The notes beneath the pieces were generated by a model. It had not been told where the DNA came from. It saw only the letters and a program-made list of their open reading frames with translations, and ran no database searches. From contig OZ223521.1 in NCBI GenBank assembly GCA_965140785.1, positions 32,001 through 96,000 on the forward strand: a stretch of 64,000 nucleotides of DNA. The letters run 5' to 3'. Shown here piece by piece: positions 1 to 64,000 of this stretch. Source of the stretch: an uncultured Ruficoccus sp. GTDB lineage: Bacteria > Verrucomicrobiota > Verrucomicrobiia > Opitutales > Cerasicoccaceae. Numbering within the stretch: the stretch's first letter is position 1; each line of letters begins with the position of its first letter. Both the position numbers and the translations under genes were made by a program.

Positions 1-685
1 CCTTGTGTGCGCGATGTCCGATGATGCCGACGACGATGATGGCTACTATCAGGCCGCCGTAGGTGAGCGCGTCCTGAAGTGAGAAGATATGGTGGGGCGC
101 ATAGCTGGTTTGCGTGGCATGGGCAGCGGCGTAGCCGACATACTGGGAGACAAATGCCACCGGCAGCAGGCCGAGGTTGGCTACACTGAAGCGCCAGAAA
201 CTCATCGGGCTGGCTCCCATCAGATAGCTTACCGGGGAGGCCGGTACCGGTGCCAGCCGGATCAGCATCAGCAGCTTGATCCCCTCCTGGTCGATGGCCC
301 GGTTGAGCTTGCGCAGCTTGGGTTTGCGGGCGATCCAGCCCTGCACCCGGTGACGGAGCAGGAGCCGCGAGACCCAGAAGATCAGGCTCTGGCTGATGGC
401 CAGCCCGATCATCACATAGAGAAAGCCCCGCCCGAGGGGAAACATGACCCCGGCCGCAATCAGCATCAGGTCCAAGGGCACACACAGCAGGGTCAGCACA
501 CAGAGCAGCCCGATGTAGTAAACCGGTGCGAGAATGCCCTGCTCGACGATCCACTTCTCGGCCGCGGGCATCCGCGGAGCTAGTTCACTGCCGGCCACCA
601 GGATGGCGACTGCGAGGCCGATAGCCAGCAGCACACGAAACACTGTAACGCGGGTTGGCTTGGGTGGATGGATGCTCTCACTCAT
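1..685 (-). CDS. TVP38/TMEM64 (VTT/DedA-like) membrane protein, runs off the window edge
   Basis: Not in the ORF track. Manual translation from ATG at 685: MSESIHPPKPTRVTVFRVLLAIGL...AAGVMFPLGRG...LIRLAPVPASPVSYLMGASPMSFWRF. Hydrophobic, with the family's RLxP motif. Confidence 0.8.
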   Translation of the reverse strand, partial: MSESIHPPKPTRVTVFRVLLAIGLAVAILVAGSELAPRMPAAEKWIVEQGILAPVYYIGLLCVLTLLCVPLDLMLIAAGVMFPLGRGFLYVMIGLAISQSLIFWVSRLLLRHRVQGWIARKPKLRKLNRAIDQEGIKLLMLIRLAPVPASPVSYLMGASPMSFWRFSVANLGLLPVAFVSQYVGYAAAHATQTSYAPHHIFSLQDALTYGGLIVAIIVVGIIGHRAHK

Positions 686-887
686 CGGCAAGTTTCTATC
701 TGCTATAGGGTTGCGTGTTCCATGCCAAATCTTTTCCCGGAAAAAACAAAACCGTAAGCGCTTCGTTAAAACGCCTCAGCTTGGCTTTGGGCTGGCCTTT
801 GTGACGAAAAAATGGCAGGCTCTAATGCTTATGCCGGAGTCTTTCCGGCAGGAAAGAGCATTGAGAGAGACATCAACAATTGGGGCA

Positions 888-1082
888 ATGGGACTAATCT
901 TTGAGGTGGTGGCCGAGGAGGCAGGCGGTTATAAGGCCGTGTGCCTGACCGAGTTTATCCGCGCTGGCGGGGCCGATTTGCGCGAGTTGCACACGAATAT
1001 CAACGACGCGGTCGATGTCTGCTTCGCCGACCGGGTGCGTCCCGAGGCCTCCCAAATCCATCTCATGTTCACCCGCGACTAG
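888..1082 (+). CDS. Small HicB-like protein (64 aa)
   Basis: MGLIFEVVAEEAGGYKAVCLTEFIRAGGADLRELHTNINDAVDVCF matches the HicB-like RNase H-fold pattern. It is the C-terminal part of ORF 534..1082. Confidence 0.6.
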   Translation: MGLIFEVVAEEAGGYKAVCLTEFIRAGGADLRELHTNINDAVDVCFADRVRPEASQIHLMFTRD

Positions 1083-1128
1083 GCGGTTGGCCGTTAAGCC
1101 TGGCATATGCCCGCCCGCGCTTCGCAGT

Positions 1129-1221
1129 ACCCCGAAGGGGTTACGCAGGCTAGCCTCGGGTTGCCCCGCTACCCGGGGACAAGGGCGCGAATCGATACGC
1201 CCTTCAACCCTGAAAGGGTTG
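1129..1221. repeat. REP-like palindromic element
   Basis: Intergenic hairpins ACCCCGAAGGGGT (1129-1141) and CAACCCTGAAAGGGTTG (1205-1221), with a GC-rich stem between them. Confidence 0.5.
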
Positions 1222-1345
1222 TGCATACCTTCTTCTTCCGATTACTTCCTTGTGCTTCCTTCTGTGCTTAAGGGTTGCCAGCGCAGGGGAGATTAGGCAA
1301 CGATAGCGGCGACGTTCACATCCTGTCCTAGAATTCCTCTCTCAC

Positions 1346-2761
1346 ATGAAAAAATACGATCTGATCATCATTGGGTCCGGCCCGGCCGGGGAAAAAGCCG
1401 CGGTCAAGGCCGCCTACTACGGCAAGCAGGTGGCGGTGGTTGAAAAACACTCCGACTTCGGAGGTGCCGGTACCAACACCGGCACGCTGCCCTCCAAAAC
1501 GCTCAAGGAAACCGCCTTGTACTACTCCGGGCTCAACGACCGGGGCCTTTTCGGCGTCGACAAGGAGCTGGAACGCGCCGCCAATGTCCGTGACTTTTTC
1601 TTCCGCAAGAACCAGGTGGTCGAGCAGCAGGAGGATAGTATCACCGCGAATTTTAAGCTCCACAATATCGACACCTACACCGGCACCGCTACGATCAAGG
1701 ACCCCCACACGGTGACCATCACCGGGAAGGACGAGGGCGAGCTCCAGGGTGACTTCATCCTCGTGGCGACCGGCTCGTATCCCTTCCAGCCCCCGGGCAT
1801 TCCCTTCGACGGGAAGTTCGTGCACGACTCCGACACGATCCTGACCATCAACCGCATCCCCCGCAGCATCGTCATCGTGGGCGCCGGGGTCATCGGCTGC
1901 GAGTACGCCACCATCTTCGCCGTCATGGGGGCGCAGGTGAAGCTCGTCAACAGCCACGAGGAGATCCTGACCTTCCTCGACCGCGAAATCTGCCGCGAGC
2001 TGATGGCGGACATGGAGCGGATTGGCGTGCAGTTTGTCTTTGGCAGCCGCGTGGACGACGTGGAAATCCTCCCCGAGGAGCACATGCATAACGTCCACGC
2101 CAAGCTCACCAACGGCGAGCCTGTCGAGGCCGATATGTTCCTCTACGCCGCCGGACGCAGCGGCGCCTCTCATAAGCTGGGCCTGGAAGAGCTTGGGGTC
2201 GAGATCGACAAGCGCGGCAACATTGTCGTGGGCGAGGACTACAAGACCGCCGTGCCCAGCATTTACGCCGCCGGTGACGTCATCGGCTTCCCCGCCTTGG
2301 CCTCGACCAGTATGGACCAGGGCCGAGTTGCCGTCACCCACATGTTCAACTTCCACGTCCAGGAGAAGATGAGCGCCCAGTTCCCCTACGGCATTTACAC
2401 CATCCCCGAAGTCAGCGTCTATGGCATGACCGAGGACGAGGCCGAGGAAAAGAAGATCGACTACTGCATCGGGCGCGCCCGTTACCGCGACATGCCCCGC
2501 GGCAAGATCATGGGCGCCAAAGAGGGCCTGCTCAAGCTCGTGGTCGAGCGTGAGAGTCGCAAGGTGATCGGCGTGCACATCTTTGGCAAAATCGCCACCG
2601 AGCTGATCCACTACGGCATGGATCTCGTGCAGAACGAAGACACCCTTTCCAGGGTCATCAGCCGGGTCTACAACACCCCGACCCTGCACGAGCTCTACAA
2701 GTACGCCGCCTACAACGCCCTCATCGAAGGCCATTACATGGAACACCCCGTCGGCCACTGA
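1346..2761 (+). CDS. sthA: Soluble pyridine nucleotide transhydrogenase
   Basis: GSGPAG FAD motif. GGAGTNTGTLPSKTL lacks the redox CxxxxC. Also GAGVIGCEYA, AGDVIGFPALASTSMDQGR and GIYTIPE. Confidence 0.9.
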   Translation: MKKYDLIIIGSGPAGEKAAVKAAYYGKQVAVVEKHSDFGGAGTNTGTLPSKTLKETALYYSGLNDRGLFGVDKELERAANVRDFFFRKNQVVEQQEDSITANFKLHNIDTYTGTATIKDPHTVTITGKDEGELQGDFILVATGSYPFQPPGIPFDGKFVHDSDTILTINRIPRSIVIVGAGVIGCEYATIFAVMGAQVKLVNSHEEILTFLDREICRELMADMERIGVQFVFGSRVDDVEILPEEHMHNVHAKLTNGEPVEADMFLYAAGRSGASHKLGLEELGVEIDKRGNIVVGEDYKTAVPSIYAAGDVIGFPALASTSMDQGRVAVTHMFNFHVQEKMSAQFPYGIYTIPEVSVYGMTEDEAEEKKIDYCIGRARYRDMPRGKIMGAKEGLLKLVVERESRKVIGVHIFGKIATELIHYGMDLVQNEDTLSRVISRVYNTPTLHELYKYAAYNALIEGHYMEHPVGH

Positions 2762-2878
2762 GCTGGTAGACGGCAGCAGGTTTTTTTCCGAGAGTATGCT
2801 TTCGCTTGCCGCGGCAAGGCAGGAAGCAGATACGCTCAATAACATTCCGGCCTCACACTTCCATCCTACTTAAAAGGA

Positions 2879-2955
2879 TGGTGGTCGTTACTGGACTCGA
2901 ACCAGTGACTTCTACAATGTGAATGTAGCGCTCTAACCAACTGAGCTAAACGACC
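2879..2955 (-). tRNA. tRNA-Val(CAC)
   Basis: Reverse complement GGTCGTTTAGCTCAGTTGGTTAGAGCG-CTACA TT CAC AT TGTAG-...GGTTCGAGTCC...ACCA folds as a cloverleaf with encoded CCA. Confidence 0.95.
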
Positions 2956-3030
2956 GGAAAAACGGGCATCTTGGCGATTCGTGCGCGGAATTCAAGCCAT
3001 GAATGCGCAAAATCTGTTTTGTTGACCGGA

Positions 3031-3666
3031 TCAGGACGATGGTACGGCGGGGAGCGGGTTGCTCGGGGTTTCCTTGAGTTTTTTCTCGTTTTTCGCCGTG
3101 TCCGAGTTGTCACTGGGGCGGACGATCCGGCGGCGGGGAATGCGGGGAGCGTTCGTGCGGGTATTGCTGCTCCCGGAGGACGAAATACTTACCGATGGGC
3201 GCGCACCGCCGGGTGAGCGGCTTACCGAGGCGGTTGCGCTGCCGCTGATCTGGACGGGGATGTCGTCCGGTGTGGCCAGCCCGATCTCCTCGGTGCGCCC
3301 GCCCGAGCGAATCAGGATGCTCGGCTTCTTCTCGTCGTAGCGGACGATTTCGAAGTCGCCGACCGACTCGTTCAGGGCGAGCCAGTGCCCCACATTGTTC
3401 TTTTTGTCAAAAATACTGAACCGCGTCACCCCGTTCATTTCGATCAGCCCCTTGAATTCCAGCTGGCGGCTGATGATGGCCGGAGCGGTGGTGACGACCG
3501 GGGTGGGGACTTCCTTCTCCTCGCCCCAGCCGGGGGGCAGGAAGGGCGAATGCTCAACCAGTGTGCCGTTGGCGGCCAGGCACGACAAACACACGCACAG
3601 CCCCATCCCCGCCAGAATGACCCGGCGGGCGGTACGCGGACCGCTAGGGGAGAGGGGGAGCATCAT
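3031..3666 (-). CDS. Hypothetical exported protein with Ser/Arg/Pro-rich C-terminus
   Basis: Signal-peptide-like N-terminus; fills the gap between ssb and the tRNA. Confidence 0.65.
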   Translation of the reverse strand: MMLPLSPSGPRTARRVILAGMGLCVCLSCLAANGTLVEHSPFLPPGWGEEKEVPTPVVTTAPAIISRQLEFKGLIEMNGVTRFSIFDKKNNVGHWLALNESVGDFEIVRYDEKKPSILIRSGGRTEEIGLATPDDIPVQISGSATASVSRSPGGARPSVSISSSGSSNTRTNAPRIPRRRIVRPSDNSDTAKNEKKLKETPSNPLPAVPSS

Positions 3667-3765
3667 TTGTCGGATACGTTTTATTTAACGCCTGTTCCAC
3701 CAAAAAGTCGCTCTTTTTCGCATAAATTTCCGTCCATCAGGAAGAAAAAATGGACCTGCGGGCAT

Positions 3766-3800
3766 AAAAAAACGGACCCGGCCGTGCCGGATCCGTTTTT
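3766..3800 (-). terminator. Intrinsic terminator downstream of ssb
   Basis: AAAAAAACGGACCCGGC-CGT-GCCGGATCCGTTTTT hairpin with A/T tails. Confidence 0.75.
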
Positions 3801-3829
3801 GAAAGGTTGGTTGCTGGCCCAAGCCCGGA

Positions 3830-4291
3830 TCAGAAGGGGACGTCTTCGTCCACATCCGGCTCGCTCGGGGCGGCCTGGCGACCGGTCGTGCGCGGGGGAG
3901 GAGAACTCTGCTCGTAGCCGCCACCACCGCCGCCGCCGTAATTGTCGCCGCCTTCGTCGCGACCGCCGACGAACTGGAAGTTCTCCAGCACGACGCCGAG
4001 CTTACTGCGCTTTTCGCCGGAGGTCTTGTCGTCCCATTGGTCGAGCTTCAGCCGCCCTTCCACAAAGACCGCGCGGCCCTTGCTCAGGTACTTGGCGATG
4101 ACTTCCGCCTGGCGGCCAAACGCGTCGATATCGACAAAGGTCGTCTCTTCGCGCTTTTCCCCGTCCTTGGTCGTGTAGTTACGGTTCACGGCCAGTCCGA
4201 ACTTGCAGATGGACATGCCGTTGGGCGTGACACGCATTTCAGGGTCGCGGGTCAGGTTACCGAGAAGAATAACTTTGTTGTATGAGGCCAT
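3830..4291 (-). CDS. ssb: Single-stranded DNA-binding protein
   Basis: NKVILLGNLTRDPE at the N-terminus, Gly-rich linker, acidic DEDVPF tail. Confidence 0.97.
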   Translation of the reverse strand: MASYNKVILLGNLTRDPEMRVTPNGMSICKFGLAVNRNYTTKDGEKREETTFVDIDAFGRQAEVIAKYLSKGRAVFVEGRLKLDQWDDKTSGEKRSKLGVVLENFQFVGGRDEGGDNYGGGGGGGYEQSSPPPRTTGRQAAPSEPDVDEDVPF

Positions 4292-4360
4292 AGAGAAAGG
4301 CTGAAGACCCGCTCGCTAGGGGTCAACTGTCATTCGGGTGCCGGGAGGTGTTTTCGCGCC

Positions 4361-4666
4361 TCAGTCCTTCGATTGGACCAGGATGCGGTTGACCTGCTTG
4401 TCGAGGCGGAACTTCTCCTGGATCTGGGTCGAAGCTTCGGCCGGGCCGCTCAGGGTGTACTGCACGAAGATGCCCGCCTGGAAGTTGCGGTCAGGGGTGC
4501 GGATGAACTCCTTCTGGCCGAGGTTGTTGACCTTGCCCACTTCGAGACCGATGCTGCTGAAGCCTTCCTTGATCTTTTCGATCAGGGCTTCAACCTCGTC
4601 GGTGTAGTTGCGGGTGTCGAGAATAACGGTGGCCAGGTACTGGCGCTGGGTTGCTGTGTCGCTCAT
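4361..4666 (-). CDS. rpsF: 30S ribosomal protein S6
   Basis: 101 aa with an S6-like pattern; lies between pth and ssb. Confidence 0.85.
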   Translation of the reverse strand: MSDTATQRQYLATVILDTRNYTDEVEALIEKIKEGFSSIGLEVGKVNNLGQKEFIRTPDRNFQAGIFVQYTLSGPAEASTQIQEKFRLDKQVNRILVQSKD

Positions 4667-5253
4667 GCTGGTTCGGAATCGGATCGGGTGTTAAGTTGAT
4701 TCATGGCTGCCTCGACGCCCCGTTGCAGGAGCACGTGCAGGCCATTCAGATAGTCGGGCATCCGGGCGGTGAGAACGGCTTTTTCCGTCTCGGTGAATTT
4801 GCCCAGGACCCAGTCTTTTAAATCCATCGCCGGGTGGCTCTTGCCGCCGATACCGATGCGGTACCGCACGAAGCCCGCTCCGGCATCCCGCAGCAGGCTG
4901 GCGATGCCGTTGTGGCCCCCGGCGCTGCCGTTGACACTGAGCTTGAGCCGCCCCAGGTCGAGATTGATCTCGTCGTAAACGACGGCCGCCGCGGTGGCTG
5001 ACTGGCGGTGAAACCGCAGCCAGGCCCCCAGGGCGCGTCCGCTCTCGTTGACGTAGGTCAGCGGCTTCATCAGCACCACCGGCTGCCCGGACAGAGTGAC
5101 CTTGGCGGTCTCGGCCTGGAACTTCTTTTCGGTTTTCCAGGCCGCTCCCTGCTCGGTAGCCAGTGCATCGACCACGGCAAAACCCACATTGTGGCGGGTG
5201 CCGCAGTACTCCGTCCCGGGATTTCCCAGGCCGGCGATGACGGCGATGGACAT
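4663..5253 (-). CDS. pth: Peptidyl-tRNA hydrolase
   Basis: GLGNPG, TRHNVGF, KPLTYVNESG and GGHNG motifs. Confidence 0.97.
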   Translation of the reverse strand: MSIAVIAGLGNPGTEYCGTRHNVGFAVVDALATEQGAAWKTEKKFQAETAKVTLSGQPVVLMKPLTYVNESGRALGAWLRFHRQSATAAAVVYDEINLDLGRLKLSVNGSAGGHNGIASLLRDAGAGFVRYRIGIGGKSHPAMDLKDWVLGKFTETEKAVLTARMPDYLNGLHVLLQRGVEAAMNQLNTRSDSEPA

Positions 5254-5282
5254 GATTGTAAAAGAACGGAAAGGGAAAAGGC

Positions 5283-5927
5283 TTAAGCCTCGTCCCCGGA
5301 TTTGGACTCGTCGGAGGCCTCGGCTTCACCTTCAGCCTCTGCGGCTACCTCGGTCTTTTCAGCTTCTTCCTTCATCTGGGCATTACACATGACCACGACA
5401 GTTTCGGGATCACCTTCGTAGGTGACGCCCTCCAACTTGGGCAGGCTGGCCACGTGGATGGCATCTCCGACCTCGAGCCCGGAGACATCCAGGTCGATCT
5501 GCTCAGGCAGGTTCTTCGGCAGGCAGGAGACCTCGAGTTCGTGCAGGACGACTTCTAGCGAACCGCCGCCGGTCTTGACGCCCTTGGCTTCGCCATGGGT
5601 GTGCACCGGGATCTGCGCAGTGATTTCATGGTCGGCGCTCACTTCGAGGAAGTCGATGTGCTCGAAACGGTCAGTGCGCGGATTGCGCTGCGTGTCCTGA
5701 ATGAGGGTGGCGGTCTTGCCGCCCTTGTCGTCTGCGAGGGTTACGATCGTGGCTGCACCGCCGGTTTCGCGCATGAGCAGCATAAAGTCCTTCTCGGTCA
5801 CGGCCAGCTTCTGGGAGCCGCTTTTTCCGTAGATGACTGCAGGGATGCTGCCCTGTGCGCGCAGGCGGCGGGCAAAGCCCCGACCTTGGCCCTCGCGTGT
5901 GGATACGGATAGGGTGTGTTCTGACAT
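5283..5927 (-). CDS. rplY: 50S ribosomal protein L25/Ctc
   Basis: Start reassigned to MSEHTLSV. ARRLR..G.IPAVIYG, HIDF and GVKTGG motifs. Confidence 0.95.
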   Translation of the reverse strand: MSEHTLSVSTREGQGRGFARRLRAQGSIPAVIYGKSGSQKLAVTEKDFMLLMRETGGAATIVTLADDKGGKTATLIQDTQRNPRTDRFEHIDFLEVSADHEITAQIPVHTHGEAKGVKTGGGSLEVVLHELEVSCLPKNLPEQIDLDVSGLEVGDAIHVASLPKLEGVTYEGDPETVVVMCNAQMKEEAEKTEVAAEAEGEAEASDESKSGDEA

Positions 5928-6181
5928 GTTGGTTTCTTTTCGGTTGACCGGCCCATGCCGGGTTGTGTGGAAAAGCGTGAAAAAGTAAGGCCTGAGCGCC
6001 GGAATGCAAGGCAAAGTTTTCCCTGGCTACGACTGCCTTTTTAACCTCTCAACCCACTCTCCGTCTGCCAGGACACCTCGCTCGCCTCCCCCGGCCCCTG
6101 ATAAATTAGAAAAACGTGCAAATTCATGCTTGCCAATAGGTGGCTGCTGCCCTTTCTTTTCCGGCTTTCCGCTAACAGAGT

Positions 6182-6256
<75 letters not shown>

Positions 6257-6261
6257 TTTGA

Positions 6262-6336
6262 TAATCAACGGCTTGCGTAATGAAAATTGCTCGTTGATTA
6301 AGGCTCCAAAAAAGCCACTGTGCCAATCCTGTGCCA
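6262..6336 (+). promoter_or_regulatory. Putative att arm: IHF-like site plus tandem integrase arm-type repeats
   Basis: AATCAACGGCTTG (6263-6275) fits WATCAANNNNTTR. CTGTGCCA is directly repeated at 6318-6325 and 6329-6336. Confidence 0.6.
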
Positions 6337-6511
6337 TTTTTAAAGCCCACTAAACGGGCCTCTTGTGGCCAAATGTGGAGGTCATTTCTTTTCGGGCTGC
6401 TGAGAAGGCTGCCAAATCGCTGGATTCGTGTGTGGTTGAAGTGAAAAATGATATTGGCTTGGCCGTGCATCTGTGGCACAAGACTAACGACGTCATCCAT
6501 TACCCCCCGCC

Positions 6512-7678
6512 ATGAGTAAATCGTTCCTCAAAACCCTTGGCGTGTTGGTGCTGCTCTATGCCATCACCTTCACCGCTCTCCACTTCTATAAACGATCCAT
6601 TCCGTCAGCGAATGAAACCACGGAGATGCCGTCCTTGGGGCCAGTGATGGCTGATTTGAGAGCGCATTATCAATCGGCCAAAAGCATCTCCAAGGAGTAC
6701 AAGTGGCACATCAAGCGGCTTTGGGATGGTGGGGGAAATATCCTCGTTGGGCGGATTGAGCCACCGGAAGGCGCTAAGATTGCCCGCATCTTAACCCTGC
6801 AAAACGATGGCAGCTTTGCCACGGCGATCTATCCGGGCAGGACGCTTGAACTCTATATTCATGGCTATGAGCCCTTGGTGATCACCCCAAATGAACCCGT
6901 ATGGGGTCCGATTTGTGATGTTGGGACTCACACCTTCGAAAAGGCTCCCCCCGAAGATTTAAGGACGTTGACCGGGAGTGTTCAGGCTGAGCCGATGAAG
7001 GGAAAAACGCCCGAGGTTAAGCTTGAGTTGATCGTCCAGAACGAGGCCTATCTTGGAAGAGATGGGGGCACGTGGCAGCGATGCTTGCGGCCTGTCGTAG
7101 AAACAAAGGATATTTCTCCGGGCCAGAGCTTCAGCTTTGAAGGGCTGTCACCCATCCCCTATGAACTAAAAATCTCCGCCAAAGGCTTTGTTACGCAGAC
7201 CTTGACGATTCAGCCAGATTTGCGGGGCGTGATCGACTTGGGGGCCATCCAGCTTCAGCGGGCGCAGGTTCTGCGTTTCGATTACATCTCGATGATCGAT
7301 CTGGATGCGCCGGATACATGGCCAAGCCCCGAAGATCAGCGAGTGGTTTGTAACAACGAGAACAAATTCCTCATCGCAACTGTGGCAGATCGCTATGATT
7401 CGAAAAGACAGTTTCGTCTGCCAGTAAGAGATGGTCATACTTATGCACGGCATCCCCGCTTGCCGTCGGAGTATTACCGGCTGGGGCCGGGAAAATTGGA
7501 GGACTACACCAAGAATACGAACTGGATCGAGCGCACGCGTTGGAGTGATCGCAGGCCCAGCGATGTTGCATCCGACGAGATTTTGCTGGAGAGCGGGTAT
7601 GTCTATTTCTTCAGGAACAGGCGCAGCGATTGCAATTGCCTGTTTGCCGTCACGGACATTACCGACGAGTTAGACTAG
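6512..7678 (+). CDS. Hypothetical membrane-anchored protein, possible carboxypeptidase-regulatory-like beta domain
   Basis: N-terminal TM segment; FSFEGLSPIPYELKISAKGF resembles a prealbumin-like fold motif. Confidence 0.6.
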   Translation: MSKSFLKTLGVLVLLYAITFTALHFYKRSIPSANETTEMPSLGPVMADLRAHYQSAKSISKEYKWHIKRLWDGGGNILVGRIEPPEGAKIARILTLQNDGSFATAIYPGRTLELYIHGYEPLVITPNEPVWGPICDVGTHTFEKAPPEDLRTLTGSVQAEPMKGKTPEVKLELIVQNEAYLGRDGGTWQRCLRPVVETKDISPGQSFSFEGLSPIPYELKISAKGFVTQTLTIQPDLRGVIDLGAIQLQRAQVLRFDYISMIDLDAPDTWPSPEDQRVVCNNENKFLIATVADRYDSKRQFRLPVRDGHTYARHPRLPSEYYRLGPGKLEDYTKNTNWIERTRWSDRRPSDVASDEILLESGYVYFFRNRRSDCNCLFAVTDITDELD

Positions 7679-7753
7679 CTATTATCGGGGTACTCTATGC
7701 CCGTCCGTGATTTTTTCATGGTCATGGCTCAGGGGCTGATTTAAAGACTGCCC

Positions 7754-9127
7754 ATGCATCACGACGTATACGATTTGTGGCTGGCCTCTTCACGTCAGAA
7801 GAACTGGGTGCTGGAGGACTTGATTCAGATGGGGGACCAGGTTGTCCTGGCCGGGCCACCCAAGTCGTTCAAATCTATATGGGCGTTGCAGCTTTCCCTG
7901 GCATTGGCCATGGGGGAACCTGATTTCTTGGAATGGCGTATCCCTCAAAAGCGTAAGGTGCTCTATTTTTCGATGGAGATGGGCGAATCGCTGGTGGGGG
8001 AGCGCCTCGCCATGCAGATTGGAAGTTCACCCTTGGAGCCACCGTTTGTTCTGGACGAGGAGCACGAGAAGATCATTCGCGACTTGCCTTTGTGGCACAT
8101 TTTCGAGGTCAACGAGCACACGGCTGTTGATGTGTGTGACAAGGAGGACTTTATAGCTTTGCGAAGCCTTATCGAAGATATTGACCCGGAAGTCGTCATT
8201 TTTGACAGCTTCGTGCGTTTCCACCGGCAAGACGAGAACAGCAATACGTCGATGAGTTGGGCCATGCGTCAGATACGCGAACTCTGTCTGATCCGTGACC
8301 CTTTAACGGTCCGCGCCGAAGCGTGTCATGCAGAAGTGGAAGTCGAGTTACAGGCGGAGGGAAAGGACATATCTGACCTTGAGGACGGTGAATACGCTGA
8401 GCGAATGAATGAAAAAATGGGTTTTGTAGGCATGCCCGCTCCTGTGAATGAGCCAGAGATGTGCCCGGTGGCAGATAGTTCTGAAGCCTCATCCGAAGAA
8501 TCTAAACCGGTCAAACGCCGCTACCGTACCGGAATCATTATCCACCACAACCGTAAGGAGCCTGGCTTCGGTAAGACCAACTTTTCGGTTTCGGCCATGC
8601 GTGGGGCTAGTTCCATCCACAGTGAGGTCGATTTGGCAATAGCTGCCTTTGTTCTGCGCGATGACAAGATTTCGCTCAACTACAGCGCCCGCAAGGTCTC
8701 CACACCGAAGTATGAGGAGGCTCGCTTCAATCCAACCCAATTGCGTTTGCGGGTAGTGACCGAAGAGGAACGCGAAGCTTCGCGGAAGAAAAAAGAGCAA
8801 AAGCGGATTGAGACAAAAGTCTCAGTGGCCGAGGCTCGTGTGCCCCGGCTGTGTGAGGCCTTGAAGCGGTTACAGGAGGATACGTGGACTTGGGACGATG
8901 TTTGGGCTGAGGCCCAGAAGTTGGGTGACAAGACCGGGGGCCGTAATAACGTCTATAAAAAGTACGAAAAGTACCTGCGGCAGATGGGAGTCTTAGAGGA
9001 GGTTTTTGGGGACGAAAAGGGCAGGTTCCGGTTAATACTTAAGGACGCAATTTTGGACAGTACTGATGAAAAGTTGGATGTTTCGGTCATGGCTGAGCGG
9101 CTAAAAGAGATTGTAAAAAACAAGTAA
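7754..9127 (+). CDS. AAA_25 / RepA-like ATPase (helicase-related)
   Basis: Walker A LAGPPKSFKS, VLYFSME, Walker B VVIFDS, DENS, IIIHHNRK, MRGASSI. Confidence 0.8.
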   Translation: MHHDVYDLWLASSRQKNWVLEDLIQMGDQVVLAGPPKSFKSIWALQLSLALAMGEPDFLEWRIPQKRKVLYFSMEMGESLVGERLAMQIGSSPLEPPFVLDEEHEKIIRDLPLWHIFEVNEHTAVDVCDKEDFIALRSLIEDIDPEVVIFDSFVRFHRQDENSNTSMSWAMRQIRELCLIRDPLTVRAEACHAEVEVELQAEGKDISDLEDGEYAERMNEKMGFVGMPAPVNEPEMCPVADSSEASSEESKPVKRRYRTGIIIHHNRKEPGFGKTNFSVSAMRGASSIHSEVDLAIAAFVLRDDKISLNYSARKVSTPKYEEARFNPTQLRLRVVTEEEREASRKKKEQKRIETKVSVAEARVPRLCEALKRLQEDTWTWDDVWAEAQKLGDKTGGRNNVYKKYEKYLRQMGVLEEVFGDEKGRFRLILKDAILDSTDEKLDVSVMAERLKEIVKNK

Positions 9128-9208
9128 ACCCAGTGCTGGGTCGTCTTCGAATAAAAAAATAAAATTCCGCCTATATAAATAGCTTCGCTTAATATTTTTT
9201 TATATCGG

Positions 9209-9241
9209 AAAGCCCCCCGGTTCCCGGGGGCCTTTGTTTTT
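9209..9241 (+). terminator. Intrinsic terminator
   Basis: AAAGCCCCCCGG-TTC-CCGGGGGCCTTT followed by GTTTTT. Confidence 0.7.
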
Positions 9242-9375
9242 GAAATAAAAAGAAAGGGGAGCATCTGTGATGCCCCCCTTGGAATAGCCTAACCAAACCC
9301 AGTCTTAAGAAATCTCGTCAAAAATCCTTCTGGCCTGCCTGACGCTGACCCCTTCCTTTTCAGAGATTGACCTGC

Positions 9376-10356
9376 CTACGCAAACTGTACCGCATTGAGA
9401 GTTAGTCTGAGCGGGTTAATGATGTGATTTAGGGTTAGGTTGTAGAGGGTGTCAAGGCTTGGGCGCAAGGAGGGCGTAGCCCGAGTGTAGCCCATGCCTT
9501 GGAAGTTGATGTCGAAGGGGGTTGGTGCGGTTTCTTTGGCTGCAAACTCGAGCGGCGTGAGCAGTCCGAGTGAACGGTGCGGGCGGATGTTGTTGTATTT
9601 CCACCTCCAGTCCTCAATGACCACGCGTGCCTCGGTGAGCGTATAAAACCACTCGCGGTTGAGGCACTCATCGCGGAGTCTGCCGTTGAAGGATTCTATG
9701 TAGCCGTTCTGCCAGGGACTGCCCGGCTCAATGTAGAGCGTCTTGATCTCCTCGTCCGCGTACCATTTACGCAGGCTCTTCTCGATAAACTCGCTGCCGT
9801 TGTCGCTACGGATGTGCTCGGGGCTGCCGTAGGCACTGATCAACTCGCTCATGACGGCTCGCACCTTGGCGGCGTTGAGGTGGCGATCGACGTGGATGCA
9901 CAGGCACTCACGGGTGTACTCATCGAGTACCGTGAGCATGCGGATTGATCCGCCCTTAGCCGTACGGTCGGCCACGAAGTCGCAGGTCCACACGTGGTTG
10001 CGATGAGTAGCCTTTGTCGGTAAGCCCGTCGAGGGGCCGCGCCGACGCTGACGAGGCTTCTTAGTCGGACACTTCAGCCCCATCTCCTGGCGCAGGCGCT
10101 GCACCAGCCGCTTACCTACGTCCCAACCATCGCGCTTGAGTAGATGAGTGATTTTCGGGTAACCCAGCTCGGGATGCGCTTCGCTCTTGCGACGCAAAGC
10201 CCCACGTAACTTTGCCAACCAGGGCGTAGTCTCCTTCGCCTGATAGCCGAAGGTACTGCGATGCAACCCAAAGTGACGGCAGGCCGCCCGCGCTGAACAT
10301 CTGCCCTGCGACACCAGAGTTTGCGCCATCTCGCGCTTGTGTGCAGGGCTTACCAT
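9376..10356 (-). CDS. IS3 transposase OrfB (DDE)
   Basis: WTCDF, LDEYTRECL, IRSDNGSEF, PGSPWQNGYIESFNGRLRDECLN, YNNIRPHRSLG. Confidence 0.95.
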   Translation of the reverse strand: MVSPAHKREMAQTLVSQGRCSARAACRHFGLHRSTFGYQAKETTPWLAKLRGALRRKSEAHPELGYPKITHLLKRDGWDVGKRLVQRLRQEMGLKCPTKKPRQRRRGPSTGLPTKATHRNHVWTCDFVADRTAKGGSIRMLTVLDEYTRECLCIHVDRHLNAAKVRAVMSELISAYGSPEHIRSDNGSEFIEKSLRKWYADEEIKTLYIEPGSPWQNGYIESFNGRLRDECLNREWFYTLTEARVVIEDWRWKYNNIRPHRSLGLLTPLEFAAKETAPTPFDINFQGMGYTRATPSLRPSLDTLYNLTLNHIINPLRLTLNAVQFA

Positions 10357-10541
10357 TTTTTTTCGAGCGCCTCCTTCAGCAGCTCCTTACCAAGTATCTC
10401 GTCCGCCAGCATACGCTTCAGCCGAGCGTTCTCCTTTTGCAGTTCCTTCAGTTGCTTGGCCTGATCGACTTCCAGCATCCCAAGCTCCCGCTTCCAGCGG
10501 TGGAACGTCTGCTCGCTGATCCCTGCCTCGCGGCAGACATC
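10350..10541 (-). pseudogene. IS3 OrfA, 5'-truncated; A8 frameshift site at 10356-10363
   Basis: Manual translation: DVCREAGISEQTFHRWKRELGMLEVDQAKQLKELQKENARLKRMLADEILGKELLKEALEKKW*. Confidence 0.85.
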
Positions 10542-10582
10542 TGACCTGCCTACGCAAACTGTACCGCGTTGAGAGTTAGTCT
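10542..10582 (-). repeat. Second, 41-bp copy of the IS3 right end
   Basis: 40/41 identical to 9368-9408, same orientation. Confidence 0.9.
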
Positions 10583-11089
10583 TTCAGTTCCGGCCCTCCG
10601 GAATCCGATCCCTGCTGAACGGAGGAAAATCATGAGCACGCTGGTCTTGGATTTTCACTGTCGCCGCTCGGACAAGGGGCGGATTCGCATAAAACGCGGC
10701 AAGGCCCCTGCACCGGTCGAGGCGGGCAGCATGCCCCGCATCTGATGGCCTTGGCCATCCGCTTCGACCGTCTCCTGCGGGATGGGGGAGTGAAGGACTA
10801 CGCCGAACTGGCCCGCCTCGGCCACGTCACCCGCGTCCGCATGTCCCAGATCATGGGCCTGCTCAACCTCGCACCGAATATCCAAGAGGAAATCCTCTTC
10901 CTCCCCAAAAACGTCAAGGGCCGCGATCCCATCAGCGCCCGAGAGGTCATCCAGATGGCTATGATTGAGGATTGGCACGGGCAACTGAGGAAATGGGTCA
11001 AATTTAAGAATATCCGCCCTGAAAGGAACACCTTCGTTAGCACCAGCTCGTCAGCTATACTCCAGCCTAGAAGGCATAGGCTATATTGA
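10583..11089 (+). pseudogene. Remnant of a serine-recombinase cassette: recombinase C-terminal tail plus frameshifted accessory gene (from 10632)
   Basis: The tail QFRPSGIRSLLNGGKS* overlaps the next gene at ATGA. That gene reads MSTLV...MPRI*, then in another frame MALAIRFDRLL..DYAELARLGHVTRVRMSQIMGLLNLAPNIQEEILFLP, a family I recall next to large serine recombinases. Confidence 0.6.
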
Positions 11090-11822
11090 GGAGATACGAG
11101 ACACTTGGACTGGCACTTGAGACACCAAAAAGTGCACGCGCTTCCACCTTCCATTTCTCTGCCAATTTAACCATTAGCAATGGCCCCAGTTGATGCGTGT
11201 TCGCGTCAAAGTCGCCCAAGTCTGTGACATTATTGAACCCGACAAAGCCGTCTAAAGCCAAAGTGAGCTGAGGTGTCAACTGACGGCTTACTTGTACCCT
11301 TCCTCCGGGGAAAAAACCGGATTCGCAGTCAGCGCCAAACTCCCTTTTGATCAGGAAATTTGCCCGAAGCTGCCAATTGGGATCGAGATTGACGAGCCCG
11401 GACCAAGCCAAGCCCACGCGATAGGAGGTGTTGCTGCTGTCAGGGATTTGCACAGAGAAGCGTAACGCACTCGCCCAGCCCGCGGTTTCCTCCTTCAGGA
11501 ACTGCCACATTGCTTCAAAACGCGCATATTGAAAGCCCAGGGACGCAGCATCGTTTTGGTAGAATTGCACCATGCTCCGCAGCTGCCATTGGTTCGTGAC
11601 ACCGTACTGGTAGACAAGACGCTGGGCCATCGCATTGCCCTCGGGTTGATAGCCAATGCGGTAAATCACGTCACTGGAACCTTCCTCGATAACCGGGCTG
11701 AAGACGGTGCCCATGTTTTGGGCATGAGCCCTCGTATAGGCCAAGGCAATGGTCCCCATCGTCAGAAAAAGGAATATCCGGATGTGAATACCCTTGCACG
11801 AACTGATGGCATACTCTTTCAA
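11067..11822 (-). CDS. Putative outer-membrane beta-barrel protein
   Basis: Signal peptide (AHA-Q), amphipathic strands, C-terminal YAF. Confidence 0.6.
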   Translation of the reverse strand: MKEYAISSCKGIHIRIFLFLTMGTIALAYTRAHAQNMGTVFSPVIEEGSSDVIYRIGYQPEGNAMAQRLVYQYGVTNQWQLRSMVQFYQNDAASLGFQYARFEAMWQFLKEETAGWASALRFSVQIPDSSNTSYRVGLAWSGLVNLDPNWQLRANFLIKREFGADCESGFFPGGRVQVSRQLTPQLTLALDGFVGFNNVTDLGDFDANTHQLGPLLMVKLAEKWKVEARALFGVSSASPSVSYLLNIAYAF

Positions 11823-11856
11823 AAAGATAGAGCGCTTAGGCGACAGCTCATGTTAG

Positions 11857-14361
11857 CTATTCGCTGGAGGAGTTGGCATGCATGGCCATTTCGAGCTTTT
11901 TGATGTCCTCTGGAGAGAGCTGGGGACGGTCCATTGCGACCGTGAGCTTATTCAACTTTCCCGTGAAGGGAAACGGCGATGTGTAATCAGCGTCGTTGAC
12001 GCTGGTTAGCGTATCCGAGCCGATGTCGAAGGATTCGTCCCACTGGAGCGTGATCGGCAGCGTGTGCTCCATCTTGATAGTCTTGACCGGGTTGCCGTCC
12101 ACGATGAGGGTGCCGACGCCGCCCCGGCCAATGCCGCTCATGCTGCCATACTCCAGCGTGCCCACGCCCAGCCCGTCGTACTTGAAGTCGAAAGCGACGG
12201 TGTGCTTGCCGGGGGTAAGTGCCTCGGGAGCCTCCCACTTGATACGTTTGAGGTCCACCAGGTTCCAGAGGAAGACCGGCTTGCCCTTGAGCAGGTAAAA
12301 GCCGTAGCCGCCGAAACGCCCCCCTGAGGTCAGGATAACGCCCTCGGCACCGTCCCCGGGCACATCGATCTCGGCGGTGATGGTGTAGCTGGTGTCCAGC
12401 AGGAGCGGCGAGTCCCCTTGCGGCAGGCCGACCATCGGACGTGTATAGACGAACTCGGTGCGTCCGGCGGTGATGTTCGGGCGCGGAGCCACGATGCGGG
12501 TGGCAACCGAGGAGTCGAGCGGGAAAACTTGGTACTTGTTCGCCTCCTCAATGAAGAGCTGTTTCATCATGGCAACCTTCGCGGGATGCTTGGCGGCCAG
12601 GTCCTGTGACTGGCTGAAGTCCTCGTTGAGGTTGTACAGTTCGAGTACTTGGTTGTTGAGCGGGTCCGGGTTGGGGGCCTTGAAGGCCTCCCAGGGGGCG
12701 CGGTCCACTTTGGTGCTCAGCAGCCAGCCGTCGTTGTACAGCGCCCACTGGCCCATCATTTCAAAGTACTGAATCTTGTGGTGCGAGGGAGCCTCGGCGT
12801 TAGCGGCGTCGAAGGTGTAGGCAAAGCTGACACCGTCCATCGGAGCCTGCTTGATGCCGTCCACATATTCGGGGGCAGTGATGCCGGCAACTTCAAGAAT
12901 GGTCGGAACGATGTCGTTGACGTGGCAGAACTGCTCGCGCAGGCCACCTTTGTCGGTGATGTGGCCGGGCCAGGAGATGACCATGCCCTGACGGATGCCG
13001 CCCAGCTTGGAGGCGTTCTGCTTGAACCAGGTGAAGGGCGTGTCGAAGGCCCAGCTCCAGGCGGCGGTCATGTGGTTGTAAGTGTACTGGGTGCCCCACA
13101 TGTCGTAGAACTTCATCTGGTCCTCAATCGGCACCTCAATGCCGTTGAAGTAGGCCACTTCGTTCGGGGTGCCCAGCAAGCCGCCTTCGGCGCTGGTGCC
13201 GTTGTCGCCGTTGATGTAGATGATGAGTGTGTTGTCGAGCTTGCCGATCTGCTCAATCGTGTCGATGACGCGTCCGATTTCGTGGTCGTTGTAGGCGGCG
13301 TAGGCGGCGAAGACATTCACCTGTTTGAGGTAGAGCTTCTTCTCCTCCGGGGTGCACTCGTCCCAGTTCTTGAGCAGGTCACTGGGCCAGGCTTCGAGCT
13401 GGGTGTCTGCCGGGATAACGCCGAGCTTTTTCTGGTTTTCAAAAATCTGCTCGCGCAGCTTGTTCCAGCCGCCGTCGAAGAGGTGCATGGCCTCGATTTT
13501 CTCCACCCACTCCTTGGTCGGGTGGTGCGGGGCGTGGGTCGCGCCGGGGGCGTACTTGATGAGGAAGGGCTTGCTCGGGTCGGTCTGGTGGACGCGGTAG
13601 ATGTAGTCGATGGCGTCGTCGGCCATGGCCGTGATCAGGTTCCACTCGCCCTCCTTGCCCACGAAGGGATAAATTTGTGTGGTGTTGCGGAAGAGGTTCG
13701 GCTCCCACTGGTTGGCGTCGCCGCCGACGAAGCCGTAAAAATACTCGAATCCCATGCCGGTTGGCCACTGGTCGAAGGGCCCCACCTGGCTGGCGGCAAA
13801 GGCCGGGGTATTGTGGTCCTTGCCGAACCAGGCTGTGGCGTAGCCGTTGTCCAGCAGGATGCGGCCGATGGTGGCCTTGTCCTTGCCGATAATGCTGTTG
13901 TAGCCGGGGTAGCCGGTCGATTGCTCGGAGATCACGCCAAAGCCGACCTCGTGGTGGTTGCGCCCGGTGATGAGCGCGGCGCGGGTGGGCGAGCACAGGG
14001 AGGTCGAGTAAATGTTGTTGTAGCGCAGGCCGCTTTCGGCCAGTCGGTCCATGGTCGGGGTGGGAATGACCCCGCCGAAGGTGCTCGGGATGCCGAAGCC
14101 AGCGTCATCAGTGATGATGAGCAGGATGTTCGGAGCCTGTTTGGGCGGAACGATACGCGGGGCCCACCAAGGCTTGGAACTGAGTGCGTCGTCTTTGATG
14201 ACACCGCCAAAAGCAGGTTGAGGAGCGGGCAACTGCTCCCCGTTGATAGTGGTGGTGGCATCGGGCGAGCCGACTACGCCCGTGGTTTCAATTGGTGTCC
14301 CGGACAACGGCGTGAAGGCCGTCAGCAGGGCCAGGCAGAGAGTGTGTGTGAATGCTTTCAT
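11857..14361 (-). CDS. Cys-type arylsulfatase
   Basis: PNILLIITDDAG, CSPTRAALITGRNHH, FGKDH, GATHAPH, GDNG; signal peptide. Confidence 0.93.
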   Translation of the reverse strand: MKAFTHTLCLALLTAFTPLSGTPIETTGVVGSPDATTTINGEQLPAPQPAFGGVIKDDALSSKPWWAPRIVPPKQAPNILLIITDDAGFGIPSTFGGVIPTPTMDRLAESGLRYNNIYSTSLCSPTRAALITGRNHHEVGFGVISEQSTGYPGYNSIIGKDKATIGRILLDNGYATAWFGKDHNTPAFAASQVGPFDQWPTGMGFEYFYGFVGGDANQWEPNLFRNTTQIYPFVGKEGEWNLITAMADDAIDYIYRVHQTDPSKPFLIKYAPGATHAPHHPTKEWVEKIEAMHLFDGGWNKLREQIFENQKKLGVIPADTQLEAWPSDLLKNWDECTPEEKKLYLKQVNVFAAYAAYNDHEIGRVIDTIEQIGKLDNTLIIYINGDNGTSAEGGLLGTPNEVAYFNGIEVPIEDQMKFYDMWGTQYTYNHMTAAWSWAFDTPFTWFKQNASKLGGIRQGMVISWPGHITDKGGLREQFCHVNDIVPTILEVAGITAPEYVDGIKQAPMDGVSFAYTFDAANAEAPSHHKIQYFEMMGQWALYNDGWLLSTKVDRAPWEAFKAPNPDPLNNQVLELYNLNEDFSQSQDLAAKHPAKVAMMKQLFIEEANKYQVFPLDSSVATRIVAPRPNITAGRTEFVYTRPMVGLPQGDSPLLLDTSYTITAEIDVPGDGAEGVILTSGGRFGGYGFYLLKGKPVFLWNLVDLKRIKWEAPEALTPGKHTVAFDFKYDGLGVGTLEYGSMSGIGRGGVGTLIVDGNPVKTIKMEHTLPITLQWDESFDIGSDTLTSVNDADYTSPFPFTGKLNKLTVAMDRPQLSPEDIKKLEMAMHANSSSE

Positions 14362-14468
14362 GGCTGGGTTTTGTCTATGGGTGGGGAAGAAAAAGGCGCC
14401 GCAGCGTGATGAGCCGTTATAGGCCCATCACACTGTGGCTCGCTGTGTAGTTTCGGTCAGTGTTTGCG

Positions 14469-15746
14469 TTAGAAACGGTAGTTGGCGTTGATATTAAAGA
14501 AAGAGAACCAGGCGTTGTCGTAGGAGCCTTGGACCTGACCGCGAAGTACGGAACCGGCTCCCTGATCGACGGCCATGTCGTCCATCCACATAAAGGTGAA
14601 GGCTGCCCCCAGATCCAGGTGATCGTTGATCGCATATTGAGCCCCGCAGCCGAAGCGCCAGGCTTCCCCCATGGGCAGGGTGACGCTGCGATACTGGTCT
14701 TCCACGGCGGAAGTGTCGTAGGCGATGCCGCCCGAGAATACCCACTGCCGTGTTGGCCGCCACTGCATGCCCACGGCCCCGTGCCAGGTGTCCTGAAAGT
14801 TCAGGTTCATGGTCGTCACGCCGCCGCTTTCCACGCCGGCCTGGACGTAGCCGAACTGATTCCAGTTCTGCCAGCCCACATCCGCCATCAGCGCCCACTG
14901 CTCGTTGAACGCATGGTAAAAGCTGAGCATGACCGTCTGGGGGACGGTCATGTCTAGGTCGATGTTGGATGGGTTGGCCAACAACGCAGATAGGCCGGGT
15001 CCGAGGTTGGAAAACGAAGGTGTGTCACTGAAATCCAACTTAACCGGCGAAAGATAGTTGACCCCGATACGGGTCTGCTCATCGACCGTGAACAGTATCC
15101 CGACATTCGCCCCGAAGCCCCAGGTCGTATCCTCAAGCTTCATCTGCCCGTCCGGGCCGAGGATGTTGTTCACCGCCGTCTGGTTCTTCAAGTAGCCGAG
15201 CATAGCGTTGAGCCCGACGCCGATCGAAACCCAATCGGTTGCCTGGTAGCTGACGGAAGGCATGAGCGACATCCCCACCAGTGTGCTGTCCTGCACGTAG
15301 TAGCGCCCGACCCAGTTGTCGTCGTAGTCTTCGGCCAGGCCGAAATAGGAGAGCATGCCCAGTCCGACGCTCCACTTCTCGTCCAACGGGGCGACCACGA
15401 ACAGACTCATCCCCGGCAGCCAGCCGATGGCATTACCCCCGGCGTCGGTGCCCAGGCCCGTCGTCGTGCCGGAACCGGGGCTGAACTCGACGCTGCCGTA
15501 AAGGGCCTGCACGCCGCCCTCAATCTGCCAGCCCTCCAGACGGGTCATCCCGGCCGGATTCTTGTATACGGTCGAGGCGTCGTCGGCGCGAGAGGAGTAG
15601 CCCGCCGAGGCCAGTCCCATATCCGGTGTGGCGATTTCGTAGAGGATGATGCCCCCCGCCTTTATTTGGGAATAGCCCAACAGGAGACAAACAACGATTG
15701 TTACAAGAGTTCGGAATTTGCCCAATGCCATTATTCTCTCTTTCAA
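14469..15746 (-). CDS. FadL/OmpP1/TodX outer-membrane channel
   Basis: GGIILYE, ADDAST..NPAGMTRL and terminal NYRF. Confidence 0.88.
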   Translation of the reverse strand: MKERIMALGKFRTLVTIVVCLLLGYSQIKAGGIILYEIATPDMGLASAGYSSRADDASTVYKNPAGMTRLEGWQIEGGVQALYGSVEFSPGSGTTTGLGTDAGGNAIGWLPGMSLFVVAPLDEKWSVGLGMLSYFGLAEDYDDNWVGRYYVQDSTLVGMSLMPSVSYQATDWVSIGVGLNAMLGYLKNQTAVNNILGPDGQMKLEDTTWGFGANVGILFTVDEQTRIGVNYLSPVKLDFSDTPSFSNLGPGLSALLANPSNIDLDMTVPQTVMLSFYHAFNEQWALMADVGWQNWNQFGYVQAGVESGGVTTMNLNFQDTWHGAVGMQWRPTRQWVFSGGIAYDTSAVEDQYRSVTLPMGEAWRFGCGAQYAINDHLDLGAAFTFMWMDDMAVDQGAGSVLRGQVQGSYDNAWFSFFNINANYRF

Positions 15747-15897
15747 GGACGCGTCTGGGGGTTAGGTGTTATCAATGCCCTCATATACAAATAGGCCCCA
15801 TTATCTTTTTCGAGATAAAGGCATATCCCAAAAACGAAGCTTTTAAGTGCTCTTTGGTTTTGCGCTCCCCTTGAATCTAATATAAGCATGAAGTCGT

Positions 15898-16873
15898 GTG
15901 AAGGAGTTAGCTCGACACAACCCGGTGACCGTTTCGCCCTGCCTCGGTCCTGAAGAACTGATCCGCGCCATCAACGGGACGGATCTGGAGGTTGTGAAGC
16001 TTGGAGCCTCAGCAATGCCCAGCAGGATCGGACGCGTACTGTGCCCGCGTATTGCCCTCGATCATGCCGAACTTGGCAATCAATACCACTTCCGCGGAGC
16101 GATGCCTTCCGGGCATTACACCCTCATATTCGTTAATAAATGCCCTCAGCCTGGTCATTCGTATAATTTTTCTACCACCCACGGTGATGGCTTCATGGGG
16201 TTCTTTCCTCCTGGCGGGGAGTTGGACGCGTTGACCCCCGTTGGCTACTCCAATGCATCGATCACCGTACCCGAACTGGTATTCCTCGATGCCGTTGAAA
16301 AATACTTTCCTGAAAACCCCCGATCATACGTTGAGAGAGGGCATTGCGATCCGTGTAGGAACGGTAGAGTGTCTGAAACTGCAAGGGCTGGTTGCCCGGT
16401 TGTGGGGCGACATGCAAGAATCGGATTCGCTGCTGGGCGACTTCAGAGCCCGGGAAAACCTCGAAAATGAGTTACTTACCCGTTTCATGGAAGGACTGCA
16501 AAGCGGGTGGGGGAGCTTGACGCCCGCCACTGGCAAGCGGAGCGGAAAACGCTATACCTTGCTACGGGGCGCGATCGAACTGATCAGATCCTGTCCTCCG
16601 CAGCAATTAGACGCTTCGCTGCTTTGCCAGGAGCTGGGCCTGTCTCGTCGCCGGATCGAAGTCCTGTTTCGTGAAACGCTCGGTGTTTCCCCATGCGCCG
16701 TCATGCGAAATATGCGCCTTAACGCGGTGCGTTATCATCTGCTTGAGGCCGAGAATCGCTCCGGCTCCATCAAGCAAGCCGCGCTTGACGCAGGATTTTG
16801 GCACATGGGACATTTTTGCGAGCAGTACAGAGCTTTATTCGGCGAACTCCCGAGCGACACACTGGCCCGTTAG
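15898..16873 (+). pseudogene. AraC-family regulator, frameshifted at about 16315
   Basis: N-terminal domain in ORF 15898..16470; HTH (RLNAVR..AALDAGFWHMGHFCEQYRALFGELPSDTL) in ORF 16241..16873. The junction falls in AAAACCCCC. Confidence 0.8.
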
Positions 16874-16879
16874 GTGTGG

Positions 16880-17340
16880 TTTGTTTGTGCGATTTCGAGG
16901 CTGCCTCGACCTGAAAGCTGATCGACGTGTGCCGGATGATGTCCTGCACCCAGTGCTGAGCCTTTGTGGCTGCTTTGAGAACCTTCATTTTATAGGCTGC
17001 ACCCTTGGGTTTCCCTGTAAACGGGAGCTCTTTCAGCCAGGAGGAAATGATCTCAGGCTTGGGAACGCGCCTGTTCATCTGGCGGCGCAATTTTCCCCCG
17101 GTGACAACGATGTATTCGTCCTTGATGTTTTTTGGCTCCAAGTCGTCGATTTCGCTGGGGCGCAGGCCGGTAAAGAGCCCAAGAGCTATATGTCCGTTGC
17201 GTGTTGTTATTTTTGTATTTGGACAGCAGGGGCTCGATGGCTTTCAAGCCTATCGGGTGAACCAGCGTATTCGGATCCATGCGCTGGAGGAGTTTCAGGC
17301 CCGTCGATGTTGTCAGACGATTGTACTTATCGATAAAAAC
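16880..17340 (-). pseudogene. Tyrosine integrase remnant
   Basis: Extending ORF 16770..17141 upstream gives IALGLFTGLRPSEIDDL (box I) and WVQDIIRHTSIS (box II). Upstream stop in this frame; no recognisable catalytic-Tyr segment. Boundaries are approximate. Confidence 0.7.
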
Positions 17341-17354
17341 GTCGCGCTAGAAGT

Positions 17355-18311
17355 CTATAGGTTAGCGAAAAAGACCGTCTTATCTGCCTGTAAGCGGACG
17401 GTGTCATGAGCGATGTCCGGATGCTCGAAATGACCGTACTGGAGAGCGAATAGCTTCTTTTCACTGCGAATGGCATTATAGACGGCGAACTGGCCAGGAG
17501 GGGCGACGGCGGGGTCGAACTTGGCACAGGCGCAGAGCATAGGCACCCGGATAAAGCAAGCCGCAGTTGCTGCATCATAGTACGGCAGGACCTCGCTTGC
17601 GGTCCTGGGATACTGGCTGACGTAGGCGCTGACCGCCTTTCCGCTCCCGTTGGTGGGCAGCTTCAGGCGGAGCGGCTGGTTGCCAAAGCTGGGGACTTCC
17701 AGGAAGCCGCGCTTGATGCGTTCGTCCCACGGGATCGCCAGGGCGCCGAGCCCGCCGCAGAAGCTTCCGCCGAGGTAGCCGACGTGTCCGGAGACTTGTG
17801 GAAAAAGATCCAGCAGGGCGGACACCGCCAGCCAGATATCCTCCACGCAACCGCCGTGGATGTAGCTGTCGCGGCTCTCAATCCCATGGAGGACGTGCTC
17901 GATGTCGCGCTCGGGGATGCCGGGCAGGCGGCTTCGGCCGATACCGCGTAAGCAGGGCAAAAGGTAGGCCGCGTAGGGATCGGGCAGGGGGACCTCGGGG
18001 GCGTCGCGCCCGCCGTATCCATGGCCCATGACAAAGCCTCGCGTTACGGTTCCGCCGACGGGCCGCAGGAGCCAGCCGCCAATGGTGACGCCTTCCGTGC
18101 TGGTGTATTGAAGATCGAATACGCGCCAGTGCTCCTCCAGGGTTTCTCCGGTGTCGGTGATGCGGGGCCGGGGGGACACGGCGAGCGCCCGCGCATAGCG
18201 GGCTTGCCAGAAGGACGCGAAATCCTCCGGGGGCGGCGGTGCGCCGACCTGGAGCAGGGCGTCGAGGTCGTAGCCGTAAGTGGGGTCGAAAGCGAAGGGG
18301 GGAGCGGTCAT
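17355..18311 (-). CDS. Acetyl xylan esterase (CE7-like)
   Basis: PEDFASFW, GHGYGG, GGSFCGG elbow, FDPAVAPPGQFAVYN, GHF. Confidence 0.85.
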   Translation of the reverse strand: MTAPPFAFDPTYGYDLDALLQVGAPPPPEDFASFWQARYARALAVSPRPRITDTGETLEEHWRVFDLQYTSTEGVTIGGWLLRPVGGTVTRGFVMGHGYGGRDAPEVPLPDPYAAYLLPCLRGIGRSRLPGIPERDIEHVLHGIESRDSYIHGGCVEDIWLAVSALLDLFPQVSGHVGYLGGSFCGGLGALAIPWDERIKRGFLEVPSFGNQPLRLKLPTNGSGKAVSAYVSQYPRTASEVLPYYDAATAACFIRVPMLCACAKFDPAVAPPGQFAVYNAIRSEKKLFALQYGHFEHPDIAHDTVRLQADKTVFFANL

Positions 18312-18354
18312 GGGAATAGGGCTCGGGACGTGCGGCGGGAGTGCGTCGTCGGAT

Positions 18355-20604
18355 TTAGTCGACGACGACGGTGAAACGTGCCTTGAGAAGATCCTCGTCC
18401 CGGCTGCTGCCGCCGAGCTGAAGCTCGAACTCGCCGGGCTCGACGATGCGCTCGCAGGCGGCGTTGACGAGGGTGAGCGCGCTGACGGGCAGCCGGAAGC
18501 GGACGGTCTCGCGCTGGCCGGGCTCGAGATCGACCTGGCGATAAGCCTTCAGCTCCTTGTTGACCCACGTCGCCGAGGTCACCAGATCGGCTACGTATGC
18601 CTGCACGGTTTCGCGCCCGGCGCGCTCTCCGGTGTTCGTCACGGTGACGGTGAACTCCACCTCGCTGTCGGGCTTGAGTGGCTGGTCGGTGTTGAGGATC
18701 GTGAGGTCGCTGTAGGCGAAGGTGGTGTAGCTCAGGCCGAAGCCGAAGGCGAAATGCGGGGACTGGGTGAGGTCCGCGTAGCGGTTGCCGTGCTGGCCTT
18801 TGACCTGGCTGTAATAGATGGGCTGCTGGCCGACGTGATAGGGGATAGAAATGGTCAGGCGGCCCGAGGGGTTGAAATGGCCGAAGACCGCCTCGGCCAC
18901 GGCTTGCCCGCCCATCATGCCGGGGCTGAAGGTCTCGATGATGGCGCCGGCTTGGTGGACGCACCTGGGCAGGACGAGGGGCTTGGTATTGACGATCACG
19001 AGGAGCATCGGGGTACCGGTGGCCGCCAGGGCCTCCAGCAGCGCGAGCTGACCGCCCTGAAGCTCGAGCGTCGCCGTGGAGCAGCATTCGCCGGTCAGGG
19101 GAATGTTGTCCCCGACCACGACGACCGCCACGTCCGCCGATTGGGCCTCGCGCACGGCCTCTGCGATCATGGCGGGGTCGGGTTCGGCGATGACGTTGAC
19201 TTTTCGCCGGGTCTGGCCGTCGTCGTAGCTTTCGTCGATCTCGTCCTTGAGAAGGGTGATGTCCGCGCCCCTGGCGTAGGTGACCTCGCAGTCCGCCGGG
19301 GCCAGTTGCCGGATGCCGTCGAGCACTGTGCAGGTGCAATCTCGCGGGTGTCCGTCCATGATCCACTCGACCTGGCCGCTGGCTCCGGCCCAGTCGCCGA
19401 GCTGGGCCTGGGCGTCGTCCGCGTTGGGGCCGATGACGGCGATCTTTCGCAAGCCCTCGGAGCAGAGGGGTAGCAGGCCGTCATTGCGGAGCAGGACGAG
19501 CGCGCGCCGCGCTATCTCCGCGTTGACCTGACGGTGTTCCTCACAGCCGATGACGATGGCCTGCTTTTCCAGATCGGGGCGACCGGGGTCCTCGAAGAGC
19601 CCGAGCTTAAACTTGAGCGCGAGCAGCCGCTCGACAATGGCGTCGATCTGGGCCTCCTTGACAAGGCCTTCGCGGCAGGCGTCGAGCGCCCCTTCGTAGA
19701 AGCCCGGCGTGGACATAATGAGGTCGTTGCCGCTCTGGATGGCGATGACGGAGGCGTCTTTCATGGTGGGGGCGATCTGCTGCTCCCAGTGCATGCGCCC
19801 GACGTTGTCCCAGTCGGTTACGAGAATGCCCTCGAAGCCCCATTGCTCCTTCAGTACCTCATGCAGGAGCCAGCGGTTGGCGGTGCAGGGGACGCCTTCG
19901 ATCGACTGGTAGCCGGTCATGAAGGAGAGGCAGCCCTCCCGGGCGGCCCGTTCAAAGGGCGGCAGAAAGTACGAAAGCAGCTTGCGGCGGCTCAGGTCGG
20001 CCTCGGAGGCGTCGCGCCCACCCTGAGTCTCGGAGTAGCCGGCGTAGTGCTTGGCGCAGGCGAGAATGGCCTCGGGATCGTCGAGCCCCTTACCCTGATA
20101 GCCGCGGATCATGGCGCAGGCGAACTCGCCGATGAGAAAGGGATCCTCCCCGAAGGTCTCGCCCACGCGGCCCCAGCGCAGGTCGCGGGTTAGGCACAGC
20201 ACGGGGGAGAAGGTCCACTTGAGCCCGGTGAGTCGGACTTCGCGGGCGGTCACGCGGGCAGCCTCTTCGATCAGGTCGGCATTCCAGCTCGCAGCCATGG
20301 CCAACTGGGTGGGAAAGATCGTCGCGCCGGGATGGAAGGAGTGCCCGTGGATGCAGTCGTCCCCGAAGAGCAGGGGGATGGCCAGCCGCGTGCGTGCAGC
20401 CAGGTCCATGGCGACGGCGGCCCGCTCGTTCTGGATGTGCAGGAGCGAGCCGACATGCTTGTCGAAGATGAGTTCGTTCAGGTCGCAGCGCTGGCCTTCG
20501 AGCTGCATCATTTGCCCGACTTTCTCCTCCAGGCTCATGCGCCCGAGCAGGTCGGCGACGCGGGCGTCGATGGATTGGGAGGGGTCTTGATAGATATGGG
20601 TCAT
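18355..20604 (-). CDS. GH3 beta-glucosidase/xylosidase
   Basis: MSLEEKVGQ, RWGRVGETFGEDP, KHYAGY, nucleophile TDW, FGFGLSYTTF, FnIII C-terminus. Confidence 0.93.
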   Translation of the reverse strand: MTHIYQDPSQSIDARVADLLGRMSLEEKVGQMMQLEGQRCDLNELIFDKHVGSLLHIQNERAAVAMDLAARTRLAIPLLFGDDCIHGHSFHPGATIFPTQLAMAASWNADLIEEAARVTAREVRLTGLKWTFSPVLCLTRDLRWGRVGETFGEDPFLIGEFACAMIRGYQGKGLDDPEAILACAKHYAGYSETQGGRDASEADLSRRKLLSYFLPPFERAAREGCLSFMTGYQSIEGVPCTANRWLLHEVLKEQWGFEGILVTDWDNVGRMHWEQQIAPTMKDASVIAIQSGNDLIMSTPGFYEGALDACREGLVKEAQIDAIVERLLALKFKLGLFEDPGRPDLEKQAIVIGCEEHRQVNAEIARRALVLLRNDGLLPLCSEGLRKIAVIGPNADDAQAQLGDWAGASGQVEWIMDGHPRDCTCTVLDGIRQLAPADCEVTYARGADITLLKDEIDESYDDGQTRRKVNVIAEPDPAMIAEAVREAQSADVAVVVVGDNIPLTGECCSTATLELQGGQLALLEALAATGTPMLLVIVNTKPLVLPRCVHQAGAIIETFSPGMMGGQAVAEAVFGHFNPSGRLTISIPYHVGQQPIYYSQVKGQHGNRYADLTQSPHFAFGFGLSYTTFAYSDLTILNTDQPLKPDSEVEFTVTVTNTGERAGRETVQAYVADLVTSATWVNKELKAYRQVDLEPGQRETVRFRLPVSALTLVNAACERIVEPGEFELQLGGSSRDEDLLKARFTVVVD

Positions 20605-20668
20605 GGGAGGTAAAAAGGGTTTATCCTAACGGTACCCCAATGCACGGGGACAGCGAGTTGTGTTGCGC

Positions 20669-20717
20669 TCAAACCATTGACTGTCGAGTGGTCTGCCCAC
20701 AGTGCTCAACGGTTTGA
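20669..20717. promoter_or_regulatory. Two degenerate copies of operator motif 1
   Basis: TCAAACCATTGA (20669-20680, 9/12 on the reverse strand) and TCAACGGTTTGA (20706-20717, 10/12) versus TCAACAGTGTGA; located in a divergent promoter region. Confidence 0.5.
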
Positions 20718-20801
20718 TCCTCATGCCGTTTGCCAACTAAGAAATTTCGAGCATAGGTTAATCCTCAGAACCCTGCATTGAGTATCTGATTCGTACCCTT
20801 C

Positions 20802-21641
20802 ATGAGCTTATCCCGCTTCTTTTCCAGACCACTTTCATGGGTCGCCCTGCTGGGGCTTGGCATCTGCCTGACGGGCAGCCTGCACGCCGCCGAAGAGGCG
20901 CAGCCGGCAGTCAAACAGGGCAATGCACCCTTTGTCATCCTGAAGCTGGATGACCTGACGTGGCGCAGTCCGGCCTGGAAGCAGACGGTGGCCTTTCTGG
21001 AGGAGAAGAACATCAAGTTCAGCATCGGGATCATCTGCGAGAAGGCGCTGGAGGGGGACCGCAAGCCCTTTTACGCATGGGTGAAGGAGCACAATGCCAC
21101 CGGCCTGGTCGAGTTCTGGAACCACGGCTACACGCACAAGGAGTGGAAGGACGAAAACGGCAACAAGGTGCGGGAGTTCGCCGGAGCCCCCTACGAGGAG
21201 CAGAAGCAGCACTTCGAGCGCTCGCAGGAGCTGGCCAAAGAAAAGCTCGGTATCACCTTTCGCACGTTCGGTGCGCCTTTCAACAAGACCGACGAAAACA
21301 CCGTACGTGTGCTCAATGAGAACCCCGACGTGAAGGTGTTCCTCTACGGCACAGCAGATCAGGCCAAGGAGCTTTCTGAGGTGGAGGTGATCGAACGCAC
21401 ACCGATGAATATCGAGTACCCGCTTTTTATCCCCAATCCCGACCAACTGAAAAAAGACTACGCAAAACTTTCCCCCACGACCGAGTGCTTTGTCATCCAG
21501 GGCCACCCGAACAACTGGGACAAGGATGACCGTTTCGAGCGCTTCAAGGAACTGGTCAACTACCTCATCGAGCAGGGCGTCACTTTTACCACCCCGTATG
21601 AATACTACCTCTATTGCCAGCAAAAGACACCCGCGTCCTGA
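20802..21641 (+). CDS. Exported polysaccharide deacetylase (NodB/DUF2334-like)
   Basis: Signal peptide, LKLDDL, WNHGYTH, FGAPFN, QGHP. Confidence 0.75.
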   Translation: MSLSRFFSRPLSWVALLGLGICLTGSLHAAEEAQPAVKQGNAPFVILKLDDLTWRSPAWKQTVAFLEEKNIKFSIGIICEKALEGDRKPFYAWVKEHNATGLVEFWNHGYTHKEWKDENGNKVREFAGAPYEEQKQHFERSQELAKEKLGITFRTFGAPFNKTDENTVRVLNENPDVKVFLYGTADQAKELSEVEVIERTPMNIEYPLFIPNPDQLKKDYAKLSPTTECFVIQGHPNNWDKDDRFERFKELVNYLIEQGVTFTTPYEYYLYCQQKTPAS

Positions 21642-21680
21642 GCACATCCCTGTGGCGGGTGCGTTGGATATTGGCCTGGA

Positions 21681-21692
21681 TCAACAGTGTGA
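21681..21692 (+). promoter_or_regulatory. Operator motif 1 (TCAACAGTGTGA)
   Basis: Exact copy about 120 bp upstream of the PEP-CTERM gene. Confidence 0.7.
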
Positions 21693-21808
21693 CTTTCACC
21701 CGCCTTGCGCTAGTCCCGCGCTGATGGGAGAATGGCTTTCACGATAAGCCCGACTTGCGTTCATCGCAGTGTAAACCCCCGAAACCCCCGAAACAACTGC
21801 TCACGCTT

Positions 21809-23172
21809 ATGAAAACACAAATCGCCCCGACCTTGCTTAAGCGCCCTGTCGGTATCGCCGCAGCCAGCTGCATGCTGCTTGCCGCTTCCTCCAGCTTCGC
21901 CGCCGACCTGACCTGGCTTTATGACACCGGCAGTTACGACTGGGATCTCACCTCGGAGTATTGGAACGACGGCGTCAGCGACACCGCCTGGACCAATGGC
22001 GATGCCGCCATCTTTAATGGTTTTTCCGACTCCTCCACGCTCACCTTGCAGAATAATGTCACTGCGACGAGCATCACCCGTAATGATACCAATGGCACTA
22101 AGTCACTGACCATCGACGGGGGGGCTACCAGCTCGACGTCACAACGATCTCGGCCCTCGGCTCCGTCGGAGATATCAAGGTCGATGCCGACATTACCGGC
22201 GACCACGATTTGACCTTGATTGGGCCGAATACCTCCTACGGGCAAACCGACACCCGTATTCAGTTGGTCACCGCGTCAAGCTACACGGGTACCACCTACC
22301 TCAAGAATTACGCATATGTTCTAGCTGACGATTTCAGCAACAATGCTCTCCCGACCTCGACGGTCCTGGACATCGATGGGGGCTCCACCTTCTTCATGAA
22401 ATACCACACCCAGACAGTCCAGGGATTGACGGGCGATGGTAGCATGCGGGGTACCAGTCAGAGCCCGACCAGCAATTTGGCGAAATTGGTCATCGATACC
22501 CAGGCGGGGGTCACGACTGAGTTTACCGGGACCACGGGCTCCACTAACGACAGCCTTCATCTGGAGATCACGGGGTCCGGCACGCAGCGCTTTTCCAAGG
22601 GTTATGTGAGTGGCGGGAGCATCACCGTATCCGGCGGCACGCTGGACCTGGGCGGCGACGTGACCGCTGCGCCCAGCGTGACGATCAGCGGCGGTAATCT
22701 GCTCAGCGACGCCGGTGAGACGATCGCCCTCGGTGTCGGCACCGTGAGCATGACCTCCGGTTCGATCACGCCGGGGGGCGTGGGCAGCGCCGGGACGATG
22801 GCGGTGGCCGCCGACCAGAACTTCACCGTGAGCGGCGGCGCGCTGAACATGGATGTCGGCACCTCCTCGGACCAGATTCTCGGTGCCGGCAGCGGCACCT
22901 TCAGCCTTGAAAACATGACCATCGCGCTGACGACCGGAGACGGTTTCGACTACAACAGCACGTACACCCTGCTCAGCGGTTTCGCCAGCGGTAGCTACGA
23001 CAATGTCACCATCACCGGCTACGACACTGCCAACTGGCTGGCCCAGCTCGACGTCTCTTCGGGCGGTTTGAACTTGTCCTTCGTCTCCGTGCCCGAGCCC
23101 TCGACCTACGCGCTGATCTTCGGCGGACTGGTCGGCCTGGTCGCCCTGCAGCGCCGCCGGCGCCGGGGCTGA
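21809..23172 (+). pseudogene. PEP-CTERM surface protein with passenger-like beta repeats, frameshifted in G7 at 22118-22124
   Basis: Signal peptide from MKTQ; C-terminal VPEPSTYALIFGGLVGLVALQRRRRRG. One extra G joins the two ORFs (DGGGYQLDVTT...). Confidence 0.85.
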
Positions 23173-23294
23173 TCCGGGGCGCGCGGACTGCTCCGAGGCT
23201 TGCCCTGGCGGCAAGTCCCGGGGTAGGATCAGGTTACAGTCACAGGCGGTGCCTTCCACCACCCCGCAGACAACCCCAACCCCTCTTCCCCGAT

Positions 23295-23978
23295 ATGAAA
23301 AAACAGATCTGTCATTTGCTTGTCGCCACCTTGTGCCTGGCCGGTCCGCTTGCGGCCCAGAACCTGGTCAAGAACGGCACTTTCGAAAAAGGCACGTCCA
23401 ACTGGAGCCTCTTCGCTCCGGGAGATGCCAAGGCCAACAACGCCAAGCTGGCCGTGAGCGCCGAAGGGGCGCACGGGGGCGCGAACGCCGCCGAGCTGAC
23501 CTCCACGGGGCCCGTGCGTTATGGCATGGTCACCTATATCAGCGGCCATCGGTTCGCACCCGGTCAGAAGTATCGCCTGCGTGCGTGGGTACGCGCAGGG
23601 GCGGACTTCCAGCCCGTGGCGGATACGCCGGGATTTCTCATCCGCGTGACGATGTACGCGTCGGCGAGCGGCTGGGACACGGCGACCGACGGGATGCTCT
23701 ATCTCGGAGCCGCCGATAAGGTCGTCCGTGGCAAGGACACCAGCGCTTTCAACAACCAGGTCGTTCCGACCGAATGGACCCAGCTGGAAACGGAGTTCGT
23801 GGCCTCGCCGGAGACGGCCAAAATGAACATTTCGGTCTTCGTCTGGAAGGGAAGCGGCGCTTTTTACGTGGACGATGTTTCGCTCGAGCTGCTGCCTGCC
23901 GAGGCACAGCCGACAGCGGTCGCTCCTCCGGCGACGACATCTGCCCCGGTGGAAGCGACCGTTCCAGAGGCGAAATAG
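23295..23978 (+). CDS. Exported carbohydrate-binding (CBM4/9-like) protein
   Basis: Signal peptide, NLVKNGTFE, YRLRAWVR, FYVDDVSL. Confidence 0.8.
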   Translation: MKKQICHLLVATLCLAGPLAAQNLVKNGTFEKGTSNWSLFAPGDAKANNAKLAVSAEGAHGGANAAELTSTGPVRYGMVTYISGHRFAPGQKYRLRAWVRAGADFQPVADTPGFLIRVTMYASASGWDTATDGMLYLGAADKVVRGKDTSAFNNQVVPTEWTQLETEFVASPETAKMNISVFVWKGSGAFYVDDVSLELLPAEAQPTAVAPPATTSAPVEATVPEAK

Positions 23979-24115
23979 AGCACTTTTTGGCACGAAGAGA
24001 CAGCCAGGAATTGTCTGCCTCTGAATAGGCAGAGAAAAAAGTAAACATCCAGGCATTCGCCTGGTTTTAGATTAACCGCATCCAAAGCGGTTGGATGGCA
24101 CAGCACACATAGAGT

Positions 24116-24170
24116 CCCCTCGGATACCGGCCCGACGCACGCCGGGTAGCGGATCCGGGGGGCTTTTTTT
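24116..24170 (+). terminator. Long-stem intrinsic terminator
   Basis: CCCCTCGGAT...ATCCGGGGGG followed by T7. Confidence 0.6.
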
Positions 24171-24238
24171 AGAGAATCTGCATCCGGTCGGAACCGGCCA
24201 TGGGGCGACTTATTGCCCCTGACGTGAGGCCGTGAAGC

Positions 24239-25282
24239 CTAAGCCTGCTGGGCGCGCAGCGTCGTGCCTTGCCGCCAGGTGCCCTCGACGAGAATGCGGA
24301 CGGGGGTGGCCGGGATCCCGTGCTCTCCGCGCTGGAGCATGCCCACCAGAAAGTCCACCGCAGTCTGGCCGATGAGGCGCCCGTTCTGGTCAACCCCGGC
24401 GCGCGTCTTGTCATCGGCCCCGAGCGAAAGCCAGGCGCAGCCGACATCCTCTGGCACGCGTACACCGAGGTCGCCCAGCCACTCGTCGATCTCATGGTCG
24501 ATGTCGCTGATCACGACATCCGGGCGGTTTTTCAGATACCACGCCTGGAAAAGCTCGCGGTCGTCCACCCCTTCGCTGCCCATGTAGGCGGTCACGTGCT
24601 TGCGGTCCGGATGACGCTGGCAGTAGCGCCAGTAGCCGGTCGTGTAGGCGTTGTCGGTTTTGTTGTCCACGTAATCGTGCAGGTACAGCCCGATGCGCTG
24701 GTAGCCCAGCTCCGTGATCTTGTCGAGCGCCAGGCTCACGCTGTGAAACTGGTGGTTGGTCACCAGATGGAAGACGTGCGGCACGATGCTGTAGCCGAAC
24801 GAGATGGTCGAAAAGAGTTTGTACTCCAGGGGCAAGCGGTTGGCCTGGGTGGGGAGGGGAGGCAGGAGAAGGCCGGTGATGCCGCGGCTGTTCAAAACCC
24901 GGGAGAGGCGTTGCGGGCTCATGTCGCTTTCACACAGGCGGAACTCCTCCAGTTCGTAGCCCAGTTGTCGGGCGCGTTCGCCGGCACCAAGGTAGTACTC
25001 ATTAAAGGTGGGCTGGTCACGCAGGCGAAGTTTGGCTTCGTTGGTCCAAGTGTCGATCCAGGCGAGGGTGGACTGGTAATGGACCGTGAGTTTGGTTTTG
25101 CGGTAGGCGTTGAGCGCAGCCAGGGCCGGATCGGGAGTGTAACCAAGCTTGCGGGCGATCGCTTTGATCTTATCCCGTACAGGAGCGGAAACCCTCGGGT
25201 GGTCGCGCAGGGCCAGGCTGACCGTGCTGTAGTGGACATCTGCCTCGGCGGCGATGTCTCTCAGAGTGACCCGGGCTTTCAC
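24239..25282 (-). CDS. LacI-family regulator 1
   Basis: VTLRDIAAEADVHYSTVSLALR HTH, GYTPDPAL, VRVPEDVG. Confidence 0.92.
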   Translation of the reverse strand: MKARVTLRDIAAEADVHYSTVSLALRDHPRVSAPVRDKIKAIARKLGYTPDPALAALNAYRKTKLTVHYQSTLAWIDTWTNEAKLRLRDQPTFNEYYLGAGERARQLGYELEEFRLCESDMSPQRLSRVLNSRGITGLLLPPLPTQANRLPLEYKLFSTISFGYSIVPHVFHLVTNHQFHSVSLALDKITELGYQRIGLYLHDYVDNKTDNAYTTGYWRYCQRHPDRKHVTAYMGSEGVDDRELFQAWYLKNRPDVVISDIDHEIDEWLGDLGVRVPEDVGCAWLSLGADDKTRAGVDQNGRLIGQTAVDFLVGMLQRGEHGIPATPVRILVEGTWRQGTTLRAQQA

Positions 25283-25283
25283 G

Positions 25284-25348
25284 TCAACAATGTGTCGTCA
25301 TACAAAGTCATGTGTCAATCTCAACCCGGCGCAAAATCAACAGTGTGA
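25284..25348. promoter_or_regulatory. Operator motif 1 copies in the lacI/dehydrogenase divergent region
   Basis: TCAACAATGTGT (25284-25295, next to the LacI start codon) and exact TCAACAGTGTGA (25337-25348). Confidence 0.7.
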
Positions 25349-25394
25349 CTCGTGTGCGACTGGAGCTTTACGCGCAAAATCGTAGATTAGGGGT

Positions 25395-26441
25395 ATGTCC
25401 ACCGAGAGCCCCCGGATTTCTCATGAACGCCCCTGCGCCGACCCTACTACTCCGGGCAAGGTGTTGCTTGCACTCAGTGCCGACGAAATGGCTTTGTTTT
25501 TCCCGGAGGGCTTTGATGGTGGCGGGGCCACGGTCGAGTGGAAGGAACCGGCGCTGAAGACTCAGGTGCTTTATGACATGCTCCAGCATGCGCAACCGGA
25601 TGTCGTCGTGACGGCCTGGACCACGCCTGCCTTTGAGGTGGAGTGGCTGGATGAATTTCCAGCTCTGCGCTACATTTGCCATGCCAGCGGATCGGTGCGT
25701 AATCTGGTCCCGCGCGTTTTCCTGGAGCGGGGCGTCCTGGTCAGCAACTGGGGGACACTGGCCGCCAGTAATGTGGCCGAGCATGCGTTGCTCCTGACCC
25801 TCGCCGGCTTGCGACGGATGAGCGAATGGTCGAGTGTCATCAGCGGCCAGCGACCGTGGCAGCCGTCGCCGATTGTCACCCGGACGCTTTTCCGCAAACG
25901 GGTGGGTGTGCATGGGATGGGCAATGTCGCCCAGTGCCTGGTTCGGCTGCTGGCGTGCTTCGAGGTCAGTGTCTCGGCCTACTCGGAAGGTGTCCCGCAG
26001 GAGCTGTATGACCGCTGTGGTGTGAAGCGCTGCGAGCGGCTCGAAGACCTTTTTGCCGACAACGACATCGTGATCGAGTGCGAGGCCCTGAGTGCGCATA
26101 CGCAGGGGATCGTCACGCGCGAGATCCTCAACCGGCTCCCGTACGGGGCGCTCTTTGTCAATGTCGGACGCGGTGCCGTGGTGGACGAGGCCGCGCTGGC
26201 CGAGCTGGCGAGAGCGGGCCGTTGCCATGTGGCGCTGGATGTTTACGAGACCGACCCGATCGATCCGCAGTCCCCGCTACATGAGGTGGAGGATGGAGTG
26301 CTCTCCCCGCATATCGCCGGACCGACCTCGGACCAGTTCGCCTGTTGTGGCCAACTGGCCATGCGCAACGTGCGCGCTTTTCTGGCCGGGGAACCGGTTG
26401 AGGCCGTGGTCGATTTGCCGATCTATGACCGTTCGACCTAG
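25395..26441 (+). CDS. D-isomer-specific 2-hydroxyacid dehydrogenase
   Basis: VAEHAL, VGVHGMGNVA, FVNVGRGAVVDE, ALDVYETDP, SPHIAG. Confidence 0.9.
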   Translation: MSTESPRISHERPCADPTTPGKVLLALSADEMALFFPEGFDGGGATVEWKEPALKTQVLYDMLQHAQPDVVVTAWTTPAFEVEWLDEFPALRYICHASGSVRNLVPRVFLERGVLVSNWGTLAASNVAEHALLLTLAGLRRMSEWSSVISGQRPWQPSPIVTRTLFRKRVGVHGMGNVAQCLVRLLACFEVSVSAYSEGVPQELYDRCGVKRCERLEDLFADNDIVIECEALSAHTQGIVTREILNRLPYGALFVNVGRGAVVDEAALAELARAGRCHVALDVYETDPIDPQSPLHEVEDGVLSPHIAGPTSDQFACCGQLAMRNVRAFLAGEPVEAVVDLPIYDRST

Positions 26442-26642
26442 TGGATGGCGATTTCCCGCATCCGTCACTCTCTCGCCCCGTATTGCTTGGATAACCCCGC
26501 GTGACCATGACCTTTTCCGCCCCTGACCCTATCTGGCTTTCTTCGGTGAGTTCCGCGTTGACCGACCGCCGCGCGCTCGATGATTTTAAAAGCGTCGCAC
26601 CGTCGGAGGCATGCCCTTGTCTCCTGCGTAAGGAGGACACTG

Positions 26643-28058
26643 ATGTCTAAAGACCCGACAGAAACGAGCGACATGCCGACACTCCCCGCCGAAGAGCCGA
26701 ACCCAGCGCAAGACTCCGGACCCAAGACCTGGAGCGTGGGCACGCTGCGCTACACACGCAACGGGCTGATCGCGCTCTTCGCGATTCTGCTCTTGGGTGA
26801 CTTCGCCTGGTCCATGCGGGACCGTTCGGTCGGGCCGATGGCGCAGTGGTTTCTGGATCATCAGAACGTGCCCAGCCTGGTTTTCGGGCTACTGGTGAGT
26901 TCTTTTCCGGCGTTGATCGGGATGGTCCTGGGGCCCGTCATCAGCGTGAAGTCCGACCGCCATCGGGGGCGCTGGGGGCGGCGTATTCCCTTCCTGCTGG
27001 TGACCACGCCGGTCGCGGCGGCGGGCATGATCGGCCTTGGGGTGACGCCGCACATCGCCGCCTGGGGACACGCGACTTTTCCCAATGAAAGCGAGGTCCT
27101 GATTTCGGTCCTGTGCTTCGGGGTTTTCTGGGCCATGTTCGAGGTGGCGACCATCGCCAGCCAGGCGGTCTTCGGCGGCCTGGTCAACGACGTGGTCCCG
27201 CAGCCGCTGCTCGGGCGCTTCTACGGGCTTTTTCGGGCCGTCAGCCTGATCGACGGGATGGTTTTCAACTACTGGATCATGGGCAAGGTGCCCAGCCACT
27301 TTACGGTCATCCTGGTCGGGGTCGGGATCTTCTACGGAGGCGCGTTCCTGTGGGTCTGCCTGCGGGTCAAGGAGGGGAAATACCCGCCGCCTCCGCCGCC
27401 GTCCGAGCAGAAGGGCCTCAAGGGGGCGGCGCTCGGCGTGCGCGGCTACCTGCGTGAGTGTTTTTCAAATCCGTATTACCTCTGCGTTTTCATTTTGCTG
27501 ATGGCCGCGCAGTTGTCCTTTATGCCGGTCAACGTGTTTGCGATCCCCTTTGCCCGGAGCGTGGGGGTGGACATGGACGTTTACGGCAAGTACCTGGCGC
27601 TGACCTTTCTGATCTCGCTATGCCTGTCGTATCCGCTGGGCTGGATGGCGGATCTGTTCCATCCGCTGCGGATGGCGATCGGCACCATGGTCGGCTACGC
27701 GCTGGTGACGGCCTGGGGGTGGGCTCACGCGGACAGCTCCCATTATTTCCTGTCTGCGTGGGTGATGCACGGCGTGCTCTCGGGCTGCTACTTTACGAGC
27801 GCGGCTTCGCTCATGCAGCGGCTCTTCCCGCATGAGAAATTCGCCCAGTTCGCCTCGGCCGCAGGGATGCTCATGGCTCCGATGAGCATGGCCATCGCGC
27901 CCGTCATTGGTAGCATTATCGATGTGAGCGGCGGGGTGTACCGCTACACCTTTGCCGGGGGGTGCGTGTTGTCCGTCCTGGCTCTCGGGGCCGGGTTCGT
28001 CGTGCACGCACGCTTCATGAAGCTCGGCGGTCCGAAAAACTACGTGGCACCGCAGTAA
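26643..28058 (+). CDS. MFS transporter (glycoside/sugar type)
   Basis: About 12 TM segments, SDRHRGRWGRRIPF; AAGGAGG upstream of the MSKDP start. Confidence 0.88.
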   Translation: MSKDPTETSDMPTLPAEEPNPAQDSGPKTWSVGTLRYTRNGLIALFAILLLGDFAWSMRDRSVGPMAQWFLDHQNVPSLVFGLLVSSFPALIGMVLGPVISVKSDRHRGRWGRRIPFLLVTTPVAAAGMIGLGVTPHIAAWGHATFPNESEVLISVLCFGVFWAMFEVATIASQAVFGGLVNDVVPQPLLGRFYGLFRAVSLIDGMVFNYWIMGKVPSHFTVILVGVGIFYGGAFLWVCLRVKEGKYPPPPPPSEQKGLKGAALGVRGYLRECFSNPYYLCVFILLMAAQLSFMPVNVFAIPFARSVGVDMDVYGKYLALTFLISLCLSYPLGWMADLFHPLRMAIGTMVGYALVTAWGWAHADSSHYFLSAWVMHGVLSGCYFTSAASLMQRLFPHEKFAQFASAAGMLMAPMSMAIAPVIGSIIDVSGGVYRYTFAGGCVLSVLALGAGFVVHARFMKLGGPKNYVAPQ

Positions 28059-28145
28059 GTCCGGGCCGGTGGACACGTTTAGAGCCCATTCTCGGAAGGG
28101 TTGGAAAGCAACACACGCCCATCCTACAAGCATTTTAGGAATGGT

Positions 28146-28212
28146 TTTAACCACAGATGGGCACAGATAGAGCTGAAATAATCTGTGTCCATCTGTGTCA
28201 TCTGTGGTTAAA
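28146..28212. repeat. Inverted repeat built from CACAGAT units
   Basis: TTTAACCACAGATG GGCACAGAT ... ATCTGTGTCC ATCTGTGT CATCTGTGGTTAAA. Confidence 0.75.
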
Positions 28213-28401
28213 TATAAAGCTATTTACGGCTACGGCTTTATTTAACTACTCTAGCCAGTTGCACCCCGGCGGGTGATCAAGAGGAAGGGCGGAACGATCT
28301 CGCTGCGGTCCTGCAGCGCGCGGAACACGATTGAACGGCCCTGATGCTCCCTGCAGCCTTCGCGCCTTGGCGGTTAATCCCCCTGGTCAATCGCGACGCT
28401 C

Positions 28402-29142
28402 TTAGCGCGTTGCTGGTTGGGGCGCGCTCTCGAAGAAATTGCGGACCATGAGCTCGCGGGTGTTGGGACGGTCGCGGCTGGGGGGCTGGTCGAGCAGCAC
28501 GATGCTCGAGCGCGTATTGGGGAGCGTCACCTGCGGGTTGCTGGTGCGCAGGGTCCATTCCCCGTCTTCCCAGACCGCCGCTTGTAACCAGGTCTGGTGC
28601 TTGCCCTCGGCGTAGTCGAAGAGTGCGGTTTGCCCGGGGTTAAGCTCAACGATCTTGTCGCCGACCTTGGCCATGGTCTTGCGCCGGGAGAAGTTAAAAA
28701 TCCTGATCGTGCCCAGCGGGTGCTCCTGCCAGGAGTCTTCCACCACGTGGCTGCGGATGTCGAATTTGTCAGCCGGGTTGACCTGCATGAAAACGAGATA
28801 GGGGCCGCCGTTGCCGAGCTTAAACGTGCTCAGCGTCTCTTTCGTCGGAGCGGTGTTGGGCTCGACGGCGGGAATCACACGGTACAGCTCCACCTCCTGC
28901 CCGGCGTCGGCCCGGCGGGGAGAGGATAACGACGTGCTGCCGGCGGAAATCCGGATGGGCTTGTCGTGGTAATCGTAAAAGACATTCGAGACCGGCGCTC
29001 CCAACGCGAGCATCCGGAAGGTGACAGGCTGGCTCTTGCTGCTCGCTCCCTGTCCATACCCGCCCAGCGGGAGCCCCGCGCCCAAAGCGAGCGCGCAGGC
29101 GAGGGGGAGGAGGGACTTTAGATTTCTTCGGAAGAGAGCCAT
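28402..29142 (-). CDS. Exported partner protein of PilX-like protein 1
   Basis: Signal peptide; paralog of 43189..43902 (GPYL.F, D.W.EHP.GT.R.FNF, QTWLQ.A). Confidence 0.8.
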   Translation of the reverse strand: MALFRRNLKSLLPLACALALGAGLPLGGYGQGASSKSQPVTFRMLALGAPVSNVFYDYHDKPIRISAGSTSLSSPRRADAGQEVELYRVIPAVEPNTAPTKETLSTFKLGNGGPYLVFMQVNPADKFDIRSHVVEDSWQEHPLGTIRIFNFSRRKTMAKVGDKIVELNPGQTALFDYAEGKHQTWLQAAVWEDGEWTLRTSNPQVTLPNTRSSIVLLDQPPSRDRPNTRELMVRNFFESAPQPATR

Positions 29143-32100
29143 TGGAAAGCAACGATTTTGAATTTACGGCCAAAGCTTTTGTTGGCCGCGTTGAGGGCGG
29201 TGAGGGTGTCCTCGGGCGCGTTGCCGCTCGGGTCGGCATATTCGGGTTCGCGCTGAACGATGGCCTCGCACCAGGCGCGTGCCAGTGGCTCGCCCGTGAA
29301 CGGGTCGGTGACCTCGCCGTAGCTGCGGATGCGAAAGGTGTCGGAACGGGCGCTCAGCCCCGCGCCGATAGCCGAGAGGATATCGGCCTGGGTGAGGAAC
29401 TGCGGCGCGAAGGCGGACAGTGAGCCCGTGGGCACATTGGCGTCAAAGCTGCCGCTGTAGCCCTGCATCAGCTCCGCGTCGTAAACATCGGACACGTTGC
29501 TGTAGTTGGGCACCTCGTCCATGTGGAAGGGGTTGCTGCCGGAGTAGCCGTAGGCGGTGTCTTCACCGCTGTTGGCGGCCCCGGTGCCGGAGGGGGTGGC
29601 GTCGATGGCGGCTTGGAGGGCCCCCTTGAAGCGTTCGTCCTCGGCGGTGTTCGGGTTGTCTACCAGACGGCGGTTGATAAAGTCGGCCATCGAGACGAAG
29701 GGGCCGCGGGCGCGGATCTCGGTCACGATGTTGTGGGCCAGCTCTGCGATCTGCTCCTCGGTCAACTGTCGGTAGCCTTTCCAGGCCCAGGCCTGGTCGG
29801 TGTCCACCGCGGGCTCGCCGGTGGGCTTGCTGAAGCGCGAGAGCGCGGCGGCCAGCGTGTTGCCGGAAGAGGACTGGTTCTCTGGATCGTAGGGGAGCTG
29901 GTTGATGCCGCCCAGCACAGCCCGCCAAGCCTGCTCGGAGGTGGAGTTGACATTAAACCCGCCTTCCAGTTTCAGCTCACCGGCGGCCAGGCTGGCATTG
30001 CGCAGGTCCTCGTCGGTGGCGGTGTCGGTGCGGACTATCCGGGGGTTGGGCAGCGGAGAGGGGATGGCCGTGGAGTCGGTATCTGTCGAAGTCCCGGTAC
30101 CCGCGTGCGGCACCGTGGAGACGAAATACTGGTCCCACAGCGCACGGTTGAGCAGCCACGAAATATCGTAGTACGAGTCCATCAGGTTGGATGGGGCCAA
30201 CGTTTCGCTCAGGTTACGAAGAAGTTGGCCGCGGCTATCTCGGAAGTGGAAGTCACCGAGGCTGTTACCTATTGGGTAGGCTGGGTAGGTGTTGACGTAG
30301 GAAAGATTGGCGTGCTGGAGCTGCCCGAGGCTGAGCAAAGGCTGGTCGCTGGGGCGGAACTCAAAGAGCGTGGCATCTACGATGCTTGAGCCCGAGTCAA
30401 GGTTTGGCCCAGCCGAAGCGCGCAGCCCATCAGTGTTTCGGGTGAACTGGTCCACGATACTGTCCATGCCGCCACCCGCGCTGATGTTCGTGGGGTTTTT
30501 GCTGATCGTGCGCAATGTGTATAGAGAGCGCGGGTTGCTCTGGGCGAGCCAGCGCACATCAGGATAGGTCTTGGTCTGAAGGCTTTCGCCGAAATTGCGC
30601 ATGATGAAGAGGGACGAGGTCGGCTGATAGACGCCGCCCAGTTGCGCGGGCTGCTGGAAGTATTCGTTGCGGTTGTTAAAGATATTATAGTTGCCGTCCA
30701 CGGCGGGCGAGATGCGAGTAATGAGCTGATACCATTGCTTGTCGTTTGAGTCGTCGGTGACGACATTGCGGCTGGCGCTGTCGCGGACTTCTCCCAGATA
30801 GGCGTTGAGCTCGCCGCCGGACAGGCTGAAGGCTCCCGAGTCATAACCGTTTTTATTGTCGCGGTCGATGATCAGGTGAGCACCCGTGACGCGGAACCTT
30901 TTCTGTTGCAACACCGGATTTCCCTCTCCATCGGTACCGGCGGGCTCGAAATCATCTGAGTCAAAAACCGCTCCGTTGTTCAAGAGCACATGGCCATAGG
31001 TGTCGAGCCCGTTGGTGAGCGTGTTCTGGGGTTCCTGGTCTTTGTCAGCCTTATAGTCCTTGCCGATCTCGCTGTCTTGGAGGGTGAAGATCAGGCTCTG
31101 GCCCGGGGGAATGGCCGGACAGTCCACCTTGAAGCGCACATAGCTGTAGGCATCCCCTGTGCCCGCCAGTTTACCACCTCGGTTAAAGTCCACGGTTTCC
31201 TTGACGGCCCAGCCGTCCTTTCCAGGGTCTTTGCTGTCGTTATAAACCTTGGTGTCATCTTCGACCTGGAGCTGGTACTCGCCCCGGTTGTAAGCCATGA
31301 TGCCGACCTCGTACTCGTGGGCTTTGATCGTGGTGGTGTAGGGGTTCCACAGGACGACGAGGGGGAACATGGCCACCTGGATGGGTTCGCCGGGGGCGGC
31401 GCCGTTGGGGGCGGCGTATTGGAGGCCGAGCGAGAAGTAGGAGAGGACCGGGGCGATGCCGACATCGGTCCGGGTGGGCAGGCGCGGGTCGAGCCCGCCG
31501 GTGCTGGCCGTGGTCTGTGCGAAGGAGCGCAGCGCGCCCCAGGTGGGGACGCCGAAGAGGTCGCCGGAGGAAAGGCTCTCGGCGGCGAAGATCGTGTCCG
31601 AGTCAGCCGGGCTGGTGGCTCCGGTGGCGAGGACGGCGGAGAGGTCCTGCTTGAGGCCCCCGGCGTAGGTGTCCGTGAGCAGCGAGTAGGAGTAGGGGGT
31701 CAGGTCGTGGAAGCGGTGCTTGACGGCGGTGCTCATGCTGGCGGCGTCCTGCGCCACCATAGGCAGGTCGTCGAGCGAGTTGAGCTTGGTCAGGGTGCCG
31801 CTGGCGGGGTCGTAGTTCGTGCCGATGAGGTTGGCCGTGCTGTAGGTGTCCCCGGCCACTTTATTAACCAGCTCGATAGCGTTGCGTTGCGAGGAGACAA
31901 AAGCGGCGGCGAGCTGGTTGTTTCCGGCCATGGGCAGTGAGACGCTGGCCTTGGTGCCTTCGTCACCGATCCACCAGGCGTAGCGGCCCTCTGTGCCGCC
32001 GTTGGAGCCGGAGACGCTGACCAGCGGCGCGGCCACATAGTCGGTGGTGTCGGTGACGGAGTTTTCCCCGACCAGTAGTGCCTGGTCGTCGCCACTGCCG

Positions 32101-32690
32101 GGCAGGACGCTGGCCTGCGCGAGATTGACAGCGCTTGAGGGCGTGAACGACCAGCCGCCGGGCGCGTTGACGATGTGCCCGTCGTCGTCCACATCCGCCG
32201 CCGGGTCAAAGGTGGTGCCCTCGTTCCCGCTGACGAGCCAGTTCAGCAGGACGGCTTGCGAGCCCTTGCCGTTGGAGTTGCCGGTGATGGCGGTGGCGAG
32301 GGAGGACGGCGTCTGCCCGTAATCAATGGGCGCTGCGTTGCCATAGACGCCGAGCCAATGGCCGTTGGCGGTCGTGGTGTCGGCGAGGGTTTCGTCCATG
32401 TTGGCCAGGGCGGTCACGCGCTGGTCCGGCCCGGCGTACTTCTGGAGCTGGCCGAGGGCGATGTTCAGGCCCGTGAGGGCGTTTTGCTGGGCCTGGAGCA
32501 TGCGCTGGTTCGAGGTCGAGGCCTGAGTCTCGATCTGGGTCATGGCTGCGAGTGAATACAGTAACAGCACGATGAAGCCCATCAGCACGAGGGACATGAT
32601 GAGAGCGAAGCCCTGGCGGGCCTGTGGGGTGCCCGCCAAGGCATGGGCGCGCTTACTGGCGCCCGTCTGTCTGTGGGAAAAGTTTTTCAT
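29118..32690 (-). CDS. Giant PilX/GspK-like (class III signal, no Glu5) protein 1, about 1190 aa
   Basis: RQG|FALIMSLVLM, ALGQLQKYAGPDQRVTA, YAWWIGDEG, SARSDTFRIRSYGE, FGRKFKIVAFQWL. Start reassigned to MKNFSH. Confidence 0.8.
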   Translation of the reverse strand: MKNFSHRQTGASKRAHALAGTPQARQGFALIMSLVLMGFIVLLLYSLAAMTQIETQASTSNQRMLQAQQNALTGLNIALGQLQKYAGPDQRVTALANMDETLADTTTANGHWLGVYGNAAPIDYGQTPSSLATAITGNSNGKGSQAVLLNWLVSGNEGTTFDPAADVDDDGHIVNAPGGWSFTPSSAVNLAQASVLPGSGDDQALLVGENSVTDTTDYVAAPLVSVSGSNGGTEGRYAWWIGDEGTKASVSLPMAGNNQLAAAFVSSQRNAIELVNKVAGDTYSTANLIGTNYDPASGTLTKLNSLDDLPMVAQDAASMSTAVKHRFHDLTPYSYSLLTDTYAGGLKQDLSAVLATGATSPADSDTIFAAESLSSGDLFGVPTWGALRSFAQTTASTGGLDPRLPTRTDVGIAPVLSYFSLGLQYAAPNGAAPGEPIQVAMFPLVVLWNPYTTTIKAHEYEVGIMAYNRGEYQLQVEDDTKVYNDSKDPGKDGWAVKETVDFNRGGKLAGTGDAYSYVRFKVDCPAIPPGQSLIFTLQDSEIGKDYKADKDQEPQNTLTNGLDTYGHVLLNNGAVFDSDDFEPAGTDGEGNPVLQQKRFRVTGAHLIIDRDNKNGYDSGAFSLSGGELNAYLGEVRDSASRNVVTDDSNDKQWYQLITRISPAVDGNYNIFNNRNEYFQQPAQLGGVYQPTSSLFIMRNFGESLQTKTYPDVRWLAQSNPRSLYTLRTISKNPTNISAGGGMDSIVDQFTRNTDGLRASAGPNLDSGSSIVDATLFEFRPSDQPLLSLGQLQHANLSYVNTYPAYPIGNSLGDFHFRDSRGQLLRNLSETLAPSNLMDSYYDISWLLNRALWDQYFVSTVPHAGTGTSTDTDSTAIPSPLPNPRIVRTDTATDEDLRNASLAAGELKLEGGFNVNSTSEQAWRAVLGGINQLPYDPENQSSSGNTLAAALSRFSKPTGEPAVDTDQAWAWKGYRQLTEEQIAELAHNIVTEIRARGPFVSMADFINRRLVDNPNTAEDERFKGALQAAIDATPSGTGAANSGEDTAYGYSGSNPFHMDEVPNYSNVSDVYDAELMQGYSGSFDANVPTGSLSAFAPQFLTQADILSAIGAGLSARSDTFRIRSYGEVTDPFTGEPLARAWCEAIVQREPEYADPSGNAPEDTLTALNAANKSFGRKFKIVAFQWLSSEEI

Positions 32691-34015
32691 GGGGTAAGGT
32701 CTGCCAAGGGTCGTTTGGGCCGTTGAGAAAGGCGACCGCGTCGATAAAGACACCGGCGGTCCAGCCCATCATGGCCGGCGGTTCGGCCTCAATGCTGGTT
32801 TGCGCGGTGCCGTCTATGAAATTCTCGGGATTGATCAGGTAGCCCGCCTCAGCGGTGGTACGATGGGAGCCGTCGAGCGCGTTGTACTTCTCCCAGAGGT
32901 CGCCGGTTTGGGCGTAGGTGCGGCAGACGCTGTTGACATATTTATCGGCGATCCGGCGGGCTTCTTTAAGGTAGCCGTAGCGCTCAAGTCCGCGGTAAAC
33001 GAGGTGCTGGATGCCGGGCCAGGCGTTCGTATGATCCCACTGGAAGGGGCTGGGCGGCTCGCTCGGGGCGACCGCGGAGACGCCCCGTCATATTCCAACA
33101 GCGGCAGGACATGGGCAACGACCCCGGCGGCCTGCTCTTCGCTGGCCAGTCCGGTCCACAGCGGCTGGAAAGCCGCGGCGGTGATCGCCGGGCTGTGGCG
33201 CTGGTGGAGGGTGTCGTAGTCGCAAAACACCGAGCGCTCCGCGTCCCAGCAAAAGGTGTTGATCCACTCGCGGCGGCGTTGCGCGCGGGCCAGCCAGCGG
33301 TCGCTCTCTGTGCCGTCGGTCCAGCGGGCCAGCAGGATTTCGTAGAGCCAGAGGTTGCTGTTGAGGTCCACCGGGCAAAAGTCCGGGCAGCGGCGGTCGT
33401 AGCGCGAAGTCAGGTCCCAGCCGGATTCGCATTCGGCCATGGTCCGCCCGGCCAGGTCGAGGTGGTCCTCGGGGCGGGCGTCGGGCTGGCCGAGCCGGTG
33501 CCGCACGGTCGGGAAAAACTGCATAAGCTCTTCGGCGGTGGCGTGGTGGCCATAGCGGGACAGGCCCGTCGGCGTCAGGCGGCGCGTCGTCCAAAACTCG
33601 TATTCCTGCGTTAGTAGCGGGACGGCATTCTGGCGAAGGGCTTTGTCTCCGAGCGCATGGTCGAGCAGCCCGACCATGGGGGCCAGGTAGGGCGGCTGCG
33701 AGCGGCACAGGTAGTAGGTGCGGTTGCCGTTGGGGACGAAGCCGTAGCGCTCGACCTGAGCCAGCAGGTTGCGCACATTACCCAGGCGAGCTTGTCCTCG
33801 CCGGTGCCTAGCAGTCCGAGCAACGTAAAATACGTGTCCCAGTAGTACAGCTCCTGAAACGCGCCCTTACGGCAGGGCACGGTGTAGGGGTGGGGCAGGG
33901 CGAGCAGGGTGCCGGCATCCCGTGGGCACGTGCGGACAGTCTCCTGCCAGTGTCCAGCGATGAAGCGCTGGATCGTGCCGACGAGTTCGGTGTCCGGTTG
34001 CGGGGCGGCGTTCAC
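32653..34015 (-). pseudogene. GH37 trehalase-like glycosidase with two frameshifts (about 33785 and 33085)
   Basis: FQELYYWDTYF / GFVPNGNRTYYLCRSQPP, AECESGWD, PVDLNS / manually translated third frame QWDHTNAW..LWEKYN..MGWTAGV. Confidence 0.88.
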
Positions 34016-34022
34016 GGGAAAT

Positions 34023-35455
34023 TCAGGGGGCAGGCGTCGGGCGGACGCACACGTTGTTGATAAATAAGTGCCGTTTCGTAGTGGGCTTGCTGGAGCCGAA
34101 GCTCACGCGGTCCACAAAGGGGACCTTGTTCAGCAGGGCTGCGTCGGTCAGGACCGGGGTGCCGTCGAGGGAAACGTCGGCCTGGTTTTGGGCCGGGTTG
34201 ACGGCGATTTCGATCCGGTGCCATTGGTTGGCAGCGGGGGCGGCCAGCACGGTTTCGCTGCCGTCGGCATGGCGATAGACGAGGTTGCCTTCGCCGTCGC
34301 TGAGGATGCTGACCGCCGGGGTGGTGCCATGGAGAAGCTCCATCCGATGGCCGGGGGTGGCCCCGGTCTCCATAAAATCCCAGCTCGCCGTGAACGGTTC
34401 GCTCTGCGGGACGAAGGTTTTCCACGCCCCGGTGGAGCCGGAGGGGTTGTCGTCCCAGAAGCGGATGCTCTTGTCCGTCGCGCCGGGGTTCTCGCGCACA
34501 GAGACGCTGCTGTTGGCGTCGGCCCGGCTTTCCCAGCCGGCGGGCTTGGGGCCGGTCGGCATGTCGTCAAAGGTTTCGCACAGGACCGTTTGCGCGGGGG
34601 CGGGGGAGAACTCGGGGCTGCCGTAGTGCCCGGGCTTGACGCGGTCAAAGCCGTCCGCGGGATTACCGATCTGATAGGCGATTTCGTCGTAAAAGATTTC
34701 GCGGCTTTCGCCCGGGGTGTACTTCCAGTGTTCCCAGCAGTAGGGACCCCCACTTGATGTAGCCGCCGACGGCCATCTGCTCGTCGCTGACCCAGCCGCC
34801 GTTGCCGAGGTTGATGTCGGTGTACTCGGCGGTCGGCTCCTCCTGCGGTGCGCCGTCGTACCAGGCGCGCAGGATGCCGGTGTGGTTGCGAGAGAACTTG
34901 CAGTAGAGGATGACGTCGTGCCAGGTGCCCTTGACCAGCTTGGGCGAAAGCGTTGTGTACACCGTGACTTCCTTGCCGCCGTCGCCGACGCCATAGGCGC
35001 CCTCCAGGATTACCGCGCCCGCGTGGTCCACGCCAACGGTGATGGTGATGTTCGTTTTAGGCAGGCTGTGGTCCCAGCAGATGATCTGGCCGAGCACCAT
35101 GCTCTTGTCCGGCACCGGGAAACTTTCCGGCGCGTAAAAGCTGAAGCCGTACCAGCCTTCGCCGGTGATGCGTTCGAGCTGAGTGGAGTTGCCCTCCACG
35201 CTGCGTCCGGAACGCCGGTCGTTGTAATTTTCCTCGTGCCAGACAATCCGGAAGAACCTTTTCGCCGGAGCGGGCGGGGAAGTCCGTCGGGGTGACGATC
35301 TCGGCCGTGTTGCCCGGAATCTTCTCCACCGTGAAGGGTGAGATGCTCCCGTCCTCAAAGTTTTCCGCGTGTGTTTGCGCGTACAGCGAACCGGCGGCGG
35401 GCAAGGCCGCGAGCAGGCCGATGAGTACGAAGGGATGGAGGCAATACTTAGTCAT
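34023..35455 (-). pseudogene. Exported polysaccharide-lyase-like (jelly-roll) protein with C-terminal lectin-like domain; two frameshifts (about 35260 and 34750)
   Basis: Signal peptide; RSVE..WYGFSFYAP..LGQ..KGTWHD..YIKWG/PY spread over three overlapping ORFs. Confidence 0.7.
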
Positions 35456-35519
35456 CAAAAGGGGGCGGGATTACGCCTATCAATAGGCACCAATGTCAGG
35501 GAAAAGACAAGTGGGCCTA

Positions 35520-35748
35520 TGCTCACACTGTTGATCCCCGGCTGGCCCTCGAATGGCTGATACGGACAAGATCGTCGGGCCTGCCCTTTTATTCTGTTAA
35601 ATCTCGGCTGAGCCCGTTCGGCGTCGCGCCCGGCGGCTACCGTGCAGGCATGGGAGACGGAACGCAGGCGGGAAGGGCAAGCCCAGCGATTCGAAGTCCG
35701 ACCGGCCTCGGCTGCTTGGACACCACCCTTGTGTCAACAGTGTGAGCA
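35520..35748. promoter_or_regulatory. Pair of operator motif 1 sites in the divergent lyase / TPR-ExbBD region
   Basis: TCACACTGTTGA (35523-35534, reverse) and TCAACAGTGTGA (35734-35745); both extend to TCAACAGTGTGAGCA. Confidence 0.72.
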
Positions 35749-35894
35749 CGTGGCGGCTGGTTCTTTCGCCCAAGCGGGCGGATAATGTCGCCATTCGAAC
35801 AACCGTTCCCGCGACAAGACGGCCCCGTGCTTTTCGCGGTCCATGACCCCCACTTGTTTTATTGAACGTCACGCTTGTCAACCCTCACGGATCG

Positions 35895-38800
35895 ATGAAT
35901 CCCACCCGCAGCCACCCCCTCCCCCTCGCGCCGGGCCGCGTCTTACGGACACTGCTGCTGGCCGCCCTGCTCCTGCTGGCGGGCGGGCAAGCCGTGCGGG
36001 CGCAGGACAGTACGGATACCGTCGAGCGCATGCGCCGCGTGACCGAGTTGGTCGAGGCCAACAAGCTGGTGGAGGCCCGTCCTGACCTGCTCGTGCTGGT
36101 CAAGCAGGCCACGGATAAAGACCGTCCGAAGATGGTCTTCACCATCGCTCTTTCTTACGTGTACGAGTACTTTCAGGGCAGTGACGAGGCAGTCCTGAGC
36201 GAGGCCAAGGCGCAGTTCGAAAAATACCTGGCCGACTACCCGGACGACGAGTTGGTGCCCCTGGCCAAGTATAACCTGGCCGATATCTACGCGGCCGGGG
36301 GGGATTACGCCGGTGCCCTCAGCCTCTACCTCCCGCTTTACGACCATCCGCCCCAGCGGGTGGACCGGATGGAGATTTTACGCAAGATCACCCGTGTCTA
36401 TGTCGCGCAAAAGGACTGGGTGGGCGGCATGCCGTATTTCCGCGATACCATGCGGTTCAGTGCTGATGCGACCGAGCGGACCACGGCGGCGGCCTATCTG
36501 CTGATCGGGCAGGCCAAACAGGGAGACATTGGCAACGCCCGCGGCCTGCTGGAGTTTTTTAAGACGCCCGCGCCGGTCTTCTACACCTCGCGCTTCAATG
36601 CCGCCCTGATGGAGATCGGCGACCAGCTCTACGACGAGGGCCAGTTTGCCACCGCCGGACTCTTTTACCAGTTGGTCCGCTCCTACGAAACGCTGGAGGA
36701 GGGCTTGAGCCACTACATCGGGCAACTGGAGGCCCGGGCCGAGCGCCTCAAGGGCAGCATCGAGTACCGCAGCGAGTACATCGAGACCCGGGCCATGCTC
36801 GAAACCGCCCGGCTGGAGCTGGAGGCTCTGCGCAACTCGACCAACTACACCCCGCTGCTGAACTGGCGCATCGCCCGGCTCTACCTGAAACTGAACCGCG
36901 ACTGGGAGGCATACTGGCGCTTCCGCATCCTCGCGGACAAGTACCCCGACCATCCCCAGCACGAGAGCATCCTCTACGCTGCCTTTACCCTGGCCCGAAA
37001 GCTCGGTGAAAACGCAAGCGCGGCGGACTTGGCCCGGCAGTACTTTAAAAACAAGAGCTATCGGCAATTCCGGGGACCGGTGGTCAATGGCCTGGGCGAC
37101 ATCTACCGCGAGCAGGCGCAGTGGGACCTGTTCTTTGCGTTGACCGGCCAGTACCTCGCCGACAGCAACGTGGACCGCACGGCGGAGCAGCTCGTTTTCA
37201 AGCACGGCATCGCCCGGCTGGGGCGCTTGGAGAACCGCCAACTCATCCGCGACTTTGAGGCGCTGTCGGCTCAGTACGGCCAGAGTGCGCTGGCCGACGA
37301 GCTGCACTATTTCCTCGGGCTGGCCAGCTTGCTGGAGCAGGATTACGACCGCTCCATCGCGGAGTTCGAGGCGGTCATCGCCGACCCGAACTCCCCCTAC
37401 GGCAAGGATGCTTCCTTCCGCAAGGCCCTCGCGGTCATGGGGCAGGACCGTATGGAGGAGGCCCGCACCCTGCTCCGGGCCTTTGTTAAAAACTACCCCG
37501 ACAACCCGCTTCGCGCCGAGGCCGAGATCGCCCTCGGCGACATCGAAAACATGTTCGGTAACGCCGGGGGTGCGATCGTCCACTACCAGACCGCGAGCGA
37601 GCACACGGAGAACGTCGCCCTGCTGGCCAAGGTAGCGGAAAAGATCGCCAATATCCGCTGGCAACAGGGAGAAACCCAGGCGGCCATCGAGCACCTGGAG
37701 CGCTTTACCGCCGAGTATGCCGACTCCCCCGAGGTCATTCCCGCTGTGGCCGCGCTGGCGGCGTTTTATGAGGACTCCGGGGAGCCGCGCCAGGCGCTCG
37801 CCTGTATCCGCGCCACGGTCGAGCGCTTCGCCGATGAGCTTGGCATCCCCGCCCTGGGTGCGCTCCTGGCCAAGTACCTCGAACTCGATACGGAAATCCG
37901 CGTCATCAGCGAGCGCACCCGTGTCTCCTTGACGGAGTTGCGCGGTGACCCCGAACGGCTCGAAACGCTGATCAAGGACCGCGCTGCGCAGTACCGCTAT
38001 TTTAAGGAAAACCCGGCCATCGACCCTGTGGTGAAAACCAGCTTCGTGCAGGACAAGGCGTTCCGCAAGCAGGTGCTGGAGTCCCCGCTCGCGCTGGAGG
38101 AGCTGGCTGCCCGCATTCGCGAGCTGGACGCGCTCATTCCGCTCGAGACCGCCGTCGATGAGCTTCAGGCCTGGCTGGACGCGGCGACAGCCGACGGGAA
38201 CACCGTGCTCGCCGTGCGCTTCGAAGCCGCGCTGGCGCAACATGAGGACCCGCCCGCGATACCGTCGCCGGAGCGGATCGCCCTCCTCGATGATCCCGCA
38301 ATCTGGGCCGATCTCGACCCGCAGGCCAAGCTCTGGGTCCTCCGCGAGATCGCACGCGACACCCCCGAGCGCAGCGTGGCGGCGCTGGAGCTGATGCTGC
38401 CCGAGTATGCCAACACGGATGCCGAGCTGGACATTCACCTCCTGTTGGCGGATGTCTATGAGCGGCTCGGAGACCCGGAGAAGGCGCTCGAGCGTTATCA
38501 CTCGGTTGTCCAGCGCTTCTCCGGCAAGGACGTGGCCGGGACGTGCGCGTTGAAGGAGGGGCAGCTGCTCTTTGACCTGGATCGGTACGACGAAGCACGC
38601 CAAGTGCTCGAAGGCATTCTCGCGCGCTCCGAGTGGCGCGGCGAAAAACACGCGCAAGCTCTCTTGCTGCTGGGCGAGATTTACACCGCCCAAGGGCAGT
38701 ACGCCGAGGCGCACGGCTTTTACGAGCGCATCATCCTCGGCTACCCCTCCTTTTCGGAGGAGCTCGCCCTCGCGTTTTACAAGGACATCAAAGTCCTGGA

Positions 38801-38912
38801 GCTTTTAAACGAGACCGAAAGCGTCCGTACCGTGTACGAGGCCTTTCAGCAAACCCCCGGCCTGGAGGACACCCGCGGGGCCCGGATGATTCGCTCGGAG
38901 ATACAGCTATGA
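35895..38912 (+). CDS. Large exported TPR protein (about 1005 aa)
   Basis: Signal peptide (VRA-Q) and repeated TPR caps (YPDDEL..AKYNLA, YPDNPLRAEAEIALG). Start reassigned to MNPTR. Confidence 0.85.
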   Translation: MNPTRSHPLPLAPGRVLRTLLLAALLLLAGGQAVRAQDSTDTVERMRRVTELVEANKLVEARPDLLVLVKQATDKDRPKMVFTIALSYVYEYFQGSDEAVLSEAKAQFEKYLADYPDDELVPLAKYNLADIYAAGGDYAGALSLYLPLYDHPPQRVDRMEILRKITRVYVAQKDWVGGMPYFRDTMRFSADATERTTAAAYLLIGQAKQGDIGNARGLLEFFKTPAPVFYTSRFNAALMEIGDQLYDEGQFATAGLFYQLVRSYETLEEGLSHYIGQLEARAERLKGSIEYRSEYIETRAMLETARLELEALRNSTNYTPLLNWRIARLYLKLNRDWEAYWRFRILADKYPDHPQHESILYAAFTLARKLGENASAADLARQYFKNKSYRQFRGPVVNGLGDIYREQAQWDLFFALTGQYLADSNVDRTAEQLVFKHGIARLGRLENRQLIRDFEALSAQYGQSALADELHYFLGLASLLEQDYDRSIAEFEAVIADPNSPYGKDASFRKALAVMGQDRMEEARTLLRAFVKNYPDNPLRAEAEIALGDIENMFGNAGGAIVHYQTASEHTENVALLAKVAEKIANIRWQQGETQAAIEHLERFTAEYADSPEVIPAVAALAAFYEDSGEPRQALACIRATVERFADELGIPALGALLAKYLELDTEIRVISERTRVSLTELRGDPERLETLIKDRAAQYRYFKENPAIDPVVKTSFVQDKAFRKQVLESPLALEELAARIRELDALIPLETAVDELQAWLDAATADGNTVLAVRFEAALAQHEDPPAIPSPERIALLDDPAIWADLDPQAKLWVLREIARDTPERSVAALELMLPEYANTDAELDIHLLLADVYERLGDPEKALERYHSVVQRFSGKDVAGTCALKEGQLLFDLDRYDEARQVLEGILARSEWRGEKHAQALLLLGEIYTAQGQYAEAHGFYERIILGYPSFSEELALAFYKDIKVLELLNETESVRTVYEAFQQTPGLEDTRGARMIRSEIQL

Positions 38913-40051
38913 ATGTGTGTATCCAAAATATCATGACAATTGGGCCCCGCGTTCTTGCCCGCTGGCGTGGCCTACTCGCTTGCCTTGCGCTTTCAGGACT
39001 GGTGCAGACTCCGTGTGGAGCGGGGCCGCTGGCGCCCGGCGTGACTTTGGCCGGCTCATTCCCGAGCGCGACCGGCGCCGAGCCTGTGCGGATGAAGGTG
39101 TACAATCAGGGCGCGTGGAAGGACTACAATATTCGCGCCTCGGAGGAGGGGATGGAAATCCTCATCGACGGTAACAGCGACGTGGCGATTTTTTACCCCT
39201 GGGAGGGGTTGGTCAGCATGCAGTTGAACTATGACCTGAGCGAGGAGCTGAGCGCCGCCCTCGCCACCACCGACCCGGACGCAAAGGCCCGCGCGCTGGC
39301 GCCGCTGGTCGAGCCGCTGTTCCCCTTCGCCCGGCTCCCCGAGACATCGACCAATGTTCACCACTACATCGAGGTTTACCTGGAGTCGCTGCTGGCCAGC
39401 GGTGAGATCGGCCCGGCCTTCACGGCGACCCGGACACTGCCGCTCAAGCAGCTCCCCCCGTTCGTCGCCACAAAGCTCTACGACCTGGTAGAGGCACTCT
39501 TTGCCGCCGGGGAGGAAGACAAAGCGCTCGACCTGTTGGCCCGCCTGCGCGCCAACCGCCCGGCGGAGGAATTCGCCGCCACTTCGCTGCGCCTGGCCAA
39601 GCAACTGGCCGACAAACGTCATTTCTCCGCGTCGCTGGGGCTCTACCGCACGCTCCTGCCGGTCGCTCCGCAGAGCGAACGCAAGGAGATCGCCCTGCGT
39701 TGTGCCTACCTCGCTCTGGAGGTGAACGACCTGTCCGCCTACGAGCTTTTCCGCGAGCTGGCACAGGAATTTCCCGGCGAGGACGAGGCGCTGGAGAGTG
39801 TCGCCGCTATCGTGGACGGCGTCCACGCCTATCAGGAGGAAGACACTCGCTCTGCGCTCAACGCGCTCGGCCACGGGCTGGCGACGATCCCGGCGGACAG
39901 CTCGTGGCGCGAGATTGCCTTTTACTACAACTGCCTCGCCTACCGCCAGCGGGGCGACGACGCCATTGCCGAGAGTATTCTTGAGGAGATGCCGCTGCTT
40001 TTCCCTGACGGGACCTACGTGGCTCACCTTCTCGACACGTCCACCCCCTGA
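38909..40051 (+). CDS. Second TPR-like exported protein
   Basis: ATGA overlap with the upstream stop; helical repeats; C-terminal LLFPDGTY. Confidence 0.7.
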   Translation: MNVCIQNIMTIGPRVLARWRGLLACLALSGLVQTPCGAGPLAPGVTLAGSFPSATGAEPVRMKVYNQGAWKDYNIRASEEGMEILIDGNSDVAIFYPWEGLVSMQLNYDLSEELSAALATTDPDAKARALAPLVEPLFPFARLPETSTNVHHYIEVYLESLLASGEIGPAFTATRTLPLKQLPPFVATKLYDLVEALFAAGEEDKALDLLARLRANRPAEEFAATSLRLAKQLADKRHFSASLGLYRTLLPVAPQSERKEIALRCAYLALEVNDLSAYELFRELAQEFPGEDEALESVAAIVDGVHAYQEEDTRSALNALGHGLATIPADSSWREIAFYYNCLAYRQRGDDAIAESILEEMPLLFPDGTYVAHLLDTSTP

Positions 40052-40102
40052 GCGGGCCGGATCCCTCAAAAAACAAACCCCATTACCCAACCACCGTCAG
40101 TT

Positions 40103-40870
40103 ATGAAAACATCATCCAACCCTATACCGTCCCTGCGCAAGCTCCTGTGGCTATGCCTGTTCGGCCTGGCCGCCAGTTGTGCCCTCGGGCAGACCGAGGC
40201 CCCCGCCGCCGAGGAGCCCGTCGTCGAAACGAGTGAAACCAGCTTCCTGCACATGATCGCGGCGGGCGGCTGGGCCATGTACCCGCTGGGCTTCCTCTCC
40301 GTGGCCGGTTTCGGCCTCGTGTGCTATAACTTCATGGCCCTGCGTAAAAAGGACTTCTTCGACGAGGCGTCGGCGGAGCGGCTGCGCGGGCACCTGAGCA
40401 CGGTCGATATCGATGCGGCGAAGGAAGACTGCGCCACCAACCCGAATCCGCTCATGCGCATCGTCAGCCACGGGCTCGACTCCATCCGCGGCGGCACCAT
40501 CGACCTGGAGCTCTTCCGCCAGCGGCTTGAGGCGGGCTCCAGCAAGGAGCTGGCCCAGCCCTTCGTGATCATCAACTACCTTTCGATCATCGCGTCGATT
40601 TCGCCCATGCTCGGCCTGCTCGGCACCGTCTCGGGGATGGTCAAGGCCTTTAACGCCATCGCCACCGTCGGCATGGGTCAGCCGGACCTGCTCGCCGGTA
40701 ACATCTCCGAGGCGCTGATCACGACCGCGACCGGGATGCTCATCGGGATCCCGACCATGTTCTTCTTCTTTTACTTCAAAAACCGCTACGGGAAGATCGT
40801 CGCGGACATGACGATGTACCTCGACGACATGTACGGCGAACTCGTCCACGGCACCCGCCAGATGTCCTGA
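40103..40870 (+). CDS. MotA/TolQ/ExbB proton channel
   Basis: SPMLGLLGTVSGMVKAF, ISEALITTATG. Confidence 0.93.
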   Translation: MKTSSNPIPSLRKLLWLCLFGLAASCALGQTEAPAAEEPVVETSETSFLHMIAAGGWAMYPLGFLSVAGFGLVCYNFMALRKKDFFDEASAERLRGHLSTVDIDAAKEDCATNPNPLMRIVSHGLDSIRGGTIDLELFRQRLEAGSSKELAQPFVIINYLSIIASISPMLGLLGTVSGMVKAFNAIATVGMGQPDLLAGNISEALITTATGMLIGIPTMFFFFYFKNRYGKIVADMTMYLDDMYGELVHGTRQMS

Positions 40871-40904
40871 GACGAACACCTGTAACCCTCACGCACGCGA
40901 GCTC

Positions 40905-41318
40905 ATGAGCATCCAAGGTTACAAACTCCCCGAGGACAGCGGAGGCTTCGACCTGACGCCGATGATCGACGTGGTGTTTCTGTTGATCGTGTTCTTCATG
41001 ACGGTGGCGAGCATGATTACGGAGAAAAAGGAGCTCAACCTCGCGGTGGCCGACGAGGCCGTCGTCCCCAAGGAAATCAGCGACCGCTTCATCTTCTCCA
41101 TCGACCCGGAGGGGAGCTTTTACGTGCAGAACCAGTTGATCGACGCGGACGAGGCGGCCCGCCGCCTGAAGCAGATCGCGGCCACACACCGGCACGCGAA
41201 ACTGGTCGTGCGCGTGGACCGCATGACCGAGCACCAGTATGTCAACCAGTTCCTGGGCATGTGCGCCGACAACGGCATCTCCGACATCATCTTCGCGACT
41301 TACCAGACCGACCTGTAG
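40905..41318 (+). CDS. ExbD/TolR family protein
   Basis: DLTPMIDVVFLLIVFFM. Confidence 0.92.
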   Translation: MSIQGYKLPEDSGGFDLTPMIDVVFLLIVFFMTVASMITEKKELNLAVADEAVVPKEISDRFIFSIDPEGSFYVQNQLIDADEAARRLKQIAATHRHAKLVVRVDRMTEHQYVNQFLGMCADNGISDIIFATYQTDL

Positions 41319-41327
41319 GGAGGCACC

Positions 41328-41762
41328 ATGAAGGCCAACGACATTTTTAACAGTATGGAAAAACCGGACCTGACGCCGATGATCGACGTCGTGTTCCTCC
41401 TGCTGGTCTTTTTCATGGTGACGACGCAGCTCGTCAAACAGGAAGCCGACTTGGGCATCCAGCTCCCCTCCAAGGCTGTTCCCAAGGCCGCACCGGAGCT
41501 GCCCTCCAAGCACATCATCGACATCATGCCAGATGGCTCCGTCATGATCAATGGCGGCCCCACCGGAGACGGCGTGACCGGCGAGTTGCCCGGCCTCACG
41601 CACATGCTGGCCGCCCTGAAGGCTTCCGCCGACCGCCTCGGCAAGAAAACCGTCGTCACCATCCAGGCCGACCCGTACTCGCCGCACTACCGCTCCGTCG
41701 ATGTGCTCAACGCCTGCGCTCACGCCCACCTCAGCTACGTTTCCTTCGGTCGGCTCGACTGA
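41328..41762 (+). CDS. ExbD/TolR family protein (second copy)
   Basis: DLTPMIDVVFLLLVFFMV, IQAD. Confidence 0.92.
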   Translation: MKANDIFNSMEKPDLTPMIDVVFLLLVFFMVTTQLVKQEADLGIQLPSKAVPKAAPELPSKHIIDIMPDGSVMINGGPTGDGVTGELPGLTHMLAALKASADRLGKKTVVTIQADPYSPHYRSVDVLNACAHAHLSYVSFGRLD

Positions 41763-41787
41763 CCCCGTCAACCCCCCCGCGCCAGCC

Positions 41788-42903
41788 ATGTCCCAGCCCC
41801 TCGACTCTTCCGAACTCGGCCACCCCTTTCGCAACAAAAGACGGCGCAAGGTGCTCTTGATCGTGGTCGTCGCCAGTGTCACCGTGCACGTGCTCGGCCT
41901 CCTTGTTTTCGGCGTGATCACGATCGTGGAAACGATCAGCAAGCCGCCCCCGGAGTTCGAGTCCGTGGTGGAAGTCGTGGAGGAGGCACCGCCCCCGCCG
42001 CCTCCGCCGCCCACGCAGCGCACGACCCAGCGCAGCATGCCCAGGCCGCAGCCGATGGCGGTCCAGAACGCGCTCAACCTGAGCATCCCCGCCATTGAGA
42101 TCGACACGGCAAACATGGTCATGGGACTGACCGGGCACGGCTCAGGCGGCGGCTTTGGCAGCATGGACAGCGGCGCGCTGGAATCGATCCGGCTGACGGC
42201 ATTCGGGTTCGACCAGTACATCGCGGGCACCCTGGAGGGGAATCTCTACGACCTTAAGCAGGCCCCGGACGGAAGCCCCATCGATCAGAGCAAGGACGAG
42301 GTCGTCGATATCCTCAAGCAGTTCACGCGCTCGTCGTGGTCCACCGCTTCCTTTGACAAGAAATACTTCCGCGCCGACAAATCGCTCTATTCGGCCTACT
42401 TCATCATCCCCTACATGGATGCGGCGATGGCGCCCGACGCGTTCGGGGCTGCCGACCAGATCGAGCCCAAAATGATTGCCGCGGTCTATCGGGGGACGTT
42501 CATCCCGCAGAAGTCCGGCAAGTTCCGCTTTTACGGACGCGGGGACGATGTGCTGGTGGTCCGGCTTAACAACCACATTGTGCTCGATGCCTCGTGGGAC
42601 CTTGGAAAGTACTCCGAGTGGAAGTCTTCCGCGCCCAAAGGCGAGAACGAAGGCAAGCCGCAGTTCGGCTTCCGCGAAGGCCATCCGGGCATCTACGGAG
42701 ACTGGTTTACGCTGCGCGAGGGGCAGGAGGTGAGCCTTGAAGTCCTTCTAAGTGAGGTGCCCGGCGGTCGTTTCGGCGCCTGGTTGCTGCTGGACGAAAA
42801 AGGCAGTGAAGAGAAGCCTACGATCTTTACCACCCGCCCGCTCAGTGACCAGGACCGCGAACACCTGAGCGGCATCCACCCCGACGCCCAGAAGTTTCTT
42901 TGA
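41788..42903 (+). CDS. TonB-like anchored protein (TM plus poly-Pro) with a PA14-like C-domain
   Basis: RNKRRRK then a TM with SxxxH (SVTVH), P8 tract, YRGTFIPQKSGKFRFYGRGDDVLVVRLN. Confidence 0.65.
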   Translation: MSQPLDSSELGHPFRNKRRRKVLLIVVVASVTVHVLGLLVFGVITIVETISKPPPEFESVVEVVEEAPPPPPPPPTQRTTQRSMPRPQPMAVQNALNLSIPAIEIDTANMVMGLTGHGSGGGFGSMDSGALESIRLTAFGFDQYIAGTLEGNLYDLKQAPDGSPIDQSKDEVVDILKQFTRSSWSTASFDKKYFRADKSLYSAYFIIPYMDAAMAPDAFGAADQIEPKMIAAVYRGTFIPQKSGKFRFYGRGDDVLVVRLNNHIVLDASWDLGKYSEWKSSAPKGENEGKPQFGFREGHPGIYGDWFTLREGQEVSLEVLLSEVPGGRFGAWLLLDEKGSEEKPTIFTTRPLSDQDREHLSGIHPDAQKFL

Positions 42904-43188
42904 GCCGGTGTCTCTCTCGCGACGACTAATAGATGGTGATGCTGGGGTTGCAAGCGAGAGCCCCTTCGGAGGAATTTACGCAGTTCGGAGACCCTTACCG
43001 TTTTCGGGTTGGGACTCGAGGTTTCTGGCGAAAAAAGGGTGATATGATTGATTAAGGCCAGCTTTTCTACGATCCTCCAAGATGCTTTCAATCCGTATGA
43101 TTGTGCTGCTGATTGAAAAGATGAAGGGTGCATGGACAGAATAAATCAAAGGCACTTGGTGTGGCGATTATATCAGCAATGACAGCGA

Positions 43189-43902
43189 TCAAGGTCCCGG
43201 CGCTGGCTCCATCACATTGCGTATGCTCAGTCCCTTGGGGTTCGGAAACTCGATGGACGCCTCTTCGTCGATGATGACAATTGTCGAACGCATGTCTGAC
43301 AGCGTGACCAGCGGCTTGCTGACAGATAGTTTCCACTCGCCGTCCTTTTCCGATGCGACCTGCAGCCAAGTCTGGTTCTGGCCGGAATAGCGGTAGAGCG
43401 CGGATTGCCGCGGGACGATTTCGAGAACCTCATTCCCGACTTTTGCGGCGATGGGCTGACGGGTAAAATTAAAAACTCTCATTGTTCCTATCGGATGCTC
43501 CGTCCAGTTATCGGAAACCGCCCACACCTCTACGGGGCGGGATGAGATGGTCGTTTCCTTCAGAAAGATGAGATAGGGGCCCTTGTCGGGCAGACCGACT
43601 TTAGCCAACGGCAATTGTTTCGGTGCGCTGTCCACGCCATTTTCGGCGGGAACAAGGCGGTAGAAGGTAACGGGTTGCCCCGCTACGAGAGGATACGATT
43701 TGGACAAGGCAGAAACGCCGACCGTAAGCTCGACCGGCTCACCGAGATGATCATAGTACAGATTTTTCAGCCCCCCGCCCAGAGACAGTGCGCGAAAAGC
43801 GGACAGTTCCTTTGGCTGCCCATGCGCGACGAGACAGGATAGAGACAGGCAGGCGCATGCCCACCCAAGACTGATACTCAAATTTCGCTGGAAGAAAGCC
43901 AT
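43189..43902 (-). CDS. Exported partner protein of PilX-like protein 2
   Basis: Start reassigned to MAFFQRNL by analogy with MALFRRNL; paralog of 28402..29142. Confidence 0.8.
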   Translation of the reverse strand: MAFFQRNLSISLGWACACLSLSCLVAHGQPKELSAFRALSLGGGLKNLYYDHLGEPVELTVGVSALSKSYPLVAGQPVTFYRLVPAENGVDSAPKQLPLAKVGLPDKGPYLIFLKETTISSRPVEVWAVSDNWTEHPIGTMRVFNFTRQPIAAKVGNEVLEIVPRQSALYRYSGQNQTWLQVASEKDGEWKLSVSKPLVTLSDMRSTIVIIDEEASIEFPNPKGLSIRNVMEPAPGP

Positions 43903-46900
43903 TTGAAAGCAACAATTTTGAATTTCCGGCCAAACGCCCGGTTGATCGCGTTCAGGTCCTCGGGCAGATCGTCGGGCTCGTTTGCAGGGTCGAGATAATC
44001 GACCTGACGCTGCACAACCGCTTCGCACCAGGCCCGCGCTATCGTCACGCCGCTAAGGGGGTCCATCACTTCTCCGAAACAGCGAATACGGAACGTATCG
44101 GAGCGCGCGCTCAAGTTCGCGCCAATTGCGGAGAGGACATCCGCCTGGGTGAGATACTGAGGTGCAAAGGCGGAAAGGGAACCAGCCGCATTGTCAGCCG
44201 AATCCGGCCCCGCGTAGCCGCGCATCAGCTCAAGGTCGGAATCGTTCCCTGCGTAGTGGGGCATCGGGTCGCAATGGAAGGGATTGCTGATGGCGTTTCC
44301 AAACGCATTCGCCGATCCGTCATTCACGGCGGCCGAACCGCTGTGGGTGGAGTCGATGGCGGCTTGGATCGTCCCTTTGAAGCGCTCATCTTGCGCCGTC
44401 TGGGGATTGTCCACGAGGCGGCGGTTGATGAAGTCGCCCAAGGACACAAACGGGCCGCGGGCGCGGATCTCCGTCACGATGTTTGCGGCCAGTTGAGCGA
44501 TCTGTTCTTCACTTAATTGACGGAACCCCTGCCAGGCCCAGGCCTGGGTGTCGTCCACGGGAGGATTTTGGGTTGGTTTGCTGAATCGGGACAGGGCGGA
44601 CTGAAGGGAGGTCCCCGATGCAGCCCCAGTAACCGGGTTATAGGACAGTTGATTGCATCCGCCCAGGACCGCGCGCCAGGCTTGTTCAGAGGTCGAGTTG
44701 ACGTTGAATCCTCCGCGCAGCGCGAGCCCAGCCGCCGCCCTGTTCGCATCGCGCAAGACTTCGTCGTCAGCGTTCGCATTCTTCTCCAGGCGGGGATTGG
44801 GCAGGGGGGTGGGGATGGGGCTGCCGTTCGTATCGGTCGTCGTTCCGGTGCCTTGATGTGGGATGGTGGAAACGAAGTAATGATCCCACAGCGCCCGATT
44901 GAGCAGCCAGGAGACATCGTAGTAGTAGCCGATCTGATTCGATGGGTCCGAGCCCAGGGCCAGTTGCTTCGCCAAGTCACCCCGTCGGTTGAGGAAATGG
45001 AAGTCGCCCAGACTATTCCCAATCGGATAGGCCGGATAATCGTTGAGCCTTGATAAGTTCGCATGCTGAAGCTGGCCCAGGCTCAGTAGCGGCTGGTCGG
45101 AGGGGCGAAATTCAAACAGCGTGGCATTCACGATGCCACCGGACGAATCCAGGCCCGTTCCGCTGGAGGCTCGGAGCCCACTGGTTTCCGCATTGAAATC
45201 AGGATCCCGATGGTCCATCCCGCCGCGGGCAGTGAGGTTAGAGGGGCTGTGGTTGGTGTTGATACGTGTGGCGTAAAGGGCCCGGGGATTGCCTTGCGCA
45301 AGCCAGCGCACATCCGGGTAGTCATCCGAGTTCATGCCCTTGGAGAAATTCCTCTGGATCATGATCGCCGACGTGGGTCCGGTCACGAAACTTAACTGCG
45401 CGGGCATTTGGAGAAACTCGTTGCGAAGCTTGCCACCCACAGAGACCAGATTCGTGCCGCCGTCCTGGGCAGGCGTGGCCTGTGAAACTGCCTGATACCA
45501 GTGCTTGTCGTTATCGTCGCTGGTTATGTACCCGCGGCGAACATAATCGGCGACCTCGCCCAGATAAGCGTAAAGCTCGCCGCCCGACATGTTCGGCTCG
45601 GTCAATGGCGGCAGCCAATAAGCAGGACTGACCCGGAAGAAGTTGTCGGACTCCCCGGCGCCGATCACCGTCTGGTTCACACCGAAGTCCAGCAGGACAT
45701 GCCCATACGCGTTCAGGCCGTGGGTCAAAACATTCTGCGGCTCGCCGTCCTCGGGCGCACGATAGCTGACCCCGCTTTCGGCCCCCTGCAAGCTGAAGAT
45801 CAGACTCGCTCCCGGCGGAATGATCGGGGAGTCCACGATGAAGCGCACATAACTGTCACTTTTTCCATCTCCGTACTGATGAGCCCCCCGGGAGAAATCG
45901 ACCGTCTCCTTGGCGGACCACTGGCCGGTGTCATCCTGGACCTGCAACTGAAAACCGCCGCGATAGCGCTGCATGATCCCCACCTCATAGCGGTTCGCGG
46001 TAAGGGGAACCGTGTAGGGATTCCAGAGGATGACCACCGGAAACATGGCCAGCCGGATCGGGGCGCCGTCATAGGCCCCATGCGGGGCCGCATACTGCAG
46101 GCCAAGATAAAGGCAAGTCATGACCGGAGCGATGCCGGTATCCGTCGAGGTAGGCAGACGGGGACTCAGGCTGCCCGCCGGCGCGGTCGTCCGCGCGAAT
46201 GCCCGCAGCGCCCCCCAGGTCGGAACGCCGAAACGGTCACGGTCCGTGGTGCCCTCAGGTTCGAATAACGTCTCCGTGTCAAGCGGGTGGGTCGAGCCGG
46301 TGGCCAGGATCGCGGAAAGATCTTGTTTGAGCCCGCCGGCATAGGTATCCGAAAGCACAGAATAGGAACTGGCGGTCAAGTCATGGAAACGCCATTTGAG
46401 TGTCTCCCGCATGGCCGCGCCATCATCCGCCAGTATCGACATGGCGCTCAAATGGGACACCTCATCGAGAGCGCCGATTTGAGGATCATAATTCGCCCCG
46501 ATCAACCCGCCTGGAGAAAAGGCGTTTGTCGCTCCCCGGTTGACCAGTTCCACCGCATTACGGCGGGCCAGGACGAAAGCCTCGGGAAGCTCTCCGGTCG
46601 GAGCCATCGGGAGGGTGACGTTCGCCTTGGCCCCTTCGTCACCGATCCACCAGGCGTAGCGTCCCACGAAGCCATCCTGCCCGTCGCCCGGGATCGCCAC
46701 CAGCGGCGCCGCCACGTAGTCGATGGCTGATGCGGCGGAATGCTCCGCCACCAGCAGCACCTGGCTATCGTCCGCGGCTGGTTGGACGGACGCCTGTGCG
46801 AGATCAACCGGGCTGGTCGGAGTGAAACGCCAACCGTGGGGCGCGTTGCGGATGTGCCCGTCGTTGTCCACATCGTCGGCTGGAGTGAAGGAGACGTCCT

Positions 46901-47369
46901 CATTTCCGCTGACCAGCCAGGTGAGGAGGACCGCCTGCGAGCCCCTGGCATCCGAATGGGCGGTCACGTCTCCGGCCAGGGAAACTGGGGTCTGGCCGTA
47001 GTCGACCGGGGCGCCATTGCCGTACACCCCGATCCAGTGTCCGTTCGCGCTGGTGCTATCCACCAGGGCCGGGTCCATGTCCGCCCGCGCTGTGGTTCGC
47101 TGATCGGGGCCGGCGTATTTTTGTAATTGCCCGAGGGCGATATTCAAGGCCATGAGCGCGTTCTGGCGGGCCGTCACGGTTTGCGTGCTGGTTGAGAACA
47201 CCCGGGTCTCAATCTGGGTCATGCTGGACAGCGTCAGCAACAGGGTCAGAAGAAAAGCCATCAGGACGATGGCTATGACCAGTGCGAAGCCCCCCCGGCT
47301 GCGTATGCGGAGGGAATCTGCATGCACCGCCGGAGCAGCGGATGGGCGGGAGTCATTGAGGGGTATCAT
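43878..47369 (-). CDS. Giant PilX/GspK-like protein 2 (1163 aa)
   Basis: RGG|FALVIAIVLM; same conserved blocks as 29118..32690. Confidence 0.8.
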   Translation of the reverse strand: MIPLNDSRPSAAPAVHADSLRIRSRGGFALVIAIVLMAFLLTLLLTLSSMTQIETRVFSTSTQTVTARQNALMALNIALGQLQKYAGPDQRTTARADMDPALVDSTSANGHWIGVYGNGAPVDYGQTPVSLAGDVTAHSDARGSQAVLLTWLVSGNEDVSFTPADDVDNDGHIRNAPHGWRFTPTSPVDLAQASVQPAADDSQVLLVAEHSAASAIDYVAAPLVAIPGDGQDGFVGRYAWWIGDEGAKANVTLPMAPTGELPEAFVLARRNAVELVNRGATNAFSPGGLIGANYDPQIGALDEVSHLSAMSILADDGAAMRETLKWRFHDLTASSYSVLSDTYAGGLKQDLSAILATGSTHPLDTETLFEPEGTTDRDRFGVPTWGALRAFARTTAPAGSLSPRLPTSTDTGIAPVMTCLYLGLQYAAPHGAYDGAPIRLAMFPVVILWNPYTVPLTANRYEVGIMQRYRGGFQLQVQDDTGQWSAKETVDFSRGAHQYGDGKSDSYVRFIVDSPIIPPGASLIFSLQGAESGVSYRAPEDGEPQNVLTHGLNAYGHVLLDFGVNQTVIGAGESDNFFRVSPAYWLPPLTEPNMSGGELYAYLGEVADYVRRGYITSDDNDKHWYQAVSQATPAQDGGTNLVSVGGKLRNEFLQMPAQLSFVTGPTSAIMIQRNFSKGMNSDDYPDVRWLAQGNPRALYATRINTNHSPSNLTARGGMDHRDPDFNAETSGLRASSGTGLDSSGGIVNATLFEFRPSDQPLLSLGQLQHANLSRLNDYPAYPIGNSLGDFHFLNRRGDLAKQLALGSDPSNQIGYYYDVSWLLNRALWDHYFVSTIPHQGTGTTTDTNGSPIPTPLPNPRLEKNANADDEVLRDANRAAAGLALRGGFNVNSTSEQAWRAVLGGCNQLSYNPVTGAASGTSLQSALSRFSKPTQNPPVDDTQAWAWQGFRQLSEEQIAQLAANIVTEIRARGPFVSLGDFINRRLVDNPQTAQDERFKGTIQAAIDSTHSGSAAVNDGSANAFGNAISNPFHCDPMPHYAGNDSDLELMRGYAGPDSADNAAGSLSAFAPQYLTQADVLSAIGANLSARSDTFRIRCFGEVMDPLSGVTIARAWCEAVVQRQVDYLDPANEPDDLPEDLNAINRAFGRKFKIVAFKWLSSSEI

Positions 47370-47551
47370 AATAAAGCGGATGGGGTATTATCTCGGCGGG
47401 GGGCTATCGCCAGGTCGGTGAGAAATGCCGACATCCGGGGCTGTCGCCATTCTCTTCGCTGATTGGCAGGGGGACACCCTCCAGCCGAGCGGCATGGAAG
47501 GCTACTGTCAGCCGAAAATGTACAGGTGTCTTCATCTTGTCATTGAGTGGG

Positions 47552-48535
47552 TTACCAGCCTTTTTGGCAGGCCATGACCAGCTCACGCATAGAGCCGGTC
47601 GCCAAGCATATTTTATCATCGGTGGCGCCATAGTAGAGGCTTAATCGGTCTTCGTCCCAGTCACCGATCGCTCCGCAGGGGAAGACCACATTATCGCAGT
47701 TGCCATTGCGTTCATAGGGTTCCTTCGGGGCCAAGATCCAACTGTTCGTTTTTCCGATGATCTTCCATGGCTCCTCCAGGTCCAGCAGCAAGGCGCCGAT
47801 GTAATAATAGGTGCCCCCGGCAGGCGTGAAGACGCCGTGTATGATTTCGAGCCAGCCTTCGGGGGTCCAGATCGGCGGCGTCGGGCCGACTTTCTGGGTA
47901 TTCCAATAGCGGTATCCGGCAGCCAGCAACGGCTGAAAGTTCCCCCAGTGGATCAGGTCCGGCGACGAGCTGATCCAGATATCGCCCGTGCTGCCATCCC
48001 CGCCGCCAGGGCGGTCGAGTTTCCAGTACTTCCCGTTGATCTTCGCCGGGAACAGGGAAGCCCCCCGGTTCATCGGCTGCGTGATGATGGCGATGCGCTC
48101 GTAATCAGTGAAATCGCTCGTCCGCCCAAGCATGCCGACCGGTGAGGCGAACCCGCGCACCATCACCGGCGTCACCACATAGTACACGTCATCGATGCGT
48201 GTCACCCGGTTGTCGATGAAATGATGATACAAGTCCCAGGGCCATCCCGTCGCCTGCGGATCGATGAAGTTCTCGGTCCCAAGCTCGAAATGGATGCCAT
48301 CGTGGCTGCGGGCAATGCGGGTCTGCCCCACGTCACGCCCATACCCCCGGGTGGCGGCGTGCTCGACCACGGAAACGAGCAGGATCGTTTCATCGCCGAA
48401 CCGGACTGGCGAGGGGTTGTAGAGTTGAGCCACGCCGGGGTAGTCTTCCAGGCGCAGCACAGGATTGTCGCTGTGGCGTTTGAGGATGCCCGTCGCATCG
48501 CGTTTCGTCGAATAGGATGAATGTTGATTAATCAT
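47552..48535 (-). CDS. GH130 mannoside phosphorylase/mannosidase family
   Basis: NPVL, YNPSPV, DNRVT, LFPAKING, SPDLIHWG, GWLEIIHGV, NVVFPCG, YYGATD. Confidence 0.88.
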   Translation of the reverse strand: MINQHSSYSTKRDATGILKRHSDNPVLRLEDYPGVAQLYNPSPVRFGDETILLVSVVEHAATRGYGRDVGQTRIARSHDGIHFELGTENFIDPQATGWPWDLYHHFIDNRVTRIDDVYYVVTPVMVRGFASPVGMLGRTSDFTDYERIAIITQPMNRGASLFPAKINGKYWKLDRPGGGDGSTGDIWISSSPDLIHWGNFQPLLAAGYRYWNTQKVGPTPPIWTPEGWLEIIHGVFTPAGGTYYYIGALLLDLEEPWKIIGKTNSWILAPKEPYERNGNCDNVVFPCGAIGDWDEDRLSLYYGATDDKICLATGSMRELVMACQKGW

Positions 48536-48572
48536 AGCGAGTGTCGGAGGGAAAGAAGGTAGCGTCGAAGGA

Positions 48573-50531
48573 TCAGGGAGTCTGTACCGGATATCCCCAG
48601 TCCCCCAGTGGAATGACCGGCCATGAGGTCACTTCGCCTTGCGGCCACACCGGGGAGAATAGGACGGCGATGCGAACCGGGCCCGCCGGTTGATCCGGCA
48701 GGCGGAGCATGACGCGCCGCCAGCCATTGTTGGGCAACTGGGGCGGCAGTTGCTCGGCAGACTCCACGCTGAAAGTGGCCCCGCTCGGAGACAGTACGTG
48801 CAGATTCAGTTGCTTGCCATTCTTGGTCAGGGTAGCCGCTGCTCCGTTCGGGGTGACCGCGGCGCTGGTTGTGAATCCCCAGGCGATATCCGCCGTGCCC
48901 GCCAGCTCGATTTCGTCCTGAACGAGCGCGGCCTGCCGGCTCGCGACCAGCGCGGCTCCCCGGCGAAGAGACGTCACCGGCTGCCCATAGGCGTTCGACA
49001 AGTCGATTTCGACGAAGGGCATCGTGTTTTGCCCGGAATCTGCGCCCGATTGGAAACGTGTGACGGAAGCCCTCCCCGTGGTCTCCTGGTTTTGCGCGTT
49101 GAAGGTGGGGACGTTGTGGCTGAACGAATTGGTCCGATAGTATTCCCAGCGCTGGCCGGAACGGCTGTCGAAGTACCCCGGCAGGTTGTAGCGATCGGAC
49201 CCCAGATCGCTGACCCACCGGACTCCAAGCGCGTCGAGTTCGAAGTTGCCCAGGTCGAGGTGGCCGTGATTCACTTCGTTGTAGCCGGCCTTGATTCCGA
49301 CAAAGAGGGCCGCAGGGTCCTCCCAGGCGCTTCTCATGAACACCAACTCAACAGGCCCGCGGTAATATTTGTCGAGCGCAGGCGTCTCCGACCCTGGCTG
49401 ATTTGACGAGGCATACCAGATGACATCCTCCGGGGCGACCCATTGGCTCGTCTCAATCAAGTGATGCTGAAAGTTGACGGCAAATGCACTGTTATAAGTC
49501 CGGCCCAGCCAGAATAAGGCCGCCGCGGGCTCCAGTACTTTCCCCGCCCAGCAGTCCGCATAAGCCATCGGAAGGTTCGTCGGCCCGGTACTGTAAACGG
49601 GGAACATGGCGGTTTCGGCGAGGCCCTCGGTGTCCTCCAGTCCTTCATCGGTGCCCTTGGCGCTCTCCAGGGCGGCCAAGGCATAGCAGACGTAACTGGT
49701 GGCATACTTCCAGTACCCCGGTCCCTCTCCCCATGCGCCATCCGGTCCGTATTGGCTGAGCGCCCGGGGCATAGACGCGATAGCGCGCGGCACGATCACT
49801 GCCTCATACTGAGGCGCATCGTCGCTGACCGCGAGCGCTCCGAGGATCATCCCGGTGTTGCATACCAGGTTCCAATTATGATTCGCCCCGACCCACCAGC
49901 CGTAGGTCGAATTTCCCGAATAGGCCTCAACTCCGGGCTCCAAGCCCTTCGTGATAAGCGCCTCGCGTATCACCTCGGCCTCATCCAGATCCAAATCAAA
50001 GTAGGTCCAGTCATAGCCGATCGCGACCGCGTGCGTCATCTCCGCCGTGTCGAGAAAGTGGGAAGGGTTCCAATCGGGGAAGTTGCAGACGGCAAGGAGA
50101 TTGTCGCGCAGGGCCTCGTAATAATCGCGCCGTCCGCTCCAGCGATAGGCTAGGCCGAGCGTATAGACCCGTTTCAGGCATTCTCGGCTGACCTCCAGTA
50201 TACTGTCGCGGTCCCCGCTGTCATAGTAGAGCGCGGGGGCTGACAGCAGCGCGTCGGCCTGGCGCAGGCAGTCTTCCACGTACTGTTCCAGGAGGGGATC
50301 GGACTGGGCCTGCGCCCAGAGTTCGTCGAGACGCTCATCCGTCAGGATGAGCCACGGGTGAAAAGCCGCCGCTGCGGACTGGCTCGCTTCTGTCCCGGCG
50401 GTTGGCACCGGTGCCGTGTCCGTGGCGGACGTGCCGTCGGGGGCAGCCTGAAGCGCCGGAATGGATAGGGGTGTCAGCAGGATCAGCCCGAGGGAAAGAA
50501 GGCTGAGTGGTTGGATAGGAGTAGTTTTCAT
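48573..50531 (-). CDS. Heparinase II/III-like exported oligosaccharide lyase
   Basis: Start reassigned to MKTTPIQ. WNPSHFLDTAE, HNWNLVC, DGAWGEGPGYW.Y, NHGHLDLGNF. Confidence 0.85.
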   Translation of the reverse strand: MKTTPIQPLSLLSLGLILLTPLSIPALQAAPDGTSATDTAPVPTAGTEASQSAAAAFHPWLILTDERLDELWAQAQSDPLLEQYVEDCLRQADALLSAPALYYDSGDRDSILEVSRECLKRVYTLGLAYRWSGRRDYYEALRDNLLAVCNFPDWNPSHFLDTAEMTHAVAIGYDWTYFDLDLDEAEVIREALITKGLEPGVEAYSGNSTYGWWVGANHNWNLVCNTGMILGALAVSDDAPQYEAVIVPRAIASMPRALSQYGPDGAWGEGPGYWKYATSYVCYALAALESAKGTDEGLEDTEGLAETAMFPVYSTGPTNLPMAYADCWAGKVLEPAAALFWLGRTYNSAFAVNFQHHLIETSQWVAPEDVIWYASSNQPGSETPALDKYYRGPVELVFMRSAWEDPAALFVGIKAGYNEVNHGHLDLGNFELDALGVRWVSDLGSDRYNLPGYFDSRSGQRWEYYRTNSFSHNVPTFNAQNQETTGRASVTRFQSGADSGQNTMPFVEIDLSNAYGQPVTSLRRGAALVASRQAALVQDEIELAGTADIAWGFTTSAAVTPNGAAATLTKNGKQLNLHVLSPSGATFSVESAEQLPPQLPNNGWRRVMLRLPDQPAGPVRIAVLFSPVWPQGEVTSWPVIPLGDWGYPVQTP

Positions 50532-50542
50532 GTGAGGTAAAT

Positions 50543-51328
50543 TCAGCGTTTGCCCACGGCGATATGGTGGGCAGTGAGATAGTCGTAGCTGTCTTGGATC
50601 GCCCCCCAGATGTTGCCGTCGTAGTCGTCCAGTTCCACCCCGACATATTCGGCCGCCACGGCCGCTTCGGCGGCGGCAAGCAGATCCACCTCTCCGGCTC
50701 CCGCCGCCTGGTAGGGGATCATCACGGAGGGTGCGTCGACCAGGCCGTCCTTGAAGTGGAGCACCCGCCCGCGCGATCCGATGTCCCGCACGAACTCGAC
50801 GGGGTCCAGTCCCGCTTTGGCGACCCAGAACAGGTCTGCTTCCCACAGGACGTTCTCAGGCGTCAATTCCAGGAAATATTGATAAGACGGTCGCCCATCA
50901 ATCATGCCCAGATCTTTCGCATGGTTGTGGTAACCGACCATCAGGCCGTGGGCGTGCGCGTTAGCCGCCGCCTGACAGTAAAGCTCTGCCGCCGCCTTGA
51001 GGCCGTCCATCTGGCTGAAGTTGGGGATGCCGTAGGGGGGCACCGCTGTGATCAGATATTTATGGCCCAGTTCAAGCGCAGTTTCAATCACTTCGTTCGT
51101 GCGTTCTCCGACGGGGAGCGGGCAGTGGGCAGTGGGCGCGAGCAGTCCGTAGCGGTTCAATATTTCCGCTGTCCGCGTCGGGGTCGATCCCGGAAACCCA
51201 GCCGGCTCCACACAGGGAAACCCGATCTGAGACAGTGTCCGGATCGTCCCTTCGAAGTCCATGCGCAGCTGTGTGCGTAGCGTGTACAGCTGGATCGTTA
51301 ATACCGGTATTTGGCGCTCAGTCAGCAT
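50543..51328 (-). CDS. Sugar phosphate isomerase/epimerase (TIM barrel)
   Basis: IQLYTLR, GYHNH, EADLFW, LHFKD, VELD. Confidence 0.85.
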   Translation of the reverse strand: MLTERQIPVLTIQLYTLRTQLRMDFEGTIRTLSQIGFPCVEPAGFPGSTPTRTAEILNRYGLLAPTAHCPLPVGERTNEVIETALELGHKYLITAVPPYGIPNFSQMDGLKAAAELYCQAAANAHAHGLMVGYHNHAKDLGMIDGRPSYQYFLELTPENVLWEADLFWVAKAGLDPVEFVRDIGSRGRVLHFKDGLVDAPSVMIPYQAAGAGEVDLLAAAEAAVAAEYVGVELDDYDGNIWGAIQDSYDYLTAHHIAVGKR

Positions 51329-51366
51329 ATATCAAAATGACATCTGGCATTAAAGTTATCGGGGGC

Positions 51367-53227
51367 CTATACGTCTCGATGAGGCTTATCCGAGTAGTTA
51401 AGGCATAACGGGGGAAGGGTGGGGGAGCCGACAGCCGATGTCTCCGGTTGCGCGCCAGCGGTATCAGGAGAACTGGATTCCAGAATCGCCCTAACGCGTG
51501 TCCGCGCCCGACGCCCGCCAAGGTGTAATAGCACGCCCACGCACCCGATGAATGTTGCGACCCCCAGCACACAAAGCCGGCCGGTCACGTCGTTGGGCAC
51601 AAGCAGTATCAGCAGAACGAATGCCCCCACGCAGAGAACGGCCTTGGAGAGCACGAAATACTGCTCGTAGTCGATCGTTGAGGAACCCACCTCTTTCTCG
51701 TAATCCACAGGCGTACTCATCATCTTGAAAAAACGGGCCACCTCCTCGCGCTCGGCCGACGAGCTGAAAACATGCAGGAGTCGGCAAACGGCCGTTGTTG
51801 CCAGGCCAAAGACCATGATCCAGAGGGTGCGCTTCTGTATCGTCCAGTCCGTGCCGTTCACCCGCGTATCGATGAACGACCAGATCGAGGGAATCATGCA
51901 GGCTGCGAAAATCGGGAAGTAGGACCACTTCGGCAGCTTTTTCAGCCACAGTCCCATGAGCATCGGAAACCCCATGGGTACACCGATGACCGACCCGATG
52001 ATGAGGTAGGTATCAAACAGGGCGACCGTGCCCTGCCGCGCAATCAAGACAGCATACGTGATGATGACACCGCCCAGGATAACCGTGGCCACATGACAGA
52101 TGCGGATTTCGGTCCTGGGGGAAAGGTCATCGTGGTAACCCAAGGCCCCCCGCATGCGCGGGATGATGTTCCGCACAATGTTTCCGACGACACCGTTCAG
52201 CCCGGAATCCATACTGCTCATAGTGGCGGCGAACATCGCAGCGATCAGCATGCCCAGCATTCCGTTGGGCAAAAGCCGCATCGCGATATAGGCGTACGCG
52301 CTCTCGGCGGGCTTGTTTATGGCGCTGGACATGATCTCACCTTCAAAAAGGAAGCGAGCCACCATGGGTGGAACGAACCAGACGGCGCTGCCCAGCGCCA
52401 TCAGTAAAAAGGCCCACCACGACGCCCGCGAGGCTTCCCGCCCATCGCGCGTGGAAATATAGCGCCCGGTTGAACTCAGGCTGACCTGCCCGTACAACTG
52501 CATAAAAAACACAATCGCCGCCCACTGGTACGTGAACCGATCCCCCTGGAAATCTGCCTGCGTCGTTAAAAAAACGAAAATCCTGGGCAAAGTGCGGATC
52601 ACTGAAATAATTGAAAAATGGTCCCAGCCCGCCGATGGCCCGTAACGACAGCACAAAGACCAGTAGCGTGATGGAAAACATGACCAGCGCCTGGACAAAA
52701 TCCGCGGCCATGACCGCCCACTTACCTCCCGTCGTCGAATAGAAAATAACGATCACGCCGATCGTCACCAACACCGGCAACAACGGCAAGCCCAGCACCG
52801 TGCTGGCAAAGAGCGAAAGCGCGTAGAGCTGGATCGCGGCGCCGACCGGCCCGAGGAAAACCTCGGTGAAAGCGGCGAATTGCTCGACGGGTACCCCGTA
52901 ACGCACCCGGACTACGTCCGCGGTTGTATAGGCCCGGGTCTGCCTCAGCCACCGCCCCAGAAAGAGCCCGCCAACCACGTACCCCAGGCAATTGGCGATG
53001 TAGATTACCAAGAGGCTAGGGCCAGCCTCAAAGGCGGCGGAAGCGTTCCCAGTGAAGGTGAAGGCACTGATACCGCTCATCAGCATACTGGTTCCGACCA
53101 TCCACCAAGTTCCTTGCGCCCCGCCCCGAACAAAATCACTCAGGTTTTTGTTGAACCGTGAAAATACCACCCCGAGCATCAACAGGATGCCCAGATAGAT
53201 CGCCAGCGTTATATACTCAATTTTCAT
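51367..53227 (-). pseudogene. Sodium:solute symporter, frameshifted in a G5 run at about 52545
   Basis: SAFTFTG, TTGGKWAVMAADFVQ in the first ORF; LPNGMLG..AMFAATMSSMDSGLN in the second. Confidence 0.85.
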
Positions 53228-53444
53228 CGATACGATCAGATTGAGGAGGGACGGATAGCACGCCCGTTGATTGCATCGGGGAAAAACCGATAAGGACAGC
53301 CCGAGTGGCTGTTTGCGCCCGAGCCGCTAGAGACTCATCCGCCTGGAATGAGCGATTGCGGATGGTTGATTTGGGGTTGGTTGTATTCATCGGAGCACGG
53401 GCGCACTCTTTTTTATCTTGTCACTTTCATCAACACCCCCATGG

Positions 53445-53459
53445 CTAACACATGAGAGT
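53445..53459 (+). promoter_or_regulatory. Operator motif 2 (CTAACACATGAGAGT) abutting the LacI-2 start
   Basis: 14/15 identical to the reverse complement of 54612-54626. Confidence 0.55.
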
Positions 53460-54479
53460 ATGGACGGAAAAAGAGTCACTCAATCCGATGTAGCCAAGAT
53501 AGCGGGCGTCCATCGTACGACTGTTTCTCTTGCCTTCAAGCGCCACCCCAGCATTCCCGCCGAAACGCGGGAGCGCGTTCTGCGTATCGCGGAGGAACTG
53601 GGTTACAGCCCGGATCCGATGCTGACGGCGCTAGCTTCGTATCGCAACCGTCTGCAGGTCCGCCCCTACCAGGGCACTCTTGCCTGGCTGTTGATCGACA
53701 GCCATACACTTCCCAAAGATTGGCGCCAACTGGTTAACTACATCTATTATCAAGGTGCCGTCAAACAGGCGAAAAAGTATGGCTATAATGTGGAGGTATT
53801 CGAATATTGCACCGAAAAGATGACGGCCAAACGCATGGCAGCGATCTTACGAGCTCGTAACGTCAATGGCATTCTCTTATCGCCCCAACCGCAGCCATAT
53901 ACCGTTCGGGATTTTATCTGGGATGACTTCTCTTTTATCTCTTTTGGCTACACGCTACACTCCCCCAAACTGCATATCGTAACGGCTGCCCAATACCGTT
54001 CGACGGTTCGGCTCATGGACCGCATGTACCAACTGGGCTACCGGCGCATCGCCTTCGCGTTCGACCCTACGCACGACGCGCGTGTTGATCATAATTTTAT
54101 AGCCGGTTATCTGGCTTTTCAACACACCGCCGGCGCACCAAAACTGATTTACCCCTATCGCTGGAAGTTATCAGAACTGGACGGCTTTCGGGAATTTTTG
54201 AAAACCAAGCGACCAGATGCCATCATCACCGGGGATGAGAATTTCGCCAAGTATATCCGCATGCTGGGCTTGCGTGTTCCAGAAGATATTGGAGTCGCCA
54301 GTCCCGTGGTCGATGCTCCTGATACTCACATGACGGGCTTTAACGAAAACTCCCTGCAAATTGGAGCCGTCGCCGTTGACCGCTTGACCGATATGATTAT
54401 GCGCGGGGAAAAGGGCATTCCGCCTGAAACCCAATGCACGCTCGTTGACGGTGTATGGGTTGAAGGCGATACGCTCTAA
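53460..54479 (+). CDS. LacI-family regulator 2
   Basis: VTQSDVAKIAGVHRTTVSLAF, GYSPDPML, LRVPEDIG. Start reassigned to MDGKR. Confidence 0.92.
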   Translation: MDGKRVTQSDVAKIAGVHRTTVSLAFKRHPSIPAETRERVLRIAEELGYSPDPMLTALASYRNRLQVRPYQGTLAWLLIDSHTLPKDWRQLVNYIYYQGAVKQAKKYGYNVEVFEYCTEKMTAKRMAAILRARNVNGILLSPQPQPYTVRDFIWDDFSFISFGYTLHSPKLHIVTAAQYRSTVRLMDRMYQLGYRRIAFAFDPTHDARVDHNFIAGYLAFQHTAGAPKLIYPYRWKLSELDGFREFLKTKRPDAIITGDENFAKYIRMLGLRVPEDIGVASPVVDAPDTHMTGFNENSLQIGAVAVDRLTDMIMRGEKGIPPETQCTLVDGVWVEGDTL

Positions 54480-54611
54480 CCTCTGGATTCCTGCTTCGAG
54501 ATAAAAGAGCCCTTTCGGGTTTCTTCGCCTTCTTTGGTGATCATCGTTTTTTTCGCCATGATGAAGGCTTCCTGCTCGTTTGGGACAGTCGTGCCAAGCG
54601 GCACTCGCATC

Positions 54612-54626
54612 ACTCTCATGTGTGAG
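54612..54626 (-). promoter_or_regulatory. Operator motif 2 copy upstream of the second PEP-CTERM-like gene
   Basis: ACTCTCATGTGTGAG, whose reverse complement is CTCACACATGAGAGT. Confidence 0.5.
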
Positions 54627-54834
54627 TCCGGAGGCGCTTTCTTTTTTTTAGAGATTGTTTTTATATACATCCGTCAACGTTTCATGCCCCCGATTCTATC
54701 CTCCGATGGCCCTTAATCTCATAGCGAATGTAGTCCCGCAATCTCGAGATATGAAGAGTCGAGATACAGCAATCCGGGAACCTGTATGAGCACGTCCGTT
54801 TACTCCATATTAGTCACCCTAAATCAAAAAATCC

Positions 54835-55683
54835 ATGAACAACACTATCACTAAAATCTCGTTTCTAGCTTTCTTGGGAATGACCGCATCCATGAGCCAT
54901 GCGGCTATTCTGTTTTCAGAAGACTTCAACGAATACACCGCCGGGGAGCCCATTCCGACGGGGACCGATCAGACTTGGACCATTCGCACCGAGAATACAA
55001 CTTTTGAAGCAATTGATGACACGAGCCATATTTTTTCCCCCTCCGGCAATCAATATGGCCAACTGGACTTTGATGCCGCCTCAGGCGCCGCAGATCCGTT
55101 GGCGTCCACCAACTCGTCGGCCTTCAGCGAAGGTAGCATGACCGGGAAGCTCAGCATTTCATTCTGCACCCCCGAGGCACAGAGTACCTCCGGCTATGGG
55201 TTCCTCCTGCGCATCGGCAACGCCGCCGGTAATTCTGGGACCGCCTTTGCGATGTACATTTTGAAAAACGGCCAATTGCGCCCGAGTACCACCGATGGAG
55301 GCATGGGGTATTCCTTTGCTACCTATTCGCTCGGTGTCGCCAATCAGCTCGAGATTGTCTTCAACAACTCAAATGACTCTGTCAGTTATGAAGGAGGTAC
55401 TGTCGCCTCAAGGACCATGGATGTTTATCTTAACGGATCACTGGTCGCGGACGACATAACGAGCGGAACTGGCGGTCTCGCCCTGGAATCCAATATCACG
55501 AACATCAACTTCAGCGCCAAAACCTATGCGGAGGCATTCACTGGCACTATGTATCTGAACAAAGTCGAGCTTAGCACGATTCCCGAATCCAGCGCCAGTT
55601 CCAATGCGATTGCCATCGCCTTGATCGCCGCACTGAGCCTGTTTATTCGTCACCGTTACCATTCCCGTCGGTCGTCGTTATAG
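54835..55683 (+). CDS. PEP-CTERM-like surface protein (IPES variant)
   Basis: Signal peptide (SHA-A); C-terminal IPES, hydrophobic helix and basic tail. Confidence 0.7.
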   Translation: MNNTITKISFLAFLGMTASMSHAAILFSEDFNEYTAGEPIPTGTDQTWTIRTENTTFEAIDDTSHIFSPSGNQYGQLDFDAASGAADPLASTNSSAFSEGSMTGKLSISFCTPEAQSTSGYGFLLRIGNAAGNSGTAFAMYILKNGQLRPSTTDGGMGYSFATYSLGVANQLEIVFNNSNDSVSYEGGTVASRTMDVYLNGSLVADDITSGTGGLALESNITNINFSAKTYAEAFTGTMYLNKVELSTIPESSASSNAIAIALIAALSLFIRHRYHSRRSSL

Positions 55684-55744
55684 GCCACTTGTAGTATTGG
55701 AGATAGTAAGTTTCCATATCATCCGGGAATAGGCCTTTGAGGCT

Positions 55745-55975
55745 CGGCTTGGACCCCTTAAGTTAATCCAGTATTGATGGGTAATCTTCCTTGGATTGTT
55801 TGTGGGTTGCGTTGAGGCCCGGGCAGAGGGGGCCGTAGGACGACCGCAGCCGGGGCTTGGCCTTCCGGGCGCGTTGTCTGTCCGTGAACTTCAATCGCTT
55901 GTTGCTATGCAACTCTTTCAAAACGCGTACCTCTTCTTGGAGAGACTCGATTACCTGCTGCTGTTGGCGGTTCAT
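55745..55975 (-). pseudogene. Transposase N-terminal fragment joined to an IS-end-like sequence
   Basis: MNRQQQQVIESLQEEVRVLKE...KRLKFTDRQR resembles the N-terminus of rve-type transposases; truncated. Confidence 0.55.
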
Positions 55976-56114
55976 AGGTCAGCGCTTCGCAGCTTCCTCC
56001 CATCCGTCACCATGCACAATAGAAGCTGAAACTGAGGCTAAGCCACGAAAATGCTGTCCGTCTGTAAGTCTCATTCAATGAACAACTATTCCTAAACAAT
56101 TAACGGGTCACGAA

Positions 56115-56798
56115 TTAGCTATTCGCAGTCCACACGGGCATATTCAAATCAGTATACTTGGCATTCCCGATCGTATGATACATTAAGCGTTCGAGCTTCT
56201 CGATTCCCGGGTGGCAAGACCACTGCTCCAAATAGCGCTCATGCTCGGCATTATCATTAATACCCGGAATAATGGGGCAGCGCAATCGGATGTTCGCGCC
56301 CCTATCGAGTAAGAATTGGAGGTTTGTTTTAATCAGGCTACCGTCTACGCCGGTCCATTTTTTATGGGCTTCCGCCTGGCAAAGTTTGAGATCGAAATGG
56401 AATAAATCAACCAGGGGTAGCAGATCCATCAAGCGTTCAGTCGGGGTATGACCACAAGTATCCAGGCATGTGTGGATGCCTTCGGACTTTGCCCGGCCCA
56501 GAAGCGCCCGGCAGAACGCATACTGGAGGGTGGGTTCACCGCCGGAAAGCGTCACTCCGCCCTGTGACGCCTCATAAAAATGACGATCGGCCAGGACGAG
56601 CTCCATGACCTCATCTACGCTCATATAGCGCCCGTAGCACTTTCCTGAAACACCAACTTGCGGCTTTTTCTCTTGCGATTCGGGATTGTGGCACCAGGCA
56701 CAGCGCAGGGGGCAGCCTTTGAGAAAAACCGTCGTGCGCAAGCCGGGACCGTCGTGCAACGAGGCTCGCTGAATATCAAAAACGATTCCCGATTCCAT
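56115..56798 (-). CDS. Glycyl-radical enzyme activating enzyme (radical SAM, no ferredoxin insert)
   Basis: HDGPGLRTTVFLKGCPLRCAWCHNPES, GGVTLSGGEP, LDTCG. Confidence 0.92.
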   Translation of the reverse strand: MESGIVFDIQRASLHDGPGLRTTVFLKGCPLRCAWCHNPESQEKKPQVGVSGKCYGRYMSVDEVMELVLADRHFYEASQGGVTLSGGEPTLQYAFCRALLGRAKSEGIHTCLDTCGHTPTERLMDLLPLVDLFHFDLKLCQAEAHKKWTGVDGSLIKTNLQFLLDRGANIRLRCPIIPGINDNAEHERYLEQWSCHPGIEKLERLMYHTIGNAKYTDLNMPVWTANS

Positions 56799-56801
56799 GG
56801 T

Positions 56802-58988
56802 CTAGTGCAGGGTTCTTTCGAGGATTTCGAGTTGCGCCTCCCGGGGAAGCTCGACGAAGCGTATGCTGAACCCCCCGACACGCACCATGAGGTGCCCCCA
56901 GCGCTCAGGTTCCCGCATGGCGGCCTCCAAATCCTCACGTGATACGACGGTGATCATCGCCTGTGCTCCGCCCTGATCGAAGTAAGCCTGCAGGAGGGCG
57001 CTCATTTTGGGAAACATCTCAACGCTAAACCACGCCCGGCTGAACTTCATATTCTGCACCGCCCCGGCATGAATCCCGGGATCTAGCTTCACCAGGGAGT
57101 TAAGAAAGGCGGTTACACCATTCGTATCAGCCCCCGGTGACGGATTGTTGGCATTCGCCATTGGTTGCCCAAAGCGGCGTCCATCCACACTGGCTGACGT
57201 TAACTTGCCCAGCACCGTATTCGCCCAGTTATTGATGATAACCACCAGATAGCTATCCAGCCCGACAGCCTGCGATTGTTCAGCAGTCACCTGGCAGATG
57301 TGCTCGTGTACCCGACACGCCATGGCATCGACCATGGCCTCGTCATTGCCGTACTTACTCACTTTTCGGCACGCGAGATGCACAGGCTCAAAGCCACTGA
57401 AATCGCTGTCGATAGCCTCAATCAAGTCGTGCAACGTGAATTGCTTTTGCCGGAACACCAGTTCGCGGATCACGTGCAGACTGTCCGCGGTATTCGTGTT
57501 TCCGTAGGTTTCCAACGTGCCGCCAAGATACCTGCTTCCACCTCCAAAAGCCCCCTTGTTCCTGTCCACACAGTCAGCGGTCAGCGCGCTGATGAAGGCA
57601 AATGGCGCCTCTTGAGACGCGACGTCGTATTCGATTTTCTGCTGTCGTGCCAATGCCTCGACATAGTACCGAACCACCTTATCGTAAGCGCTCCATAAAT
57701 CGTCAAAACTGCGCATGTGCTCGACCTTGGCAGCAGTCGGCACGACCACTTCCCCGGTAACAGCGTCCACGCCATCGTGCAGGGTAACTTCAAGCGCCTT
57801 CAGGAGATTAATCACCCCGTTCGGCGAGCCCACGCTGAAAGAGCCGAGCACATACTCTCCGCAGCCAAACGGAGTGTAATCAACAGCTACCTGCTCGCTG
57901 ACGCCAAAAGCGCGGGCAACGGCCGGGATATTGACATCGTCATTGTACAGCATGGGAAAGGTGCACCCCTCCCCGATAGCCTGCATGGCTCGTTCCCAGA
58001 GTTCAGGATTCTGCCCACGATAGCAGCGCAGGGATAGTTGCGGCTGGTTTTTGCGCACACGGCGCGTGGCCTCTATTGCCAGTAAAGCAAATCTGTCAGC
58101 TGAGGGCTCCTGCGGACGTCCTTTGCCGCCGACAATGAGACGATTATCGTACTGGTTGTCGTAAGCATTCATCAGATGCCAAAGCGAGCACAGCAGTTCC
58201 AGCGCCTCTGCCTCATCCAGCAGCCCGGACTCCAGATCTGCGACCAGAAAAGGGCCCAGGGCGACATCTAGCCGACCATAGTTCCACGTGCCGGCATGCA
58301 AGGCGTACAGCCAGAACAGTTGTATCGCTTCCCGAAAACACCGGGGCGCCTGATCGCCGATGCCTAAAAGCGTTTGCCTCATGCCCTCGTCCGAACAGTC
58401 GCGCACGTAGCGATCTATCGTTGCCAACATAAGCGGCACGACATGTCTGAACGACGTAGCCTCAAGAGCGTCTGCCAGCCCACCCAGTCCCAACTGAAGC
58501 AGTCTGGAATAGTCGAGAGTCGTACCTGCCATGCGGTAAAGCGGAAAGGCCACGCCACTGTCCTGCTGCCAGGCATCCGACGGCAGGCGTTGAGCTACCC
58601 ACTGGGGATATCCGGACCGTGTTTTTTCGACGGTGGTTCGCCCCCGCCAGAAATTAATCAAATCCCGGCAGGCCCGCGCCTGTGACGGATAAGCATCCGC
58701 GCCCGCCTCCAGGGCATCGAAACAGCAATAATACCCCACACTGACCGGCTCGGGGCTAAAACCAACCAAGGGATAGCGCACACGTCCGGCAAACATATCC
58801 CCTTTCTCCGGGGAGAGGAATTGCCCGGGGAACTGGACAGCCAGCACGGCGGCCTCGCGCTCCTGGCTGTCCGCATCCTCATACGCTTGATAGGCTCCCG
58901 TAAGCGCCTGCGACATTTCGACAGCCTGAGAGAAGCGCTCGGGCGTCGAGAGCCAATAGTCCTGACTTAACTCACTGAGCGTTTTCAT
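56802..58988 (-). CDS. Glycyl radical enzyme (PFL superfamily) of unknown function
   Basis: YGRLD, QPQLSLR, PFGCGEY, KYGND, C-terminal LMVRVGGF. Confidence 0.88.
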   Translation of the reverse strand: MKTLSELSQDYWLSTPERFSQAVEMSQALTGAYQAYEDADSQEREAAVLAVQFPGQFLSPEKGDMFAGRVRYPLVGFSPEPVSVGYYCCFDALEAGADAYPSQARACRDLINFWRGRTTVEKTRSGYPQWVAQRLPSDAWQQDSGVAFPLYRMAGTTLDYSRLLQLGLGGLADALEATSFRHVVPLMLATIDRYVRDCSDEGMRQTLLGIGDQAPRCFREAIQLFWLYALHAGTWNYGRLDVALGPFLVADLESGLLDEAEALELLCSLWHLMNAYDNQYDNRLIVGGKGRPQEPSADRFALLAIEATRRVRKNQPQLSLRCYRGQNPELWERAMQAIGEGCTFPMLYNDDVNIPAVARAFGVSEQVAVDYTPFGCGEYVLGSFSVGSPNGVINLLKALEVTLHDGVDAVTGEVVVPTAAKVEHMRSFDDLWSAYDKVVRYYVEALARQQKIEYDVASQEAPFAFISALTADCVDRNKGAFGGGSRYLGGTLETYGNTNTADSLHVIRELVFRQKQFTLHDLIEAIDSDFSGFEPVHLACRKVSKYGNDEAMVDAMACRVHEHICQVTAEQSQAVGLDSYLVVIINNWANTVLGKLTSASVDGRRFGQPMANANNPSPGADTNGVTAFLNSLVKLDPGIHAGAVQNMKFSRAWFSVEMFPKMSALLQAYFDQGGAQAMITVVSREDLEAAMREPERWGHLMVRVGGFSIRFVELPREAQLEILERTLH

Positions 58989-59139
58989 AGATAAGCAAAT
59001 TTGACTTCAAGGGGTCTTTAAATTGAACGTTGAAGGTCCAGGCGTCTGAGAGAGAAGTCGGCCCTGAACCCGATAATCAAAAAAATCCTGGCAGGTATGG
59101 CTGCGAATCAAAGGTACTTCGAATAACGTCAAGCATAGC

Positions 59140-59706
59140 TTAGGTGTTGGTTGTCTCGACGGTCTCGGTTATTTTTCTGTTAACGTAGTGAATGACAGGA
59201 CACTCGGAAAATTCGACTAGTGTATCTGAAACGTTTCCCACCGGAAATCTCGTGTAGTTTTTGATCGCTAGAGCGAGATTCAGGAATTCTCGAATGGTGT
59301 GCCCATGAGTTAAAGCGACTATAGTCTGATCTTGTTCCAGGTTTTGAATTTTGTGTAAGAGCTTCATGCACCGACCACGGAATGAAGCTGTCGATTCGTC
59401 CAACGCCGGATCTTGTACGCTATCAACATCAATATCCTGGTCTGAATCTAGGTTGAGGTGTCCTTCGGATAAAAGAGGTTCGATCTTAATCGGAATATCA
59501 CAGCACGCTTTGAACGGCTGAAGTGTCTGTCTGGATCGCAAAAGAGGGCTACACCAGATTTCATCCAACGTGAGTCTAGATAAATACTGTTTTAGTGCGT
59601 GAGATTGGAGAATGCCTGAGGAGTTGAGTTGCTCGTCGGGAATGCACGATAGTTGTCCTGATTGATTCGCATTCGTTTCTGCGTGTCGAATGAGGTGAAG
59701 TTTCAT
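59140..59706 (-). CDS. Histidine phosphatase family protein (AT-rich)
   Basis: LIRHAET, CSPLLRSRQT, LTHGHTIR. Confidence 0.85.
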   Translation of the reverse strand: MKLHLIRHAETNANQSGQLSCIPDEQLNSSGILQSHALKQYLSRLTLDEIWCSPLLRSRQTLQPFKACCDIPIKIEPLLSEGHLNLDSDQDIDVDSVQDPALDESTASFRGRCMKLLHKIQNLEQDQTIVALTHGHTIREFLNLALAIKNYTRFPVGNVSDTLVEFSECPVIHYVNRKITETVETTNT

Positions 59707-59746
59707 TTCTTCTTTTATCGAGCAGTGCTTAGGTCTCTGAGGCGAA

Positions 59747-59989
59747 CTAGACGTTTTTACGAAGTGTTTCTCTGTGATGCCGTGGAGACGCCCCCTCCGG
59801 GTTGATTGTTGCGATCAGTTTCAGCCCGAACGCCGCAACCATGCCGGAGAGACTTGCGGGTGAATTTTTCAGCGCCGGCTGGTAAATCTCGACCGTGTCA
59901 AAGCCGACGGCATACGTCCGCTCAAGAGATACCTCGAGCGAAGCATGCCACATTTCCCACTTGGACTTTGCGAAGAGGAGCTGCATCAA
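59747..59989 (-). pseudogene. Truncated sugar phosphate isomerase/epimerase-like gene
   Basis: KSKWEM...VGFDTVEI is a TIM-barrel-type N-terminus. It overlaps the PhyH stop and ends after 80 aa at the AT-rich insert. Confidence 0.5.
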
Positions 59990-60804
59990 TGCGCGCGAAA
60001 TCCGAGTTCTTTACGCCGTTTAATAATATGCGAGTAATCCACCGCCGGATCTGCCAAATCCTGGCCGAGTACATTTCGCCCGCGAGCCTGGTAGATCAGT
60101 TGCCTGTCCGCATACTCCGGGTTAAGCCGGACGGTGGCAGGAATAAACCGGAGGGTCCATCCGCAGCGGCGGATGTCGGAGGTATTGGCAGCGCTGCCGT
60201 GCTGCGTGCGCGCGTCATGCAGGGAGCAATAATTCGGCTGGAGTTCACATGGCACAGCGAGCTCGTCCTTGCGCTGCGAGGGGATTATTTCGGTGGGAAA
60301 GACTGCCTTTGACGTGTCCACATCCTCGTAGTCGGAAAATCCCATTCGTCCGGTATTGTGCGAGCGGGGGATGACATACATACACCCGTTCACCTGAGTC
60401 GAAGGGTCGATCGCCAGCCACACGGTGGCTACCTCCATCGGCTCAAGGAGACGCCGCCAGTAGGCGCTGTCCTCGTGCCACGGGACACGTCGCCCGTCGC
60501 CCTTGGGCTTGCAGATAAAGTGGGTCGAAAAAAGCAGAATGTCCGGGCCCAGTAAAGGCTCAACCAGATCTACGACCTCTGGAGCCAACGCCCATTCGTT
60601 CAACTTGGGATCGCCGAAATGAGGCGTGTCCATCGCTTCGGGGCGCTCATCCGAGGGCCAGGCAGCAAGTTTTTTTTCGAAGTGATCGACCAGTGACGCA
60701 AACTTCTCGTCTGAGAAAACTTTGCACTGGGGAAGGGTATAACCTTCCTGTTTGAACTGCTGAACTTCTTCCGGGGTCAGTCGTGATCGATGCGTCGTTT
60801 CCAT
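59986..60804 (-). CDS. Phytanoyl-CoA dioxygenase (PhyH) family Fe(II)/2OG oxygenase
   Basis: PWHEDSAYW, TVWLAID, NGCMYVIPRSH, HGSAANTS..RR. Confidence 0.9.
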   Translation of the reverse strand: METTHRSRLTPEEVQQFKQEGYTLPQCKVFSDEKFASLVDHFEKKLAAWPSDERPEAMDTPHFGDPKLNEWALAPEVVDLVEPLLGPDILLFSTHFICKPKGDGRRVPWHEDSAYWRRLLEPMEVATVWLAIDPSTQVNGCMYVIPRSHNTGRMGFSDYEDVDTSKAVFPTEIIPSQRKDELAVPCELQPNYCSLHDARTQHGSAANTSDIRRCGWTLRFIPATVRLNPEYADRQLIYQARGRNVLGQDLADPAVDYSHIIKRRKELGFRAH

Positions 60805-60877
60805 GCTTCATAGTGTAACATAAATGGGGCTTGAAATCGTCATCCAAAAAAGCAAAATAATGCTCTATTGTGATCCC

Positions 60878-61702
60878 ATGAAAATACTCCGATGGAAAAA
60901 TATCTGCGAAAATGATGAAAGTCTACATATCGCGACCATTGAAATGGGCAAAACTCGATCCACGGCCATGCACCGCCACGACTTCTATGAGTGCTTTCTG
61001 GTACTTGAAGGGCACGGGCAGCATGTCATGCCCTCCGGCACAGAAATGCTCCAGGCCAACCATCTGTACTTTATCCGTCCGGAGCATTGCCATGCCGTTA
61101 CCGGACAGGCGGACCTCGTGTTTCTCAACATAGCGTTTGAAGCTTCCGTGTTTGAGAAGGCCGAAGCGCTGTCTGTTTTTTCAAGAGCCTGCTGGCCTCC
61201 CGGCCTACCAATAAAAAATCTGAGATTGAGCCAGAACCAGTCCATGGCATTGCGCACCTGTATTGATGACATCGCTGGCCAGCCTGGCCGGCGTAATGCC
61301 GCCTGGCTCCTGCTCAGCTTGGCCCGTATTCTGGATGACCCCGTCTCACGTAAATATTCCAACAATGAAATCCCGGAGTGGATGGCGAATGGACTGAACC
61401 GCGCCATGGACGAGGATGTCCTCAGGCAAGGGGTTGCCGGGCTTACCCTGGCAATGGGCCGGTCGCGTGAACATGTCACCCGCAGTTTTCAAAAATACCT
61501 GAAAATGACTCCCACCCAGTGGCTCAACATCGAGCGCATCAAACACGCCCGGCGGCTCCTGACGACGACACGGTTAAGTGTGATGGAAATTGCGCTCGAA
61601 TGCGGATACGAGAGCCCGAGCCACTTCCACAAGTGCTTTAAGCAGCAAGCCGGGACGTCGCCCTTGAGGTATCGCTCCAAGCTCACCTGCGTGCAGGCAT
61701 AG
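60878..61702 (+). CDS. AraC-family regulator with cupin sensor domain
   Basis: HRHDFYE cupin; IALECGYESPSHFHKCFK..GTSPLRYR. Start reassigned to MKILRW. Confidence 0.9.
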   Translation: MKILRWKNICENDESLHIATIEMGKTRSTAMHRHDFYECFLVLEGHGQHVMPSGTEMLQANHLYFIRPEHCHAVTGQADLVFLNIAFEASVFEKAEALSVFSRACWPPGLPIKNLRLSQNQSMALRTCIDDIAGQPGRRNAAWLLLSLARILDDPVSRKYSNNEIPEWMANGLNRAMDEDVLRQGVAGLTLAMGRSREHVTRSFQKYLKMTPTQWLNIERIKHARRLLTTTRLSVMEIALECGYESPSHFHKCFKQQAGTSPLRYRSKLTCVQA

Positions 61703-61741
61703 ATCAATTACGTATTAGATCGTCCGTACACATCCTAGCTC

Positions 61742-61864
61742 GTGAAACAGACCCTCCTGCTCCCCACCGCGCCGGACGATTCCTGGGCGTTTGCCCGACA
61801 GATCGGCGTCATTCACACGGTGACGAAGACCGCTCCCATGTTGTCCGGTCTGCCCATGCCTTGA
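61742..61864 (+). pseudogene. N-terminal remnant resembling mannonate dehydratase-like proteins, cut by the IS end
   Basis: Manual translation: VKQTLLLPTAPDDSWAFARQIGVIHTVTKTAPMLSGL. Confidence 0.4.
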
Positions 61865-61948
61865 CACCCTCTACAACCTAACCCTAAATCGCATCATTAA
61901 CCCGCTTAGACTAACTCTCAACGCGGGACAGTTTGCGTAGGCAGGTCA
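61852..61948 (+). repeat. Third, 97-bp inverted copy of the IS3 right end
   Basis: Reverse complement matches 9368-9464 with 5 mismatches; ends in GCAGGTCA. Confidence 0.9.
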
Positions 61949-62024
61949 CGGTGCGGTTCTGCTGACATCCATGCCACTTCTCCGACTTGACCCAAAAAAC
62001 TGGCGAGTACTGGAAAGTCTCCAG

Positions 62025-64000
62025 CTAGTAGCTGTCGATTAACGAGTAGGTTGTGAGTAGCTTTCGAGCTTCGGAGGCCAATACTGGTTGATCGAAGTGG
62101 ACCTCAATGGTTCTGTCACGCCCTGGGTAAAGGTCTATGTAATTGTCTGAGCAGCGATGCGGCAGCCCAGGGAAATCGAGCTGTACACAGGCTTGAAAGA
62201 CAGGTGAGTGCAAATGGACGGCGACTGTTATCGAGTCTATTGTTTCACACTCGGCCTCAATGGTCTCCCGTAACAGGCTTAAAAAACGTGGAGAGGTGAA
62301 CAGCCCGGTGCGAATGGAAGGGGGCTGATTCTTCGGGCACAATTCAGCGCGTAGGAAAAGCTCGGCACGGTCATAGGATGTTAACTCGTTACTGAAGTCC
62401 AATCTTTGCTGACAAATGGATTCCCCATGACGCAGGCTAACCTGGCGCGAGCTCTCGCGCAGCACTTTACCCTGCATGGTTTCAAGTGACCAGTACAGCT
62501 CCGCGGTGTCATCATCGGGGGCGTCGTAGACGGTGTGCAGTTCAAAGCCGGTGATGGAATTGCGGCGCGTGTTGTTTTTGCCGAGCGACTCCTCGCCCAC
62601 AAGCTTAACGCTCAGAAGTGCCGGAGCAAAGAAACGCTTGGCCTCGTAGTGAAGCGCTTTCCATTTGCCCGAGTACTCGATGCTGCTCCATGACGCGACC
62701 GGCCAGCAGTCGTTAAGTTGCCAGTAGAGGGCTCCCATCGTGTGGGGCATGCATCGGCGGAAGTGCTCGACACCGACCTTCATGCAGTGGGCCTGGTTGA
62801 GCTGGGACAGGTAGCTCAGGGCCCGGTAGTCGCGGGGGAACCGGAAAAGACGGGAGATGTAGTCAAAGATTATCTGGTTGCCGGCACTGTTTTTCTGGTG
62901 GTTCTCCATCGTCGGGCTGAAGATATTCAGCTCCTCTGGCGGGCAAAAGGTCAGCGCGACTTCGGGCGAGCAATAGGACTGCATCCCAAACTCCGAACAG
63001 AAGCGGAAACGCTTTTTTTCGTATTCGTTGACGGGCTTGCGCATGTGCCATACATCCCAGAAATGGGCATCGCCACCGGCCTCGTTGTTGTGGCCGTGTT
63101 CGTAGCCGTCAGGGTTGTGCGGTGAGGAGGGCCAGTAGGCCGTCTCCGTGTCGTATTCTTTCAATACACGGGGGAGAATGTCGTAAAAAAGGCTTTCGTA
63201 AGCGTGCCGGCGCTCCTCGGTCTGGAGGACGTCCTGGGAGAGTTGTTCGAGCTCGTTGTTACCGCACCACAGGGCCAGGCAGGCATGGTGGCGTAGGCGC
63301 TGGACCTGGCAGACGGCTTCTGCATGGACGTTGTCTAGAAACTCTTTGTCGCCGGGGTACAGCGCACACGCGAACATAAAGTCCTGCCACACGAGCAGAC
63401 CTTTCTCGTCGCACAGGTCGTAGAATGTATCCTGCTCGTAGATGCCGCCGCCCCACACACGAATCATGTTCATATGAGCGGACACAGCGTCGTCGAGCAG
63501 TTGCTCATAGCGTGCGCGGTCCACACGTGTGACAAAAGAGTCCGCCGGAATCCAGTTCGCGCCCTTTGCGAAAAGCGGACGCCCATTGACGACAAACTGA
63601 AAGCTCTCGCCGTGTTCGTCCGGGTGGCGGTCGAGTTCAATCGTGCGCAGCCCGATGCGCCGTTGCCAACTGTCCTGGACTTTCCCGTCGGGGTCGATCC
63701 ACTCCAGTTTGACCTCGTAGAGAGGCTGTTCACCCTGACCGGCAGGCCACCATATTTCGGGAGATTCGATGACTGCGCGGTTATCCTTCACGCTTGCGAT
63801 GTGCTTGCCGCGCAGGGAGATTTCCCCGCGTACGGAGCCGCTATGGGTCCCGGCCATTCTTGGCGTGAGGGTAAGCTCGACCTTATCGGCGGTATGTTTC
63901 TGAACGACCTGCACAGACTCGAAGCGGGTGCCGCTCCATGCCTGCAAAAAGACAGGCTTCCAGATACCAGAGGTGGCCAGACGGGGGCCCCAGTCCCAGC
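62025..64000 (-). CDS. GH2 beta-mannosidase, 5' end beyond the window
   Basis: WWPAGQGEQPLY, KGANWIP, MIRVWGGGIYE, LWCGNNE, YWPSSP, SEFGMQS, YWQLNDCWP. Confidence 0.93.
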   Translation of the reverse strand, partial: WDWGPRLATSGIWKPVFLQAWSGTRFESVQVVQKHTADKVELTLTPRMAGTHSGSVRGEISLRGKHIASVKDNRAVIESPEIWWPAGQGEQPLYEVKLEWIDPDGKVQDSWQRRIGLRTIELDRHPDEHGESFQFVVNGRPLFAKGANWIPADSFVTRVDRARYEQLLDDAVSAHMNMIRVWGGGIYEQDTFYDLCDEKGLLVWQDFMFACALYPGDKEFLDNVHAEAVCQVQRLRHHACLALWCGNNELEQLSQDVLQTEERRHAYESLFYDILPRVLKEYDTETAYWPSSPHNPDGYEHGHNNEAGGDAHFWDVWHMRKPVNEYEKKRFRFCSEFGMQSYCSPEVALTFCPPEELNIFSPTMENHQKNSAGNQIIFDYISRLFRFPRDYRALSYLSQLNQAHCMKVGVEHFRRCMPHTMGALYWQLNDCWPVASWSSIEYSGKWKALHYEAKRFFAPALLSVKLVGEESLGKNNTRRNSITGFELHTVYDAPDDDTAELYWSLETMQGKVLRESSRQVSLRHGESICQQRLDFSNELTSYDRAELFLRAELCPKNQPPSIRTGLFTSPRFLSLLRETIEAECETIDSITVAVHLHSPVFQACVQLDFPGLPHRCSDNYIDLYPGRDRTIEVHFDQPVLASEARKLLTTYSLIDSY

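Follow-up and report, generated by a model that had tools for sequence, protein, structure and literature searches.

Two very large prepilin-like proteins, each followed by the gene of a small secreted partner, lie in neighbouring sugar modules of an uncultured Ruficoccus sp., and this raises the question of what pilin-like proteins do in such loci. We analysed a 64,000-nucleotide stretch of the genome, hereafter the window. In the 4.36 Mb genome, a genome-wide search found 2 TonB-dependent receptors and 1 SusD, all on contigs other than that of the window, and we counted this small number of outer-membrane importers as a need for another route. In this regard, the giant-partner pair may bear on polysaccharide handling without the usual outer-membrane importers.

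Gene layout of the two modules

Pfam and NCBIfam scans recovered every gene named in the earlier note, and its gene layout is correct, although the PEP-CTERM-like protein of module 2 lacks an HMM match. The features are as follows.

17355-18311, minus: CE7/AXE1 esterase, module 1 (Pfam/NCBIfam)
18355-20604, minus: GH3, module 1 (Pfam/NCBIfam)
20802-21641, plus: polysaccharide deacetylase/DUF2334, module 1 (Pfam/NCBIfam)
21755-23172, plus: PEP-CTERM surface protein, module 1, two ORFs (21755-22213 and 22210-23172)
23295-23978, plus: secreted CBM_4_9 carbohydrate-binding protein, module 1
24239-25282, minus: LacI-family regulator 1, module 1 (Pfam/NCBIfam)
25395-26441, plus: D-2-hydroxyacid dehydrogenase (Pfam/NCBIfam)
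26580-28058, plus: MFS sugar transporter, module 1 (Pfam/NCBIfam)
28402-29142, minus: partner1, secreted, 246 aa
29118-32690, minus: giant1, GspK-fold minor-pseudopilin-like (predicted), 1190 aa
32835-34015, minus: GH37 trehalase-like gene, module 1, 144 nt upstream of giant1
34023-35458, minus: secreted polysaccharide lyase (PF14099) with C-terminal extension, module 1
35862-38912, plus: TPR protein 1 (TPR1), centre
38909-40051, plus: TPR protein 2, centre, start overlapping the TPR1 stop
40103-40870, plus: ExbB, centre, above Pfam cut-off
40905-41318, plus: first ExbD, centre, above Pfam cut-off
41328-41762, plus: second ExbD, centre, above Pfam cut-off
41788-42903, plus: TonB-like TM/poly-Pro protein, centre, no Pfam match
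43189-43902, minus: partner2, secreted, 237 aa, two Ig-like beta-sandwich domains (predicted)
43878-47369, minus: giant2, GspK-fold minor-pseudopilin-like (predicted), 1163 aa
47552-48535, minus: GH130 phosphorylase-type enzyme, module 2, 182 nt upstream of giant2
48573-50531, minus: heparinase II/III-like protein with signal peptide, module 2, true start MKTTPIQ
50543-51328, minus: xylose-isomerase-like TIM-barrel protein, module 2, weak match (E 0.0023, below cut-off)
51367-53227, minus: SSS sodium:solute symporter, module 2, two ORFs, assembly indel at 52542
53418-54479, plus: LacI-family regulator 2, module 2 (Pfam/NCBIfam)
54835-55683, plus: secreted PEP-CTERM-like protein, module 2, assigned by eye from a hydrophobic C-terminal stretch and basic tail, no HMM match

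None of the 33 window ORFs scanned matched the families of TonB-dependent receptors, SusD proteins, secretins or pilus ATPases, as had been claimed for this region; genome-wide, all matches to these families are on contigs other than this one. Apart from the two giants, a motif scan detected no prepilin-type N-terminus in the window, and no GspH/I/J-like genes accompany the giants there. Signal peptides are present in the lyase, deacetylase and CBM protein of module 1 and in the heparinase-like protein of module 2; the GH130 and trehalase-like ORFs, as read, have none.

Three genes, encoding the lyase, the trehalase-like enzyme and the SSS symporter, appear frameshifted in the window sequence. 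A pseudogene reading was rejected, since contigs from two public runs show single-base indels exactly at 33784, 34747, 35255 and 52542, two of these four sites falling within C5 runs. The break in the trehalase-like gene lies near 33784, where run X2 carries one extra G, and the lyase contains both 34747 and 35255. These frame breaks are assembly errors. Among the listed sequencing runs containing this DNA, none is recorded as RNA.

Predicted fold of the giants and docking of the partner

The two giants are paralogs with 59-61% identity. The longest ORF of giant1 extends to 32753, with the likely start, MKNFSHR, at 32690. Their leaders read ...ARQG/FALIMSLVLM (giant1) and RGG/FALVIAIVLM (giant2), the slash marking the putative cut after Gly, and both lack Glu5. 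Among 64 homologs, G27, F28, A29 and L30 are each at least 90% conserved, and Glu is absent at +5.

The AlphaFold (AF2) model of giant2 (pLDDT 90.6, pTM 0.89), whose N-terminal helix spans residues 28-86, was compared with 48,161 chains. The top match was XcpX (5vtm_X, Z 11.4, 227/259 residues aligned, rmsd 3.4), followed by GspK (3ci0_K, Z 11.1, 247/280 residues) and by ComZ, a giant tip pilin of competence pili (Z 7.3, 110 residues); ordinary pilins trailed at Z 5.3 or below. Relative to the GspK core, giant2 carries about 800 inserted residues; across 15 paralogs, the least conserved stretch is residues 561-680. The structural comparison found no recognisable carbohydrate-binding module in the head, only beta-sandwich matches at Z 3-4, and Foldseek gave no match at E<=0.001.

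By sequence, the giants reach 19.7 bits against the GspK model (cut-off 130), in the N-terminal helix only, and 23-26 bits against TIGR02600 (cut-off 332), at positions 1-59 only; hhalign against the genome's own GspK aligned 21 columns with a probability of 0.6%. Since the sequence matches are confined to this helix, the GspK assignment rests on predicted structure. With a G/F leader lacking Glu5 and this modelled fold, the giants are predicted to be GspK/XcpX-type minor pseudopilins, which bears out the GspK/PilX-type assignment made from the sequence earlier.

In both modules, the giant stop overlaps the partner start by 25 nt, the ATG of partner1 sitting 25 nt within the end of giant1. The partner2 model (pLDDT 90.5) contains two Ig-like beta-sandwich domains and resembles the extracellular domain of PepT2 (Z 13.4) and the C-terminal domain of AlgF (Z 8.7), a periplasmic alginate-acetylation protein. 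The contact between giant and partner, which the earlier note had proposed to check by AlphaFold-type complex prediction, was predicted positively, with ipSAE values of 0.76, 0.81 and 0.82 in three runs, compared with a best value of 0.00 in three controls; the docking mark is attained in 116 of 157 cases for solved complexes and in 2 of 215 for mismatched pairs. At least 72% of contacts were common to the three runs, with a partner pLDDT of at least 81, and no solved relative that the model could recall was found. The predicted interface on the giant (residues 552-556, 634-666 and 718-744) falls on its most variable part.

Copies, machinery and possible roles

The genome contains 17 giants, including the two in the window. 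A partner-sized secreted ORF lies immediately 3' of 15 of them, and in other genomes the partner directly follows the giant in 54/54 testable loci (58 loci minus 4 cut at the giant 3' end or in the downstream DNA). The giant profile matches 42 of 151 sampled Verrucomicrobiota genomes, and the partner profile matches 4209 clusters at E<=0.001. A LacI gene was found within 10 kb of 14/17 giants, compared with 5/16 random windows (Fisher p=0.004). With HMM seeds that came from giant loci, 15 of 60 LacI genes (expected 5.0, p=8e-5) and 6 of 13 MFS_2 genes (p=3e-4) fell inside the 8.3% of the genome that is no more than 10 kb from a giant. For AraC, SSS and sulfatase genes, there was no significant enrichment at this distance in this genome. 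One copy is fragmented amid housekeeping genes, another sits at the edge of a contig, and at one locus LacI is present only as a fragment. These counts agree with the earlier idea that each sugar locus supplies its own giant and partner. The expected CAZyme enrichment was not observed above the genome background (Pfam matches in 11/17 giant windows and 8/16 random ones, p=0.31). The CAZyme background of this genome is dense.

As had been assumed, pilus and secretion machinery is encoded elsewhere, with 5 secretins, 7 GspE/PilB/PilT-type ATPases, 1 prepilin peptidase and a complete gspG-H-I-J-K-L-M-D-E-F operon. This type II secretion system (T2SS) operon encodes its own GspK of 374 aa and therefore needs no other cap. 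In addition, there is a cluster of five pseudopilin genes that is not accompanied by a cap gene.

The giants are most likely sugar-regulated, exchangeable pseudopilus caps with a putative role in capture, uptake or secretion. From the computed fold, pairing, copy number, regulator association and docking, we infer filament assembly, glycan binding and a direction of transport as follows. The prepilin-like leader would be cut after Gly, exposing a hydrophobic N-terminal helix without Glu5; the N- and C-terminal parts would assemble the GspK core, and the approximately 800 inserted residues would form a large head, most variable in its middle. The small downstream partner gene, probably translationally coupled, would yield a Sec-exported protein that docks on this variable head, giving a two-gene unit mostly beside a LacI/AraC sugar regulator and genes for sugar catabolism or transport. 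When a glycan is present, the locus would be induced and the cap-partner head mounted on a pseudopilus or pilus, whose machinery may come from the T2SS operon, other secretin/ATPase sets or the capless five-pseudopilin cluster. The head would then recognise the glycan of its own locus at or beyond the outer membrane, leading to capture and possibly to uptake via a secretin. We give this overall reading, of sugar-induced exchangeable heads recognising the locus glycan, an even chance.

The nearest folds, however, are T2SS caps, and the giants could instead be alternative caps that give the T2SS piston specificity for the exported CAZymes of each locus, with no part in glycan capture or import. 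A full T2SS operon exists, and both window modules encode exported proteins, namely the four listed above as carrying signal peptides. In Planctomycetota, the T2SS is reported to be up-regulated during external fucoidan degradation (PMC11685898). For Opitutales, one study (PMC13274419) suggests that alginases are exported through the T2SS, lists one pseudopilin among the 17 genes over-expressed on alginate and, separately, finds 67 homologs of a pulG-like pseudopilin gene. On the other hand, the T2SS already owns a GspK, the genes immediately preceding the giants (GH130 and trehalase-like) lack signal peptides as read, and a small secreted partner predicted on a variable head fits a ligand-binding head at least equally well. 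We hold this secretion role to be rather unlikely.

It is quite improbable, in our view, that the giants are not filament subunits at all. Here the N-terminal helix would be a membrane anchor, and giant and partner would form a periplasmic protein tethered to the inner membrane, with a glycan-binding or scaffold role, and would either sense oligosaccharides or deliver them to the importer of the locus (MFS, SSS or ABC). The absence of accompanying GspH/I/J genes, the adjoining inner-membrane sugar transporters (including the enriched MFS_2) and the AlgF-like partner domain speak for this, as does the abundance of prepilin-type genes in PVC bacteria (67 in one Opitutales genome, according to PMC13274419). 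A simple anchor, however, would need neither the conserved G/F motif nor a near-complete GspK core (88% of target residues aligned), and ComZ, a structural analogue of the giants, is located at the pilus tip.

The operon between the modules had been proposed as a shared TPR-ExbBD energiser powering glycan uptake by both, and beyond its position several observations favour such a motor. Its last gene encodes a TM helix with S-x3-H, which we take to be the TonB-type motif, a poly-Pro spacer and a PA14-like, possibly sugar-binding, C-terminal domain replacing that of TonB (Atlas 0.96, PA14 clusters). The other two genome copies of this protein or domain are each no more than 10 kb away from a giant, placing 3/3 in the giant-proximal 8.3% of the genome, and at least 5 ExbB-ExbD sets stand against merely 2 TonB-dependent receptors. 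However, ExbB, ExbD, TPR1 and the TonB-like protein occur within 10 kb of the giant in 0/58 loci of other genomes. Three relatives carry the operon, in the same gene order in L048 and L073 and rearranged in L072, and none has a giant in the flanks (loci of 13-20 kb; the left flank of L048 is just 2.6 kb). A second, paralogous TPR-ExbB-ExbD-ExbD cluster lies on contig C10, about 440 kb from the nearest giant. Because the operon is conserved independently and accompanies giants in none of the 58 related loci, the shared energiser is unsupported and we consider it unlikely; the operon is a conserved Ton-type system in its own right, whose location between the modules is probably incidental.

Relation to known systems

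We found no publications on the giant-partner unit. With GspK/XcpX, the giants share a prepilin-type leader with G at -1 and no Glu5, a long N-terminal helix and a superposable predicted core. Unlike these caps, they are three- to fourfold larger, match in sequence only up to the end of the N-terminal helix and lie outside any gspH-I-J-K operon. They occur in 17 copies, most of them near sugar regulators, and each is paired with a secreted protein that is not a pilin. Verru_Chthon cassette protein A (TIGR02600) is likewise verrucomicrobial, about 1200-1300 aa long and similar at the N-terminus, and several close homologs bear this name in UniRef; we found no publications on this family. Cassette proteins B, C and D (TIGR02598, TIGR02599 and TIGR02596) had no match above cut-off in the whole genome, and the giants are followed instead by a partner with two Ig domains.

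ComZ of Thermus thermophilus (PDB 6qvi) is also a pilin core bearing a very large inserted domain. It sits at the competence pilus tip and binds substrate DNA, and would therefore be the functional analogue of a giant tip that captures a substrate, although its insertion fold and substrate differ, only one copy is present, in a competence locus, and no Ig-type partner accompanies it. Also verrucomicrobial are the mucin utilisation loci (MULs) of Akkermansia, MUL1 (mul1A = amuc_0544) and MUL2 (amuc_1099-1102), where pilus-related proteins are required for mucin uptake; papers on these loci mention periplasmic complexes and pili, together with a PilM-like protein and a Sus-like MUL1 (PMC13174399, PMC12418764, PMC12570417). 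As described there, MUL2 combines an archaeal-type-IV-pilin-like protein with a PilM-like protein, a composition unlike that of a GspK-like giant cap paired with an Ig-domain protein. Finally, the giant-partner pair has no homology to SusC/SusD of Bacteroidota and contains neither a TonB-dependent barrel nor a SusD fold, but it resembles them in its arrangement, namely one regulated, locus-specific pair of envelope proteins for each glycan locus.

Predicted fold of the giant proteins

Each of the two sugar-degradation modules of the window encodes a giant PilX/GspK-like protein, followed directly downstream by a small gene product, its partner. The two giants share 59-61% identity and are placed as follows:

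29118-32690, giant1 of module 1, 1190 aa
43878-47369, giant2 of module 2, 1163 aa

Both begin with a prepilin-like leader (RQG/FALIMSLVLM in giant1 and RGG/FALVIAIVLM in giant2, the slash marking the predicted cleavage site) and lack Glu at +5, and G27, F28, A29 and L30 are conserved to at least 90% across 64 aligned homologs. Judged by sequence, a hydrophobic N-terminal helix, the missing Glu at +5 and a leader with a predicted cut after Gly are features shared with GspK. Family models recognised only the N-terminus of the giants. The GspK model NF037980 (cut-off 130 bits) gave 19.7 bits for giant1, over the N-terminal 71 residues only, and no match for giant2, and TIGR02600 (cut-off 332.3 bits, 1296 positions), the model of protein A of the Verru_Chthon cassette, gave 23.3 and 25.9 bits, at model positions 1-59 only. 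Comparison of the giant profile with the genome's own GspK by hhalign aligned 21 columns at a probability of 0.6%, with no homology signal.

The AlphaFold2 model of giant2, built on the 64-homolog alignment, reached a pLDDT of 90.6 and a pTM of 0.89 and starts with a 59-residue N-terminal helix. Foldseek returned nothing for it in the PDB at E<=0.001, and a profile search of PDB sequences gave only a chance match (E 0.21). In a full structure comparison against 48,161 PDB representatives, the best match was XcpX (5vtm_X; Z 11.4, 227 of 259 residues aligned, rmsd 3.4), followed by GspK (3ci0_K; Z 11.1, 247 of 280 residues aligned) and the large competence pilin ComZ (Z 7.3), with ordinary pilins at Z 5.3 or lower. 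Since the XcpX and GspK alignments cover 88% of their targets and span model residues from about 56 to 1163, the model suggests that a GspK core is formed by both ends of the giant, with about 800 residues inserted between them. The beta-rich middle (about 407-742) gave weak beta-sandwich matches only (Z 3-4). The earlier note had called these proteins PilX/GspK-like without Glu5; the giants are predicted to adopt the GspK fold, and it is by predicted structure only that the resemblance is borne out.

Spread of the giant-partner unit and predicted docking

The source genome (4.36 Mb, 50 contigs, 90.85% complete), in which the window is G000:C50:32001-96000, carries 17 giants, of which 15 are full-length, one is truncated at a contig end and one is fragmented. 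By phmmer, a partner lies directly 3' of 11 of them, and a partner-sized secreted ORF follows four more. The 58 loci fetched from other genomes came from Cerasicoccus, Rariglobus, Thalassobacterium, Opitutaceae and other MAGs, and the partner is directly downstream in all 54 that contain the 3' end of the giant and downstream DNA; the pair is also present in the cultured strains Cerasicoccus arenae KCTC 12870, C. maritimus NBRC 105382 and C. frondis NBRC 105381. The giant profile matched 42 of 151 sampled Verrucomicrobiota genomes in a survey that scored four candidates per genome and so yields presence counts, not copy numbers. The matches cluster in a small number of families (14/15, 15/15, 6/8 and 3/3), with nothing in the other families searched (0/24 and 0/14). 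No partner follows the fragmented seventeenth giant (L045:8475-11504, that is G000:C47:125274-128303 of the source genome), whose coding sequence is split over at least four ORFs and whose neighbours are housekeeping genes for M16 and M24 peptidases and tRNA synthetases. This giant is either a decaying copy or a poorly assembled stretch.

In both modules the ATG of the partner overlaps the end of the giant gene by 25 nt. Partner1 (246 aa) and partner2 (237 aa) each carry a signal peptide, and neither has a pilin helix. The 15 in-genome partners share only about 20% identity with one another, and a word-based homolog search with partner2 found just 2 proteins; an exhaustive profile search, which was needed here, retrieved 4209 protein clusters from 1.84 billion representatives at E<=0.001, of which 2859 remain at a limit of 1e-10. 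The model of partner2 (pLDDT 90.5) consists of two tandem Ig-like beta-sandwiches. Its nearest structure is the PepT2 extracellular domain, with 180 residues aligned at Z 13.4, and its second domain is also like the AlgF C-terminal domain (Z 8.7); neither likeness is evidence of function. Tandem duplication of the partner also occurs: three members of its family (P0138, P0175 and P0198), at 448-652 aa, each match over two or three stretches.

A multimer prediction of the PilX-like protein with its partner, as the earlier note had proposed, gave confident docking. The input was giant2 residues 380-1163 and partner2 residues 27-237, the N-terminal 379 residues of the giant being left out for size. 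Three runs reached ipSAE values of 0.76, 0.81 and 0.82, against 0.00 for the best of three controls. On the yardstick used, 116 of 157 solved complexes attain this mark, compared with 2 of 215 mismatched pairs; with the custom alignments used here, these counts apply only roughly. The runs had at least 72% of their contacts in common, with a partner pLDDT of at least 81. The predicted interface on giant2 (residues 552-556, 634-666 and 718-744) falls in the stretch that is least conserved among the 15 paralogs (561-680). As there is no solved relative, the docking pass does not merely reproduce a known complex. The docking model supports binding between giant and partner, short of demonstrating it.

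The partner2 gene also varies between assemblies. In a contig from X2, one of two public sequencing runs (X1 and X2) whose contigs carry window DNA, about 340 nt of the gene (window 43432-43767) contain 28 differences, which affect 23 codons, 15 non-synonymously and 8 synonymously, all in residues 46-157. The adjoining part of giant2 has 1 difference in 981 nt, and further, smaller groups of differences occur at 46849-46892, within an indel-rich variable part of giant2. Strain-level diversification or recombination may account for the divergence of partner2, as may the sequence of a relative aligned in the wrong place.

Sugar loci and the TPR-ExbBD-TonB-like operon

Pfam and NCBIfam scans of 33 candidate ORFs, plus follow-up scans, fully recovered the gene list of the earlier note, and the nearest named relatives of the window proteins come from Cerasicoccus, Puniceicoccus, Rariglobus and Opitutaceae, which places the genome in the Opitutales group of Verrucomicrobiota. 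The lyase gene reads as three ORFs, and the trehalase-like and SSS genes each read as two. Against the run contigs, compared over window 33300-53299, single-base indels occur at 33784 (trehalase-like), 34747 and 35255 (lyase) and 52542 (SSS), accounting for all four frame breaks of that stretch; two of the four sites sit in C5 homopolymers. Sampled window words were present at 0.99 in X1 and 0.59 in X2, and three of the indels find support in X2. X1, possibly the source sample itself, does not count as independent evidence. A pseudogene reading of the three genes was rejected, as the read-derived contigs differ by one base per break, and because of these single-base indels the frame breaks are most likely assembly artefacts and the three genes intact. 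The same artefact may affect other split genes of the genome (M16 peptidase, acetyl-CoA hydrolase, GH20, LacI). A joint of 33489 to 52422 in one X1 contig was dismissed as noise, with only 21 letters on one side. Two gene sets flank the modules:

56115-58988, minus strand, just right of module 2, a glycyl-radical enzyme (PFL-like and Gly_radical domains) and a radical-SAM activase
11857-15746, minus strand, left of module 1, an 834-aa sulfatase and a FadL/TodX-type outer-membrane channel

A channel of the latter type near sugar loci is a possible outer-membrane route for small molecules.

Around most of the 17 giants, Pfam scans of 20-kb windows found LacI or AraC regulators, MFS_2, SSS or ABC transporters, and GH, PL, esterase and sulfatase genes. 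The three exceptions are the fragmented copy among housekeeping genes, the contig-end copy and a locus with a LacI fragment only. Within 10 kb of giants, which is 8.3% of the genome, lie 15 of 60 LacI genes (expected 5.0, p=8e-5) and 6 of 13 MFS_2 genes (p=3e-4), with no significant enrichment of AraC (8/52), SSS (3/22) or sulfatase (4/26), as counted with HMMs that were seeded from giant loci and may favour the subfamilies found there. LacI occurs in 14 of the 17 giant windows and in 5 of 16 random ones (Fisher p=0.004). Enrichment beside CAZymes, a check suggested in the earlier note, did not rise above the background of this genome: CAZyme-type windows, scored by eye from Pfam names (GH, PL, CE/SASA/GDSL, sulfatase, CBM) with Beta_helix-only and BNR_4-only windows not counted, made up 11 of 17 for giants and 8 of 16 at random (p=0.31). 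As the genome is full of sugar loci, proximity to CAZymes does not discriminate giant loci here; LacI-type regulators and MFS_2 importers do. At several loci the giant operon has the regulator as its immediate or divergently transcribed neighbour. Elsewhere, LacI or AraC lies within 10 kb in 36 of the 58 outside giant loci, a raw count with no background rate.

Between the modules lies an operon with the order TPR, TPR, ExbB, ExbD, ExbD and a TonB-like sixth gene:

41788-42903, TonB-like sixth gene, directly after ExbB-ExbD-ExbD

The ExbB and ExbD assignments are clear by Pfam (MotA_ExbB 94.2 bits, cut-off 22.9; ExbD 70.9 and 74.9 bits, cut-off 25.4). The product of the sixth gene has a TM helix (...ASVTVHVLG...) with S-x3-H, the motif of E. 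coli TonB, and then a poly-Pro spacer, EEAPPPPPPPPT. It resembles TonB at the N-terminus and in its exbB/exbD neighbours; no TonB C-terminal domain was found in it, Pfam at E<=10 giving a chance match only. Residues 150-400 group with PA14-bearing Verrucomicrobiota clusters in a language-model search (0.96, 208 of 256 features), which agrees with an earlier 'PA14-like' call and is a lead only.

The operon had also been read as an energiser shared by the two modules. A locus search with the TonB-like protein found 1 related locus only, and in the wider genome search then used the operon recurs in three relatives, with the same gene order in L048 and L073 and rearranged in L072. Giants are absent from the fetched flanks of all three (0/3), operon genes are absent within 10 kb of giants in other genomes (0/58 loci), and a second, paralogous TPR-ExbB-ExbD-ExbD cluster (G000:C10:18830-21615, minus strand) is far from any giant, so synteny does not support a shared energiser. 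One observation points the opposite way. Two further TonB-like/PA14 copies, L038:18244-19494(+) and L032:2008-2808(+), both belong to giant loci, one on C50 at 135 kb and the other on C17, the third copy being the C-terminal domain only; all three copies thus fall within the 8.3% of the genome near giants, which we take as a lead. Further ExbB/ExbD sets are on contigs C46 (beside a TonB-dependent receptor), C36, C43 and C32, and Ton-type motors are numerous against only 2 TonB-dependent receptors in the genome.

Machinery, proposed role and comparison with known systems

The earlier note had described the region as lacking a TonB-dependent receptor, SusD, secretin and pilus ATPase, and this holds: there are none among the 33 ORFs, no SusC/SusD-type locus occurs in the region, and the genome-wide matches are all on other contigs. 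The genome has 2 TonB-dependent receptors (C46 and C9) and 1 SusD (C9) in total; this sole SusD homolog adjoins one of the receptors (G000:C9:17130-20563, plus strand), forming a lone SusC/D-like pair. It also has 5 secretins, 7 GspE/PilB/PilT-type ATPases, 1 prepilin peptidase and a complete gspG-H-I-J-K-L-M-D-E-F operon, whose GspK (374 aa) is an ordinary one. A serious rival to a role in sugar uptake is that the giant acts as a substrate-specific cap for enzyme secretion.

The giants are not encoded with gspH, gspI and gspJ as GspK is. No other prepilin-type gene was found in the window by a motif scan of N-termini, and among the 58 outside loci two (L111 and L118) have a prepilin-type ORF immediately 5' of the giant. 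TIGR02598 (protein B of the Verru_Chthon cassette) has no match in the genome, and matches to TIGR02599 (C) and TIGR02596 (D) are all sub-cut-off, N-terminal only and never adjoin a giant; by sequence, the giants differ from the cassette both in their protein A score and in their company. Alternatively, the giant may be a non-filament, membrane-tethered periplasmic binding protein. Five tandem Glu5 pseudopilin genes lie beside rho on contig C18 (L047:7158-10754, minus strand), with no cap gene (GspK/A-type) and no assembly genes alongside; their best family matches, sub-threshold, are to Verru_Chthon D, B and C. This cluster is a candidate for a stalk shared by the dispersed giants.

The computed picture of the unit is a cap-type pseudopilin fold with a very large, variable head, a secreted partner that is coupled to the giant and predicted to dock on this head, many copies and linkage to sugar regulators. 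We propose that the giant-partner pair would be induced together with its locus, and that the giant would be processed by the single prepilin peptidase and would cap a fibre that a machine encoded elsewhere assembles; head and partner would recognise the glycan of their own locus. Glycan capture or import is our preferred reading of their role, because TonB-dependent receptors are scarce and by analogy with ComZ. A bolder extension, which we consider unlikely, is that Opitutales and other Verrucomicrobiota have a SusCD counterpart in a retractile pseudopilus with exchangeable, sugar-induced heads (giant cap and Ig-type partner). The induced head would bind the polysaccharide outside, the fibre would reel the chain into the periplasm through a secretin, much as competence pili draw in DNA, and ExbBD-driven, TonB-like, PA14-ended proteins would help to pull or hold the chain. 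If true, this would account for the 'selfish' uptake of polysaccharides in a phylum without SusCD.

Verrucomicrobiota are major degraders of mucin and of hard-to-digest sulfated and algal polysaccharides. In one MAG study, SusCD genes were not found and the outer-membrane transport step was named an open question (PMC8857213). Labelled fucoidan accumulates inside marine Akkermansiaceae cells, and laminarin storage in the periplasm is cited for another family, according to a further paper (PMC13174399). The giant-partner unit, a variable-headed, cap-type pseudopilin with a predicted docking partner, forms a very large family in sugar loci to which the literature found assigns no function, and is a concrete, testable candidate for the missing transport step. 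If the caps steer secretion instead, they would represent a new way to give the type II secretion system substrate specificity.

A literature search, supplements being outside it, returned no paper on the 'Verru_Chthon cassette' and no account of giant GspK-like proteins in Verrucomicrobia sugar loci. Compared with GspK, a cap-like working is proposed for the giant, but the sequence and context that define GspK are lacking. Compared with the Verru_Chthon cassette, the giant falls short of TIGR02600, and an Ig-type partner stands in place of B, C and D. The giant-partner unit is a variant of this catalogued but unstudied cassette.
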